A DNA stretch of 64,000 nt, taken from contig NC_086097.1 in NCBI RefSeq assembly GCF_963921235.1, forward strand, positions 148,182,001 through 148,246,000. Reading direction: 5' to 3'. Source of the stretch: Mobula hypostoma. Its lineage: Eukaryota. Below are positions 1-64,000 of this stretch, piece after piece. The notes beneath the pieces were generated by a model. It was not told the DNA's origin and ran no database searches. It saw nothing but the letters and a program-made list of their open reading frames with translations. The position numbers and the translations under genes were made by a program. The first letter of the stretch is position 1. Every line of letters starts with the position of its first letter.

Positions 1-63
1 GGGGCTCGAACTCACGACCTTCAGGTAGCTAGTCCAATGCCTTAACCACTTGGCCACGTGCCC
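1..63 (-). mobile_element. tRNA-derived SINE head (runs off window edge)
   Basis: Reverse complement GGGCACGTGGCCAAGTGGTTAAGGC...GGTCGTGAGTTCGAGCCCC has Pol III box A (TGGCCAAGTGG) and box B (GTTCGAGC). Confidence 0.7.
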
Positions 64-1100
64 ACAGTTCATCACTATGGTGCAGTAATTCCATGATGGC
101 ATAGCATGCATGTTCAGGTCAATGGTAAGACATCTGACCCCTTCCCTGTCTCAAACAGAGTCAAGTAGAGCTACGTCTTGCCACCATCACTATTCAGTCT
201 GGTGTTTTTCATAAGTTTTCTGATGCATGTACCATCTTTGGTCTTACCATCAACACCAAGATGACTAAAGTAAAGCTTCAACCAGCTCCAGGGAAATCAT
301 ATGTTGAGCCAAACATCACAATCAATGGTCAAAGACTCAATCCAGTGAACAGGTTCATGTATCTTGGTAATGTACTGTCCCAGAATAGCGTCATTGATGA
401 AGTAAATGCCAGGATCGTCAAAGCAAGTGTAGCCTTGGTCGACTTTATACCAACACCAGAAGAGGCACAAGTTCACAAATGAAGCTGAAGGTGTATAGGG
501 CCATAATACTAATCACTCCGCATTAGACCTGTGAAACATGGACAGTGTAGCAAGGGCATGCAAAGAAACTGAATCACTCCCACACATGACAATACAGAAT
601 CCCTGACATTGAGGTACCTACCAAGGTGGGTCTGACCAGTATCTACACCACCCTGATGCAGTCACACGTAGCTCGTATGCCAGACCATTGGCTGCCTAAG
701 AGACTGCTTTATGGCGAACTACAGAGAGGAAAGCATTCCCATGGAAATCAAAAGAAATTCTATAAAGAATCCCTGAAAACTTAACTAAACGCCTTTGGCA
801 TCAACCTAGATACATGGCAACATATCAGCTGGGATTGGGTTGTGTCACTCCTCCTCCCATAAGCGTGCAGTGACACATGAGACAAAGGACAATTGCAGCA
901 GAGAGACATAGGCAAGCTAGGAAAGTCTGAGCCAGCCAATACCTCCTTCCCCCAACCCATCATGGCTGCCATCTTTTGCCCATACTGTCAAAGAATCTTT
1001 TGGGTCTGTTTTGGCCTTTCCAGCCATTTGTGTGCACAGAGACCAGTCCGGTTCTACAAACTGCAGATGACTTGTGTGGTTCTCATCGTTGCACGATGAA
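64..1100 (+). mobile_element. Degraded RTE-clade LINE, RT C-terminal region
   Basis: GLTINTK..QPAPG..PNITING..FMYLG..IDEVNARIVKAS and a terminal CPYC..F..GLSSH knuckle are RTE-like; many stops and frameshifts. Confidence 0.75.
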
Positions 1101-1222
1101 CGAACCCTTAGTCTATGGTTAAAGGGCAAAAAAGAAAGCTTAGCTAAATCATACATAATGATTGATTTTCTTGTTCCATGAAATGTAAAAAGATAATGCC
1201 TGTGTTGACAACCTATACTCAC

Positions 1223-1257
1223 CGTGGCAGGGGCCTCTGTTTCTTCTTGGTTCAGCG
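1223..1257 (-). other. Candidate 35-nt host micro-exon
   Basis: Minus strand: ctgcctcggtttttttCAG | exon | GTGAGT; open frames LNQEETEAPAT or AEPRRNRGPCH; lies in non-repeat sequence; peptide not recognised. Confidence 0.3.
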
Positions 1258-2289
1258 CTGAAAAAAACCGAGGCAGTCAAGCAAAAAGCTTGTGAGGACA
1301 GACTATTGTCTGGCTTAGATGCAGGGTTTAAGTCAACCCATCCAAACATGAGAAAGCAACACGTATTCATATGTTGCATTATTCAGCAAACACAGGTTTT
1401 ATTGATTCTGAGAAGTGAATTGATTGATAACTGTTTCTCTATATGCTTATGTGGTTTAAAATGAGAAATACTTAATGGCTTATATTGACTTTGTTCTATC
1501 AAGTATTTTCTTGGTTGAATATAACTATTCCACCTAGAAGGACACGTTTACATATTCAGAGATAACATAGTATAGTCAGACCCAACAGGAAGATTTTCAT
1601 ACTGCCACAAGAGTTGCCAGTACAGGTACATCTAAATAAATACCTAAATCAGATAAACAAAAAACTTTATCACCCATACAGGCTTTAGGGTTAAAGACCA
1701 TAATGGACCTACAGTGCAATGATGCCCATTTCATTGGTATTTTAGTTCCAGTAAGTGATATCCAACTCCTTTCATAAATCTGATACTTCTGTATTCAACA
1801 GAATATTCCTTAAGTATAACATTCTTAAAATGAAGTTCTTCCATTTTTTTGTTTAAACCTGCTTCTCACACAATAACTTGATAGCTAGATTCTACTTAAT
1901 ACTTCCTTCAATTTTAAACAGCATTCTTAGAAAACACCACCAGAATCCTGGTGCCCAGTGGGAATTAGTGCCTGGTGGCCAGGCACTCAGAATGCATAAA
2001 ATGGATAATCCACTTACTCATGAGACTATACAACACGTACGAGTTGAATTTACATGGAATCCTTAACTTTTGCATTCCCAGACCATGGAGAACTCAGAAC
2101 GCAGAGTGATACATCTCATTAAAGTATTGGATAGCTATCCAAATATCTTGGCTTAAGTCATTTGCAGTGCGACTACTTTATGATTTAATGATCAGTCTCA
2201 CCCATCTACACTTCTCATTGTCTCAGGAAAGTAGCCAAAGTTGTTTAAGGCCCTCTCCCACTTTGACTATTCTCTCTTCTCCTATTCAG

Positions 2290-5200
2290 GATCAGAAGGT
2301 ATAGAATCATTGTGGGTAGAGCTAAGAAACTGTAAGAGTAAAAAGACCCTGATTGGATTTACATACAGAACCCCAAACGGTAGTAAAGATGTGGTCTACA
2401 AATAACAACAGGAGATAGAAAGTGCATGTGAAAACGGCAATGCTATGATAGTCATGGGGATTTCAATAAGCAGGTAGACTGGGAAAATCAAGCTGGTGCT
2501 GGGTCCCAAGAAGGGGAATTTCTAAAATGCCTACAAGATGGTTTTTTAGAGCAGCTTGTGGTTGAGCCCGTTAGGGGATCAGCTATTCTGGATTGGGTGG
2601 TGTGCAATGAACCAAAACTGATTAGTGAGCTTAAGGTAAAATAACTCTTAATATGATAGAATCACAAACAAGAGAAAATTTGCAGATGCTGGAAATCCAA
2701 GCAACACACACAGAATGCTGGAGTAACTCAGCAGGCCAGGCAGCATCTATGGAAAAGTGTACAGTCAACAATTTTGGCCAAGACCTTTGGCAGGACTGGA
2801 GGAAAAAAGATGACGACTAGATTTAAAAGGTGGGGAGAGGGGAGAGAGAAACACAAGGTGGTAGATTGAAACTTGAAGGGGGAGGGATGCAGTAAAGAGC
2901 TGGGAAGTTGACTGGTGAAAGAGAAGGGGGAGTCTGATAGAAGAGGACAGGGCATGGAAGAAAGAAATTGGGGGAGGAGCACCAGAGGGAGGAAAAGGGC
3001 GGCAAGGAGATAACGTGAGAGAGGGAAAAGGGAATGATGAGGGAGTGGGGGCATTACTGGAAGTTTGAGAAGTCGATGGTCATGCCATCAGGTTGGAGAC
3101 TACCTAGACGGAATATAAGCTATTGTTCCTCCAACCTAAGTGTGGCTTCTTCACGACAGTGGAGGAGGCCATGGATAGGCAGAGTGGAATGGGAATGGGA
3201 AGTGGAATTAAAATGGGTGGCCACTGGGAGATCCTGCTTTTTCTGGTGGACAGAACATAGGTGCTCAACGAAATGGTCTCCCAATCTACATTAGGTCTCA
3301 TCAATATACAGGAGGCCACACCGGGAGCACCGGACACAGTACATGACCCCAACAGACTCACAGGTGAAGTGTTGCCTCGCCTGGAAAGACTGTGTCGCTC
3401 CCTGAATAGCAGCGAGGGAGGAAGTGTAGGGATATGTGTAGCACTTGTTGTATTTGTAAGGATAAGCACCAGAAAGGAGATCAGTGGGGAGAGACGAATG
3501 GACAAAGCAGTTGTAGAATGAGCAATAGAATTCACCCTGCAATTTGAGAAGGAGAAGCAAAACTTTGATGTATCAGTATTACAGTGGAGTAAATGGACTT
3601 ACAGAGGCATAAAAGAAGAGCTGAGCAAAATTGATTGGAAGGGAACACTAGCAGGGATGACGGCAGAACAGCAATGGCTGAAATTTCTGGGAGCAATTGA
3701 GGAGGCACAGGACATATATATATATATATATTCCAAAGAAGAACAACTATTCTAAAGGCAGGATGATACAATTGTGGGTGACAAGAGAAGTCAAAGCTAA
3801 TATAAAAGCTGAAGAGTGGGCATATAATACAGCAAAAATTAGTGGGAAGTTAGAGGATTGGCAAGCTTTAAAAGAAAACAACAAAAAACAACTTAGAAAG
3901 TCATAAAAAAGGAAAAAATAGAAAGCAAAGGTAAGCTACCCTATAGAGGATATCAAAATTTTCTTCAGATATATAAAGTGTAAAAGAGACACAAGAGTAG
4001 ATATTGGACTTCTGAAAAATGATGCTAGAGAGGTAGTAATGGGGGACAAAGCAGATAAACAGAATAAGTATTTTGCATCAGCCTTCACTGTGGAAGACAC
4101 CTGTGGAATGCTGGAAGTTCGAGAGTGTCAGGGGACAGAACTGTATGAAGTTCCCATTACTATGTAGAAGGTTCTTGGAAAAAAGAAAGGACTGAAGGTA
4201 GATAAATCACCTGGACCAGATGTATACTCCCTAGGGTTGTGAAAAAGGTGGCTGAAGAGCTTGTGGAGGCATTAATAATGATCTTTCAAGAATCAATTGA
4301 TTCCGGCATGGTTCTGGAGGACTGGAAAATTGCAAATGTCACTCCACTCTTCAAGAAGGAAGAGAGACTGAAGAAAGGAAATTATAGGCCAGTTAGTCTG
4401 ACCTCAGTGGTTGGGAAGATATTGGAATTGATTGTAAGAGAATGCGGCTTCAAGGAACTTGGAGGCACATGATAAAACAGGCCATAGTCAGCACAGTTTC
4501 CTCAAGCAAAAATCTTGCCTGACAAATCGGCTGGAATTCTTTGAAGAAAATACAAGCAGCATCAACAAAGGAGACTTGGTGGATGATGTGTACTTGGATT
4601 TTCAGAAGGCCTTTGACAAAGTGTCACATGGGAGGCTGCTTAACAAGAACCTATGGTATTACAGAAAAGATACCAGAATGGATAGAACATTTACTGACTG
4701 GCACGGGGCAAAGAGTGGGAATAAATGGAGTTTTTTCTGGTTGGCTGCCAAGGACTAGTGGTGTTCCACGGGGGTCTGTGTTGGGACCACTTCTTTTTAT
4801 GTTATATGTCAATGATTTGGATGACGGAATTGATTGCTCTGTTGTCCACTTTGGAGATGATATGAAGATAAGTTGGGTGCAGGTAGTTTTGTGGAAGTAG
4901 AGAGACTATAGAAGAACTTAGACAGATTAGAAGAATCCTCATGCAGGATTCCCAAAAGATTAATTTGCAGTTTGAGTCTGTGGTGAGGAAGGCAAATGCA
5001 ATATTAGCATTCATTTTGAGAGGACTAGAATATAAAAGCGAAGGTGTAATGTTGAAATTTTATAAAGCACTGGTGAGGCCTCACTTGGAGTATTGTGAGC
5101 AGGCTTGGGCCCTTTATCTAGGAAACGATGTGCTGAAACTGGAAAGGTTTCAAAGGAAGTTCACAAAAATGATTCCATAATTGAAATGCTTGTCATATGA

Positions 5201-5620
5201 GGAACATTTGATGGGGTTTAGGCCTCTACTCACTATTCAGAAGAATGGGGGGGTGTTACCTCATTGAAATCTATCGAATGTTGAAAGGCCTTGATAGAGT
5301 GGATGGGAGAGTCTAAGACCAGAGGACACAGCCTCAGAATAGAGGGATGTCCTTTTAGAATGGTGATGAGGAGGAATTTCTTTAGCCTGGCAGTGGTATA
5401 TATATATATATGGAATCCGTTGCCACGGGTAGCTGTGGAGGCCAAGTCATTGGCTATATTTAAGTCAGAGGTTGATAACTTGTTGATTAGTCAGGGCATG
5501 AAAACAAGGGAGAAGGCAGGGAATTAGGGCTAAGAGAGAAAATGAATCAGCTGTGATGAAATGGTGGAGCAGACTCGATGTGCCAAATGGCTTAATTCTG
5601 CTCCTAAATCTTATGGTCTT
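2290..5620 (+). mobile_element. 5'-truncated CR1 LINE ORF2 (APE end + RT), decayed, split by a Penelope insertion
   Basis: WKIANVTPLFKK, NYRPVSLTSVVGK, YLDFQKAFDKV, GVPRGSVLGPLLF, YKALVRPHLEYC; CR1 3' tail ..ctgctcctaaatcttatgg. Confidence 0.92.
2663..3524 (-). mobile_element. Penelope-like element 3' fragment (GIY-YIG region + tail)
   Basis: GVMYCVRCSRCGLLYIDET GIY-YIG motif; similar to 57278-58560; 7-bp duplication ATAGAAT at 2656-2662 and 3525-3531 within the CR1. Confidence 0.9.
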
Positions 5621-5624
5621 AGGG

Positions 5625-5940
5625 TCTTCTCCATCAGGGATAAAATACAAAAGCCAGAAAGCATGATCCACCTTGCTCAAGAGCAGCTTTATTCTGCTTT
5701 TATAATGGATCTCTTATATGATCTGATATGATGGATCACAGTCTACCTGGTCATGGCTTCACCTTATTGCCTGCCTGCAATGTACTTCCTCTGTAACAAT
5801 TACATGAGTATATTATGTATTCTGTTATTGCTTTTGCTTTGTACTACCTCAATGTACTAACGTGTTGAAATTATCTGAATGGATGGCATGTTAAACAATA
5901 TTTGACACTGTAGCTCTGTACATGAAAAGAATAAACCAAT
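5625..5940 (+). mobile_element. Rex1/Babar-type LINE 3' tail fragment
   Basis: ccatcaggga..tacaaaagc..aagagcagc and tail ..tacatga..aataaacc resemble the other Rex tails in the window. Confidence 0.55.
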
Positions 5941-7912
5941 TTATGAGAATAGTATTGGACCTGAAAATTTGTCTATCTGTAGAGACTTAGGATAAAGGAA
6001 TTATGTAATATGTAATCGATGTTGAGGTTTTGGAACTGTACAATCTTTGTTGATTACCTTTTAGGGGATGAAGAATTACTTACGCTTTTAAGATTGAAAG
6101 AGATAGGTAGTTGTCCAATAAGCTGGGGTTTATGTGGTTTATGGAAGGAAGCAAATTGATGGGGCTTCTCATATTCTCTCATGCCTAATCTAAATGTCAG
6201 CTATCTCATACCTGGAGTGTCTAACCCAAGGCTCATGGCTTTTGGAACCCTGCCAATTTGATCTTTATTTGGACAAATTAGTGATTTCTGTTTGAATGTT
6301 GATTCTTGTGCCTTATGGGCTATATAACAGAGGAAAGTATTTTGGTACATCTGTATTTTTTGTATCATTGTTAGATAGGTCTTCAAGCACGCCAAGATAT
6401 GTTAGTGAAAACAACTTGAGACAGGTGCTAGTTAATGGGAACCTCGCTCCAAATAATATGTTACCCACTTAATACTCCAGGGCATTCAACTACAAACCCA
6501 GAAGTTGTAGCATGTCCTAAGCTATGTCATTCCCTATTATCTGTGCATGTCTCTCACTATCATGCAAGAATTTCTCTGTTTCTCCTTTCCAGACACCTAT
6601 TAAGCCTCTTTCTGCTTGCAATGTTGAACAGTGATTTGAGGTGAAGAAAAACTGCAGAGCTATTTGGCATCGAGGCAGTTTGCATCAAGGGATTTGAGTT
6701 GCTCAGGCAGTTTATTTGATAATCTCACTCTTCTGCTTGATTTCAAGAGTCAAAGGGTCGCGTCCATTGGGTGGAATGTTTGTATTACACTAGCTGCAGG
6801 TGAAGTGTTGGACTGAACTGAACTTGTCACCAGAGATGCACATACAATATACATCATACAGCACAACTACATTAGGCTATGACCTGAGGGGATTCATCAC
6901 ACACGCTTTATTCTTTCTTCGTAAGGAAAGCTAACTTAAAGGAAATTCTTCAGGTCTCAGCCTGTCTTTAGGGTCTTTGTGAATGCAGAAAATGATGAAG
7001 ATGTTGGCACTGTACAAAGATGCATCACACTCTCACTAATGTAATATAAGTGCAAGAACCAGTGACTGATGCTGACATTGGCACTTAGAGGGTCTAGTCA
7101 GGAGGTTCTAACAACATAAGGAGAAGCCCCTCCTTCCATCACTTCTGCCCCTAAAGGAGTTCTGCTGCTAATGGAATCTTAGCTGCTCTCTGGAGAAAAG
7201 GAAATTCTGACAATGGCATGCAGCAGCCAGTATCTCTTCTGTTAAGATCAAGAATCAGTGAGGAAGACATTGAAAGGACTGACAAAACAGTGAAGGACAG
7301 GGCCTTCAATGATTTAGAAAGTCAAGACAAGGAAAGGTAAGGGCAGAGGTAACTGCACAGTAATGAAGCAAACAGGGAAAAGGGAAATCTGGTAGCAGAA
7401 GGTTTGGCTAGGTTTTTCAGAGGAAATTAGAAAAAAGAGCCATGAATTATGCTTTTAAAAAGCAGGAGGAGGAAGTGATCTGATAAGGTAAAGAGGCAGA
7501 GTGGCTGGAAACCAAGGAAAGAAGGAAAGACTCTTTGGTTACATGAAGTGGGGAGGGGTAGAACCAACATGGACCCCACTTATTGGTGGAAGTGAGGTGG
7601 GTGGGAGCAGGGGATTCTTTTAGGAAGTGTACCGGCATTAATTGTGAAGTTAGAAACAATTTTAACTGAGAGTAATTGGAGGATGAGGGCAATTATGAAT
7701 TGGCTAAGTGGGCAGAGATTAGATTTAATTTAGGGAGTGGGAAGAACAAGGAGTTAAAAGAACTGCAATGTTTACATAGAATATAAAAAATAATGTCACT
7801 GGAAAGCTCAGCTCAAACATCAGCTTCCAGGAAACTCCATGTTAAGTATCTGAGATTTTCCTTTAGACTTAGATATTCTTTTTTCTTTAATCTCCACAGC
7901 TGAAATAATTAG

Positions 7913-10080
7913 AGAGCAACTGGCCAATGTTGACTGGAAAGGGACACTAGCAGGTAGGATGGCAGAGCAGCAGTGGCTGGAGTTTATGCGAGAAGTGAGG
8001 AAGGTGCAAGACAGATATGTTCCAAAAAAGAAGAAATTTTCGAATGGAAAATTTGAATGGATGCAACCGTGGCTGACAAGAGAAGTCAAAGCCAAAGTTA
8101 AAGCAAAGGAGAGGGCATACAAGGAAGCAAAAACTAGTGGGAAGACAGAGGATTGGGAAGTTTTTAAAAGCTTACAAAAGGAAACTAAGAAGGTCATTAA
8201 GAGGGAAAAGATGAACTATGAAAGGAAGCTAGCAAATAATATGAAAGAGGATACTAAAAGCTTTCTCAAGTATATAAAGAGTAAAAGGACAGGTGAGAGT
8301 AGATATAGGACTGATAGAAAATGATGCTGGAGAAATTGTAATGGGAGATAAGGAGATGGCGGAGGAACTGAACGAGTATTTTGCATCAGTCTTCACTGAG
8401 GAAGACATCAGCAGTATACCGGACACTCAAGGTGGCAGGGAAGAGAAGTGTGCGCAGTCACAAGTATGACAGAGAAAGTACTCAGGAAGCTGAATAGTTT
8501 AAAGGTAGAAAAAATCTCCAAGACCAGATGGAATGCACCCTCATGTTCTGAAGGAAGTAGCTGTGGAGATTGCGGAGGCATTAGCGATGATCTTTCAAAA
8601 GTCGATAGATTCTGGCATGGTTCCGGAGGACTGGAAGATTGCAAATGTCACTCCGCTATTTAAGAAGGGGGCAAGGAAGCAAAAAGGAAATTATAGACCT
8701 GTTAGCTTGACATCGGTGGTTGGGAAGTTGTTAGAGTCGATTGTCAAGGATGAGGTTACGGAGTACCTGGAGGCATATGACAAGATAGGCAGAACGCTGC
8801 ATGGTTTCCTTAAAGGAAAATCCTGTCTGACAAACCTATTACAATTTTTTGAGGGAATTACAAGTAGGCTGGACAAGGGAGATGCAGTGGATGCTGTATA
8901 TTTGGATTTTCAGAAGGTGTTTGACAAGGTGCCACACATGAGGCTACTTAACAAGATAAGAGCCCATGGAATTACAGGAAAGTTACATACGTGCATAGAG
9001 CGTTGGCTGATTGGCAGGAAACAGAGAATGGGAATAAAGGGATCCTATTCTGGTTGGCTGCTGGTTACCAGTGGTGTTCCACTGTTCTGGGGCTGCTTCT
9101 TTTTACATTGTACATCAACGATTTGGATTATGGAACAGATGGCTTTGTGGCTAAGTTTGCTGATGATACGAAGATAGATGGAGGGGCCAGTAGTGCTGAG
9201 AAAACAGAGAGTCTGCAGAGAGACTTGGATAGATTGGAAGAATGGGCAAAGAAGTGGCAAATGAAATACAATGTTGGAAAGTGTATGGTTATGCACTTTG
9301 GCAGAAGAAATAAACGGGCAGACTATTATTTAAATGGGGAGAGAATTCAAAACTCTGAGATGCAACAGGACTTGGAAGTCCTTGTGCAGGATACCCTTAA
9401 GGTTAACCTTCAGATTGAGTTGGTGGTGAAGAAGGCGAATGCAATATTGGCATTCATTGCTAGAGGAATAGAGTATAGGAGCAGGGATGTGATGTTTAGG
9501 CTCTATAAGGTGCTGGTGAGACCTCACTTGGAGTACTGTGGGCAGTTTTGGTCTCCTTATTTAAGAAAGGACGTGCTGACGTTGGAGAGGTTACAGAGAA
9601 GATTAACTAGAATGATTCCAGGAATGAGAGGGTTAACATATGAGGAACGTTTGTCCGCTCTTGGACTATATTCCTTGGAGTTTAGAAGAATGAGGGGGGA
9701 CCTCATAGAAACATTTCGAATGTTGAAAGGCATGAACAGAGTGGATGTAGCAAAGTTGTTTCCCATGATGGGGGAGTCTAGTATGAGAGAGCATGACTTA
9801 AAGATTAAAGGGTGCCCATTCAGACAGAAATGCGAAGAAATTTTTTTAGCCAGAGGGTGGTGAATCTATGGAATTTGTTGCCACGGGCGACAGTGGAGGC
9901 CAAGTCCTTGGGTGTATTGAAGGCAGAGATTTATAGGTATCTGAGTAGCCAGGCCATCAAGGGTTATGGTGAGAAGGCAGGGGAGTGGGACTAAGTGGGA
10001 GAATGGATCAGCTCATGATCAAATGGCAGAGCAGACTCGATAGGCTGAATCGCTGACTTCTGCTCCTTTGTCTTATGGTC
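7913..10080 (+). mobile_element. 5'-truncated CR1 LINE (RT), inserted at the left terminus of Academ copy 1
   Basis: ORFs 7959-8324, 8533-9177 and 8991-9863 carry the RT motifs including KFADDTK; 3' tail ..tgctcctttgtcttatggtc abuts the Academ TAG terminus. Confidence 0.95.
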
Positions 10081-12888
10081 TAGTCCATGAGCCAGGACCC
10101 CAAATTTGGGCCACTGGTATCATCTGGGGGGAATAATTCTTATAGCGATTTTTGGCAAAGTATACACCCCTAGTGCTAGAAAATATGTTATAGTATTGCT
10201 GTGGTGGTAGCTTTCTGTGAGGGGGACTGGGAGTTGTACCTCCATGCTATAAGAACCATGATCCCATGGTGCTTTGCCTATGATAAGATGAATTATTCCA
10301 GGTACCTGTACCCTTACTTTGCTCAGATGATGAACCTCCTAGAGAAGAATCCTTCTGTGTATGAGGCCTTCAAGACAGGCCTATTCTCAGTGCAGCTGTC
10401 AAGTAACAACCCCTTTGGGCAGATCCCTGTGGACCAGGCTATTGAAGCCACAGTGAACAATGACACACAGACTCCTGGAGGCACATCACAGTTCAGCCTG
10501 AATGCTGGGGCTATCAAGTGTTACTACATAACAGCTGAGCACCGCAGTGCCTTCCTGGGACAGTTAAGGGAGATGGTGCAAGGCAACAAATCAGAGCTTT
10601 GTCATGCGGAGCTACAGCGGCCAAGAATCCAGAAAGATGAGGAAGCAGTTTCAGCAGTGGTTAGCCCCATACATGAATGGGTCAACCCATTTGCAGAGAA
10701 GCAGGACCTCATCAGCTTTTCTACGGCAAAGGCAGTACCCAAGGACATTGCCTCCGACCTGATGAAGGCATGTAAGATTGATGAGCAATGCTATGCAACT
10801 TTCAAGGATGGGAGACTGGAGGAAGACCCACCAGCAAAGAAATTCCATGACCCAATGAAAACCAACAAGCTGAAAACATTCAGTGATACGTGTAAGAAGA
10901 CAGGTGAAATCAAATGGGAGGGCAATCTTCTTGAAAGCACACAGGTCTTTGTTTGGATGCATCATAGTGATGGCACAAAGGCGTGGTCTACGTATGGAGG
11001 ATATCCTTTCTCATCCCCTTGGACCATTGCCCTGAGCCCTGTCCAAACCAGAAGGTTTGCTGAGAAAGACAAATAAAGCTACTTTAGCCACAACCTTGCA
11101 GAAAAATGTAGAAGTAGAAGAGCAACTCCCAGGAAACTCTGCTACATGCTACGTGGTTGATGGAATGAACTTGGTCCAAAGAGTGAAAGGTGATCAAGTT
11201 ACTTACAGAGATGTTGCCACAACAGTTCTGGGTATGGCTCTAAGGGAAGGCAGTCAGAGTAGCAGAATAGATGTTGTGTTCGACACATACAAGGAGAACT
11301 CTATCAAGAATAGTGAAAGATCTCTATGGGGTGAAGAGACTGGTCATGAGTTACAAGTTATCACAGGCACACAGATGGTGAGGCAGTGGAGGAGCTTCTT
11401 GACCAAAGTCAGTAACAAAAATAGTCTCATTAGCTTCATAGTCCATGAATGGAGGAAGGCGGAGTACAGAGCAAAGCTAGTGGAGAAAATTCTGTAAGCA
11501 ACTGTGAATGACAAGTGTTACAGAATCACATCTCAAGACAGTGAGGAGGTGTCAGCTCTTCAGTGTCAACAAGAAGAAGCAGATGGCCGCCTACTTCTCC
11601 ATGCTGCCCTCGCCACAAGAGAAGGATACCAATCTGTAGTGATTTGCTCAGAAGACACAGATGTCTTTATCATGTCTTTAGCATTTGTGACAAGATTGAA
11701 GCCCCATTGTTCCAGAAGTGTGGCATTGGAACCCGTACAAGGCGTGTAGACATCAGGAAGGTTGCTGCCACTGTTGGCATAGAGGTTTGTAGGGCTCTCA
11801 TTGGGTTGCACGCATATACAGGATGTGACACTGTAAGCGCTTTTGCAGGCAGAGGGAAGACAAGTGCCCTAAAACTTCTGACCAGCAACAGGGAAACTCA
11901 GGACACATTCTTAGAGCTTGGTCAGGAATGGGACCTGTCCTCAAAACTGATGGACAAACTGGAAGCATTTACATGTCTCCTGTATGCCCCAAAAAGCATC
12001 GACCACCAAAGTCAACGAGCTCAGGTATCCCCTTTTCTGTGCCAAAAAAGATGAAATCAAAAGTCATCAACTCCCATCTTGCAAGGACTGCTTAACAAAA
12101 CAAGCACAGCGAGCCAGCTACCAGGCTGGTATATGGAAAAGATGCTTGGAGAAGGACCAAGTGCCAAGCCCTGTTGGCAGAGGATGGAAGGTGAGAGAGA
12201 AGAGGAAGCTGAACAATTGGTGGTGCACTGGATGGAAGGCCAGCCAGCTGCCGTCCTGGATCTACTGGTCTGTAACTGTTCAAAATAATGTTCACTCGCA
12301 AGGTGTATGTGTGTTGCAAATGGCCTCAGATGTACAGACGTGTGTAGTCTGGCAGACTGTGAGAACCAGGCATCCACCTCAGAGTGCGGAAAGTTCAGAT
12401 GAAGGTGTGGAAGATGTGGAAGACTTGGAAAATTATTATGATTATTAATAGGTTATGAAAGTATGGAAAGCAGTCTTTGATTAAATATATTCATTTTACA
12501 ACCAAATGAGGCCTAGGTTATGGTCGTGTGAAACCCCACCTTTGAATTATTGTACTGTAATTCAATGTGCTATGACAAAAGCTTAAGATTGTTTTGATTT
12601 GATACAACAATATGGAAAAAAATCATGACATTGAAAAAGCTCCAGGAATCTCTCCAAATGAGTTTTTTTTTTACCTTTTGGGGGGTGAGGTAACATTTTC
12701 TGCTGTACTGATGTTAATATGGAACATATACAAAAAGTGATTACAGTACTTCTTTGAAGTAATAAAGCTACCACTGGTGTAATGCTATCACATATTTTCT
12801 AACTTTAGAGATGTATACCTTGCCAAAAATCACTATGAGCATTATTCCCCTCAGATGGTATCGACCAACCCTACTGGCTCACGGACTA
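10081..12888 (+). mobile_element. Academ (AcademX-type) DNA transposon, copy 1, retains 3' half of coding region
   Basis: TAG...CTA termini; about 125-135 bp imperfect TIRs (10081-10214 / 12765-12888); inferred 3-bp TSD AAT (7907-7909, displaced by the CR1, and 12889-12891); encodes transposase C-half, XPG-like nuclease and Cys-rich tail. Confidence 0.85.
10218..12448 (+). pseudogene. Academ polyprotein C-terminal half (transposase end, XPG/FEN1-like nuclease, Cys-rich CXC-like finger), frameshifted
   Basis: PWCFAYDKMNY, DQAIEATVN; nuclease acidic motifs VVDG, VVFD, EEAD, SEDTDVF and H3TH-like TGCDTVSAFAGRGK; terminal CNC..C..C.C....RCTDVC...C; broken across several ORFs. Confidence 0.85.
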
Positions 12889-12993
12889 AATGTGGTTATA
12901 CTTGCAGCTTAAGACATAAAACTAGTACGTTAACCCACATTCTTGTAAAATTCAACCCATTTTTCCACTCTCTGCTCACTCTATGCAGGAGCA

Positions 12994-13890
12994 ATGCATC
13001 TAGTCTGCTGTCATAACAACAACCTCCCACTCAATGCCAGCAAGACCAGAGAACTGACAGTAGACTTCAGAAGAGGGAAACTAGAAGTCCATGAGCCAGT
13101 CGTCATCAGAGAATCAGAGGTGGAGAGGGTTAGCCACTTTAATTTCCTGGGTGTTACTATTTCAGAGGACCTGTCTTGGACCCAGCAACTAAGAGCAATT
13201 GAGAAAAAAGCACCACAGTGCCTCTTTCCTTAGGATGTCTGCAGAGATTCAACATGCCATTTAAGCTTTGACAAACTTCCATAGATGTGTAGTGGAGAGT
13301 GTATTGACTGGTTGCATCAAGGCCTGGTATGGGAACACCAATGCCTTTGAGCAGAAAATCCTACAAAAGGTAGTGGATTCGGCCCAGTGCATCACGGGTA
13401 AAGCCCTCCTAATCATTGAGCACATCTACATGAAATGCTGTTGTAGGAAAGCGGCATTCATTATCAAAGATGCTCACCACCCAAGCCATGTTCTTTTCTC
13501 ACTGCTGCCATCAGGTAGAAGGTACAAGATCCTCAGTACTCACACCATCAGCTTCAAGAACAGTTACTAACCCACGATCATCAGGCTCTTGAACAATGGG
13601 ATTAACTACACTCACATGCCCATCCATTGAAATGATCTCACAACCAATTATCTCACTTTAAGGGCTCTTTTATCTTGTTATTTCATGCTCTTGATATTTA
13701 TTGCTATTTATTTACACTTTCACCTGCATTTTGTTGTCTTCTGCACTCTAGTTGATCTTTCACTGATCCTGTTATAGTTAATATTTTCTAGGTTTGCTGA
13801 GTATGCCTTCAGGAAAATGAATCGCAGGGTTGTATATAGTGACATACTGTATATGTACTTAAGTAAGAAAATTTACTCTGAATTTTGAAT
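12994..13890 (+). mobile_element. Rex1/Babar LINE 3' fragment
   Basis: LNASKTRELTVDFRR, ERVSHFNFLGVTISEDLSW, VESVLTGCIKAWYG, LLPSGRRY. Confidence 0.85.
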
Positions 13891-14199
13891 TTTTGCTATT
13901 CATGTTCATTTTATGGTTTCTGGTGCTTGAACTTTTCACCAAAGGGAATAGTTTCTCTGTATCTACTCTATTTGTAGCATTCATAATTTTGAATATCTCT
14001 ATTTGATTCTTGTGTAGTCTTTCAACCTGACATGTTCCATGAAGAAGAATTTCAGTTTTTCCAGTCTTTCATAACTGAAGTCGCTCATAGAATCATTCAG
14101 CACAGAAGTAGCCCCTAGGACCCATCTTAACTGTGCCAAAGTGATGCTCATATTCACTAATCCCATTTGCCTGCATTAGGACTATACCTCTGTAAGAAC

Positions 14200-15640
14200 A
14201 TCAGACATAGGAACAGAATTAGACCATGCAGCCCATCAAATCTGCTCTACCATTCCATCCTGGCTGATCCTAGATCCCAGTCAACCGCATACACCTGCCT
14301 TCTCGCCATATCCTTTGATGCTCTGACCAATGGGGAAATGATCAACTTCCAACTTAACTATACCCACAGGCATAGCATCCTCCAGAGCCTGTGGCAGAGC
14401 ATTCCACAGATTCACTACTCTTTGGCCAAAATATTTCCTTCTTACCTCTGTCCTAAAATGTTGCCCCTCAATTTTGAGGCTGGATATTCTTTAATTCTGG
14501 ATAACCCCACCAGAGGAAACATCCTCTGCACATCCACCTTATCTAGTCCTTTCAACATTCAATAGGCTTCAATGAGGTCCCCACGCATTCTTCTAAATTC
14601 CAGTGAATACAGCCACAAAGCTGCCAAACAGTCTTCATATGTTAACCACTTCGTTCCTGGAATCATCCCTGTGAACCTTCTCTGGACTCTCTCCAAGGAC
14701 AACACAGTCTGTATTCCAAATATTGACCAAATGCATTTTAAATGCTGTAATATTATCTGCCTCCAGCAATTCAGCTTGTCCCAAATATTCACCACCCTCT
14801 ATGTGACAAACTTGCCCCTCAGGTATCCTTTAATTTTTGTTTCCTGCTATCATCTTAAAGCTCTGCCCGCAGGTTCTAGACTCCACTGCCTTGGCATAAA
14901 AGATTTGACTATCTATCTTATCTATGCCCCTCATAATTTTAGAAACTTCTAGAAGGTCGATCCTTAGCCTCCTATATTCCAGAGAGCATAAAAGTAGTCT
15001 ATCCAATCTCTCTTTATAACTACCACTGTCCATTCCAGACAATATCTTGGTGAATCTGTCCTGCATTCTGTCTATTACTACCACATCTTTCCTACTGTGT
15101 GGTAACCAGATTAGTACACAATACTCATTATAAAATTAGTACACAACATCTACAATAAGTACAGTGTAAACTATGTTTTGTACAACTGCAAACATACAAA
15201 GTGCCTTTGTCACTACCTATGACACTACTTTTAGGGAGTGAAGGTCTTGTATCCCAAGGTCTCTCTGTACATCAAAGCTCCTCAGGTCCTTGTATTTACT
15301 CTATTTGTCTGAACACAATTTAAATGTGCATTACATTGCAGTTGACTGGATTAAATTCAATCAGCTGCCACTTCACCCAATTTTCCAGTTGATCTATGTC
15401 CTGCTGATTCTTTAAACAACTTCCCAGTCCCTTTCTCTGACTTCATCATTTTTTGTGTCACCTGCATCATCTGCCCGACATTCTCATCCATCAGTTAGGT
15501 ACATTACCAGCAACCAAAGGTCCTAGCACCATTACCTGTGGTACGCTACTCATTACTGTCTTCCATTCAGACAAACACTCATCTACTGGAGACCCCTACC
15601 TCCTATCACCAAGTCAGTTTTGGATCCAGTTTGGATCCAT
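14200..15640 (-). mobile_element. Nested CR1 3' fragments
   Basis: LERVQRRFTGMIPG..LYSLEFRRMRGDLIE and a second, more decayed copy (YKERLDRL..RRLRIDLLEVSKIMRGID). Confidence 0.8.
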
Positions 15641-15644
15641 AAGA

Positions 15645-15915
15645 CCATAAGTTATAGAAGCAGAATTAGGCCATTTGGCCCATCAAGTTTGCTCTGCTAT
15701 CTCACCATGGCTGATCCAATTTTCCTCTCAGCCCCTGTCTCCTGCCTACAAACTCGTATGTTTTTGGTCTGTAGGAGGAAACTGGAGCACCAGGAGGAAA
15801 CTCACATGTTCAGGGGGAGAACGTACAAACTGTTTATAGACGGAGCCAGAATTGAACTCTAAACAGTGACTTCTTGAGCTGTAATAGAGTTGTGATAACC
15901 ACTGCTCTGCCGTGG
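15645..15915 (-). mobile_element. CR1 tail plus HE1/V-SINE-type SINE fragment
   Basis: ggaggaaactggagcaccaggaggaaactcac is the reverse complement of the V-SINE core. Confidence 0.65.
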
Positions 15916-16751
15916 CAACATTCTAGTTTATCCCCTGAGCACCTGCTTTTGGGTCTTCACATCTTCTTGAAAGTATGGTGCCCGGAAATGGACACAATAC
16001 TCTATGACTCTCAGTGATGAGCAAGTGTATTTTAAAGATTCAACACGGTTTTATTGTTCTTGTACCACTTACTCCTCTATTTATAGATCCAGAAATCCAA
16101 GACTTTTGTAACCACATTCTCAAACTGTTCTGGCCCTCCTAACAATGAATGCACAGAAAATCCAAGATCCCTTTGTTCGGTGCTCCTTTTATATCATGCC
16201 TTCTGGTTTATATTACCCCTTCTCAATCTTCCTAACAATTGCATAGTCCATTAAATTCCATCTGCCATGTGTCCATTCTTTCCATTAGCCGATCCATATT
16301 CTCTTCTCAGATGATTGTGTTTCCAAGTTTTATGCCATTTGCAAATCTGAAAATCCAAGTTATTAACAAAATTAAGAAGATATTGTTCCTTAGACTGACT
16401 CCTGGAGAATCCCACCGTACACACACCTCAATCCAAATCTGCTTATCACATTCTGTTTTCTGTCACTTATTTCTACATTGCTACAACCTTTTTTCCTTCC
16501 ATGTATTTCATTATTGATCACAGGCCTATTATATGTACTTTATTAGCTGCCTTTTGGAAGTCTATAAATATCACATATACTACATTTCCCTCATCAATCC
16601 CTTCTGTAAACATTAAAATATCATTAGATAGACATGATTTGCCTTTAGCAATTCCTTGCTGCTTTTTCCTAATTTATACCGTATTTACACAGGTGATTGC
16701 TTTGAAAAATATTACTTCTCAAAGTTTTTTCACCTGACTGTGAAACTGAAC

Positions 16752-16886
16752 TGCAACATTTTCAAGCAACACACATGAAAGTTGCTGGTGATTGCTGCAG
16801 GCCAGGCAGCATTCACCAGCAACTTTTATGTGTGTTGCTTGAAATTCCAGCATCTGCAGATTTCCTCCTGTTTGCAACATTTTCAA
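16752..16886. mobile_element. Penelope-tail hairpin insertion with 14-bp direct flanking repeat
   Basis: 31-bp inverted arms 16761-16791 / 16813-16843; TGCAACATTTTCAA at 16752-16765 and 16873-16886; sequence matches Penelope tails at about 2700 and 57280. Confidence 0.8.
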
Positions 16887-19519
16887 TTCCCTAATCCTGC
16901 ATCTCCATTGTATCTACAGTATGAGAATGAATAAGGCAAATGCTTTCTTAATTTCTCTTTCGTTTCCTTGCATTTCATCTGGACTTGGTAAATTATCCAC
17001 TTGAAGTACCTCCACTTTCTCAAATGATGGCTTGTCTAGAATCTCTTCCTTTATATGTTCCTTTACACTAACCCTACCCTGGTCCATTTTATTCTCCCCA
17101 CATTCCCTTCTTCTTCCCCCGCTCTCACTCCCTCTTCCCAGATTTCAGCACTTACTTAAGAGCAGGGGCCAATTAATCTCCCAACCCATCCATGTTTGTG
17201 ATGTGGGGGGAAACTGTTTAACCAATTTAATTTAACCAATTTCCCCCTGGGATCAATAAAGTATGACTATGACTATGACTCACTGAAGAGCCTGGAGGAA
17301 ACGTGTGGTCACAGGGAGAATGTGTAAACTCCAAATAGACAGCATCATAGGTAAAAGGAAACATAAAAGAGAATGCAGAATTCTCCAATAAGTAACAAGA
17401 GATTGGTGAGTACAGTCAGGGCCAATCACTGCAACTGTAGTTTGACTAACTGCATCATTCTTCACTCCTTTTTTATTTAGTTAATGATCCACATAGCACC
17501 TCTCAGTTTCTTACTTCTCCTCTTTGATGGTGCTTTCCTCAGGCCAGAGTTGTCCTCATCCTGTTGAAACTGGCCCCTCACCAGCTGACCATTTTATTTT
17601 GGTTCATATCATTTTCCATATCGATGGTTAATGTCATGATACTATTACTGCTGTTCCCCAAATGCCCCCTCACCAATATTTGCTATACATGGCTTTCCAC
17701 ATTGCTCATGTCTACTTCTTACCAATCCAGACTGGTATAAACAATAGCTATTTAAAGGAACTTGTATAGATGAAGGAGTAGGTACCTTCTGTTTGACACT
17801 ACTCTGGATCTGAAACACATTTTTCAGAAGAACAATTTTTTTTCACTTGATAAAATCAAATATACTCAAGGTCCAATTATGACCAAAAGAGAACATTTCT
17901 CTCAATGGAAATCTACCATAGTTGGCAAAGTTGGTTAAATCTTAGACGGAATTGTTGCGGATGAAGCGGAAACCATCCTGTTGCTAAACAGGTGGGACTA
18001 ATTTTTACTTCAGATAATTGGGGGAAATGTCTGATATTGGATTAATTTCTGTTATCTATATCTCTGGGTGTTTAATTCTGTTGACTTCAGATGTATGATG
18101 ACTATGTACAAAATCAATTTGTGGCAGCCTCAACTCAAGCACAATGAAAGCTACAACGGAAAAATATCTGTATGAAACGGACATTGCAGAGGATTAAAAA
18201 AAAACATTTTAGAAATTGAACCAAGGAGCACAATTTCACTGGATTAGCTAAACGTTTAGAGAGTGGCCCCCAAAATCAGAATTGTTGAAGGGGACATTCA
18301 TTTGCAAGACTAAACGAGGCAACAATATCTGATAAACAATAAGAGTAAGGAATTGACAGTGGTAAGAGAGAAAACTGAGAAGAAAAAACATTAAAGAAAA
18401 CCACAATTGGAAGCGTGAAGCATTCTCAGAGATAACTTCTGATAAATGTACATTTCATGTGGAGTATTGTAGAAAAGTAATTGAATTAAAAATCTATAAT
18501 CTTTACATATACCCCTCATCCATTTAACCAGGAAACACGTGGGGTGAATACTTAAGTGGAGTTAAGTTTGACATGCATTGAGGACAGAGGAATTCTGAAT
18601 CATTATGCTTGATTGCTCTTTCTCTCATTTCCTTCCACTCCCCCTCCCTACTCTAAATCTCTCTGTCTCTTCCTGTCTCAGCAACTCTTTATCAGAGGAT
18701 GTCACCTTGGGAAATATTTTACAAGTTGTATTTTGCACTAGATATATATTTTCAACACCGGTACCAAATGTAGCGGGAACACCATGAACAAATATTCCTA
18801 AATAAAAGAGAATAAGTAATACCACTTATCAAGCAAAAGTAACTTTGCTTTCTGTGAAATTAATTTCACAATGAGTAATCTCATTGCATGGCACTTGAAA
18901 TCTCTCAGCCCTTCACTTCCTGAAAAAAAATTAAAAATATAGACAACATGTCAAATGTGGTTCTGCAAGTTACTTCTGTTGGGTTAGGCACAGTGTTTGA
19001 AATCTAAGTTCAAAGCCATCACAAGTGAAAAGGTAACAATCGTGCAGTCACATTCCAATTGCTTACTGCATAGGTCCAATACACAAAACCGGCTTCAAAC
19101 TGGTAACTAATCTAGGGGTCACCATTGCCAAAAATGTGTGAGTTGTGTTTGAGGCAGCTTCTCTCCCATAGGTTTACACCTATGACTTGGAATCATAAGT
19201 TCAAAAATTAGGAGCACATTCTTCTGAGATGCTGATGAACAGAGGAGTTGATGTAGAACGTTTATGAGAAAGCTGGAGGAGATTTGGTAGATGTATAATG
19301 ATGAGGGCTCTTGACAGAGTTGAGAATGAGAGGCTGTTCTCTTTGATGGAAGAGTGAATGATTATATGTCACAGGTGTAAAATAAAGAGATTAAGAATGA
19401 TGAGGAAAAACATTTTCATGCAGCACGTGGCTAGAATTTGAAACGCATCGCCTGCAGATATGGTGGAACCAGTTTCCAATTGAAGATGTAAAGATACAGT
19501 CAATAAAAAGTTAAAAGTA

Positions 19520-19820
19520 AAAGTTATAAGTTATCACTCAACTTCACCCCATCACTGAACTATTCCCACAACTTATGGGCTCACTTTCAAGGACTTTTCA
19601 TCTCATCTTGCGATTTTTGCTTATTGATTTATTATTATTATTATTTATTTTGTATTTGCACAGTTTGTTGACTTTTGCACACTAGTTGTCTGCTCTGTTG
19701 GGTGTGGTCCTTCATTGGTTTATATTATGGTTATTGCATTTTGAGTATGCCTGCAAAAAACACATATAAAGGTTGTATATGGTGAGATATATGCATTTTT
19801 ACTTTGAACTTTTGAACTTT
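19520..19820 (+). mobile_element. Rex-type LINE 3' UTR/tail
   Basis: cccacaacttatgggctcactttcaaggac...tttactttgaacttttgaactttga; similar to tails at 34675-35125 and 62600-62830. Confidence 0.7.
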
Positions 19821-20830
19821 GAGAAAGAACCAGGAAGTAGAATTTTCCAATACTAGGAGCGAACAATGGATTAAATGGCATCCTTCTGTGCTGTAACAAC
19901 ATCAAAAATACCATGGCATTACTTTGGTATAATTAACCTGCATTCACCAACAACTGACAATATTTCTTTGGTCTATGTGAGTATGAGATAAGACAAGAGC
20001 AAAAATGGCCAATTGACATGAATTGTCAGAGATCCAACAAACGCAAATGCAGGGAAGTTCCAACTAATCAATTGCCGAAGAGGCTTTCTTTCTATGCTAA
20101 TATCAGTTAGCTAAAGATCATTTTCATGGATCTTTGGAAACCACACAGATGGTGTCATTAGTAAAAGCATGTGCTTAGATCCTCTGATTACTATAAGCTC
20201 AGGATTCAACAGCAAGAGTAAACCAAAAATGTTCTAGTATTGGAAATGTTTACACAATCTTATTTAATGAAAGAAGATGCATGAATTTTGACAGTGGTTC
20301 AATGGGCAGTCGACAAGAATGACAGCAAAATGGCCTAATCCTGCTCCAGTGGCAGTGCTGAAGTGGTGCTATAACATCAGCAGAAATTACAATAGCACCA
20401 CCATGAAAATAACTGAAATTTGACATACAAATTGCAGCTGCTTTCTCTGTATAGTTTTGAATACAGCTTGTTTCCCCAGTTGATCTAGTGAAACAGTGCC
20501 CCCAATTACCGTAGCACCCACACAGCAATACAGTTATAAACTCTGTGCTGGTCTAAGGTCAGATCCACCCTACACTTCTGCTTATCCGTTCATTGTCAAT
20601 GTCTTGCCGTTGCTGTCCTCAGATCAGTTAAGGTGATCTAAGATCACTTAAGGTGGTGATGTCACTCACTCTCACTCACGTGAGAGATTAATAGTACAGT
20701 ATACATACATTGTGCAGAATCCAGGCGCAGATCCATGGTCTCGTGAGACTAACTGATGCCACACACACACACAGTGCTTTTACAAGCTAGCATGGGCCTG
20801 GCATGTGCGTTACTTTCGCTGGCGTGAAAA

Positions 20831-23212
20831 ATGGATCAATTTTTAGTGAGAAAACGATCTCATCCAGAGGAATCAGTGATGTTTCAGCCTGAGCCTGTCT
20901 TAATTGAAAGTGATATGCAGAAAGAATTAAGTGGGGATGAGGATGACAGCAGTTCATGGAAAGAGTGTGAGGGCGAAGTAAAGGAACAAGAAATGGAGCG
21001 GAATTGGAAGAGAACGTGGATGAAGCTGCTGTTAGTGCTAGTGTGCTAGTGGGAATACTGTTAGCGATGTTAGCCAGCAGCCTGAGGAAGGACCCCGTTG
21101 GCCAGCATTGAAAATGTACCTTTCGCAACAGTTTGGCGATCAGCAAAGGAGTTTTATTCGTGCCTGGTTTGACCTGTACTCCTGACTGGAATACTCAATC
21201 ATGAAAGATACTACGTTCTGCTTCGCATGCAGGCATTTCCTGTGTGGAGGACATGGGTTCCATTCTGACTCTACCTTCACTGTCACCGGTTACCGCAACT
21301 GGCGGAAAGCTACAACAGCTTTCAAAACCCACCATGTAAGTGTAGCTCGTAAGTTTGCTATGGAGACATGGGCCGAATTCAGATTGAAAAAACAAGACGG
21401 TTCAAGATTGGGAAATATGCTTGATAAAGGACATGCAAAGATTGTCCAAGAAAATCATGAGTATATGAGAGCAGTGGTTGAGTCTCTACGCTATATTGCG
21501 CGCCAAGGCATTGCCCAGCGAGGACACCAGGAGAATGATGGATCTGGCAATAGAGGAAATTTTGTTGAGTTGCTCAGTATAATTGGGTAGTTTGATAAGA
21601 CTGTAGCTAAAAAAATAGAGGACAATCCTGGAAATGCAAAAAACACCCATCACGATATCCAAAATGAAATTAGCGGTATTATGGCAGATATGATCAGACG
21701 TCAAATAAGTGCAGAAATCAAGGAGGCTGGACATTTTGCCATCATGGTGGACGAAAGTAAAGACTTGAGTAAAAAGGAGCAAATATCAGTGGTGGTGCGG
21801 TATTTGAATAACAAAACAGTGCTTGAAGAATTCTTGCACTTCACTCCAACAGAAGAGTTGGACGAAGAGTCACTTCTTAAAAGCATTGAACAGACATTCG
21901 CCCAGTGTGTTATTGATAAGAACGTGTGTATAGGTCAGTGCCATGACGGGGTGGCTGTGATGTCCACGTGCAATAACGGGGTACAAGAGAGGTTCAGGAA
22001 AGAGGTCCCACAGGCATTATATACACACCGCCATGCTCACAGACTTAACCTTGTTTTAGTGGATGTTGTGAGCAATGTACAACAAGCGGGTGAGTTTTTT
22101 GAAACTGTGCAGCTGCTTTACAATTTCTTTTCAAACTCTGTTGCCCACGATCTTTTCACGAAGAAACAGAGAGAACTGGAATCAACTGCACAGCCTGTGG
22201 AGTTGAAGAAATTGTCAGATACACACTGGGCATGGCGGTATACAGCTTTGTGGACTATAAGGAAATCACTCCCTGCCATTCTAGCTACACTACAGGATAT
22301 TATGGGTCAACCAAATGCACGGAGGAAAACGGAGGCCAGAGCTGTAAATGGACTGATTGACGAGCAGTTTGCTTTACTTCTCACTCTGTTTGAGGATTTA
22401 TTCCAAGTCACCAAGTTCATGTCAGACCAGCTACAATCTCCCAGTTTGGAGCTTTCATCCGCAGTGGACTTGGCTCAGTCTGTTATCGATGCACTCTCAG
22501 CAAAACAGGGAGAGGAATCATGGAGTGAAATTCAGGTAAGAGCTATGGACCTGTGCGTCAAGGCCGGTATACAGAGCAGAACACATGAAAGGAGACAGGC
22601 CCAGCCACCCCGCCACCTACATGGTTTTGTTGTGGAGGCCCAAACCGAACACACACCTGTCACATCCTCTGATCTTCATAAGAACTGTTTCTATCTGGTT
22701 ATAGACAGACTTCTAACTGAAATGAAAAGACGGTTCTCAATTGAGACTGGGGGTGTTCTGAGTGGAGTCTCAGCATTGAGTCCCAAACACAAGCTCTTCC
22801 TAGACAAAAACTGTCTTTGGCCAGTGGCCCAATGCTATGGAGTGACTGAAGTGAACCTGACTGCAGAACTACATCAGGTTCGGCGTCTGCTGGAAACAAA
22901 ACAAAAGCAAGGACAGACAGTGAATGACACAGTGGAATTTCTAGCTCTAATGAGACCCTACCGCGATGCATTTATAGATTTATACAAACTGATCTGCATA
23001 TCACTGACTCTGCCTGTGACATCTGCCTCATGCAGAGTTTCTCTTGCCTCAGACGCCTCAAAAACTACCTAAGGAATAGCAGCAGCAATGCACGGAACAG
23101 CAAGTTGGCCCTGTTGGCCATAAACAGCCGGAGGACCAAGGCACTTGATATCCAGAAAATCATTGATGCTTTCGCCACCAATCACAACAACAGACGGATT
23201 GTGCTTCTCTGA
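20831..23212 (+). pseudogene. hAT transposase pseudogene
   Basis: FCFACRHF, GNFVELL, IMVDESKD, GQCHDG, HAHRLNLV, SDTHW, LTLPVTSASC..SFSCLRRLKNYLR; frameshifts near 21040 and 23035, stops at about 21184 and 21588. Confidence 0.93.
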
Positions 23213-23632
23213 AAACGTCAGTGGCGAGTGCAGTTGATTTTTTCAAAATTTGGGCCTAGACTAACGCTGATTATAATTATTATTTTGTGGTGAATACCCC
23301 ATAGTCCTTATGTTTCCTGCAAATCCTAAAATATAATATTTACTGTTATTAAGCCTACTGGTTTTGCTTAGACTCCCAAGCGGTGATTCTGTTGATTTTT
23401 GTTTTAAATTCAGTACGAATTACTTGAGGAATTGCATGGTCAGAGTACGATTTGTCCAACTCCTGGTAAAGCCTTGTATCTGTTGTTTGCCTTATTTGAC
23501 TTTAATAGTGGTGTATCCTTTGGCATTATCTGTCTATGTAATGCGAATAGCAGTGGACATTGTGGGTTAGTGTTGTGTTTTTCAGTTGAAAAGCACGCAT
23601 TTGACGCTGATTGCGGGATTGGTGCATGATTC

Positions 23633-23847
23633 TGTGGTAAACCATATATATATATATAGTAACTGGGTTAACTGTCTGGACACGCCCCTCTGCTCCTCCC
23701 ACAAAGCCCTGAATAAAGGTGATTTTGCCCTGCCCCCCCTCAGTGCAGGGCAGACACTCAGCATGCTGGGAGTCATATTTTACTGCGAATAAAAGCCTTT
23801 CAGTATTTACCCTACTTCAGCCTCTTGGAGTAATTGAAGGTGCATCA
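23633..23847 (+). mobile_element. Solo LTR (Gypsy-like) inside the hAT 3' region
   Basis: TG...CA termini, 215 bp, AATAAA signals, flanks GATTC/GACTC (4 of 5 match). Confidence 0.7.
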
Positions 23848-24211
23848 GACTCACGTTGCGCGCTGTGGGTCGGCTGGCTCTGTTGGTTTGTTTGTTTATG
23901 CTCTGTGTCGCCCGGGTTGTCTCCGATGCTGTTGACACTGTCACAGTTCACTTCTATATTATATTTATCAATTGCTGTTGCTTGTGAATCAACAGAGGCA
24001 TTTATAGTAGGCATATAATGCTTGAAACTGACTTTTGAATGCCACGCATCTGGCCTTGCGAATACATATTACCATACAGTATGTCCCTCAGCACCATCAC
24101 TGAATAATTCAGCCCCTCCGTAGCACCAGCAAGAAAAAAATCTTTGGCGCCGTCAGTGTCCTGCTCCTAATTCTTACGGTTTTTTTAATGAATCTTTTCT
24201 TCAAAGCAGTT

Positions 24212-24455
24212 TTCTTCAGAGAGTGGTGAATCTGTGGAATTCTCTGCCACAGGAAACAGTTGAGGCCAGTTCATTGGCTATATTTAAGAGGGAGTAAAAT
24301 ATGGCCCTTGTGGCTACGGGGGTCAGGGGGTATGGAGGGAAGGCTGGGGCGGGGTTCTGAGTTGGAGGATCAGCCATGATCATAATACATGGCGGTGCAG
24401 GCTCGAAGGGCCGAATGGCCTACTCCTGCACCTATTTTCTATGTTTCTATGTTTC
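24212..24455 (+). mobile_element. CR1 3' end, same subfamily as 25132-29666
   Basis: Nearly identical to about 29430-29666; (TTTCTATG)n tail. Confidence 0.9.
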
Positions 24456-25131
24456 TATTCCTTCTCCTCCTCGAATTGAATGCTTGTTTTGAGAGTCTAG
24501 CAAATATGAAAAGATCTAAACACAAGGAAAGAAGCATGGATACAGGAAGACACTGTCTGAGAGTGGTGAAAGAAGACACTGATTCTGATTCTGAATGAGG
24601 TGCTGGTAAATGGAAATAAATTAGGCGGGTGATTGTAGTCAGCATGTACATGATTGGCTAAAAGATCTGTTTCTATGCATTATACTTCCAAGATAAACCA
24701 TGTCTAAATTCTATGTTTCAATTGCGTCCTTACCCAGCCAATCAACTTGCTCTGTAATATTTTTGCAAATAGGCATTTTTCAAAGGCATGCCATTTGTTG
24801 CATTCTGGCTTTCTGTATTAATCCCACTAGAGTGCATAACACTTCTCCACACTGAGTTTCGTTTGCATTTTGTTGTTCATTTCACCTTTTTCCATTTAAT
24901 TATAAATGTCCACTTTAACAATCCTCTTTACTTTCAACTTTGCTGGTAACTTTCATAACAGCTGCAAACTTTTTAATACAGTTATTTCCACAAGAATCTA
25001 GATCAATTTCAAACTGAAAGGGGGTGTACTCAAAGTTAACTGTGGAACACTAATCCTCAACAAATGCTCAATACATTCAACTTTATAATATTAAGTTTAC
25101 TGTTTTCTAAATGTTCCCACACCAATAGTCT

Positions 25132-25432
25132 AGTCTGAGTGGGAGTGCCGAGAAAGAGATTTTTGAAATTTTCGTTATTTTTTTTCTCCAACGGCTTTCT
25201 GAGAGGCGGGACTGCGCAGGCGTGTGACGTCGGGCAGTGCAGCGCGGCAGATTTAAAAGGGCAGACATCCTGCTTCGGGTTTGATTCGAAGAAGGAGTCT
25301 GAGAGTCTGAGTGGGAGTGCCGAGAAAGAGATTTTTGAAATTTTCGTTATTTTTTTTCTCCAACGGCTTTCTGAGAGGCGGGACTGCGCAGGCGTGTGAC
25401 GTCGGGCAGTGCAGCGCGGCAGATTTAAAAGG
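25132..25432 (+). promoter_or_regulatory. Tandem 172-bp CR1 5' UTR monomers (putative internal promoter)
   Basis: 25132-25260 repeats essentially identically at 25304-25432; each unit has GGCGGG, TGCGCAGGCG, TGACGTC and TTTAAAA motifs. Confidence 0.7.
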
Positions 25433-25594
25433 AACAAAGCCTCATAGAGCGGGCAGCGTAGTTTGCAGGTGGCGGAGTGAGCCGGGAGCAGAGTGAAGAC
25501 TTAAGGGCTTCGGCTCACCGGGCTTAGGCGGAAGCGGGCGAGGCGAGGAAGGTTTGACATTCATTTTCTGTTGCTATTTGAGGAGAGGGGCATT

Positions 25595-26530
25595 ATGACT
25601 GTGAGGGCAGTTTGCTGTTCTTGGTGTCGGATGTGGGCGGCCCTGGAGTCTCCAAGCCTCCCGGACGTCTACATCTGCGCCAAGTGCATCGAGATGCAGT
25701 TCCTAAGGGACCGCGTTACGGAACTGGAGCTGCAGCTCGATGACCTTCGTCTGGTCAGGGAGAGCGAGGAGGTGATAAAGAGGAGTGGAAGGCAGGTGGT
25801 CACACCGGGGCCACGGGAGGCAGACAAGTGGGTCACGGTTAGGAGGGGGAAGGGGAAAAGTCAGGTGATGGGGAGTACCCCGGTGGCTGTGCCCCTTAAC
25901 AACAGGTACTCCTGTTTGAGTACTGTTGGAGGGGACAGCTTACCCGGGGGAAGCGACAGTGGCCCTGCCTCCAGCACAGAGTCTGGCCCTGTAGCTCAGA
26001 AGGGTAGGGCAAGGAAGAGGAGGGCAGTTGTGATAGGGGACTCGATAGTAAGGGGGTCAGATAGGCGATTCTGTGGACGCAGTCCAGAGACCCGGATGGT
26101 AGTTTGCCTCCCTGGTGCCAGGGTCCGGGATATTTCTGATCGTGTCCAAGATATCCTGAAGTGGGAGGGTGAGGAGCCAGAGGTCGTGGTACATATAGGT
26201 ACCAATGACATAGGTAGGAAAAGGGACGAGGTCCTGAAAGGAGAATATAGGGAGCTAGGAAGGGAGTTGAGAAAAAGGACCGCAAAGGTAGTAATCTCGG
26301 GATTACTGCCTGTGCCACGCGACAGTGAGAGTAGGAATGCGATGAGGTGGAGGATAAATGCGTGGCTGAGGGATTGGAGCAAGGGGCAGGGATTCAAGTT
26401 TTTGGATCATTGGGACCTCTTTTGGTGCAGGCGTGACCTGTACAAAAAGGACGGGTTACACTTGAATCCTAGGGGGACCAATATCCTGGCAGGGAGATTA
26501 GCGGGGGCTACTGAGGTGACTTTAAACTAG
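25595..26530 (+). CDS. CR1 ORF1p: zinc finger/coiled coil + SGNH esterase (311 aa, uninterrupted)
   Basis: CxxC..CxxC then a leucine heptad; SGNH blocks GDSIV, PGA, HIGTND, DGLH. Confidence 0.9.
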   Translation: MTVRAVCCSWCRMWAALESPSLPDVYICAKCIEMQFLRDRVTELELQLDDLRLVRESEEVIKRSGRQVVTPGPREADKWVTVRRGKGKSQVMGSTPVAVPLNNRYSCLSTVGGDSLPGGSDSGPASSTESGPVAQKGRARKRRAVVIGDSIVRGSDRRFCGRSPETRMVVCLPGARVRDISDRVQDILKWEGEEPEVVVHIGTNDIGRKRDEVLKGEYRELGRELRKRTAKVVISGLLPVPRDSESRNAMRWRINAWLRDWSKGQGFKFLDHWDLFWCRRDLYKKDGLHLNPRGTNILAGRLAGATEVTLN

Positions 26531-29500
26531 AATGGTTGGGGGGTGGGAATCAAATTAAAGAGGCTAGGCGTGAGGAGGTTAGTTCACAACAGAGGGATGG
26601 GAACCAGTGCAGAGAGACAGAGGGGTGTAAAGTGAGCGTAGAAGCAAAAAGTACAAAGGAGAAAAGTAAAAGTGGCAGGCCGACAAATCCAGGGCAAGCA
26701 TTAAAAAGGGCCACTTTTCAACATAATTGTATAAGGGCTAAGAGAGTTGTAAAAGAGCGCCTGAAGGCTTTGTGTGTCAATGCAAGGAGCATTCGTAATA
26801 AGGTGGATGAATTGAAAGTGCAGATTGTTATTAATGATTATGATATAGTTGGGATCACAGAGACATGGCTCCAGGGTGACCAGGGATGGGAGCTCAACGT
26901 TCAGGGATATTCAATATTCAGGAGCGATAGACATGAAGGAAGGGGAGGTGGGGTGGCGTTGCTGGTTAAAAAAGAGATTAACGCAATAGAAAGGAAGGAC
27001 ATAAGCCGGGAAGATGTGGAATCGATATGGGTAGAGCTGCGTAACACTAAGGGGCAGAAGACGCTGGTGGGAGTTGTGTACAGGCCACCTAACAGTAGTA
27101 GTGAGGTCGGAGATGGTATTAAACAGGAAATTAGAAATGTGTGCAATAAAGGAACAGCAGTTATAATGGGTGATACAATTATAACAAGCAGTTATAATCT
27201 ACATGTAGACTGGGTGAACCAAATTGGTAAAGGTGCTGAGGAAGAGGATTTCTTGGAATGTATGCGGGATGGTTTTTTGAACCAACATGTCGAGGAACCA
27301 ACTAGAGAGCAGGCTATTCTGGACTGGGTTTTGAGCAATGAGGAAGGGTTAATTAGCGATCTTGTCGTGAGAGGCCCCTTGGGTAAGAGTGACCATAATA
27401 TGGTGGAATTCTTCATTAACATGGAGAGTGACATAGTTAATTCAGAAACAAAGGTTCTGAACTTAAAGAGGGGTAACTTTGAAGGTATGAGACGTGAATT
27501 AGCTAAGATAGACTGGCAAATGACACTTAAAGGATTGACGGTGGATATGCAATGGCAGGCATTTAAAGGTTGCATGGATGAACTACAACAATTGTTCATC
27601 CCAGTTTGGCAAAAGAATAAATCAAGGAAGGTAGTGCACCCGTGGCTGACAAGAGAAATTAGGGATAGTATCAATTCCAAAGAAGTAGCATACAAATTAG
27701 CTAGAGAAAGTGGCTCACCTGAGGACTGGGAGAAATTCAGAGTCAGCAGAGGAGGACAAAGGGCTTAATTAGGAAGGGGAAAAAAGATTATGAGAGAAAA
27801 CTGGCAGAGAACATAAAAACAGACTGTAAAAGCTTTTATAGATATGTAAAAAGGAAAAGACTGATAAAGACAAATGTAGGTCCCCTGCAGACAGAAACAG
27901 GTGAATTGATTATGGGGAGCAAGGACATGGCAGACCAATTGAATAATTACTTTGGTTCTGTCTTTACTAAGGAGGACATAAATAATCTTCCAGAAATAGT
28001 AAGGGACAGAGGGTCCAGTGAGATGGAGGAACTGAGTGAAATACATGTTAGTAGGGAAGTGGTGTTAGGTAAATTGAAGGGATTGAAGGCAGATAAATCC
28101 CCAGGGCCAGATGGTCTGCATCCTAGAGTGCTTAAGGAGGTAGCCCAAGAAATAGTGGATGCATTAGTGATAATTTTTCAAAACTTGTTAGATTCTGGAC
28201 TAGTTCCTGAGGATTGGAGGGTGGCTAATGTAACCCCACTTGTTAAAAAAGGAGAGAAAAACCAGGGAATTATAGGCTGGTTAGCCTAACGTCGGTGGTG
28301 GGGAAACTGCTAGAGTCAGTTATCAAGGATGTGATAACAGCACATTTGGAAAGCGGTGAAATGATCGGACAAAGTCAGCATGGATTTGTGAAAGGAAAAT
28401 CATGTCTGACGAATCTCATAGAATTTTTTGAGGATGTAACTAGTAGAGTGGATAGGGGAGAACCAGTAGATGTGGTATATTTGGATTTTCAAAAGGCTTT
28501 TGAGAAGGTCCCACACAGGAGATTAGTGTGCAAACTTAAAGCACACGTTATTGGGGGTAAGGTATTGGTGTGGGTGGAGAATTGGTTAGCAGACAGGAAG
28601 CAAAGAGTGGGAATAAATGGGACCTTTTCAGAATGGCAGGCGGTGACTAGTGGGGGTACCGCAAGGCTCAGTGCTGGGACCTCAGTTGTTTACAATATAT
28701 ATTAATGACTTGGATGAGGGAATTAAATGCAGCATCTCCAAGTTTGCGGATGACACGAAGCTGGGTGGCAGTGTTAGCAGTGAGGAGGATGCTAAGAGGA
28801 TGCAGGGTGACTTGGATAGGTTGGGTGAGTGGGCAAACTCATGGCAGATGCAATTTAATGTGGATAAATGTGAAGTTATCCACTTTGGTGGCAAAAATAG
28901 GAAAACAGATTATTATCTGAATGGTGGCCGATTAGGAAAAGGGGAGGTGCAACGAGACCTGGGTGTCATTATACACCAGTCATTGAAAGTGGGCATGCAG
29001 GTACAGCAGGCGGTGAAAAAGGCGAACGGTATGCTGGCATTTATAGCGAGAGGATTCGAGTACAGGAGCAGGAGGTACTACTGCAGTTGTACAAGGCCTT
29101 GGTGAGACCACACCTGGAGTATTGTGTGCAGTTTTGGTCCCCTAATCTGAGGAAAGACATCTTTGCCATAGAGGGAGTACAAAGAAGGTTCACCAGATTG
29201 ATTCCTGGGATGGCAGGACTTTCATATGAAGAAAGACTGGATGAACTGGGCTTGTACTCATTGAAATTTAGAAGATTGAGGGGGGATCTGATTGAAACGT
29301 ATAAGATCCTAAAGGGATTGGACAGGCTAGATGCGGGAAGATTGTTCCCGATGTTGGGGAGGTCCAGAACGAGGGGTCACAGTTTGAGGATAGAGGGGAA
29401 GCCTTTTAGGACCGAGATTAGGAAAAACTTCTTCACACAGAGAGTGGTGAATCTGTGGAATTCTCTGCCACAGCAAACTGTTGAGGCCAGTTCATTGGCT

Positions 29501-29575
29501 ATGTTTAAGAGGGAGTTAGATATGGCCCTTGTGGCTACAGGGGTCAGGGGGTATGGAGGGAAGGCTGGGTTCTGA
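26521..29575 (+). pseudogene. CR1 ORF2 (APE endonuclease + RT) with several frameshifts
   Basis: NARSIRNK, GITETWL, YRPPN, LDWVL, SDHN; RT GVPQGSVLGP, KFADDTK; frameshifts near 27740, 28255, 28652 and 29072. Confidence 0.93.
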
Positions 29576-30145
29576 GTTGGATGATCAGCCATGATCATAA
29601 TAAATGGCGGTGCAGGCTCGAAGGGCCGAATGGCCTACTCCTGCACCTATTTTCTATGTTTCTATGTTAATATTTGCTCCACATAGCCTGCAACATTCCC
29701 ATGTATGTCTCTTAACCAATCCAGACCAGTTTAAGACTATCATATTTCAAATGTCAAATTATATCTTTAATAAATGCATAACTCTCTTTGGTATTCATTT
29801 ACTTTGGACTTGAAACTATTATGGAAAAACAAGACATTCGCAATAAAATTAAACCTTCTTAAGGCAGAGTACTTAATGGACTGTTGGTGTGCAATTGTCT
29901 ATCCCTTTTTGGAAACAGGAATAGCATTATTAATCACCTATCAACCAATACCACTCCTGTTCCAAATGGTTGTTAAAAAATAGTTCCGTTGTTATTTCAA
30001 ACATTGCATCATTGAACAACCTTAGAGTAGCAATATAATCAAAGATTGAAGGTCGATATATCTATCGCACAACTTTAATTATACACAAATTGCCACCGCA
30101 GATTTCACAAGAGAGCCAATAATCTAGAATTTGTCAGAATTAAAA

Positions 30146-30875
30146 GACAATAGACAATAGACAATAGACAATAGGTGCAGAAGTAGACCATTCGGCCCTT
30201 CGAGCCTGCACCACCATTCTGAGATCATGGCTGATCATCTACTATCAATACCCGGTTCCTGCCTTGTCCCCATAACCCTTGATTCCCCTATCCATAAGAT
30301 ACCTATCTAGCTCCTTCTTGAAAGCATCCAGAGAATTGGCCTCCACTGCCTTCTGAGGCAGCGCGTTCCACACCTCCACAACTCTCTGGGAGAAGTTCCT
30401 CCTCAACTCTGTCCTAAATGACCTACCCCTTATTCTTAAACCATGTCCTCTGGTACTGGACTCTCCCAGCATCTGGAACATCTTTCCTGCCTCTATCCTG
30501 TCCAATCCCTTAATAATCTTATATGTCTCAATCAGATCCCCCCTCAATCTCCTTAATTCCAGCATGTACAAGCCCAGTCTCTCTAACCTCTCTGCGTAAG
30601 ACAGTCCGGACATCCCGGGAATTAACCTAGTGAACCTACGCTGCACCTCCTCCACAGCCAGGATGTCCTTCCTTAACCCTGGAGACCAAAACTGCACACA
30701 ATACTCCAGGTGTGGTCTCACCAGGGCCCTGTACAAATGCAAAAGGATTTCCTTGCTCTTGTACTCAATTCCCTTTGTAATAAAGGCCAACATTCCATTA
30801 GCCTTCTTCACTGCCTACTGCACTTGCTCATTCACCTTCAGAGACTGATGAACAAGTACTCCTAGATCTCCTTGT
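30146..30875 (-). mobile_element. CR1 3' fragment with (TCTATTG)n tail
   Basis: ORF 30245-30811 KKANGMLAFI..VRPHLEYC..GIKGYG; caataga repeats at 30148-30175. Confidence 0.93.
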
Positions 30876-32041
30876 AAAGGGGAGTGTAGTAGGTGTCTTA
30901 GTAAAGGTAGTCAACTTCTCAGCTCTGATGAAGTAAATTTCAGAAAGGACAGCAGTTTTGCTTTAGGAAATTGAAGTGTGGTGTATTAGAGATCTGCTCC
31001 TAAAATCGAGGAATCTGGCTGAAGAAAAATTGAGATATTTTACATTTTTGTTAAAAAGATATACTTCGAAAACAATTAACATCAGCAATCGGCCAAACAA
31101 TTCTCCGCTTCAAAGAATGTATATTTATATATTACCTTTAATATAGGGGAAAAAAGCATCTCCAGGTACTTCAGAAGAGTATAATTAGACAGACTGAATA
31201 CAAGAATCAGAATTAGAATCAGGTTTACTATCACTAACATACGTCATGATAGTTATTGTTTTGCAGTAGCAATACCATGCAAGACATAAAAATTACTAAA
31301 AGTTACAAGGATAAATAAATGATAGAAAAGAGAAATAACAAGGTAATGTTCGTGGTTTCATAGCACAGTCAAAAAATTTGATGAGGAGATTTGGCATGTC
31401 AATAAAGACTCTTGCAAATTTCTACAGATATATGCTAGAGAGCATTCTGACTAGTTGCATCACCACCTGGTTGTAAAGATGAACACTAAACACAGGCTAA
31501 GAAAGCCAAGTTACTCGGATGGGGTTAGTGAAAAAGGGTGTGGGTGAGATTTAGGCAGGGAATTGGGCCATTTGGTTCATAACAGTGGTGAAGCACATGG
31601 AGAGAGGATTTTATATGGCAACAGCTGGAAAAAGGCAAAATTCATGGAAGAAGTTGCGGAGGTGAGAAGCAAATCAATGGCCGTAGCAATAGGACAAGAG
31701 TGAACAATTTTCTCTAAAATTTGATCTTGGGAGGTGCATTGCTAATGAGTGGCTCTTACAGAACTTACATTGCAATAATTCTAATGCTGATTTTTGTCTA
31801 AAGACTTTCTCTGTATTGTAAAGAAGCCAGCAGTTGGCAATTTCATTAACAATTTATTGATTTTGCTGTATTCTTTAATGAACATGATTCAAATTCATTG
31901 AAGGAAGGTAAAATTTGTCTCTTTCTTCCATTTCCATGAATTGTTCACCTTTAACTAGTACAAAATCGATGAGTGAAAAAGCTTCAGTACTGCATTCCTC
32001 CTTCACCACCACTTCCGCACCTCCCCTCCCCAAACCACTTA

Positions 32042-32518
32042 CACACACTTCATGGACACTTCGTTAGGTACCTCCTGGTCCTCTGCAGCTGTAGCCCATC
32101 CACAGAGTTTGAGTTCAGGGATGGTCTTCTGCACACCACTGTGGTAACACAGGGTTATTTGAATTACTGTAGCCCTTCTGTCAGCTTGAACCAGTCTGGA
32201 CATTCTCATTAACAAGGTGTTTTTGCCCACAGAACTGCTGCTCTCTGGATGTTTTTGTGTTTTTCACACCATTCCCTATAAATTCTAGAGTTCAGTATTT
32301 TCTGAGATACTCAAACCACCCTGCCACCAACAATCATTCCATAGTCAAATTCACTTATATCACATTCCTTCCCCATTCTTATGTCTGAAAAACAGCTTAA
32401 ACTGATGACCATTTCTGCATGCTTTATTGCGTTGAGTTTCTGTCACATGATTGGCTGATTAGCTATTTGTATTAACAAGCAGGTGTACACATCTACCTAA
32501 TAAAGTGACCACTTTGTG
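32042..32518 (-). mobile_element. Non-autonomous Tc1/mariner element
   Basis: TA flanks; TIR resembling CACTCAGTGGCCACTTTATTAGGTA; remnant RMSRLVQADRRATVIQIT of the Tc1 HTH. Confidence 0.8.
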
Positions 32519-34074
32519 TATCCCCCTAATTTTAACTCCAGTAATCTTGCAAAGTTGATATGTTGCGACTAAGCATTTGAAATTACAAAGCAGTAGACAA
32601 AATAGTTAAGTTATTTGGCTGTTTTAGAAGGCATGACCATAATGGGCAGAGTATCTTGTGGTGAGGAAATCTGGGAGGATATTGGACCATGTGTGTGTTG
32701 CTTGACATGTGATAAATATTACATGCGGCTTCATTCTGTCTGCAGAGGCATTACAAGACATTCTTTTACCTTGTGTGCATTGGTAGCAATGAGCTCATAG
32801 TAGCGCTAACAAATATTGCTCCTTGATACCAGTGATCTAATTGCAACATATTAACCAACTGTAACTTATTTTTATGGTTAACCCCAAATCAGGGTGCACT
32901 AATGGGCATGGGATTTAGGACAAGAGATGCACTGTAACTCTCCAACAAGGACAAAATATATGGTTTAAATATTATTAAAGGAGCCAGAAGGAGCAGACAT
33001 ACTATTTCAGAATTCACTATCATTGTTTTAGATAGTCAGTGGGATGCAGTTTTCCAAGAATGCTGTGTAATGCTGGGAGCACATCACTTCCGATTCAGTG
33101 GAGTCTGGATCTTTTTGGTCCTGGTTAACAAGGGACAACTTGGAGAATATGCTTGGATTAACTGATGGAGCTTCTGATTCCCTTTGCCAAGTGCTTTACT
33201 GTATCTGCAAGGGCTACACATTGATGCTTCCATAAACTTTTAACATCTTCCTTTCTCAGCATCTGTCTTTCCATTGAATAAAAAGAAAATCATGGAAGTA
33301 ACATTCTTCAATGAATGATCAAGCTTCTTAATTGGCATTGTGATAATGCAGATAACATGCAATAGTATGAAATGGGCAACGTAGAGTCAGAAACTGATTT
33401 GAAGCCTTTCCTAATTTTTACTTCCTTGCAAGCAAGTACAGAGAGTGTGAGGACTTCACATGCTCAACAACAGAAATAATTTTAAGCTAAAAGGCAGGAG
33501 CAAGAAGCAATCAAAAAGGCTAATAGTATTTTTCCTTTTATCTCAAAGAGGCTAGATTACTGAGTGGAGAAGTATATTTTTCAGTTGACAAGAGTGTTGG
33601 CCTGATCCCATCTGAGAACTATTGCCTACTAAAAGAGCCATATCTAATTAAATAGCAGTATGAAACATTTCTGCTCTCCTGGATCTACCTTCTTCTGTTT
33701 TTCTGTTGCTCTAATTCAGAAAGGAATGATTTACCATGATAAATAGAACAGATTTTTCAGTGCTTGCCTGATTTTCAAAAAATAAATTATTGGGCACAAA
33801 AATCTAACAGAGTACGATATGGCAGTTCTCCCAGTTGACTACCCCAACATAGCGAAGGTGAATAGTAATCCTTCACTCTTTGATTAGCACCTGATACTTT
33901 CATATTGTTATACTTATTATAAGATTTTGCTAATCAAATATGTTTGCTGTCAGAGAATTCCAGTCTATTCTTCTCCCCCAATTTACCCTATTCCCTTCCA
34001 CATGTCCAAAAACACACCCCACAGCCTAAATCTCCTGAAACCCACCTACATCAGCAGGGAAAATATTGGAAATA

Positions 34075-35690
34075 TTAAGGATGAGATTTATGATTGTTTG
34101 GAAAGACAGGGACTGATAGAGGAGACTAGGCATAGTTTTGTATGGTAAATCCTGCCTCACAAATTTGATTGACATTTTGGAGGCAGTCACTAAGAAGACA
34201 GGGTTGTAGACATGACCTTAGCAGACTTTTGACAAAGTCCTGGATGATAGACTGGTCCTCAAATTTAGGACACATTGGATTCAAGGTGCTTGGTAAAGTT
34301 GATCCTAAATTGGCCTGCTGAGAGAAGCAGAGAATAGTGCTGAATAGTACTGATTGAAAGTCTGTAATCAGCAGTGTACTGGAGGGATCAGAGCTGGGAC
34401 CTTTGGCATATATACTTATAGTGCCCTTGACATCATGGCAACATTAGACCAAGTGTGGTATCAAGGAGACAAGGGGAAACCAAAAGGAAAACACCCCAAT
34501 ATTTGGAGATATACCTCACATAAAAGAAGAAGGGAGGTGTTCAATTTTATTGTCGTTTAAGCATACACGTGCATACAGCTAAACGAAAGATTGTTCCTCA
34601 CCGACCAGGGTGCAAAACACAATGTAAGTAGTCACATACAGCACATATAGTTACAATCCAGCACTTACAGTCACAGAAGTTTAAAGTTCAAGATACATTT
34701 ATTATCAAAGTACATATATGTCACCATACAATCCTGAGATTCATTTCCTTGTGGGAATTCACAGTAAGTAACAAGAAACACAACAGAATCAATGAAAGAC
34801 CACACCCAGCAGCACAGGCAAACAACCAGTGTGCAAAAGGCAACAAGCTGTGCAAATACAAAAAGAAAGAACAATAAAAGAAATAATAATAATAATAAAT
34901 AAGCAATAAATATCGAGAACATGAGATGAGGAGTCCTCGAAAGTGAGTCCATAGGTTGGGTTGTGAGAACAGTTCAGTTCAGTTAAAGGCAAGGGACGTT
35001 CAGTGAAGTTACCCCTCTAGTCCAACAGCCTGATGGTTGAGAGGAGAAAACTGTTCCTGAACCCGGTGGTGTGGTCCTGAGGCTCCTGTACCACCTTCTC
35101 AATGGCAGCAGCAAGAACAGAGCACAAGGTAATATTAGCTCAAGTCTCTGAGTCTGTAATGATGGTTACCATAGGGACTGATGCTGAGACCTGTTTAGTT
35201 TGCTATATATTATAAATAACTTGGATGAGAATGCCTGTGGTCTGATAAGCAAGATATCTGATGGTATGAAGATTTGTGAGGTTATTGATAGCTAGGCTGG
35301 TTGCCTAAGCATACACAGGGACATAGATCATCTGGAACTTGGGCAGGGTGGGAGCAGCTGGAATTTAATCCACAAAATTGTGAGGTAATGTATTTTTGGT
35401 CGTCTAATACTGAACATATACAGTCAATGAGATGGAGTTTAGAAGAGATGATGTGCAGAGGGATTTCTGGGTACATGCTCCTAAACTCCCTGAAAATAGT
35501 GACACAGGTGGATAGGGTCGTGAAGAAGATATTAGGTTTGCCTGCCTTCGTAGAAGTAATAAGTATAAGAGTTGGAACATCCTGTTGCTGCTGTACAAGA
35601 TATTGGTTAGGCCACATGGCCTTAGTTCTAGTCACCATATTATACAAAAGATGTGATAGTACCAGGAAAACGCAGAAAAGATTCATCTTC
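34075..35690 (+). mobile_element. Old CR1 RT fragments interrupted by a minus-strand Rex tail (about 34675-35125)
   Basis: aaatcctgcctcacaaatttgattga, tttgacaaagtc, gaatttaatccacaaaattgtgaggtaatg are decayed CR1 RT; the Rex tail matches 19520-19820. Confidence 0.65.
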
Positions 35691-35694
35691 CAGT

Positions 35695-36010
35695 GAGCCC
35701 ATGCTGCCAAATCATACCAATGTGACCAATTAACCTGCTAACTCACACGTCTTTGGACTGTGGGAGGAAACCGGAGCACCCAGAGGAAACCCATGTAGTC
35801 ACGGGGAGAATGTACAAACTCCTTATAGCTCTATGACAAGGGTGGCCAACACACCTACCAACCAGCATGTCTTTGGAATGTTGCAGGAAACTGGAATTGA
35901 CCAGGGAGAAGCCCACCTAGTCAGAGGGAAAACCTGCAAACTCCCAAGCTCAGAACCAAACCCAATCTATTGGAGCTGGGAGGAAGCAGTACTACCTGTT
36001 GCACCACTGA
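35695..36010 (-). mobile_element. Two HE1/V-SINE-type fragments
   Basis: ctttggactgtgggaggaaaccggagcacccagaggaaaccca is the reverse complement of the V-domain. Confidence 0.75.
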
Positions 36011-37756
36011 GCAGCCCTGTGAAGTGATCCTTGTCTTTTCTGCTAGTAAGAACCAGGACTGGTCTGATGAGAGTGACTAGGAGATCATAGAACCAGCTAA
36101 CAACAAAAATATAGCAATACTGGACTGGAAGTTACACTCCTCTCCAAGGGAAGAGAACATTCCTGGGAAGTCCAGCAGAAAAGCCATTTCCTAAAGGGTA
36201 GATGGTAGATAAAAAGAACATGCAAACCTCAGCCACTCCACAATTTGCCCAAGTTCCTCAGGACTATGATGGTTTTTCTGTGGTCCACATAACCGATGAC
36301 CGGCTCTACTGAGAGTCAAGAATGAGAGTGAACACTTAGAAGATAGATATATTTGCCACACACAAAAATAAATTCTAAACACCTTCTGAACCATGAAAGT
36401 CACATCACTACTCAATACCAGACAATCTCCTCTAAAAAGATCACAATGGGGAACAAAGGAAACAACTCCAGATAGTAATCTCTTTGTATGGGAGAGGCAA
36501 ATCACAGTAGCACTAAATTAAAAGCAGATATGAACTACAACAGGACTGGAAGGTGCTACAGGCATGCAGTTGATCAGTCCATCAGCATTTGTAGGAAAAA
36601 GAGAAAAATTAATATATCAGATAAAGCCTTTCCTTAAGAAGTTTTCTTTATAATCTGTTTGTGTCGCACTCAAAACATGGTTCCTGAAGAAAAAGAGAAA
36701 CAAATCCGAGTTTTTACCATTGTTTAAGTTATAACTAACAGCCTGTGTCGAAGAACAGTGGGTCAAATTTCCCCCCAATTAACTTTGACAAGAGCCTCAC
36801 CTGAATCTTTCATGAGCAGAGGAAATTTTAGCTTGTTTTAACTGTGGGCAGCTTTGTCAATAAGCAGGTTGTTTGTGTTGTAATGAATTATTGCTGAGGT
36901 TTCCCTTCCCGTTCTGTCTCCAATCCCTGTAGTTTGTACTCGTAAGACAGCAGCTTAAAGCACTAGAAATTTTATGAACAGGAAAAGGCCATTAGCCACA
37001 ACTAGCTCATCCTGACTTCTGACATCAAGGCCATTCTTGCCATTGGGATGATTAATTAGTAGCTTAAACAACAGCACAAATATTTCCTCTGGATCTTTCC
37101 TGTGAAATTGCAAGTGTACTAATTTAGATCACATTTATTTACCGTGCCACTACTTATGGTGATAAAAATATTCCTTTATATCTTACAGTGCTTTCTCCTG
37201 GCAGCAATGTAGTCAGTCATCTCCTGAGCTAATTTTGATTGCTCAGATCAGTTATATCTTATTACAAAGCTCAAATCCTGATTTCTTATCATGCCATCTC
37301 CTTCTCTGGTGCAGCACTCAGTTGTATCATGAACCATAGTAAAACATCAGAGGATGTTTCCAGTGCTAATACCAATACCGTAAGAAACAGAAGTTTCTAA
37401 TCTTCCTAATTGTTGAGCTGTGGTCCCATATTTTTAAAACATTTCATCACAATTCACTGCCTGTCCTCGTTATGTTCTCGGTTGCTTGTGTTGCACACAT
37501 GGAAGAGGTTGCAGGATGCTCTGCCTCTGCCATTTCCTAAACCTTATCAGTCATCAGTTAATTATCTCTCCGAGTGGAAACAAGTAACACAACACGGACA
37601 GTTTCATGTGTTGGCTGCTTTCAATTAACCACTCTGGCTATGAAACTGTATCCTGGTTCTCCTGCACATAGCTGGAATGTGAGTGAGAGTTTAGTTCATT
37701 CCCTTAACGTTCTGTACAATAAGTCATGACACAATGATTCTTTCTTCCCTTTCCAG

Positions 37757-37794
37757 AAATATGCAGGAAACGTGTCATACCCGGTTCCTCACCT
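37757..37794 (+). other. Candidate 38-nt micro-exon
   Basis: tctttcttccctttcCAG acceptor and GTAAGT donor; all three frames open; peptide not recognised. Confidence 0.2.
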
Positions 37795-38174
37795 GTAAGT
37801 AGTTTTCAAGCCTAAGGCCCAGTGTGTGGCAACAAGCTAATTATGCGCCGAAGGCACCAAGTTCATGACTAACGTTGTTTTTAACCATCTATACAGCTAC
37901 CTACCCCTACAGTAAAAATCAGTGGAGAATGATCAGGGACAGGAGCTGTCAATGTTTTCCAACTCGATTGCTGTAATATGCAATATCACCCACAACTCAT
38001 GTATAGAGTGAGGTTTGCCTTATAATATTTATAGCATTCTAACAAAAGTTATTACTATTATAAACATTTAGAGTGTGTGCTTCTAGGTAAAGTGTATTTA
38101 ATGGGTTACATCCTATTTCATATAAAAGGCCAAATCTAGGTGATTATATATACATATTTCCTAAGATGTTATAG

Positions 38175-38740
38175 ATGGAGTGGTAGTGGTGATAAGTTCC
38201 ATCTACCTATTAAATGCTCCCGATGTTGTGTGTCTCAAACAGGCTCTGACATCCCAGTTCCTGGCCTTCATGTGTGGCTTAGCTTCTAAGCCCCGTGGAA
38301 CTGTTTCTACTGATTGGAGAAGGGGCTAATATGGGTTAAAACCAGCTGCTTTGGGCAGGTGAGGATTGTAAACTGTGGCTGGTGGCTCATTGAAGAGAAA
38401 ATAGAACACTGGTCTCAAACGTCCACTGTCTTGCAGCTGTACCCACTCATGGGGAAGGCTTCGGGAGTAGACCTCAAAGAAAAAGTCTGGAGCTGGAGTC
38501 CTTAAAACAGTCCTACGTTGAGTTCAACGTTGACTGCCAACTCCTGTGATGCCACTGGAGCCAAACTGCATGGGTCTCTGCCGTTCTTTAGACATCATCA
38601 GCTGCATGGAGAGGGAGAGGCTGCTGCAGGGGCAACAGTTTGCTCTCCATATCATACTGTCCTGTCCTGGCTTGCACATCACATAGAAAGCTGGGATGCA
38701 ACATCTACGGTCAATCCCGACCAACGGAGGGCTGTATACA
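38175..38740 (+). mobile_element. Non-coding interspersed repeat resembling an RTE-type 5' region
   Basis: GC-richer block with hairpin ggcttag-ctt-ctaagcc, ending at a microsatellite; recognised by resemblance only. Confidence 0.4.
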
Positions 38741-38746
38741 TAGCCT

Positions 38747-38747
<1 letters not shown>

Positions 38748-38793
<46 letters not shown>

Positions 38794-38802
38794 CACACAC
38801 AC
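38748..38802. repeat. (CA)n(TA)n microsatellite
   Basis: Direct observation. Confidence 0.95.
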
Positions 38803-39742
38803 AACCCTCCATTATATACAACCTTGGGTATAGTGCTGATTATTACATACCTCCTCTGCACTGACTAGTCTGTACCAGATCCGGTAAGAAGAAGCTCTCC
38901 TTCAGTTTAGAGTGTAAATTGACGATAGTGGATGTTCGGTGGTGAGAAATATAGCATCAGTCTTTCAGGTCCTCTAAATGGACCTAAAATGTTCCAACTA
39001 TGTCACCAGCAAAGGATCAGTGTCACATCAACATTTGCTTTATATATCATTGCAATAACAGCTTGTCTGTTCGTGGCTGCATGGTTGCACGTAGAAGCTG
39101 GGTGTCCATAAAATTTCTGCAGCCTCTCCTACAATATTACTATGCCTCACATTTCAGAAAATATTTAATTGATTTGAACAGACTGTCTGGGCAGGTGCTC
39201 CATAAATCCAGTCTGTTTCCGTGATACAAGGAGCTGAATTTTTCTTTTTGTTGCCTGTGATTTCATTCAGTGGATTGAATATTAAGGCTGACCAGTTTTG
39301 ATCCTGTCTAACATCAAGTTAATGAAAACTTGGCAGACAATTGATGAACTACTGCTCTCTGTAGAACCACACATGCATTATGCACAGTACATGCGTACGC
39401 GTGCCCCTTCAGATAATTGTTTTCAAATGACATTAACCATACAGACATGGTGAACACTACACTACTTCTGCATATCCCTGGACTACATATGTAGTAAAAT
39501 TACCCAGATATTTTTCGTGTTGCTGTTTACCATGTGTTGCCTCTTCACTGTTGTAGAAGAACAGAGAATACTGCGCAGTACAGGACCTTCGAACTGTGAT
39601 TTTGTGCCAACCTTTCAACCTATTCCAAGATCAATCTAACCCTTCCTTCCCCTATATTACAAAAATGAGTGAAAATAGTGAAAGGAAATTGCCCAAATTT
39701 ACAAAAAGGCATCTACCAGAAAACACAATAACTGCTCTATAC

Positions 39743-39783
39743 CTTGTCCAGTGTGAATTCCCGGCAGCCGGATCTCTCTCCCA
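39743..39783 (-). other. Candidate 41-nt micro-exon
   Basis: tcattgctctCAG acceptor, AAG|GTATAG donor; CpG-retaining; GERSGCREFTLDK or WERDPAAGNSHWT. Confidence 0.2.
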
Positions 39784-40199
39784 CTGAGAGCAATGACATC
39801 CATTTATTTGGCATGAGGGCACACCGTCTTTAATTACCCACAAAGTTAACAAGACTGCACATGAAATTAGAATATGATGCACCCCACAATGTAGTTACAA
39901 TCACATTACAAAATAAACAGAAGTATCTACCTTAAATACAGTATACAAACAATATAAATACATTTGCATATTCCCAATACTGAATAAATGGAATATTCTG
40001 CCGTGTACGGAGGAAAATGCACCATAAAGGCAACCCTTTAGGACCCATTATTAGAATATACCAGGGAAGGCCCTGAAGTGCACACACTCAGTGCAATGAC
40101 AGCAGAATGACAAGGCAACGTTTGTGTGTGTATAGAAGGTGTGCGTTTACCAAGTGCTCTCCATCACACACCTTAAAATTGTGCCTTCTTGTATTGGCA

Positions 40200-43100
40200 A
40201 TTGCAGCCCAGGGAAAAAGGTCTTTTATCATCTTATACACCTCAATCAAGTCACATCTCATGTTCATTTACTCCAAAGAGAAAAGCCTTAGCTCACTCAA
40301 ACTTTCATCATAAAACATGATCTCTAATCCAGGCAGCAACCTGGTAAATCTCCTCTGCATACTCTATAAAGCTTTCACATTCTTCCTATAATGAGGCAAC
40401 CAGAACTAAGCACAATACTCCAAGTGTGGTTTAACCAAAATTTTATAAAGCTGCAAAATTATCTTGTGGTTTTTGAAATCACTCCCCTGACTAATGAAGG
40501 CTAATGCACCATATACCTTCTTAGCAACCCTATCAACTTGCATGGCAACTTTGAGGGCTCTATGGATGTGGCAGCCTAATATCCATCTGTTCCTCCACAT
40601 TACTAAGAGTTCTCCAATTAACCTTGTACTCTACCTTCGAATTCAACCTTCCAAATGTATCACTTTTGGATTGAATCCATCTACCACTTCTCAGCCCAAC
40701 TCTGCATCCTGGCAATATCCCATTGTAACTCTGACAAAAAATAAACCTCGTCCTGCAAATCTCCTTTGAATTTGCCATTTCCTAGCTTAAATGCAAACAC
40801 TGTAGTGTTAAACATTTCAACCATGGGAGAAAGATACTGTCTATCTATGCCCTCATAGTTTTATAAACCTCTCTCAGTCACCCATTAGCCTCCTCTCAGC
40901 CTCCGCCTCTGAAGAGAAAATAATTCAAGTCTGTCCTCCTCATAGCACATGCCTCTAATGCAGGCAGAATCCTGGTAAACCTCTTCTGCACCCTCACCAA
41001 AGCTTCCACATCCCTCCTATCAATGGGTGATCATTTTGAGCACAACATTTAGTATATTCCCTTACAAAAATTGCCTTGGGATAATTTAAGACCATCTGGG
41101 GACATCCTGTAGATGGAGGATTAGTTTCACACAGCATTTCAAGAGTGCAACATTTGCTCAGCACTGAATTTTGCCAGCCTAGACTCTGTGTTCAAGTGTA
41201 TGATATGATAGCTTCCTTGGGGACTTTGAGAAAGACTGACAAATGATAAGGGCAGTCTCCCCTAGCTGGAGAATAGAGAGTCCAGAGATTCAGGATAAGC
41301 ATTTGACTATTTGGGACTAAAATGAGGAGCAATTTCTTCATGCAGGGGATCATAAGTCTCCAGAATTCAAAGGATGCTCAGTCATTGAGTAAATTCAAGG
41401 CAGATATTAGAGCAGAAACATAGAAAACCTACAGCACAATACAGGCCCTTCGGCCCGCAATGCTGTTCCGAACATGTACTTACTTTAGAAATTACCTAGG
41501 GTTACCCGTAGCCCTCTATTTTTCTAAACTCCATGTACCTAACCAGGAGTCTCTTAAAAGGCCCTATCATATCCGTCTCCACCACTGTCACCGGCAGCCC
41601 AGTCCACGCACTTACTACTCCCTGCGTAAAAAACTTACCCCTGACATCCCCTCTGTACCTACTTCCATGCACCTTAAAACTGTACCCTCTCGTGTTAGCC
41701 ATTTCAGCCCTGGGAAAAAGCCTCTGTCTATCCACACGATCAATGCCTCTCATCAACTTATACACTTCTATCAGGTGTATATCAGAATATTTCCTCTATC
41801 ACCTGATATCACCTCTATCAGAAGAGGCATAGAAATGGTGTGAACTTAACGAAATAGCAAAGGAGGCTCAAAGGATTATGACACCTCTTTCTCCTTTTAT
41901 TTTTAATGCCCTTACGCTCTGTTTTGAAATCCTGACTTGTCTGGGTCAGGAGTGAGTTCTACCCACCGTGCTGTGGAAAAATTTAAATTTTCTACCCATC
42001 TGGAAGTGTGTCGAACAAGGATAATAAAACAAAGCTCCTTTATTTGATCGTGCATGTTATGTGCTGCCAGAATGGGCAGCTTTGTCTTCTGGATTCAAAC
42101 CCTTTGCTTCTCTGTGATTCATGTCTGCATTGATTTTTCTTCCAGGCCCAATGTATATCCAATGGCATGTTCATGTTTCCCAGTGATCAACTCCCATAAG
42201 ATGCTATGCTCATCACTGCCTGACAACACAAAGAATAGAAGCTGTATTAACAGCAAGCATTGTGTATACTTCACGGCCTTTGTTTCAATGGGAGATGAAA
42301 GCAACACATTTAATAGGATTGAAAGCCGCATTCGGAAATTCTCTTCATGGAATCACAGAGTCAGCACAAAAACAAGCCTTTAGGCCCACTTTGTCCTTGC
42401 TGACCATAATGCCTCTCTGCACTGATTTCATTTCCCTGCATTAGGCTTGTAACCCTCTCAACCTTTCCTATCTAAATATCTGTACAAATGCATTTATTAC
42501 TCACCTATTATACCGACTTTCATCACCTCATCTGGTAGCTCGTTCTAAATGACCTCTACCTTTGATGCGGGAAAATTAGATGCTTGGATTTCCTTTAAAT
42601 ATTGCTCCTATCAACTTAAAACTGTGCCATCTATTTCTAAACTCCTCTGCCCTGGGTAAAGGGTTAAGCTATCTAAATTATGTATGCCCCTTGTAATTTT
42701 ATAAATCTTTCTGATGTCAACTCAATAGCCTCCTGCATTCCAGAGAGAATAATCACTCCAGTTATGTAACTACAGCACTCCGTTCAATGCAAAATTCTGG
42801 TGCAACTCTTCTACACTATCTCTAGTGCCTCCATTTCCCTCCTGTAGTGTGGCAACCAGAACTGCACACAGCACTCCATGTGCATTCTAGCTAATATTTG
42901 TACTGCAGTAATGTAATGTCCCATCTCTTATATTCAATAACTCAGTCTATGAAATCAAACATAGAAACTTTCTTCACTATACGATTGACCTATGATTACA
43001 TTTAGTGAGCTATGGACTTGGATCTCAAAATCACATTGTACATTAAATCTCCTAAATTCCCTCTCATTTATTTGGTAATTTGACCTCCCAAATTGTATCC

Positions 43101-43580
43101 TCTCATACTTGCCTGGATTAAGTTCCATATGCCACTGTTCTGCCCAAATGTTGAGCTGATCTCCCACTCTAACCTTATACAACCTTCTTCACTGTCTATG
43201 CCTCCACCAATTCTTACGTCGTTTGTATGATCTACTAATCAGACCACCAGAATTGTCATTCAAGTCAATTCTATATATCACAGACAATGAAGGTCCTAGC
43301 ACTGACCTTTGTTGAATATCACTTGTTATAGATTTACAGTCATGAAAAGAACCACCTACCACTACACTTTATCTCCTATCATCCAGCCACTTTTGTATCC
43401 AGTTACCCAACACGCCTCAACCTTCTGGACCATTCTACCATGCTACCATGCAAGACATTACTAAATTCCATGTAAACCACATCTAATGCTCTGTCGTCAT
43501 CAAATTTCTAAATTATTCCCTTCAAAATTCCAAATTTATTAGACATGATCTCCCCTGCACAAATCTATGCTGACTTCTTT
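40200..43580 (-). mobile_element. Cluster of CR1 3' fragments (about 40200-41030, 41416-41777, 42340-43580)
   Basis: LYKILVKPHLEYC; YKLMRGIDRVD..NTRGYSFKV; WAEQWHMELNPGK. Confidence 0.85.
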
Positions 43581-43899
43581 CAAGTGAACGGTAATCTTCT
43601 CAGATAATGTTTGTGTTGTGAAATAAACTGTAATTTTAATACTTTATAATTTGATTATTGTATCGATTCTTAATTATCTTACGCCATGGTTTTCTATTGA
43701 AGGAAATTTTATTCTTACAGCTTTGATTACGCAAGGTAACTCAGTCAAACATTAAGTCAAGTTTTGAATCTTATTATCATACTCTCTGAACAAACCTTTC
43801 AGTGACCCCATTGACTTGGACAAAATAGATACTGATAGACTTTAAAGTGTTGATAGATTTTTAAAATATCACTGAAATTTCACACAAACCAATCTTCTG

Positions 43900-44318
43900 A
43901 CCTTGGACTCACTTTACACCGCACGCTGTCGGAGCAGTGCTGCCAGGATATTCAAGGACACGACCCACCCAGCCAACACACTTTTCGTCCCTCTTTCCTC
44001 TGGGAGAAGGCTCAGGAGCTGGAAGACTCGTATGGCCAGATTTGGGAACAGCTTCTTTTCAACTGTGATAAGACTGCTGAATGGATCCTGACCCGGATCT
44101 GGGCCGTACCCTCCAAATATCCAGACCTGCCTCTTGGTTTTTTTGCTCTACCTTACTTTCCCTTTTTTATTTTCTATTTATGATTTATAATTTAAATTTT
44201 TACTATTTACTATCGATTTGTACTCCAGGGAGCGCGAAGCGCAGAATCAAATATCGCTGTGATGATTGTACGCTCTAGTATCAATTGTTTGGTGACAATG
44301 AAGTAAAGTAAAGTAAAT
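43900..44318 (+). mobile_element. Rex1/Babar 3' end with (AAAGT)n tail
   Basis: IFKDTTHPANTLFVPLSSGRRLRS..RFGNSFF. Confidence 0.8.
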
Positions 44319-44716
44319 CAAAAGATTGACAGAGCTGACGCAAGAGACCAAAATGGGTATTTATACTTCTATTTTGTATTTTCTCATATCATATTTTTTC
44401 TCAGATCAGCTAACTAACAGCTTAGATGAAACATAGAATCTTCCAGTATAACATAAGCTTACGGATTCCTAAAAAGATGGAATTTAATGCAGACAAATGT
44501 GAGCTGCTGCCCTTTGGGTGGATAAACCAAGGTCAGAATTACACTGTGAACGGTAGGGCACTGAGGAGTGTGGTAGAACAGAGGGATATGAAATACAGAC
44601 CCATAATTCCTTGGAAGTGCCCCCACAGGTAGATAGAGTCATAAAGAAAGCTTTTGGCACGTTGGTCTTCATAAATCAAAGTACTCAGTATAGGAGTTAG
44701 GATGTTATGTTGAAGC

Positions 44717-45195
44717 TCAAAGGTTCAAAGGTTCATTTATTATCAAAGTATACAACTCTGAAATTCTTCTTCTCCAGATAGCCAGGAAACCAAGAAAGAA
44801 AAGAAAGGACGGCAACACGATCATCACCAACCCCCCTCCCAATCGCTCTTCTCCACACAAAAAAAACGAAAACAGTACAGGCACATTGACCCCCAAATTT
44901 CCCTCCCCCACACGTAATAAAACAAGAAAGATTGGGTGAAAAACACAGAATATAAAAAAAAACACATTAAGACTGAAAGAAAAGACTATAGTCCAAGTTC
45001 ATTTACAAAATGCAGAAAACCTGGGTAACATTCTTCGGGCACCATGGCGGCCTCTCCTCTCTCTGACAGCAGAGCGATCCCCCAGCGATCAAAAGGTAGG
45101 TAGCCGGTGCTCACTCTTTGCATTTGCCTCGATATTTCAATCTCCCTCGTCGCTTTAATTGGCGAACAATGGAAGCTTTAATCCGTGAGATGGGG
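44717..45195 (-). mobile_element. Non-coding SINE-like element with Rex-type tail
   Basis: Tail aataaatgaacctttgaacctttga; 5' part shares motifs with 48170-48828; interrupts the CR1. Confidence 0.6.
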
Positions 45196-45307
45196 TTGTA
45201 TAAGACATTCATGAGGCTTAATTTGGAGTATTGTAGGTAGGTCACCTACCTACCTACAATACTCCAAATTAAGCCTCATGAATGTCTTATATAACCCCAT
45301 ATCATGG
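45183..45307. repeat. About 60-bp-arm inverted duplication (hairpin, 5-nt loop)
   Basis: 45183-45242 is reverse-complementary to 45248-45307 with 3 mismatches. Confidence 0.92.
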
Positions 45308-46699
45308 TCACCTACCTACAGGAAAGATATCAACAAGATTGAAATGGTTAGAGAAAATTTACAGGGATGTTGCTAGGACTTGAGGAATTGAGTTATAGGG
45401 AAAGGTTGAATAGGTTAGGAGTTTATTCTCTAGAGCGGAGGAGAATGAGGAGAGATTTGACAGACCTACACAAAATTATGAAGGGTATAGAAAAGGTAAA
45501 TGCAAGCAGGCATTTTCCACTAAAGTTAGGTGGCACTAGAATTAGAGGTAATGGGTAAAGGGAGAAAGCTGAAATGTTTAAGGGGAACATGAGGTGGAAC
45601 TTCTTCACTCTGATGATGGTGAGAGTGTGGAATGAGCTGCTATCAGAAGAGTTGGATGTGGGTTTGATTTCAACATTTAAGAGAAAATTTGGATATGATC
45701 GTTATGGAGGGCTATGGTCTATGTGCAGGTCTTTAGGACTCGGTAGAATAATAGTTCAACACAGACTTGATGGATCAAAGGGTATGTTTCAGTGCTGTAG
45801 TTTCTATGGATCTATGACTCCAAAAGTTTAATAGAATCATTGAATCTCATAGAAACCTCAATAATTAGTCACCTTTAATGTTTTGCATTGCTTGTCTGCT
45901 CATTTCCTAGGCAAAGGGTTTGCCAAATGAGTCACTGAACCTTCTCAGGTGTTTCATCAACAAAGGAGGCTTTATCTTTTGAACTGCCCCTTCCAGACTT
46001 TCTTTCATATCACTGATACCTTCAGATACTGAGAAAATATTTGCCTTCTCTTTAATTGAAGCAGTTGATTTGACATCTCTGACTTCCTGATACTTCAATA
46101 TTTCTTTGTATGAACACAATTTTACTGAATCAATGAATCATAATTTCAAATCTAAAATTTTGATTCCTTGTTCTGAGGAATGAATTATTCTCCATTCTAT
46201 CCATTCATTATGCAAGGAATTCAGTAAGAATTTTCCTTAGTGTTTTGAGCTCCAGGCATTACAGATTTTTCTAATTGGGACCAGTGTAACTTTCAAGGTG
46301 GCGTACATGGCATAGGGCACAGTAATTAGATCCTTTTGCTAAACTTGCAATAGACTATTCTATTGATGATATCAGAAGTTGGATTTTAGCCATTTTTCTT
46401 CCATTATATTACATCAGCAGGTGAAACAGAGCATGTGGGCATAGCCGATGTTTTGAGAAGTCAGTGTTTAAGTTGATAATCAATTCAAATACAGTGAGCT
46501 TTTTTAATTGAACTACCGCCTCCTGAAATTCAGACAAATGCTTTACTTGGTTTCTAAAGGCTAAAATAAACATGGATATCGTGATTTGCTATCACAATGT
46601 TGCGGCAATTTCACTCTGTTAAGCTGTGAAAATGGTAACCCTCTTGCGACAGCAAACCTCAGTGAGTAGGGTACAATAGACTGCTGTGCTCCGAAACTT

Positions 46700-46905
46700 A
46701 GGTTCCAATCTTGCGTGGAATGGGCTGCCAGCAACAGTGGTGGAGGCGGATACGGTAGGGTCTTTTAAGAGACTTTTAGAAAGGTACGTGGAGCTTAGTA
46801 AAATAGAGGGCTGTAGGTAAGCCTAGTAATTTCTAAGGTAGGGACATGTTCGGCACAACTCTGTGGGCCGAAGGGCCTGTATTGTGCTGTAGGTTTTCTA
46901 TGTCT
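46700..46905 (+). mobile_element. CR1 3' end
   Basis: gcgtggaatgggctgcc...gggccgaagggcctgtattgtgctgtaggttttctatg; same subfamily as 41416-41777. Confidence 0.85.
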
Positions 46906-47875
46906 CTGAATGAAGCAACAGGGAGCTTGGACAAGATGGGAGAATGCGGTTGAGAGGAAAGTGACCTGGGCTGATCTTTGGAAAGCTGAACCACACCGCA
47001 TCCACCGCAGTGTACGATGTGCTTCCAAGCCCATCAAACCTGCACAAATGGGGCAAGGCAGAGTCATCTGCGTGCCCACTGTGCTCCAAGCGAGGAATCC
47101 TGGAGCACATCCTCAGCGGCTGTGCAAGGGCACTTGGTGAGGGATGGTACAGGTGGAGGTATGATCAGGTCCTGAAGACCATCGCTGAAGCTGTCAGCAC
47201 AGGAGTTGTGTGGGCAAAGCGGTCCCGACCCTCCAAGCAGACCATTGCCTTTGTCAGAGTTGGGGAGCAGCCAATACCTGCCAAAAGAACATCTGCAGGC
47301 ATTCTGACCTCTGCAAGGGACTGGCAGCTGTTGGTGGACCTCGAAGGGCAGCTGAAGTTCCTCGACCATATTGCAGCCACCACCCTGCGACCAGACATTG
47401 TCCTAGTGTCTGAGTCTACTAAGCAAGTGGTGCTGCTGGAGCTGACAGTCCCATGGGAAGATAGCTTGGAGGAGGCCTTTGAAAGGAAGCTCTCCAAGTA
47501 CGCAGGACTGGTCAGTAACTGTCAGCAGGCTGGATGGGGAGCGAGGTGTCTCCCAGTGGAGGTTGGTTGTAGGGGATTCGTAGCCCGTTCTTTAGTTAGA
47601 GCCTTCAGCATTTTGGGCATCGAGAGAGAGAGGAAGAGGAGAGCCATCCGCAGTATCACCGATGCGGCAGAGAGGGCCTCAAGATGGCTGTGGCTCAAAA
47701 GAGGGGAGCTATGGAGTTATAAGTAGCTAGCCATCTGGACACAAGCTGAGGTCTGATCAGCCCCGGCTGGGTCACCTGGAGGAGGTTGTATGATGTTGAA
47801 AGACCCGAAACACCCGATGATTCCAGGAACATCACTGAAGATGTGTCCAGAAGCATCAATAGATGTATGTACACA
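46906..47875 (+). mobile_element. 5'-truncated Hero-clade (RLE-type) non-LTR retrotransposon
   Basis: CPLC..LEHILSGC knuckle, RYDQVL (RHD-like), LRPDIVL, LLELTVPWE, RKLSKY, PVEVGCRG = restriction-like endonuclease; stop at 47726, then a short 3' UTR. Confidence 0.88.
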
Positions 47876-48169
47876 GCTACCACACCTAATGTATCTTTAG
47901 ATCAGACCAGTGACTTGAGGTTGATTCAAATTCTGCCTTTCTCTTGAAAGTAAAATATATTTCTAAATGGGATTATACTGAATAAAGTGTAGCTTGTATG
48001 TTGGGTTAATGCAAAACAGATTACAAAGGAATGAATACCTTTGTTGACATATCTGGAATCAAAAATAATGGAGGAAAGGAAAATGCATTTCCTGAATTCC
48101 AACATCTGCAGAATCTTTTGAGCTTCTACATATAAATTACAATATGGAATGAGATGGAAATTAATCTAA

Positions 48170-48828
48170 ACTGACAGATAATTTTTATCCACAACTCATG
48201 ATTGACTATTTCTCGCCGATATTGCCGATTAAATCATTGAGGAAGATTGAAATCATCGAGGTAACAGCAGATGGTGAGCGGGTGTTTAGCATCATCTAGC
48301 AGCCTCTTGTTCGCTGCTGTCAGAGGAGAGTGTCTGTGTGTGACAGTCTCTCTCTCTCTAGCTCACTGCTCGTGAAGGAAGCTCTCTGCTTTCGAATGGT
48401 CTCTTTCTCTCTCTCTCTCAATGCTGTCTGAGGATGGTGCCAGGGTTCTGGGTATTCGGCATGGTTTGTGGGTTGGACTCTGTGGTTCACATTATAATGT
48501 GTTTCTGGTTGCTGGTTGCTCCTTTTCTCATTGCTGTTTTGGGTCGTTTTGATCGGGGCGGCCTGCAGATAACGAACACTGAGCTGTAATGGATATGCAT
48601 GGACTCTTTTGATTTTGTGTTTTATCTGCTGTGTTTTTCGCTACTTTTTTGTTGCTGTTTGTGTGATTTGTTGTTTTGCACGTGGGGGTGTAGGGGGCTG
48701 GGATTTGATGTTTTTCTTTGAAGAGTTCGATGGGTTTCTTTGTTTCTTGGCCGTCTTTGGGGAAGCCGAATCTCAGGAATGTATACTGCCTACATACTTC
48801 GATAATGAATGCACTTTGAATCTTTGAA
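48170..48828 (+). mobile_element. Non-coding SINE-like element with Rex-type tail
   Basis: Ends tacatacttcgataatgaatgcactttgaatctttgaa; head related to 44717-45195. Confidence 0.6.
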
Positions 48829-51189
48829 TTGATATTTTTGATCAGGTTTGTTGGAAGTCAGCTGCCTGTCCCCAGGATATCACTGTAGGAATTTGTCACG
48901 GCAGTGGCTTCCGCTCACCCGTCTTCAGTTGCCTCATCATTTCCGATGTGTGGATTTATCTGATTGCTGCAAAATGGTTAATTCCGTTTTCACTTCTCAG
49001 GATATAAGCAGCTCCTGCCCGCACACAGCAAAACTTAATTAAAATTCAAAGGACTGATAAATGGTATCTGAATCACATAAATAAGAGGAAATAGCGTCTT
49101 CAACAAGAAAGAGGCAAAGCACTGAGATTCGACATTCAATTACCTTCACTGAGCCCCTAACAATTAACAATCTGTTGCCTGGAAATTCAATATCAGTGGC
49201 ATAACTATCATGGCCCATGGTGAATGACTCACTCTTCAAACCCTTGCGTTCCGTCATACTGTACATAAGACCTGAATCAGGAGCACAATGAAATACTGAG
49301 CTCGATCTGTGTAACTCTGATAACACTTGAATCCATGGCTACACTGGACACCATCTACAAAATGAGCTGCAGTTACCTGCTTGGTTAAACCCTTAACGTC
49401 TATCACCAAAAAACGGCAAGGTCAGCAGCATCATCACCTGCATGTACACCTATGAGGTGCACATTGTACTGACTTAGAATTATGCTGCTGCTCCATCATA
49501 ATCATGCACTCTGCATCCTGAAATTCTGAAACTAATAGCATTGTGGGAGAATCTTCATCAGAAGAGCTGGAGTAGTCCATCAACATCTTTCCAAAGATAG
49601 TAGGGGTGGGGAATACATGTTGGCCTTGCCAGCAACAATAAATACTGTAAATATACAAAAAACATTAACTATGGAATATGACATTCTTTACCACAAACAG
49701 ATGTTACGGAGAGTTAATTAAAAAGTCTGGGATAGCTTATGACATCATCACATGCTAATTTGGAACAGAAAGATTTTATTAAGGAATAGTAAACGGGGGG
49801 GGAGAGATATCAAATTAAGATACGGATTTTCTTGGATTGAATTAATTGGATAAAGGGTTTGAGGGGTTAAATGGCCCATGACTTGTCCCATTTTCCAATG
49901 CTCACATCCACCTGTTTCATAGCCCTTCAGCTCCCCTTTCTTTCATTTTACCAAGACAAATTAATGCCGACAGGGACTTAGAGGTTCCCTGCAGTTGCAA
50001 CTGCTTTTTATTGCACCAGTTGCACCATTATCCCACAGCAGAGTACAGCAACTCTAAGGAATTTCATGGCAATATTTCTTTCCCCTCAATCAGTACCTCC
50101 AACATTTAATTTAAAACTCATTGCCTAAAGTATCTTTAACCTCACCCCAGTTCTAAATATCTTTTCATTAAAACCTGTAACTTTGACCTCTCATTCTTAA
50201 TCCTTTGATTATTGGGAATGGTCTGAAATACCTAATGTACTTATTTCAGGATATTAAGTATGTCTAATAGAATGGCTTGCAATCTACATCAAGGTAATGT
50301 AACTATTATATTGTTCTTGTATTAAGCAATGTTATTAATAATGTATATAAAAATGTTTTCTTACTTTAAGATAAAGACATTTTAGCTGTTCCCTTATCCA
50401 CCAGGACTGATGACTTTGAATGCCACAGCTTTACATCTCAAGTAATTGGAGAGCATTCGCATAGATTTAGCCCACAGTAAATTACATGCGTAACTAATTT
50501 TGGGTCAAGTCACAGCAAGTGTGAAGTTTGGCTGAACACATCTGGTCTGAATCGCCACTGCAGCAGCTCACATGTGATGACATCACTACTAGAGCATTCC
50601 TCCTTTCAGAGTGTGGCACAGGAATTTGGACAACATTGCCCAGCAGATACGCTGTTGCCAGGCCATTCCTAAGAGAAATTGGTATTAATGCCAATAATTC
50701 AGCCTGGGAGACCTGCAGGTACAAAAACTATAGGATATTTATTGTCTTTTTCTTGCCCAATGTACAGCAGACATTAACATTCAGATGTGCACTTACTGTA
50801 AGAATATCAAGGGAACATTCTATTTAAGTAATCCAATCTCCAAATCAAGCAAAAGCTAAATCATTATTTTTGTCCTTTTGGGCTCTCACATATCCTTAGC
50901 CAGTGAGTTTGCCCCAAGAAATATATCTTAGTACCAAGAAATTCTTTCTTCTGCTGAATTTCCTATTAGTTTCGAGTCCAGGATATCAGACTGCAGAACA
51001 CCAACATTCCGCTTTAAAGAGCCTGCCAACTGATGTGATTAATTAGAATGTTGTCTTACCTCCTGAGATCCTACCATCACGAGAGTTTTACTCTGCAAAT
51101 GCAATAAAGAACCTGTCTCCTGATGTAATCATTCTATTACATGTAGGTGCATAGCTTTTCTCTGTTGCAAACCTTTTTGTGTTTTTGCT

Positions 51190-51500
51190 TATGATCTTTT
51201 CCTTGTAATTTCTATCACACAGTTCCACAGTCTGGAATATTAAAGTTTATTGCTCAGATTTCAGTCTAATACATTTAATTCCCAATCCTCAAATCTGCAG
51301 TGGCTTTATTTATTAGGGTGAAGTTGTCTTTAATACTGTAAAATATCCTTTTCCTTTATGAACTTTTCCTTGTGTTTTTTTCTATCACACAGTTCCAAAG
51401 TCTGGAATATTAATGTTTACTGCTCAGCCTTCAGTTTGACTCTTTTAATCCCAAGTCCGCAAATCTGCAATGACTTTGAGGGTGAAATTGTCTTTAGTAA
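51190..51500. repeat. Old local tandem duplication, period about 167 bp
   Basis: tctatcacacagttcca.agtctggaatattaa.gttta.tgctcag...aaatctgca..gggtgaa.ttgtcttta occurs twice. Confidence 0.85.
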
Positions 51501-51887
51501 AACCACCTTGTTTCTTTCCCCACAGACACAGCTTGAGTTACTTTGTAATTTGAGTATTCTGGTTTGTTTTGTATTTCTGGCATCAGGAATTGGAACCAAA
51601 ATTCATTTATCATTGTCATACACTGTATACTAAAGTGCAGTGGAAAGATTTATGCTTGTATTCTGTCCAGATCACTCCATACAGAAGTACATCAAGACAG
51701 TATAAAAGAAAAACAGAAGGCAGGATATAATGTTACAGTTTCAGAAAAAAGTACAATGCAAGGAAATTGGAAAATTGGTAAACTGCTTATTTAGTCCGTG
51801 AGCCAGTAGGGTTGGTCGGTACCATCTAAGGGGCATAATGCTCATAGTGATTTTTGGTAAGGTATATATCTCTACAGTTAGAAAATA

Positions 51888-53233
51888 TTAGATTAGGTTC
51901 AACTTTATTATCATTGTGCCGAGTACAGATACAAAGCCAATGAAATGCAGTTAGCATCTAACCAGAAATGCAAAGAATAGTGTTATTTAGATTATGAAGA
52001 CACACAGTCCTCTTTTATTGTCATTCAGTAATGCATGCATTAAGAAATGATACAATATTTCCTCTGGTGTAATACCACAAAACACAGGACAGACCAAGAC
52101 TGGAAAAACTGACAAAACCACATAATTATAACATATAGTTACAACAGTGCAACAATACCATAACTTGATGAAGAAGTCCATGGGCACAGTAAAAGTTCAA
52201 AGTTTCTCAAATGTCCCACATCTCACGCAGACGGGAGAAGGAAGAAAAACTCTCCTTGCCATGCCGACCACAGTCCGACTCTGAGTCATCCGAAAAGTTC
52301 GAGCTCTGATCAGCTCTCCGACACCGAGTACTGAGCGCCATCTCTGTCCGAACAATTCAACCTCAACCTCGGTCGCCAACAGCAGGCAAAGCCGGGGATT
52401 TTGAGGCTTACCCTCCGAAAGATTCCTGACCACGCAGTAACAACAGCAGTGAATGAGCGTTTCAGAAATTTCTCCAGATGTTCCTCTGTGCTTTCACATC
52501 CATTCTACATCAAATCAGAATTGTCCACGGCCCCTATTTACAGATACAATATCATTTTTCATCGGAGGGCTGCACACGCGCAGGCGCGCTGCTCTCTCTC
52601 CTCCTGCCGAAATAACCAAATAAAAATTAAGTGCTACGGCACACAAATATGAAAGTACTGAGACAGTACAATATGGGTGCAATACTGATTAGTGCTGTGA
52701 TGTGAGGTTCAGCAGGGTCCCAGCCTCAGGGAAGAAGCTCCTCCTGTGCCTGCTGGCGCGCGAGTGGAAGCTCCTGTAGCGCCTACCGGATGGGAGGAGA
52801 GTAAAAAGTCCATGGTTAGGGTGAGATGCATCCTTGATAATGCTTTTTGCCCTGTCCAGGCAGCACTTATGGTAGATTTTCTCAATCGTGGGCAATTGGG
52901 TGCCGATAATCTGCTGGGCAGTTTTAGCCACATGCTGGAGTGCTTTGCAGTCCGATACAGGACAATTGCCATACCACACTGAGATGCAGTTGGTGAGTAT
53001 GCTCTCAGTGGTGCAGTGGTGAAAGTCCATCAGTATCCTGGGACAGAGGTGAGCTTTCTTGATGCTCCACAGGAAATGAAGGCACTGTTGTGCCATTTTG
53101 ATCAGGATGGAGGAGTTCAGGGACCAGGTGAAATCCTCGGAAATGTGGACACCAAGGAATTTGAAGCTTGATACACGCTCCACTACAGCTCCTTTGATGT
53201 AGATGGTGACATGAGTGTGGCTCCTAGTGTGAT
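51888..53233 (-). mobile_element. Rex1/Babar LINE 3' fragment inserted in the Academ TIR
   Basis: ORF 52689-53183 ERVSSFKFLGVHISEDFTW..ESILTNCISVWYG..LLPSGRRYRS; the TIR resumes at about 53234. Confidence 0.9.
51988..52607 (-). mobile_element. Non-coding SINE-like element nested in the Rex tail
   Basis: CpG-rich head (gcagcgcgcctgcgcgtgtgcag), tail gacaataaaagaggactgtgtgtcttcataatct; interrupts the Rex 3' UTR. Confidence 0.6.
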
Positions 53234-53267
53234 ACGTGATAGCATTGCACCACTGGTAGCTTTATGT

Positions 53268-55845
53268 GTGCTCAGCTGTTATGTAGTAACGCTTGATAGC
53301 TCCAGCATTCAGGCTGAACTGTGATGTGCCTCCAGGAGTCTGTGTGTCATTGTTCACTGTGGCTTCAATAGCCTGGTCCACAGGGATCTGCCCAAAGGGG
53401 TTGTTACTTGACAGCTGCACTGAGAATTGGCCTGTCTTGAAGGCCTCATACACAGAAGGATTCTTCTCTAGGAGGTTCATCATCTGAGCAAAGTAAGGGG
53501 ACAGGTACCTGGCATAATTCATCTTATCATAGGCAAAGCACCATGGGATCATGGTTCTTATAGCATGGAGGTGCAATTCCCAGTCCCCCTCACGAGAGGC
53601 ACGCAGAAGCCCAAGTCAATGTATGATATCTACCATGTCAATGTATGATATCCAGAATGTGGATAGCTCTCCATTGTTGTGACGGAGGTGTTCCAGAAAG
53701 TCTGTCCACAGGGTTATCAGCTCAGCTAAGAGTGGACTTTGCAGCAGATTGTTCAACTTCTGTTAGTTCAAGTCGCTGACCATGTCGTTCACATGGTCTA
53801 AAAATGATTTGATCATCCCACTCCTCTCTGGAACGTTGTCCTCAACCCACGGTGTGATCTCTGCCCATGTGAGTCTCATGAGTGCTTCATAGATGTACTT
53901 GTGGACCCTGACAGCATAACTGTAGTGTTTACCATCAAGGACTCCATTGAAGGACCCCTCTGTGATAATTCCAGCCTCTATGCATACATCCTTTAGACCA
54001 GCATCCTGAAATCGCTTTCCTAGGATGGCTGAGGCATTACATATGGTATGGGATGTCCCCATCCTGAGAAGAATGTTGGAGAAGTGCTCTTTGTGCTTTC
54101 AGGCAATCTCAGTAGCTTTTGCATAGAGTGCTTGACCCATGACTACCACAATTGTTTCTAGATGAAGTTCCTTCCTGATTAGCTCTGATTGGTTCAGGAT
54201 TTCAAATACTGTGGTCAACTCTGTGGCTGGTGAGTTGAAGGTTGGCAGATACCCAACAATGTCCTGTGAGATTGGTTCTTGGTCCCTGGTGCTGATATTA
54301 AAACCAGTCCAGCTTGGGATTATCTGATTCTCTGGATCTGTTTTCCTTGTAAGTGTCCACACCAGGTTCTTCTTTCAGGCAAGAAGAGCCGCTTCCTTGG
54401 TTTCCTGCACACAGTGTTCCCTGTTTGGGAGAGGCTGTGGGCCCACATGTGCACCTGCTATATATACTTCCAGTTCTTGGTCCTCAACGGTGACTGATCT
54501 CTGCTTCAGTTTTTCACTGTGAGGAAGCTCAGCTCTTGGCAGATGTGGTCCATAGACATTTGCCTGTACCACTATGCCATTGACTCTATGTGATGTACTC
54601 TTTCCAGTGAGAGTTTCCTCAAGTCTATCGATATTGTCCCATGCAAGGTTGGTGAAGACATGAGGCCTGATGGAGGCTGGAAGTACAACTCTCTGGTTGG
54701 AGGCTGGTGCCAGCTTTTGGAGACACAGAGCAGTGTTGTTCTCTTCAAGTTGGGAGTAAGGCACCCCATGCCCAAGCCTGTTCAGTGTTTGAATGAGCTC
54801 AGTGTTATCCCTCAGTGTTTTTGCTGCATAAGGAAGTAGAAGGTGCTTCTGTGGTTTATGTTGACCACATGTCACAGCATATATTATATCCTGATTAATT
54901 GACTGAACCAGAGCAGTGACCCTCTGTGTTTGAGCCTTGGTGTCAGAATTTCCAGTGAGCAGTCCAACAAGAAGCCGCTCTAGTTGATCCGGTATGGAGG
55001 TGTGAGCACTATCTTTCACATCAGATGGATGGAATGGCCAGGAAGTCACAGTCTTCTCCTGTCTAATGATTGATCTGATATGTGATGAAATTTGATCTAT
55101 GATCTTGTCGAAATTGGTTGCCTTGGCCCTCCAAACTCTGAGTTCCCTCTGTAGAGTTTGATTTTCCAAGACAGCGTCCCTAAATGATACACTTTCAGAA
55201 ACCATTAACAATTTTCCTTTGTCATCTGGAAATATATCTACTGAATTGCCCAGCTCAGTTTCCTATGAAGGTGCTTCCTTGTAGAGTCTTGCAAGGAGTG
55301 TAACTCCACCAGATAGCATGAAAGATTCAAGTTTCGTGACCAGAGAAGTGACTTGTACAATCATCTTGTTGGGTATGATATCAGTTCTGATATACTTGAA
55401 AAGGGTCTTTATAGGCTTCCCTTTCAATCCTTTTATATAGTTCATCACCATCTGTTTCATCGTCATTCTCTTTGTACTCAGGTTCCTTTTTCTTGATTCT
55501 GGTATAATCCTTATAGCACGAAACATGATAGTGAGCCTCTGCAGCAACTATGTCTCTGCTTCTTACTGCTAGAATCTCTTCATCTTCCTTTTGGGTTGCA
55601 CATTTCCATAGTGTTTGGTCAGCTCTGAGTTGTACAGCTTGTGTAAGCTTTTCACTTGACTTGGAGCCCTTCAGAAATTTCACCTTATTACAAAAAATGC
55701 AGATTTGATCATACACCCTTGCTTCTGATGAAGATCTCCTACTTGCCCTTCTTGATGTATGGGTATTCTCATCAGCTTCATCAGTAATGCTTTCCTTGGC
55801 TTTCCTTTTCAGAGTCTCTAAGTCTCTCTTCATGGTGAAGAGGCT
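53268..55845 (-). pseudogene. Academ polyprotein N-terminal/transposase half, frameshifted
   Basis: CIFC..DIVAAEAHYHVSCY, AWDNID, PSWTGFN, YLPTFNSPAT, VMGQALYAKA (DQ-type motif mutated), RMGTSH, GKHYSYAVRVHK, PWCFAYDKMNYARYL. Confidence 0.85.
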
Positions 55846-56279
55846 TACACACAGAAAGCTACCACTGCTGCAATGCTATCACATATTTTCTAGCACTAGG
55901 GGTGTATACCTTGCCAAAAATCACTATAAGAATTTTTCCCCCCAGATGGTACCGATGGCCCAAATTTGAGGTCCTGGCTCATGGACTAATTATTGTACAT
56001 GTACCTAGGTGCAAGGACCACAATGAGGTAGACTGGGAGATGAAGTGTTCATCCTTCAGCACACAAGAGGTCCATTTAAGAGTCTGATAACAGCAGGATA
56101 GAAGGAAACCATGAGTCTAGTTTATAATGCATGCTCACATACTTTTGTATCTTCTACCTGACAAGAGGGGGAGAAGAGAAAATAACCAGCGTGGAAGGAG
56201 TCCTTGATTTTATTGCCTTTTTCCAAGGCAGTGGGAAGTGTAGACAGAGGCAATGGAGGAGAGGCTGATTTACTTATTT

Positions 56280-56745
56280 TTACAGCATAGAACAGACCCT
56301 TCTGGCCCTTCGAACTGTGCTGCCAGCAACCCACCGATTTAACCCCAGCCTGATCATAGGACGATGCTGGCGGTGGCATCTGCACCAGACTTCGAGGGAA
56401 GTGTCCCGGGTTCGAGTCCAGCCGACTCCTTGCTCGCTTTCCATCCATGCTGGGTTGAGTGTCGAACTAGCAACTTGGCCTTATAAAAAACAGACAAAAT
56501 GCTAAAGAAATGGCAAGCTTGTCGCCTGATGTGCCACAAGGTGTGAAAGGAACAACAACAATCACGGTACAATTTACAATGACCAATTAGCCTACTAACC
56601 AATTAATCTTTAGGCTATGGGTAGAAACCAGAGGACCTAGAGAAAATTTACACATTCCATATGGGAATGAAACTTCTTATAGAGGACCATGGGAATGACA
56701 TCCAAATTCTGACACCCCGAGCTGTAATAGCTAACTTCTGCACTA
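56280..56745. mobile_element. V-SINE-type fragment (-) containing a tRNA-derived SINE (+, about 56360-56562)
   Basis: Box B GGTTCGAGTCC and (ACA)n tail inside ..ccaattagcctact..gaaaccagaggacc. Confidence 0.65.
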
Positions 56746-57277
56746 ATGTGGTGTGCCTGATAGACTGGGTTACATTCGAAACTTCACACAATTCCTTGCG
56801 GTCTTTGGCAGAGCAGTTGCCATACCAAGCCTGGATATATCTCGATAGGCTGCCTACTATGGTGCATCTATAAAAATTGGTGGGAAATGCAAATCTTTTG
56901 AGCTTTCTTTGAAACTAAGTCACTGGTGTGCCTTTTTAGCCTTAGCACCCACAGCTGGACCGGGATAAACTGTTGGTGATATTTAGTAAGGGGGTAGAAG
57001 GCACAACCTTTCAGAATGCCACTTCTGATGAAGAGGCCTTTGTCCTAATTCCTTCAGTAAGTGATCGTCTATTAATTAAGTAACTTATTCTAAGTAGCAT
57101 TTGCTAATACAATAATAATGATGATACCGATCTTCCCAAGAAATTTTAAACAAGACTGCACAACCCTCAACATGTTGGCCTATGACATTATTTCTAAGAA
57201 TTCTCCACAGTGTCCTTGCTAGTGCTTGCCCAATACTGTTAGTAAGGTATTTGCAGAGGACACCCTTTGCAAATTAA

Positions 57278-58560
57278 TGCAACATACATCAAAGTTGCTG
57301 GTGAACGCAGCAGGCCAAGCAGCATCTATAGGAAGAGGTGCAGTCGACGTTTCAGGCCGAGACCCTTCGTCAGGACTAACTGAAGGAAGAGTGAGTAAGG
57401 GATTTGAAAGTTGGAGGGGGAGGGGGAGATCCAAAATGATAGGAGAAGACAGGAGGGGGAGGGATAGAGCCGAGAGCTGGACAGGTGATAGGCAAAAGGG
57501 GATACGAGAGGATCATGGGACAGGAGGTCCGGGAAGAAAGACAAAGGGGGGGGGTGACCCAGAGGATGGGCAAGAGGTATATTCAGAGGGACAGAGGGAG
57601 AAAAAGGAGAGTGAGAGAAAGAATGTGTGCATAAAAATGAGTAACAGATGGGGTACGAGGGGGAGGTGGGGCCTTAGCGGAAGTTAGAGAAGTCGATGTT
57701 CATGCCATCAGGTTGGAGGCTACCCAGACGGAATATAAGGTGTTGTTCCTCCAACCTGAGTGTGGCTTCATCTCCACAGTAGAGGAGGCCGTGGACAGAC
57801 ATGTCAGAATGGGAATGGGATGTGGAATTAAAATGTGTGGCCACTGGGAGATCCTGCTTTCTCTGGCGGACAGAGCGTAGATGTTCAGCAAAGCGGTCTC
57901 CCAGTCTGCATCGGGTCTCACCAATATATAAAAGGCCACATCGGGAGCACCGGACGCAGTATATCACCCCAGTCGACTCACAGGTGAAGTGATGCCTCAC
58001 CTGGAAGGACTGTTTGGGGCCCTGAATGGTGGTAAGGGAGGAAGTGTAAGGGCATGTGTAGCACTTGTTCCGCTTACACGGATAAGTGCCAGGAGGGAGA
58101 TCAGTGGGGAGGGATGGGGGGGACGAATGGACAAGGGAGTTGTGTAGGGAGCGATCCCTGCAGAATGCAGAGAGACGGGGGGAGGGAAAGATGTGCTTAG
58201 TGGTGGGATCCCATTGGAGGTGGCTTAAGTTACGGAGAATAATATGTTGGACCCGAAGGCTGGTGGGGTGGTAGGTGAGGACCAGGGGAACCCTATTCCT
58301 AGTGGGGTGGCGGGAGGATGGAGTGAGAGCAGATGTACGTGAAATGGGGGAGATACATTTAAGAGCAGAGTTGATAGTGGAGGAAGGGAAGCCCCTTTCT
58401 TTAAAAAAGGAAGACATCTCCCTCGTCCTAGAATGAAAAGCCTCATCCTGAGAGCAGATGCGGCGGAGACGGAGGAATTGCGAGAAGGGGATGGCGTTTT
58501 TGCAAGAGACAGGGTGAGAAGAGGAATAGTCCAGATAGCTGTGAGAGTCAGTAGGCTTAT
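57278..58560 (-). mobile_element. Penelope-like element, 5'-truncated: RT thumb + GIY-YIG, open to the stop at 57674
   Basis: YKPTDSHSYLDYSSSHP, PFSQFLRLRRICS, GVIYCVRCSRCGLLYIGET..LGDRFAEH, LQPDGMN. Confidence 0.95.
57342..57377 (-). ncRNA. Minimal type I hammerhead ribozyme
   Basis: AGUC-CUGACGA-AGG gucucgg CCU-GAAA-C-GUC-GACU: intact core, stems I and II, palindromic minimal stem III. Confidence 0.8.
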
Positions 58561-59200
58561 AACTCCTAGAGATTATATTCTTCAGCATGTACCATGGGAT
58601 AATCAGGGAAGAGTACAGTGATGTACTGAAACGTCTCAAATTTTATGAAAGAGGAACCGTTGGTAGTCTTGTGGGACATAAAGGTGGACAATCTCTGAGG
58701 ATTGACAAGTATGTCCCATAACATTGTGGGGCTCTGGCAGAAATCTTTGTATCCTCCTTAGTTTGGGCGAGGAACTGAAAGCCTTTACTTAAGCAACGTT
58801 GCAAGGACAAGGCAAGAATCTGTGATCTAGTGAGTTTAAAATCAAAGTTATTTGAGAGATTCTGAGAGATAAAATCTAACTGTATTTGGGAAGGCGAGGA
58901 ATAGTCAACACAACTTCGTTCATGGGAATTGTGTCTCAAAGATTTAATTGGATCCTTTGAAGGGTTGACCAAGAGGATTGATAAGGGCTGGGTGGGAGAT
59001 ATAGTCTATTTTGACCGACTAGGTCCCATATTGTCCGATGAAGAGTGAACTAACTAAATATATACAATATTATTGATGGGCAGAGTGAGTCAGAGGATGA
59101 AGGCAAATGTTGCTTTTTTTAGAATGGAGATGACGACCAGAGATGTATCTTAAGGATTGGTGCTGAGTCCCATGTATTACATACACGCACGTGCGCGCGT

Positions 59201-59249
59201 ATACACACACACTCACTCACACTCACACACACACACACACACACACATA

Positions 59250-59285
<36 letters not shown>
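59201..59285. repeat. (CA)n microsatellite
   Basis: Direct observation. Confidence 0.95.
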
Positions 59286-59287
<2 letters not shown>

Positions 59288-59494
59288 ATTTGGTTAACAA
59301 TGCAGGTAGCATGATTAGTCAATGTGAGAATCACACCAGTGGAGAAGGTTGTCTGAAGTTACAACAGGATCAGCTGGCAAAGTGGGCAAAGGAATAGTAG
59401 ATGGAATTTAACTAAAAAAAGCAAAATTATCTATTATGGGAAGTTAAGCAATGAAAGTTCAAAGTTCAGAATAAATTTATTATCGAAGTGCATA

Positions 59495-60045
59495 CACTCA
59501 GTGGCCACTATATTAGATAACTCTTGTACCTAATAAAGTGGTCACTAAGTGTATGTTCAAGGTCTTTCGCTTCTGTAGCCCATCCACTTCAAGGCTTGTC
59601 ATGTTATGCATTCAGAAATGTTCTTCTGTACATCACTGTTGTAAAGCTTGGTTATCTGAGTTACTGTCACCTTCCTGTAAGCTTGAACGAGTCTGACCAT
59701 TCCCCTCTGCTCTCTCTCATTAACAAGACATTTTCACACACAGAACTGAAACTCACTGACTGATTATTTTTACACCATTCTCTGTAAAAACTGGAGACAT
59801 GTTGTGTGTGAAAATCCCAGGAGGTCTGCAGTTTCACCCCGTCTGGCGCCAACAATTATGCCATGGTCAAAGTCATCTGGATCACATTTCTTCACTTTTC
59901 TTATGTTTATTCTGAACAGCAAAAGAACCTCTTGACCATGTCAGCATGCTTTTATACACTGAGTTGCTGCCACATGATTGGCTGATTAGATATTTGTATT
60001 AATAAGTAGGTATGCAAGTGTACCTAATAAAGTGGCCACTGAGTG
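59495..60045 (-). mobile_element. Non-autonomous Tc1/mariner element nested in a Rex tail (about 59455-60450)
   Basis: TIR CACTCAGTGGCCACT.TATTAG at both ends, preceded by TA; extra inverted TIR at about 59525-59552; same family as 32042-32518. Confidence 0.85.
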
Positions 60046-60454
60046 TGTATGTTACCATATACTACCTTGAGATTACTTTTCTTGCCTGCATTTACAGGAA
60101 AATAAAGAAATACAAAATATTTTATGAAAAATATACATAAATTGACGAAGACTGAAAGCAACAAGTGTGCAAAAGAAGATAAACTGAGCAAAACAAATAC
60201 TGAGAACATGAGTTATGAAGAATCCTTGAAGTGAGTCTGTAGGTGATGGCCATTGATGGAAACCACTTTATTGTGGTAATGTTCCATGTAGATGTATTCA
60301 ATGATTGGGCAGGCTTTGCTTGTGATGGACTGGGCTGTATCCACCATTTTCTGTGGCTTTTTCTAATCCTGGGCAATGAATGGTGTTGCCAATCCTGAGC
60401 ACACCAGGCTCTGATGCAACCAGTCAGGATATCCTCCACTCCTCTCACTGACCC

Positions 60455-62135
60455 CTCACTGTGTAAAACCTACTTTGGTTGGTCCTCTCAAAGTGCAACA
60501 CCTCAGACTTCTTTGCATTAAATTCCATCAAAAATTTTTCACCTCTTTTTTTTTAGCTGATCCACATCCTGCTGCAAGCTTTGTTGGTCTTCCTTGCTGT
60601 CCACTACATCTCTGATCTTGGTGTTGTCCGCAAATTTGCTGATCGAGTTAACCCCATTGTCATCCAGATTGTTGATATCGATAACAAACAACAACAGAAG
60701 GAGCACTAATCTCTGCGGCGCTCCACGAGTCACAGGCCTCCAGTCAGAGAAGCAATCCTCGGCTACCACTCTCTGGCTTCTCCCACAAAGCCAATGTCCA
60801 ATCCAATTTACTACATCATCTTGAATGCTAGGAGACTAAACCTTCTTGACCAATCTCCCATGAGGGATCTTGTCAAATGTCTTGCTGAATTCCATGTAGA
60901 CAACATTCACTGCCTTTCCTGGTAATATCCTGGAAAATCACGATAAGCTTGGTTAGACACAACCTACCACACTGAAAGCCATCCTGGCTATCTCTAATCA
61001 ATCCTTGTCTATACAAATACTCATGCATCCAGTCTCTTAGAATACCTTCCAATAACATTCGAACTTCTGATAACAGGCTGAACTACTTATAATTTCCTGA
61101 TTTATTCTTGGAGTTTTCCTTAAACAGCGGAACAACATTAGCTATCCTCCAATCTTCCAGGATCTCACTAATCACTAAGGATGATTTAAATATTCTGCTC
61201 AGGTCCCTTCAATTTCTGCACTTGCCTCCCACAGGACCTAAGGGAACATTTAGTCAGGAGATTTGTCCACCCTGATTTGCCTCATCGCAGCAAACATTTC
61301 TTCCTCTGTAATCTGTACGGTGTCCATGACCACGCTACTGCTTTGCCTCACTTCTATAGACCTCTGTGTTTATCTTTTGAGTAAATTTGTTGTTATTCAG
61401 TCATTAAGTCGTCCAAATCTTTGTGACCTCATGGACTTTTCCATAAGGTTTTCTTGGCAAATTACTGGAGTGGGTTGCCATTTCCTTCTCCAGTGGACCA
61501 TATTTAGTCTGATCTCTCTGCCATGACCTGTCCATCTTGAGTAGCTCTATATGGTATAGCTTATAGTGTCACTGAGATACACAAGCCCCCTCACCACGAC
61601 AAGGTAATGGTCCATGAGGAGGTCCGAGCAGATACGATGCAAAAAAATGCATTTAACATCTCCCCCATCTCTTTTGGCTCCATGCACAGATTACCATTCT
61701 GATCTTTTAGAGGACCAAATTTGTCCCCTGCAATCCTTTTGCTCTCAACATATCTGTAGGAGCCCTTAAGATTCTCCTTCACCTTGTCTGCTAAAGCAAC
61801 CTAATGCCTTCTTTCAACCCTCTTGCTTTCTTCCTTAAGTGCTCTCTTGTATTTCTTATACTCCTCAAATACCTTTTTTTCCTACCTGCCTTTACATGCT
61901 CTTTACTTTTTTTTATATCCTTAACCAGAACCTCAATATCTCTCAAAAACTAAGGTTCCCTAAATTTGTTTTCCTTCCCTTCTATTCTGACAAGCAAATA
62001 CAAGCTTTGTACTCTCAAAATTTCAATTTTGAATGCCTCTCATTTACCAGGTACAGCTTTGCCAGAAATCAGCCTGTCCCAATCTACACTTGCCAGTCCC
62101 TTTCTGATGCCATCAAAATTGGACATTCTCCAATT
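60455..62135 (-). mobile_element. CR1 ORF2 fragment
   Basis: SDWRPVTRGAPQ..ISKFADNTKI; GLIRDSQDGF; EPKEMGEMLN. Confidence 0.85.
61388..61622 (-). mobile_element. BovB(RTE)-like short non-autonomous element
   Basis: tactggagtgggttgccatttccttctccag and cagtc..agtcgtcc..tctttgtgacc.catggac resemble BovB/Bov-A termini; (CAA)-type tail; interrupts the CR1. Confidence 0.65.
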
Positions 62136-64000
62136 TCAAAGTTCAAAGTAAGCTTATTATCAATGTACGTATGTTTCAAAGGTTTCAATGGTACACTTAA
62201 TGTCAGAGAAATGTATACAATATACATCCTGAAATGCTTTTTCTTTGCAACCATCTACGAAAAAAGAGGAGTGCCTCCAAAGAATGAATAACAGTTAAAT
62301 GTTAGAACCCCAAAGCCCCCCCAGCCCCCCCTCCTGTGCATAAGCAGCAGCAAGCAACGATCCCCCTCCCCCACCAGTAAAAAAAAGCATCAGCACCCAC
62401 CACCGAGCATTCAAGCCTGCAGCAAAGCAACTGCAAAGGCACAGACTTGCAGTACCCCAAAGACTACTTGTTCACCCAGTATGCAACATACCACAAGCTC
62501 TCTCCCTAATGAGGGAAAAAGAGGTGTCTCCATTTTAATACTAACAATGTACTCCAACAATCAATACTGACATTCATTTTCTTATGGGCATGTTCAATAA
62601 ATCTATAGAATAATAACCATAACAGAATCAATGAAAGACTGCACCAACTCGGGTGTTCAACCAATGTGCAAAACAAAACAAAATATGCAAATACAAAAAT
62701 AAATAAATAATAATAAATAAATGAGCAATAAATATCGAGCACATGAGATGAAGAGTTCTTAAAAGTGAGTCCATTGGTTGTGGAAACATTTCAGTTTCGG
62801 GTCAAATGAAGTTATGTGAAGTTATCCCCTTTGTCAAGTCAAGTCAAGTTTATTGTCATTTTAGCTATATACATATACATAACGTGTAACAAAACAATGT
62901 ATATAGAAATGAGACGACGTTTCTTCAAACCAGGGTGTGAAGCACAGTCGTACACATAACATGCAAAAACTTATGAAGGTAAGGGTAAGATCTACAGATG
63001 ATTCACACATAAATAACAAACTAAAGTGCATTAATTTTAAATATTGAAAGATAAGCAACAAATTAATAAGTGACACTTTGAATACAATGTGGCGGGGAGT
63101 TCAGAGGCCTACTGGCCTGGGGAGAGACACTGTTTCTCATCCAGACCATTCTTGTTTTTCTGCATTGTAGTCGCCTGTCTGATGGCAGAAAGTCAAAGAG
63201 GATGCTGGATGGATGGATGGGATCCTTAATAATACTGGTGTTCGTCCACCGTTGACGTCGATGAGGACCTCGACACCATTATGATGTGCGAGACTAGCGC
63301 GTGATTTGGATTTAAGTGAGGGAGAGTTGCGCAGCATCAGCCTCACTCTCTCTTCCCAATTCCCATCTGGATCCAGTGGCAAGACAGAGTTGAGACGTCT
63401 GGAGATAGGACTAGGTGCAGTGGATGACCAGGACGTCTTCTGTGTCTTGTCCTGCTCTACACGTTCCACGACGCTTGCAGAGACCGCCTTCTTGACCGTT
63501 GGACCTTCCATTGATCTCGTCCGCTCAATCCGCCGTAGTCTGTCTTCACATGCTGGGATAGACAACTCCCTATCTCACCGAAGATTTGAGACCCGTTGGC
63601 TACCCTCAACTGGTTTAGCCGGCTTGTCGAAGCCATTGCCCAGGGTGTGGCCGCTGTCGCATGCAAACAACTACGGGGAGCCACAGGTGAGAGCTGAGTG
63701 CCAGGTGGGGACCAAAGGTGGACTAACCACCTTGAAAAGAACACGACATGTTCCCCCACCAGAGGTGCTATCCCTCCCTGACACCCCATACACCCCTTAA
63801 AACTAAGGGCCCTGCAATGCAGCGCTCCTGGTACATGTCCCCGATGGATGGTAGGGAGACCTCTATGATCTTTTCAGCTGTTTTCACCGTAGGGACTTCT
63901 GGTCCAATGCTTGACTGCTTCCATACCAGAATGCTCTCGATGGTGCTCCTGTAAAACACAGTTAAGATGTGGGGTGGGAGCCTGGATTGCCTCAATCGTC
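62136..64000 (-). mobile_element. Stacked Rex-type tails and Rex ORF fragment, interrupted at about 63237-63797 by another interspersed repeat
   Basis: LTVFYRSTIESIL..VKTAEKII..LPSIGDMYQERC at 63800-63995 continues after the insertion; flank similarity ccttaataatact / ccttaaaact. Confidence 0.7.

Follow-up and report, generated by a model that had tools for sequence, protein, structure and literature searches.

Academ elements have TIRs with TAG..CTA termini, and the role of the nuclease carried by the AcademX lineage is poorly understood. Elements of the P element superfamily encode a THAP domain and generate 8-bp TSDs, and to our knowledge P elements have no fused FEN-type nuclease. Papers citing them credit the AcademX lineage of the Academ superfamily to Kapitonov and Jurka (2010) and Kojima (2020). 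The accessible text of a further study gives AcademX elements 3-4 bp TSDs and a nuclease, and AcademH elements 9-10 bp TSDs and a helicase (PMC10045372). A published profile, RNase_H_Academ, starts with DNxD, continues with GK.T.H..NGI..Q and has DQ.L at positions 191-194, as seen in the accessible part of its source (PMC5751038). No description of the family studied here was found in the literature searched around Academ, a scope that did not take in Kojima (2020).

We compared these systems with two Academ copies in the window, the whole 64,000-nucleotide stretch of DNA analysed here. Very probably both are dead and non-autonomous, arose by deletion within one AcademX family and inserted independently, 39 kb apart and in opposite orientation, and the complementarity of their coding halves is then a coincidence of deletions.

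Two deleted copies of one AcademX family

A first-pass annotation had reported two inverted Academ copies, at 10081-12888 and 51792-55988, and self-BLAST of the window together with the end sequences confirmed both. The copies have in common a TAGTCC start and a GGACTA end. In self-comparison their ends matched at 91% (10081-10219 with 55988-55850) and 94% (12792-12891 with 51888-51789). Copy 2 is flanked on either side by AAT, a 3-bp TSD. Copy 1 has no TSD, its flanks being GTC and AAT, and the 3' end of a LINE directly adjoins the first base of its left end.

Homologs were sought with the longest ORF of copy 2 as the query. This search returned 191 homologs among 5600 candidates, and among the matches listed (the best 120 of the 191) many are single ORFs of 1530-1590 aa. 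P0001, a natural homolog of 1569 aa, shows 80% identity, and each copy was aligned to it separately, allowing for frameshifts. Copy 2 covers residues 73-932 (699/857 identical, 81.6%) and ends at YYITAEH. Copy 1 covers residues 825-1569 (607/738 identical, 82.2%) and starts at EGDWEL. Both limits are those given by the first-pass annotation, and the overlap of about 325 bp that it described measures 326 bp, with 10217-10542 matching 53593-53268 at 97.9% (E 1e-158 in the self-BLAST). Joined, the copies account for 1497 of the 1569 codons of P0001 in collinear order, in agreement with the 4.5 kb or so of joint coding sequence first proposed. The parts of the two copies are as follows.

10081..12888, + strand: copy 1, an internally deleted non-autonomous AcademX element of 2808 bp, with the left TIR joined to residue 825 onward
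10081..10219, + strand: left TIR of copy 1 (about 135-139 bp), bounded on the inner side by a deletion junction that has the 3-bp microhomology GTG
10217..12448, + strand: coding remnant of copy 1, residues 825-1569 of P0001, with the end of the DDE domain (E900 kept), the 5' nuclease and the Cys-rich tail; 5 frameshifts, 3 stops
11072..12210 (approximate), + strand: FEN/Exo1/XPG-family 5' nuclease domain, about residues 1110-1490, assigned by the fold of homolog P0121; acidic motifs of the active site intact, Trp in place of R1193
12270..12370 (approximate), + strand: Cys-rich CXC-like tail, which in homologs matches Pfam TCR weakly and below cut-off
12764..12888, + strand: right TIR of copy 1 (about 125 bp), about 81% identical to the left TIR over 97 bp
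51792..55988, - strand: copy 2, a doubly deleted non-autonomous AcademX element of 4197 bp with 3-bp TSD AAT
55850..55988, - strand: left TIR of copy 2 (139 bp), its inner edge fused straight to codon 73; leader and residues 1-72 gone
53268..55851, - strand: coding remnant of copy 2, residues 73-932, with the N-terminal region and the RNase H-like DDE core; D477 and E900 remain, and codon 54135-54137 encodes Gly in place of D644; 3 frameshifts, 3 stops
53237..53265, - strand: right TIR of copy 2, inner part, bounded on the inner side by a deletion junction that follows residue 932/933
51889..53236, - strand: 1348-bp insertion splitting the right TIR of copy 2, a LINE-like 3' piece that itself contains another high-copy element, of about 630 bp
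51792..51888, - strand: right TIR of copy 2, outer part, matching the right end of copy 1

Contigs from sequencing runs contained joints at 51888/53237, across this insertion, and at 51989/52619-52629, within it. The first of these is the uninterrupted form of the copy 2 right TIR and was present in contigs of two runs.

Membership of Academ was assessed from termini, TSDs and motifs. Among 41 related loci, 21 were examined and 12 of these had both ends. TAG..CTA termini were found in all 12, as in both window copies, and a 3-bp TSD in 11. The exception, L020, has no 3-bp TSD and has one flank each in common with L017 and L025. DNxD, GK.T.H..NGI..Q and DQ.L in the homologs and in copy 2 agree with RNase_H_Academ in a comparison made by eye over the accessible 66 of 465 profile positions (1-40 and 169-194; PMC5751038). 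The Academ identity first suggested for the copies can thus be narrowed to AcademX on TAG..CTA ends, 3-bp TSD and published-profile motifs. Both copies are non-autonomous AcademX elements by folds, motifs, termini and TSD rather than by a scored match to a named Repbase or Dfam Academ element. AcademH was ruled out by the 3-bp TSD and by the homolog P0001, which accounts for the union of the two copies and has no helicase match in Pfam. A 19-base TIR pattern had no matches in viral contigs and four in prokaryotic contigs, taken as chance.

A tree was built from residues 460-810 with 41 rows, namely the first 40 of 88 covering homologs and copy 2. Copy 2 clustered with P0001 and the eel protein P0093 with support of 100/99, on end branches of 0.089, 0.063 and 0.029. 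If the host is a cartilaginous fish, this closeness to an eel element would suggest horizontal transfer, judged by sequence.

Two other arrangements of the halves were rejected. That they form a split two-gene system, or are joined by trans-splicing, is at odds with homologs that are single ORFs and with both halves being pseudogenes. A single element broken by inversion is at odds with the presence of both ends in each copy and with copy 2 having a separate TSD.

Folds of the transposase and nuclease domains

The proteins folded were the natural homologs P0093 and P0121, not the broken copies in the window. Both a DDE fold and a PIN/FEN1 fold, either of whose absence the first-pass annotation had named as a refutation, are present in these models. 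Its description of one gene with a DDE transposase fused to an XPG-like nuclease is upheld on these homolog folds, the last term needing the adjustment made below.

P0093 (601 aa, 87% identical to copy 2) gave an AF2 model with pLDDT 85.5 from a 92-row alignment. Searched against 48,161 chains, its best match was the P-element transposase (Z 9.8-9.9, rmsd 4.4-4.5 over 275-277 residues), which was also the sole match at Z of at least 8; retroviral integrases, ISCth4 (6.1) and Hermes (5.9) followed. Foldseek returned no match for this model at E of 0.001 or below, and the A2 profile found two matches among solved-structure sequences (E 0.32), both unrelated. In the ESM Atlas the DDE part falls in DUF6589 clusters. 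The catalytic residues are conserved throughout the homologs covering them (D477 in 92/92, D644 in 90/90 and E900 in 86/86), as is H673 in 88/89. On the modelled fold, the Academ DDE enzyme would work like those of the P/hAT/Mutator group, yet it is not a P element. Membership of the P element superfamily was ruled out by the 3-bp TSD and by Pfam scans of 12 homologs, which found no THAP match.

P0121 (486 aa) was modelled from a 109-row alignment with pLDDT 91.2. All 17 chains matching it at Z of at least 8 are FEN/XRN-type 5' nucleases. The best is Exo1 (Z 15.1, rmsd 3.7 over 263 residues), followed among others by Xrn1 (13.7), T5 FEN (12.6), GEN1 (12.0), XPG (11.7) and FEN1 (11.4), with sequence identity of 7-17% to these 5' nuclease matches. 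Foldseek agrees with the 5' nuclease fold (best E 9e-6). XPG is only ninth by Z, so 'XPG-like' is a loose label. Thirteen acidic and basic nuclease residues are kept in 106-109 of 108-109 rows, and we take them to be those of the FEN active site and helical gateway. The nuclease part falls in unnamed or TCR clusters of the ESM Atlas, with viral FEN/XPG clusters appearing only under 0.9, which we treat only as a lead. In Pfam, neither the eight Academ pieces taken from the window nor 12 homologs matched a family above cut-off, and the scans gave only weak hints of TCR and DUF6589.

An intact element of the family would be about 5.5 kb long, with TIRs of about 140 bp and a single ORF of about 1570 aa. 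On these folds and residues, all taken from homologs, its protein would have three parts, namely a P-element/Hermes-like RNase H DDE domain, a FEN/Exo1/XPG-family 5' nuclease and a Cys-rich tail. The first is predicted to carry D477, D644, E900 and a large helical insertion, and the second a complete acidic active site. We infer that the DDE domain would nick the TIRs at their 3' ends and join these ends to the target at a stagger of 3 nt. The likeliest task of the fused 5' nuclease, held with about even confidence, would be to trim or cut the strand that is not transferred, or else 5' flaps, where single-stranded and double-stranded DNA meet. Such trimming would fit the short TSD here as against the long TSD of the helicase lineage.

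Decay, probable amplification and the limits of reconstruction

The first-pass annotation had gone on to propose that a near-autonomous element could be rebuilt from the window alone. In favour of this are the 1497 residues recovered in order, the presence of both TIR types and the 326-bp overlap. The state of the copies makes it highly improbable, and this part of the annotation does not stand. Residues 1-72 were absent from both copies and, by tblastn, from the whole window, and with them go the start codon and 11 alignment columns conserved at 95% or more. In relatives of intact length (5447 and 5475 bp), 525-535 bp separate residues 11-12 from the left end, while residue 8 of a third related element is at position 340 from that end. 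We estimate that coding starts about 320-500 bp from the end in intact relatives and that copy 2 is without about 400-580 bp of leader and 5' coding DNA.

What remains is damaged. In copy 2 the reading frame shifts near 55401, 55292 and 55257 and is interrupted by stops at 54375, 54099 and 53763. In copy 1 it shifts near 10897, 11685, 11995, 12192 and 12385, with stops at 11035, 11497 and 12288. Together they carry eight frameshifts and six stops. In alignment A1, 280 columns are conserved at 95% or more, and 31 of them, D644 included, are kept in neither copy; 11 of the 31 are in the missing N-terminus. D644, the second catalytic Asp and invariant in the homologs, is Gly in copy 2, the sole copy that covers it. 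R1193 (109/109 homologs) is Trp in copy 1, the sole copy covering that residue. At position 54136, within the D644 codon, the Asp-restoring base was found at depth 211.7/211.7 in contigs of run X1 and 2449.9/2582.3 in contigs of run X3, and therefore the D644 lesion is not family-wide. An autonomous AcademX element was ruled out on the missing residues 1-72, the frameshifts and stops, the changed D644 and the interrupted TIR of copy 2.

The overlap offers no remedy. Over the 98 overlap columns in which P0001 and P0093 are identical, seven differences are common to both copies, four are private to copy 1 and none is private to copy 2. The lesions in the overlap are shared, and therefore the copies cannot correct each other independently. 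The overlap is also more alike between copies than the TIRs are (7/326 against 18/236 differences; Fisher p 0.003). The copies therefore have in common either an ancestor that had decayed before them or a conversion tract.

Intact full-length relatives are already in public data, so reconstruction adds little. Intact natural homologs, P0001 among them, make the role of the nuclease testable without it. As found, the window holds an ordinary pair of dead transposon copies.

The exact joint of copy 1, 53590/55850, recurs in runs X1, X3 (7 contigs) and X15, and because of this recurrence in three runs we consider that the copy-1 type would have been amplified. Summed contig depth in X1 was 17,000-18,600 in the TIR bins, 7,200-9,800 in the overlap bins and 104-1,720 in other coding bins, with 20 for a unique-flank contig. 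This depth pattern, which is not a copy number, fits an abundant copy-1-type subfamily. In run X21, 29 reads fell on the window and none on the Academ coding part. Deleted copies would have arisen by abortive repair and microhomology joining and then moved in trans, and both window copies would have decayed after the amplification.

Junctions at the inner TIR edge and known systems

Three deletion junctions in the window, at copy 1 left, copy 2 left and copy 2 right, lie at TIR position ~136-142, where left-right homology ends or just past it. Two of the three have GTG microhomology. At the right TIR edge of copy 1, a candidate fourth junction, the 3' non-coding stretch is no shorter than its counterpart in relatives. 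Similar joints were found in other sequencing runs, where 8 of the 15 listed joints (of 66) have one side at 55848-55856; the joint reference was without the sub-terminal segment, so that deletions starting inside it cannot give clean joints. The partners of these eight lie near 53821, 54509 and 55021 and, in five rows that may go back to one event, near 53549-53590. No coding-to-coding joint is among the 15 listed of the 66. A number of joints have sides of just 21-30 letters, and the inner TIR edge is a provisional one, as no intact left end was found.

The three window junctions and the four distinct partner sites favour a true hotspot at the inner edge arising from host repair, through abortive gap repair and microhomology joining. 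A TIR that is bound by transposase or limited by homology would fix one breakpoint and TG/GTG microhomology the join. We give this account about an even chance, the incomplete joint reference and the 15 of 66 joints listed counting against it. So do the comparison loci, in which 1 of 12 breakpoints, from six deletions, is at the inner edge (L026, right side; P about 0.13); this count is without the L028/L029 deletions, truncations and inversions, for which there was no intact reference or clear junction. There is precedent for it in the accessible text of PMC3814204, where the left breakpoint of the Gnome MITE is immediately past the TIR and mPing breakpoints cluster. The inner-edge cluster is less surprising because this mariner MITE precedent exists. 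Abortive gap repair is also expected to give terminal bias, according to the accessible part of PMC8277862.

The clustering may instead reflect descent and ascertainment, an account we entertain tentatively. One ancestral TIR-adjacent deletion would be inherited or re-cut nearby, and copies with whole TIRs selected. The decayed ancestor or conversion tract indicated by the overlap is consistent with this, as is the chance that five of the eight TIR joints are variants of one event. In the Rhodnius mariner Rpmar17, moreover, repeated deletions surround a first breakpoint, as far as the accessible text of PMC4678618 describes them. Descent and ascertainment would leave unexplained both the symmetric junction at the copy 2 right TIR and the second deletions that restart no more than 9 bp away from the same edge.

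Enzymes of the FEN/XPG family cleave where single-stranded and double-stranded DNA meet. On a third account, the inner TIR edge might be cut by the 5' nuclease that the element itself encodes, working either in a paired-end complex or at the foot of a TIR-TIR stem-loop, and the junctions would be its footprints. Besides this cutting preference, the invariance of the nuclease active site across homologs and the occurrence of inner-edge junctions at both left and right TIRs, with the one in L026 again at a right inner edge, point this way. We nevertheless consider nuclease footprints unlikely. The TIRs are only ~75-85% alike and 5 kb apart, the comparison loci are without clear excess at the edge, and mariner elements with no nuclease show a like pattern in the accessible text of PMC3814204. 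Were the footprint account true, deletion derivatives would record AcademX nuclease cut sites, and the role of the enzyme would be testable both from genomes, by comparing AcademX with AcademH, and in vitro. The breakpoint cluster at the inner TIR offers a clue to the formation of derivatives and perhaps to the cut site of the nuclease.

Among known systems, the AcademX lineage has the same DDE transposase and nuclease, 3-bp TSD, TIRs and catalytic motifs as the window family, from which the window copies differ in being non-autonomous and decayed. AcademH has the superfamily transposase in common with the window family but combines it with a helicase and 9-10 bp TSDs (PMC10045372, accessible text), where the window family has a 5' nuclease and a 3-bp TSD. 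The internal deletions of Gnome/Elf/Goblin and mPing, as given in the accessible text of PMC3814204, resemble those here in their microhomology and in having one breakpoint right at the TIR, whereas the window derivatives are 2.8 kb long, keep coding DNA and have several junctions at one edge.

At the level of folds, the Academ DDE domain comes out closest to the P-element transposase, and the nuclease closest to Exo1/XRN rather than XPG. We found no paper that applies AlphaFold to an Academ transposase; one may be in print, the main Academ paper lying outside the scope searched. The Drosophila P element transposase (PDB 6p5a, 6pe2) is the closest structural match to the Academ DDE domain, insertion included, at a sequence identity of 9% between P element and Academ homolog. 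The Academ nuclease has its fold and acidic active site in common with the Exo1/XRN/FEN1/XPG/GEN1 superfamily and, within it, is nearer to Exo1 and Xrn1 than to XPG.

Overlap of the two Academ copies, and a related family

The two decayed, deleted AcademX copies in the window (copy 1, 10081-12888, + strand; copy 2, 51792-55988, - strand) overlap in a coding stretch at 10217-10542 in copy 1 and 53268-53593 in copy 2. Similarity between the copies in this overlap was far above that of their TIRs, and seven derived residues within it were common to both. It is possible that copy 2 is of mosaic origin or underwent gene conversion. A short way upstream of the overlap, at approximately 53616-53650, copy 2 carries a 15-bp duplication that resembles a repair scar.

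A related family at comparison loci outside the window (L012, L017, L019, L020, L025 and L022) was found to have its own amplified deletion derivative, in which reference position 3008 is joined to 5022. Because its left flank is common to L017 and its right flank to L025, L020 is either a recombinant or a misassembly.

Other transposable elements and palindromes in the window

Further elements and two short near-perfect palindromes were located in the window:

16760-16844, short near-perfect palindrome (89%)
20787-23072, + strand, remnant of a hAT/ZMYM-like transposase, open over 493 aa and matching DUF4371
25057-29665, + strand, near full-length CR1-type LINE (ORF1 GDSL esterase, ORF2 endonuclease-RT)
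45183-45307, short near-perfect palindrome (91%)
57674-58642, - strand, remnant of a Penelope-like element, matching GIY-YIG weakly

Both palindromes are possibly hairpin MITEs. No TIRs were found around the hAT/ZMYM-like remnant between 19500 and 25600. At the CR1-type LINE, a 129-bp direct repeat (25132-25260 and 25304-25432), 100% identical, is located upstream.

Relatives of the Academ protein

Among the matches listed, the protein nearest to copy 2 was P0093 (87%, compared with 53268-54716), annotated in the eel Synaphobranchus kaupii, and further Academ relatives came from hagfish and a cyprinid. The element may have been transferred horizontally between aquatic vertebrates. One homolog of the Academ nuclease region, P0206, carries the annotation of a bacterial MAG (Sedimenticola sp.) but is probably host DNA caught in the bin.

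The Pfam family DUF6589 matched the Academ homolog P0008 weakly (aa 623-859), and DUF6589 clusters were strong ESM Atlas neighbours of the Academ-type DDE core, for which P0093 was used. DUF6589 appears to be related to this RNase H-like transposase domain.

Follow-up and report, generated by a model that had tools for sequence, protein, structure and literature searches.

A conserved slippery heptamer at the ORF1/ORF2 junction of CR1 retrotransposons suggests programmed -1 frameshifting

Coronaviruses use the slippery heptamer U_UUA_AAC. Viral -1 frameshift signals consist of an X_XXY_YYZ heptamer with a hairpin or pseudoknot 5-9 nt downstream (PMC3542737). The arterivirus nsp2 -2/-1 frameshift is stimulated by nsp1beta and PCBP, and the spacing of its motif, 9-11 nt, is critical (PMC4937337). 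For two-ORF LINEs, the translation of ORF2 has been called an open question (PMC3894237). SART1 offers a precedent for termination-reinitiation at UAAUG (PMC3894237); reinitiation has also been proposed for L1, whose ORF2 is functional without its AUG (PMC1965478). Both are two-ORF LINEs with low ORF2 expression, as is CR1. In the Dictyostelium elements TRE5-A and TRE3-A, ORF2 requires a -1 frameshift, as stated in the figure legend of a review (PMC5911963); these elements and CR1 are both of the APE-type non-LTR class but differ in host kingdom and in type of ORF1. CR1 itself dominates the retrotransposon content of most vertebrates (PMC13343379). Frameshifting is mentioned neither in the main texts of PMC13343379 and PMC4120745 nor in the supplement of the former, and no report of -1 frameshifting in CR1 was found in the literature searched; the original 1997-2003 CR1 papers and the Repbase/Dfam notes lie outside it and may propose one.

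The window that we analysed, 64,000 nt of Mobula hypostoma DNA, contains a near full-length CR1-type LINE copy on the forward strand at 25132-29668, to which strand all features below belong. ORF1 is intact and ORF2 broken, with Pfam matches to esterase, APE and RT, and positions 25236-29668 are 97.7% identical to a sibling copy, L185. The 5' UTR (25132-25594) carries a 129-nt unit twice, at 25132-25260 and 25304-25432; the comparison with L185 gives a second 100% HSP at 25132-25260. ORF1 (25595-26530, 311 aa) consists of a Cys-rich N-terminus followed by an SGNH/GDSL esterase at about 26030-26476 (PF13472, E 4.6e-17) and ends in EVTLN*; its homologues are found in sharks, rays, coelacanth, frogs, reptiles and birds. 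ORF2 matches PF03372 (Exo_endo_phos, APE) and PF00078 (RT). Its APE part occupies 26755-27768 in the -1 frame, which is lost near 27743, and the remainder including the reverse transcriptase (27769-29575) is spread over several frames with PF00078 in two pieces. Compared to L185, 18 nt are inserted in frame into ORF2 of this copy at 27175-27192, and indels near 27743, 28251, 28652 and 29071 break its reading frame. The 3' end is a microsatellite tail of 2.9 copies of the unit CTATGTTT (29647-29668). Vertebrate CR1s end in a short tandem-repeat tail with no poly(A), and a poly(A) tail is limited to Zenon. The SGNH/GDSL ORF1, the APE and RT domains of ORF2 and the tandem-repeat tail are those of the canonical vertebrate CR1 with esterase ORF1 (PMC13343379; CR1_7, type IVB in PMC4120745), and the same junction motif is present in the consensus library of PMC13343379.

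The last codons of ORF1 are ACT TTA AAC TAG, placing TTTAAAC at 26521-26527 in the phase T_TTA_AAC, which is the X_XXY_YYZ zero-frame phase of a canonical eukaryotic -1 signal. The ORF1 stop (26528-26530) adjoins the heptamer and is TAG in this copy and TAA or TGA in other lineages. TTTAAAC occurs 11 times in the window on both strands, and a stop follows directly in one case, the junction copy. A previous sequence-only reading had identified this heptamer and its phase and had taken the -1 frame to be that of ORF2, open through the APE domain, and all of this is borne out: the -1 frame is free of stops from 26515 to 27768 and spans the Exo_endo_phos match, so that a conserved downstream ORF would be entered at the heptamer as in canonical -1 signals. 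In L185, no stop interrupts this frame for 1,015 codons counted from the heptamer. Because a -1-frame TGA lies two codons upstream of the heptamer (26512-26514), entry into ORF2 is confined to 26515 or beyond and a start upstream of the heptamer is ruled out. The first in-frame ATG of ORF2 is at 27166, which is codon 216 from the heptamer, in an IMGD motif inside the endonuclease, close to the approximately 210 ATG-less codons claimed before. The three ATGs within 26480-26800 (26532, 26597 and 26780) are all out of frame. In the family, 25 of 30 copies likewise have codon 216 as their first Met, in line with the claim that no in-frame ATG precedes the APE domain. Between the stop and the endonuclease, a linker of about 75 codons (26531-26754) has neither a stop nor an ATG in the -1 frame; the other two frames contain 5 and 8 stops.

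We consider programmed -1 frameshifting on U_UUA_AAC to be the best reading of the CR1 ORF1/ORF2 junction and, judging from sequence, a probable one. The slip itself and the fusion protein we infer from the heptamer, its phase, the stop, the open frame and their conservation. On reaching U_UUA_AAC ahead of the ORF1 stop, a minority of ribosomes would shift one base backwards and go on to make a single esterase-linker-endonuclease-RT fusion, about 1,320 aa long where the copy is intact, with EVTLN-LEWLG (via tandem slippage) or EVTLK-LEWLG as junction peptide, while the remaining ribosomes would terminate and release ORF1p. Such a layout would lead to a high ORF1p:ORF2p ratio, like that of Gag/Gag-Pol. 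If a conserved frameshift is true, 25 nt would provide a testable answer to how CR1 translates ORF2, which would then be annotated from the wrong start; the endonuclease-RT would be tethered to a membrane-targeting esterase, comparable to Pol on Gag, and constructs for CR1 retrotransposition assays would have to retain the junction.

In order to count junctions, loci of the own genome and of metagenomes were anchored on sequence excluding the heptamer itself. The exact heptamer is found at the junction in 94 of 110 own-genome loci and in 16 of 21 untruncated metagenome loci, in agreement with the conservation of heptamer and phase expected by the sequence-only reading. It is also present in 16 of 17 hand-picked lineage copies with ORF1 proteins 18-81% alike; since lineages share ancestry, none of these locus and lineage counts are independent. 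The 17th pick has G_TTA_AAC, a tolerated slippery variant (PMC3542737). Among published consensus CR1s (PMC13343379 supplement), 18 of the 23 matches to heptamer plus stop are, by our reading, located at the ORF1 end. In 83 of 101 copies, the endonuclease downstream is encoded in the -1 frame. The metagenome loci L104 and L108 have neither a heptamer nor an endonuclease match after ORF1. Linkers are non-homologous and 28-99 codons long; among the 16 picks having an endonuclease match, 14 have a linker uninterrupted by stops in the -1 frame.

It could be argued that only the protein is conserved, the esterase requiring a Leu-Asn end written in AT-biased codons and translation of ORF2 beginning close to the endonuclease at a codon other than AUG. 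Leu and Asn do indeed show little or no variation where the alignment ends, and an in-frame CTG is located at 26761, the endonuclease start. However, TTA and AAC are used exclusively and are preceded by T, compared to background values of 14% (35 of 244 Leu codons), 34% (31 of 91 Asn codons) and 24% (609 of 2496 third positions), which gives a chance of roughly 1.2% per lineage for the heptamer; the Leu codons of the nearby DGLHL motif vary between lineages. LN or GN also stays pinned to the stop despite a tail of about 22 to 39 residues after DGxH, a stop-free -1 frame through the linker of this copy arises in 0.4% of shuffles, and the G run downstream has constant bases and changing residues. 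Conservation at the protein level only thus appears largely refuted by codon use and frame data, and we regard it as very improbable.

Termination-reinitiation deserves more weight, and is nevertheless unlikely in our estimation. Ribosomes would stop at the end of ORF1 and restart just downstream in the -1 frame, at AUG or a non-AUG codon, making ORF2p a separate protein. This would account for the open linker as well, and an open ATG-less frame alone cannot separate slipping from reinitiation because L1 ORF2 tolerates loss of its AUG (PMC1965478). An in-frame ATG is found shortly after the stop in 4 of 17 picks, at codon 4 in L161 (a TAATG overlap) and at codon 5 in L071, L074 and L078, with a mid-linker ATG in 4 more; some CR1s may therefore reinitiate. 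TAATG is present at the junction of one ray lineage, comparable to UAAUG of SART1, and in the present copy a near-cognate TTG is in frame at 26536. Most CR1 lineages examined, unlike SART1, have no ATG at the stop, and all keep a slippery heptamer upstream. In this family no in-frame AUG is found at or near the ORF1 stop, and the ATG nearest to it (26532) is out of frame. The codon at the ATG position differs among close lineages (ATG, TCG, GTG, TGG, TTG), and reinitiation leaves unexplained both the fixed synonymous letters upstream of the stop and the switch among slippery alphabets. A TURBS-type signal was rejected: a UGGGA within the expected 40-90 nt ahead of the stop is confined to 1 of 17 picks, and that of this copy, 117 nt upstream, is out of range. 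The conserved heptamer phase and the lack of an early in-frame ATG in this family support the earlier proposal of a fusion made by programmed frameshifting rather than by reinitiation.

The G-rich tract said to begin after a 6-nt spacer does start at 26534, and what is conserved of it is GGGGG at 26538-26542, separated from the heptamer by 10 nt; together with GGG at 26545-26547 this candidate stimulator covers 26538-26547. GGGGG occupies +11 to +15 after the heptamer in 15 of 17 lineage picks, and the same fixed spacing is seen in 77 of 94 own-genome and 13 of 15 metagenome loci. Its bases are kept while the encoded residues change between lineages.

A motif acting in DNA or RNA would be another reason for such constancy. 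TTTAAA resembles a TATA box and could, with the G-rich element, drive an ORF2-only transcript, or a splice acceptor could join upstream sequence to ORF2; the 5' UTR contains two instances of ATTTAAAAG, TTTAAACTA precedes ORF1 in two published shark consensus sequences, and CAG/G precedes the G run in several lineages. A transcript of ORF2 alone would, in this family, again offer no AUG ahead of codon 216, no AG precedes the G run in this family, where the region is 72% purine, and a promoter would require neither a constant reading phase nor a -1 frame that stays open across it, which together make this explanation extremely unlikely. The 10 joints in contigs of four runs, none with GT..AG ends, are neutral on expression and splicing.

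With programmed frameshifting as the preferred reading, the junction shares with viral -1 signals the heptamer pattern, the phase and a replicative enzyme in the -1 frame, and differs in having a zero-frame stop directly after the heptamer and no downstream hairpin or pseudoknot that we could find. Folding of the C-poor region after the heptamer, which bears on pseudoknots only indirectly, revealed no stimulatory hairpin at 5-9 nt and no stable or conserved fold (z = 0.27; z from -1.71 to +0.80 in 17 lineages). The earlier designation of the signal as coronavirus-type consequently holds for the heptamer and fails for the structure. A G-quadruplex at the G run is predicted in 5 of 17 picks, in two-tier form, and is not general because three picks have no second G run. 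A long-range partner of the G run was likewise rejected, the best duplexes differing by family with no covariation (the junction pattern was present in 12 of 15 longer stretches).

A G run at fixed distance with no fold points to an unusual stimulator. In arterivirus and CR1 alike, a short linear motif follows the slip site at a distance of exactly 10 nt, with no RNA structure; the arterivirus motif is C-rich and bound by PCBP, whereas that of CR1 is G-rich and only the -1 frame is open. The pause might come from the adjacent stop plus the G run, the latter serving as a linear binding site or a weak G-quadruplex, and not from a pseudoknot, an assignment that we make only weakly. More broadly, it is conceivable, if rather doubtful, that esterase CR1s from sharks to birds, along with distant relatives using other heptamers, make RT as an ORF1-ORF2 fusion by structure-free -1 frameshifting triggered by the adjacent stop and a putative protein on GGGGG 10 nt downstream, as a cellular-genome counterpart of protein-stimulated viral frameshifting.

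At the protein level, the C-terminal tripeptide of ORF1 fits X_XXY_YYZ in 63 of 92 library representatives, compared to 298 of 5,520 internal tripeptides, and does not fit in the other 29; the endings include LN (54), GN (9) and KN (1). A codon ending in T is available for the residue preceding LN in 81 of 83 cases, a weak test because the result is much the same at positions -6 and -7 (80 and 79 of 83). GN, KN and FL/FF endings would fit other slippery sites at the residue level. DNA for a GN-ending lineage was sought in viral contigs, prokaryote genome contigs and plasmids, with none found, and in the own genome, where 10 loci had best matches of 39-48% and none was recognised as that lineage. 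A fused GN form among longer proteins gave 3 matches, none informative; no read-through form of a GN protein was seen in 18 cluster members, and alignment A1 had no match in viral contigs. In a distant clade with esterase ORF1, 26 of 38 proteins fit the slippery pattern at the end or one residue earlier (background 2.5%) and 12 do not. Their endings are compatible, at protein level only, with G_GGA_AAC, A_AAA_AAC, U_UUA_AAC, U_UUU_UUA/C and G_GGU_UUY. The alternative slippery endings reflect few independent events, with 3 changes on a tree built from the esterase only.

The LINE copy in the window (about 25132-29668, forward strand) is an ordinary esterase-type CR1. Its ORF1 (311 aa, ATG at 25595, forward strand) matches GDSL esterase families, with a ray protein as the closest named homologue (95%); the APE endonuclease is matched by the frame after ORF1 and the reverse transcriptase by later pieces. 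Relative to one sibling, the copy has an in-frame 18-nt insertion at 27175-27192, frame-breaking indels near 27743, 28251, 28652 and 29071, and is short of 6 nt near 29568. The window copy is dead, with its junction intact. Its 5' UTR holds a 129-nt unit twice (25132-25260 and 25304-25432, 172 nt apart), both units terminating in the TATA-like ATTTAAAAG. Passages of PMC13343379 assign 5' repeat units to elements without ORF1, whereas the window element has one.

ORF1 ends in ACT TTA AAC TAG, so that T_TTA_AAC occupies 26521-26527 and abuts the stop, which confirms the X_XXY_YYZ phase claimed by the sequence-only reading. The -1 frame has a TGA at 26512 and is open from 26515 up to 27768. Its earliest ATG is at 27166; the ORF2 start had been described as ATG-less, and the first in-frame ATG is indeed inside the endonuclease, at codon 216 counted from the heptamer and not about 210. 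None of the three ATGs within 26480-26800 is in frame with ORF2. In translation, the NARS, ITETW and YRPP motifs, which we take to be catalytic in the endonuclease, sit upstream of Met 216, and an ORF2 protein begun there would be without them. A DNA search of the window's own genome found 1,576 candidates; 40 of them were scored, and the 30 best were retrieved. Among these best 30 of 1,576, TTTAAACTAG is present in 28, codon 216 is the first in-frame Met in 25, and all 626 codons covered are open in 10; since the query included the heptamer, these counts show only a family-wide layout and not the decay of one copy. Counted from the heptamer, the open frame spans 1,015 codons in the sibling copy L185, where Met first appears at 216, and 1,039 and 997 codons in copies of two other lineages (L188 and L193).

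We infer that the junction is quite probably crossed by -1 frameshifting, operating like a retroviral or nidoviral one. X_XXY_YYZ signals for -1 frameshifting are treated in parts of PMC3542737, and a passage of PMC5911963 states that TRE5-A and TRE3-A "require a -1 frameshift". No description of CR1 frameshifting was found in the literature searched, which included portions of PMC4120745, 10.1101/788562 and PMC4316615; the founding CR1 papers of 1997-2003 fall outside this coverage and may hold an earlier statement. CR1 is unmentioned in the searched text of PMC5009743, and "frameshift" has no match in the text passages, section 15 and supplement of PMC13343379.

In order to compare junctions across lineages, we collected loci from protein searches of the own genome, 20 retrieved stretches and a metagenome scan (50 loci), and 161 remained after removal of 13 duplicates. 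The last ORF1 helix was found in 136, using queries without the final seven residues as a heptamer-free anchor. Of the 110 own-genome loci, 94 carry an exact heptamer within reach of this anchor (one mismatch in 13, worse in 3); of the 21 metagenome loci, 16 do so (one mismatch in 3, absent in 2), five further metagenome loci that ended too early lying outside the 21. In the junction comparison proposed earlier, the heptamer is kept in phase. Under a stricter rule, which takes the heptamer as the seven bases 5' of the ORF1-frame stop, the count is 96/120. Two metagenome loci, L104 and L108, show an esterase end, no heptamer and C-rich downstream sequence, and are rearranged copies or another lineage.

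Seventeen copies, one per lineage, were then chosen by hand with intact ones preferred. Their ORF1 ends are 18-81% identical, yet TTTAAAC is found in 16 and GTTAAAC in one, with TAG, TAA or TGA next in each. Codon use in their ORFs (TTA 35/244 Leu, AAC 31/91 Asn, T-ending codons 609/2,496) gives a joint background chance of about 1.2%. The residue 5' of Leu-Asn differs (T, A, G, C, S, Y, H and others) and its third base is constantly T; the Leu codons of DGLHL vary. Because the lineages share kinship, this amounts to long conservation and not to 17 independent trials. In the PMC13343379 consensus library the heptamer plus stop has 23 matches, a count with no denominator, 18 at the ORF1 end (by eye) and 5 elsewhere; the labels of the 18, as read, are alligator, crocodile, bearded dragon, bullfrog, coelacanth, bowfin, elephant shark, bony fish, sharks and rays.

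In 83 of 101 copies the endonuclease follows on the -1 frame; the other 18 have it in other frames, as expected from indels. Linkers of the chosen copies vary both in sequence and in length (about 28-99 codons); of the 16 copies having an endonuclease match, 14 lack linker stops in the -1 frame. For the window family's linker, 0.4% of shuffles are open. Reinitiation after the ORF1 stop, the serious rival, which we consider unlikely, would account for an open linker as well, and it has precedents in the UAAUG coupling of SART1 (passages of PMC3894237) and in L1, which works despite loss of the ORF2 AUG (passages of PMC1965478). An in-frame ATG stands at codon 4 or 5 in 4 of the 17 copies, one as TAATG, and in mid-linker in 4 more. 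However, the position of an ATG near the stop is unconserved among lineages, UGGGA occurs 40-90 nt upstream in 1/17 only, and the fixed synonymous bases 5' of the stop are left unexplained by reinitiation. Mixed use of frameshifting and reinitiation is possible in the ATG-bearing lineages. Explanations other than these two seem, taken together, more improbable still; a promoter or splice signal fits neither the lack of an AUG nor the constant phase. In the L051-L070 lineage, a G run of differing length lies directly 5' of the heptamer, and in several copies its length fuses ORF1 into the ORF2 frame at the DNA level.

Among 120 protein matches listed, 84 have a DGxH motif, and 74 of those end in Leu-Asn-stop. 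A profile search gave 150 representatives, 92 with the motif 20-45 residues before the end. Of these, 63 have a C-terminal tripeptide encodable by X_XXY_YYZ, compared to 298/5,520 internal tripeptides, and 29 do not fit. The endings LN (54), GN (9) and KN (1) among the 92 correspond to XXA-AAC codon pairs in which X is U, G and A in turn. Residues 5' of GN (Gln 10, plus Val, Lys and Ala) have codons that may end in G in 13/13 and cannot end in T in 11/13; the mirror test for LN, whose preceding residue can end in T in 81/83, carries little weight, as positions -6 and -7 give like scores. On a tree of 73 hand-chosen esterase cores with tails left out, LN, GN and KN together need only 3 changes. 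A 38-row clade with the GN proteins fits at the end in 20 and one residue earlier in 6 more (background 2.5%), and in a 10-row subclade the endings shift to forms such as GFLG, GFFR and LGFC, which fit U_UUU_UUA/C or G_GGU_UUY. Searches of viral, plasmid and prokaryote contigs, of the own genome and of longer proteins yielded neither DNA nor an ORF2 for these distant proteins. Back-translated from protein alone, such a pattern, kept while its letters change, would be predicted for a slip site and not for a protein motif or a reinitiation signal. In P0172, a fused copy of another distant lineage, FKLVGKGG runs into the endonuclease, a -1 reading as at the CR1 junction with glycines at equal distance. 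The distant esterase ORF1s P0249, P0261, P0273, P0277, P0279 and P0301 place KN or QN within an extended tail, not at the stop, and their slip site may lie farther upstream of the stop. CR1 ORF1 sequence also stands under unrelated names (bacterial hydrolase, ribosomal protein S24, transmembrane protein 204, prefoldin) in P0020, P0026, P0068, P0070 and P0323, likely through contamination or gene-model errors.

The 93 nt 3' of the heptamer contain no stable fold relative to shuffles (z 0.27; 121/200 shuffles as good), and none of the 17 copies stands out (z -1.71 to +0.80). Of the "coronavirus-type" site in the sequence-only reading, the heptamer is there and no stimulatory fold was found; since the junction fails this structural feature of the canonical signal, we do not file the CR1 junction as a coronavirus-type element. 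The downstream regions are 59-80% purine, and GGGGG occupies +11 to +15 in 15 of the 17 copies, 77/94 own-genome and 13/15 metagenome loci. The run begins on a third codon position and finishes on a first, and the encoded residues are variable, which places the constraint on the RNA. A two-tier G-quadruplex is predicted at the run in 5/17 copies, and a downstream search gave no covarying partner. The arterivirus frameshift, as described in passages of PMC4937337, has a C-rich protein-bound motif at the same 10-nt spacing, an analogy only.

Elsewhere in the window, a second, 5'-truncated CR1 piece (30145-30814, reverse strand) has a 7-nt microsatellite tail, unlike the main element with its 8-nt one. 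Fragments of the endonuclease region, older and from other CR1 lineages, lie at 2295-2641, 3525-3873, 7902-8168 and 61935-62135 (33-57% protein identity). A 493-codon stop-to-stop open frame at 21591-23072 (forward strand) presumably resembles a hAT-type transposase or a ZMYM1-like derivative.
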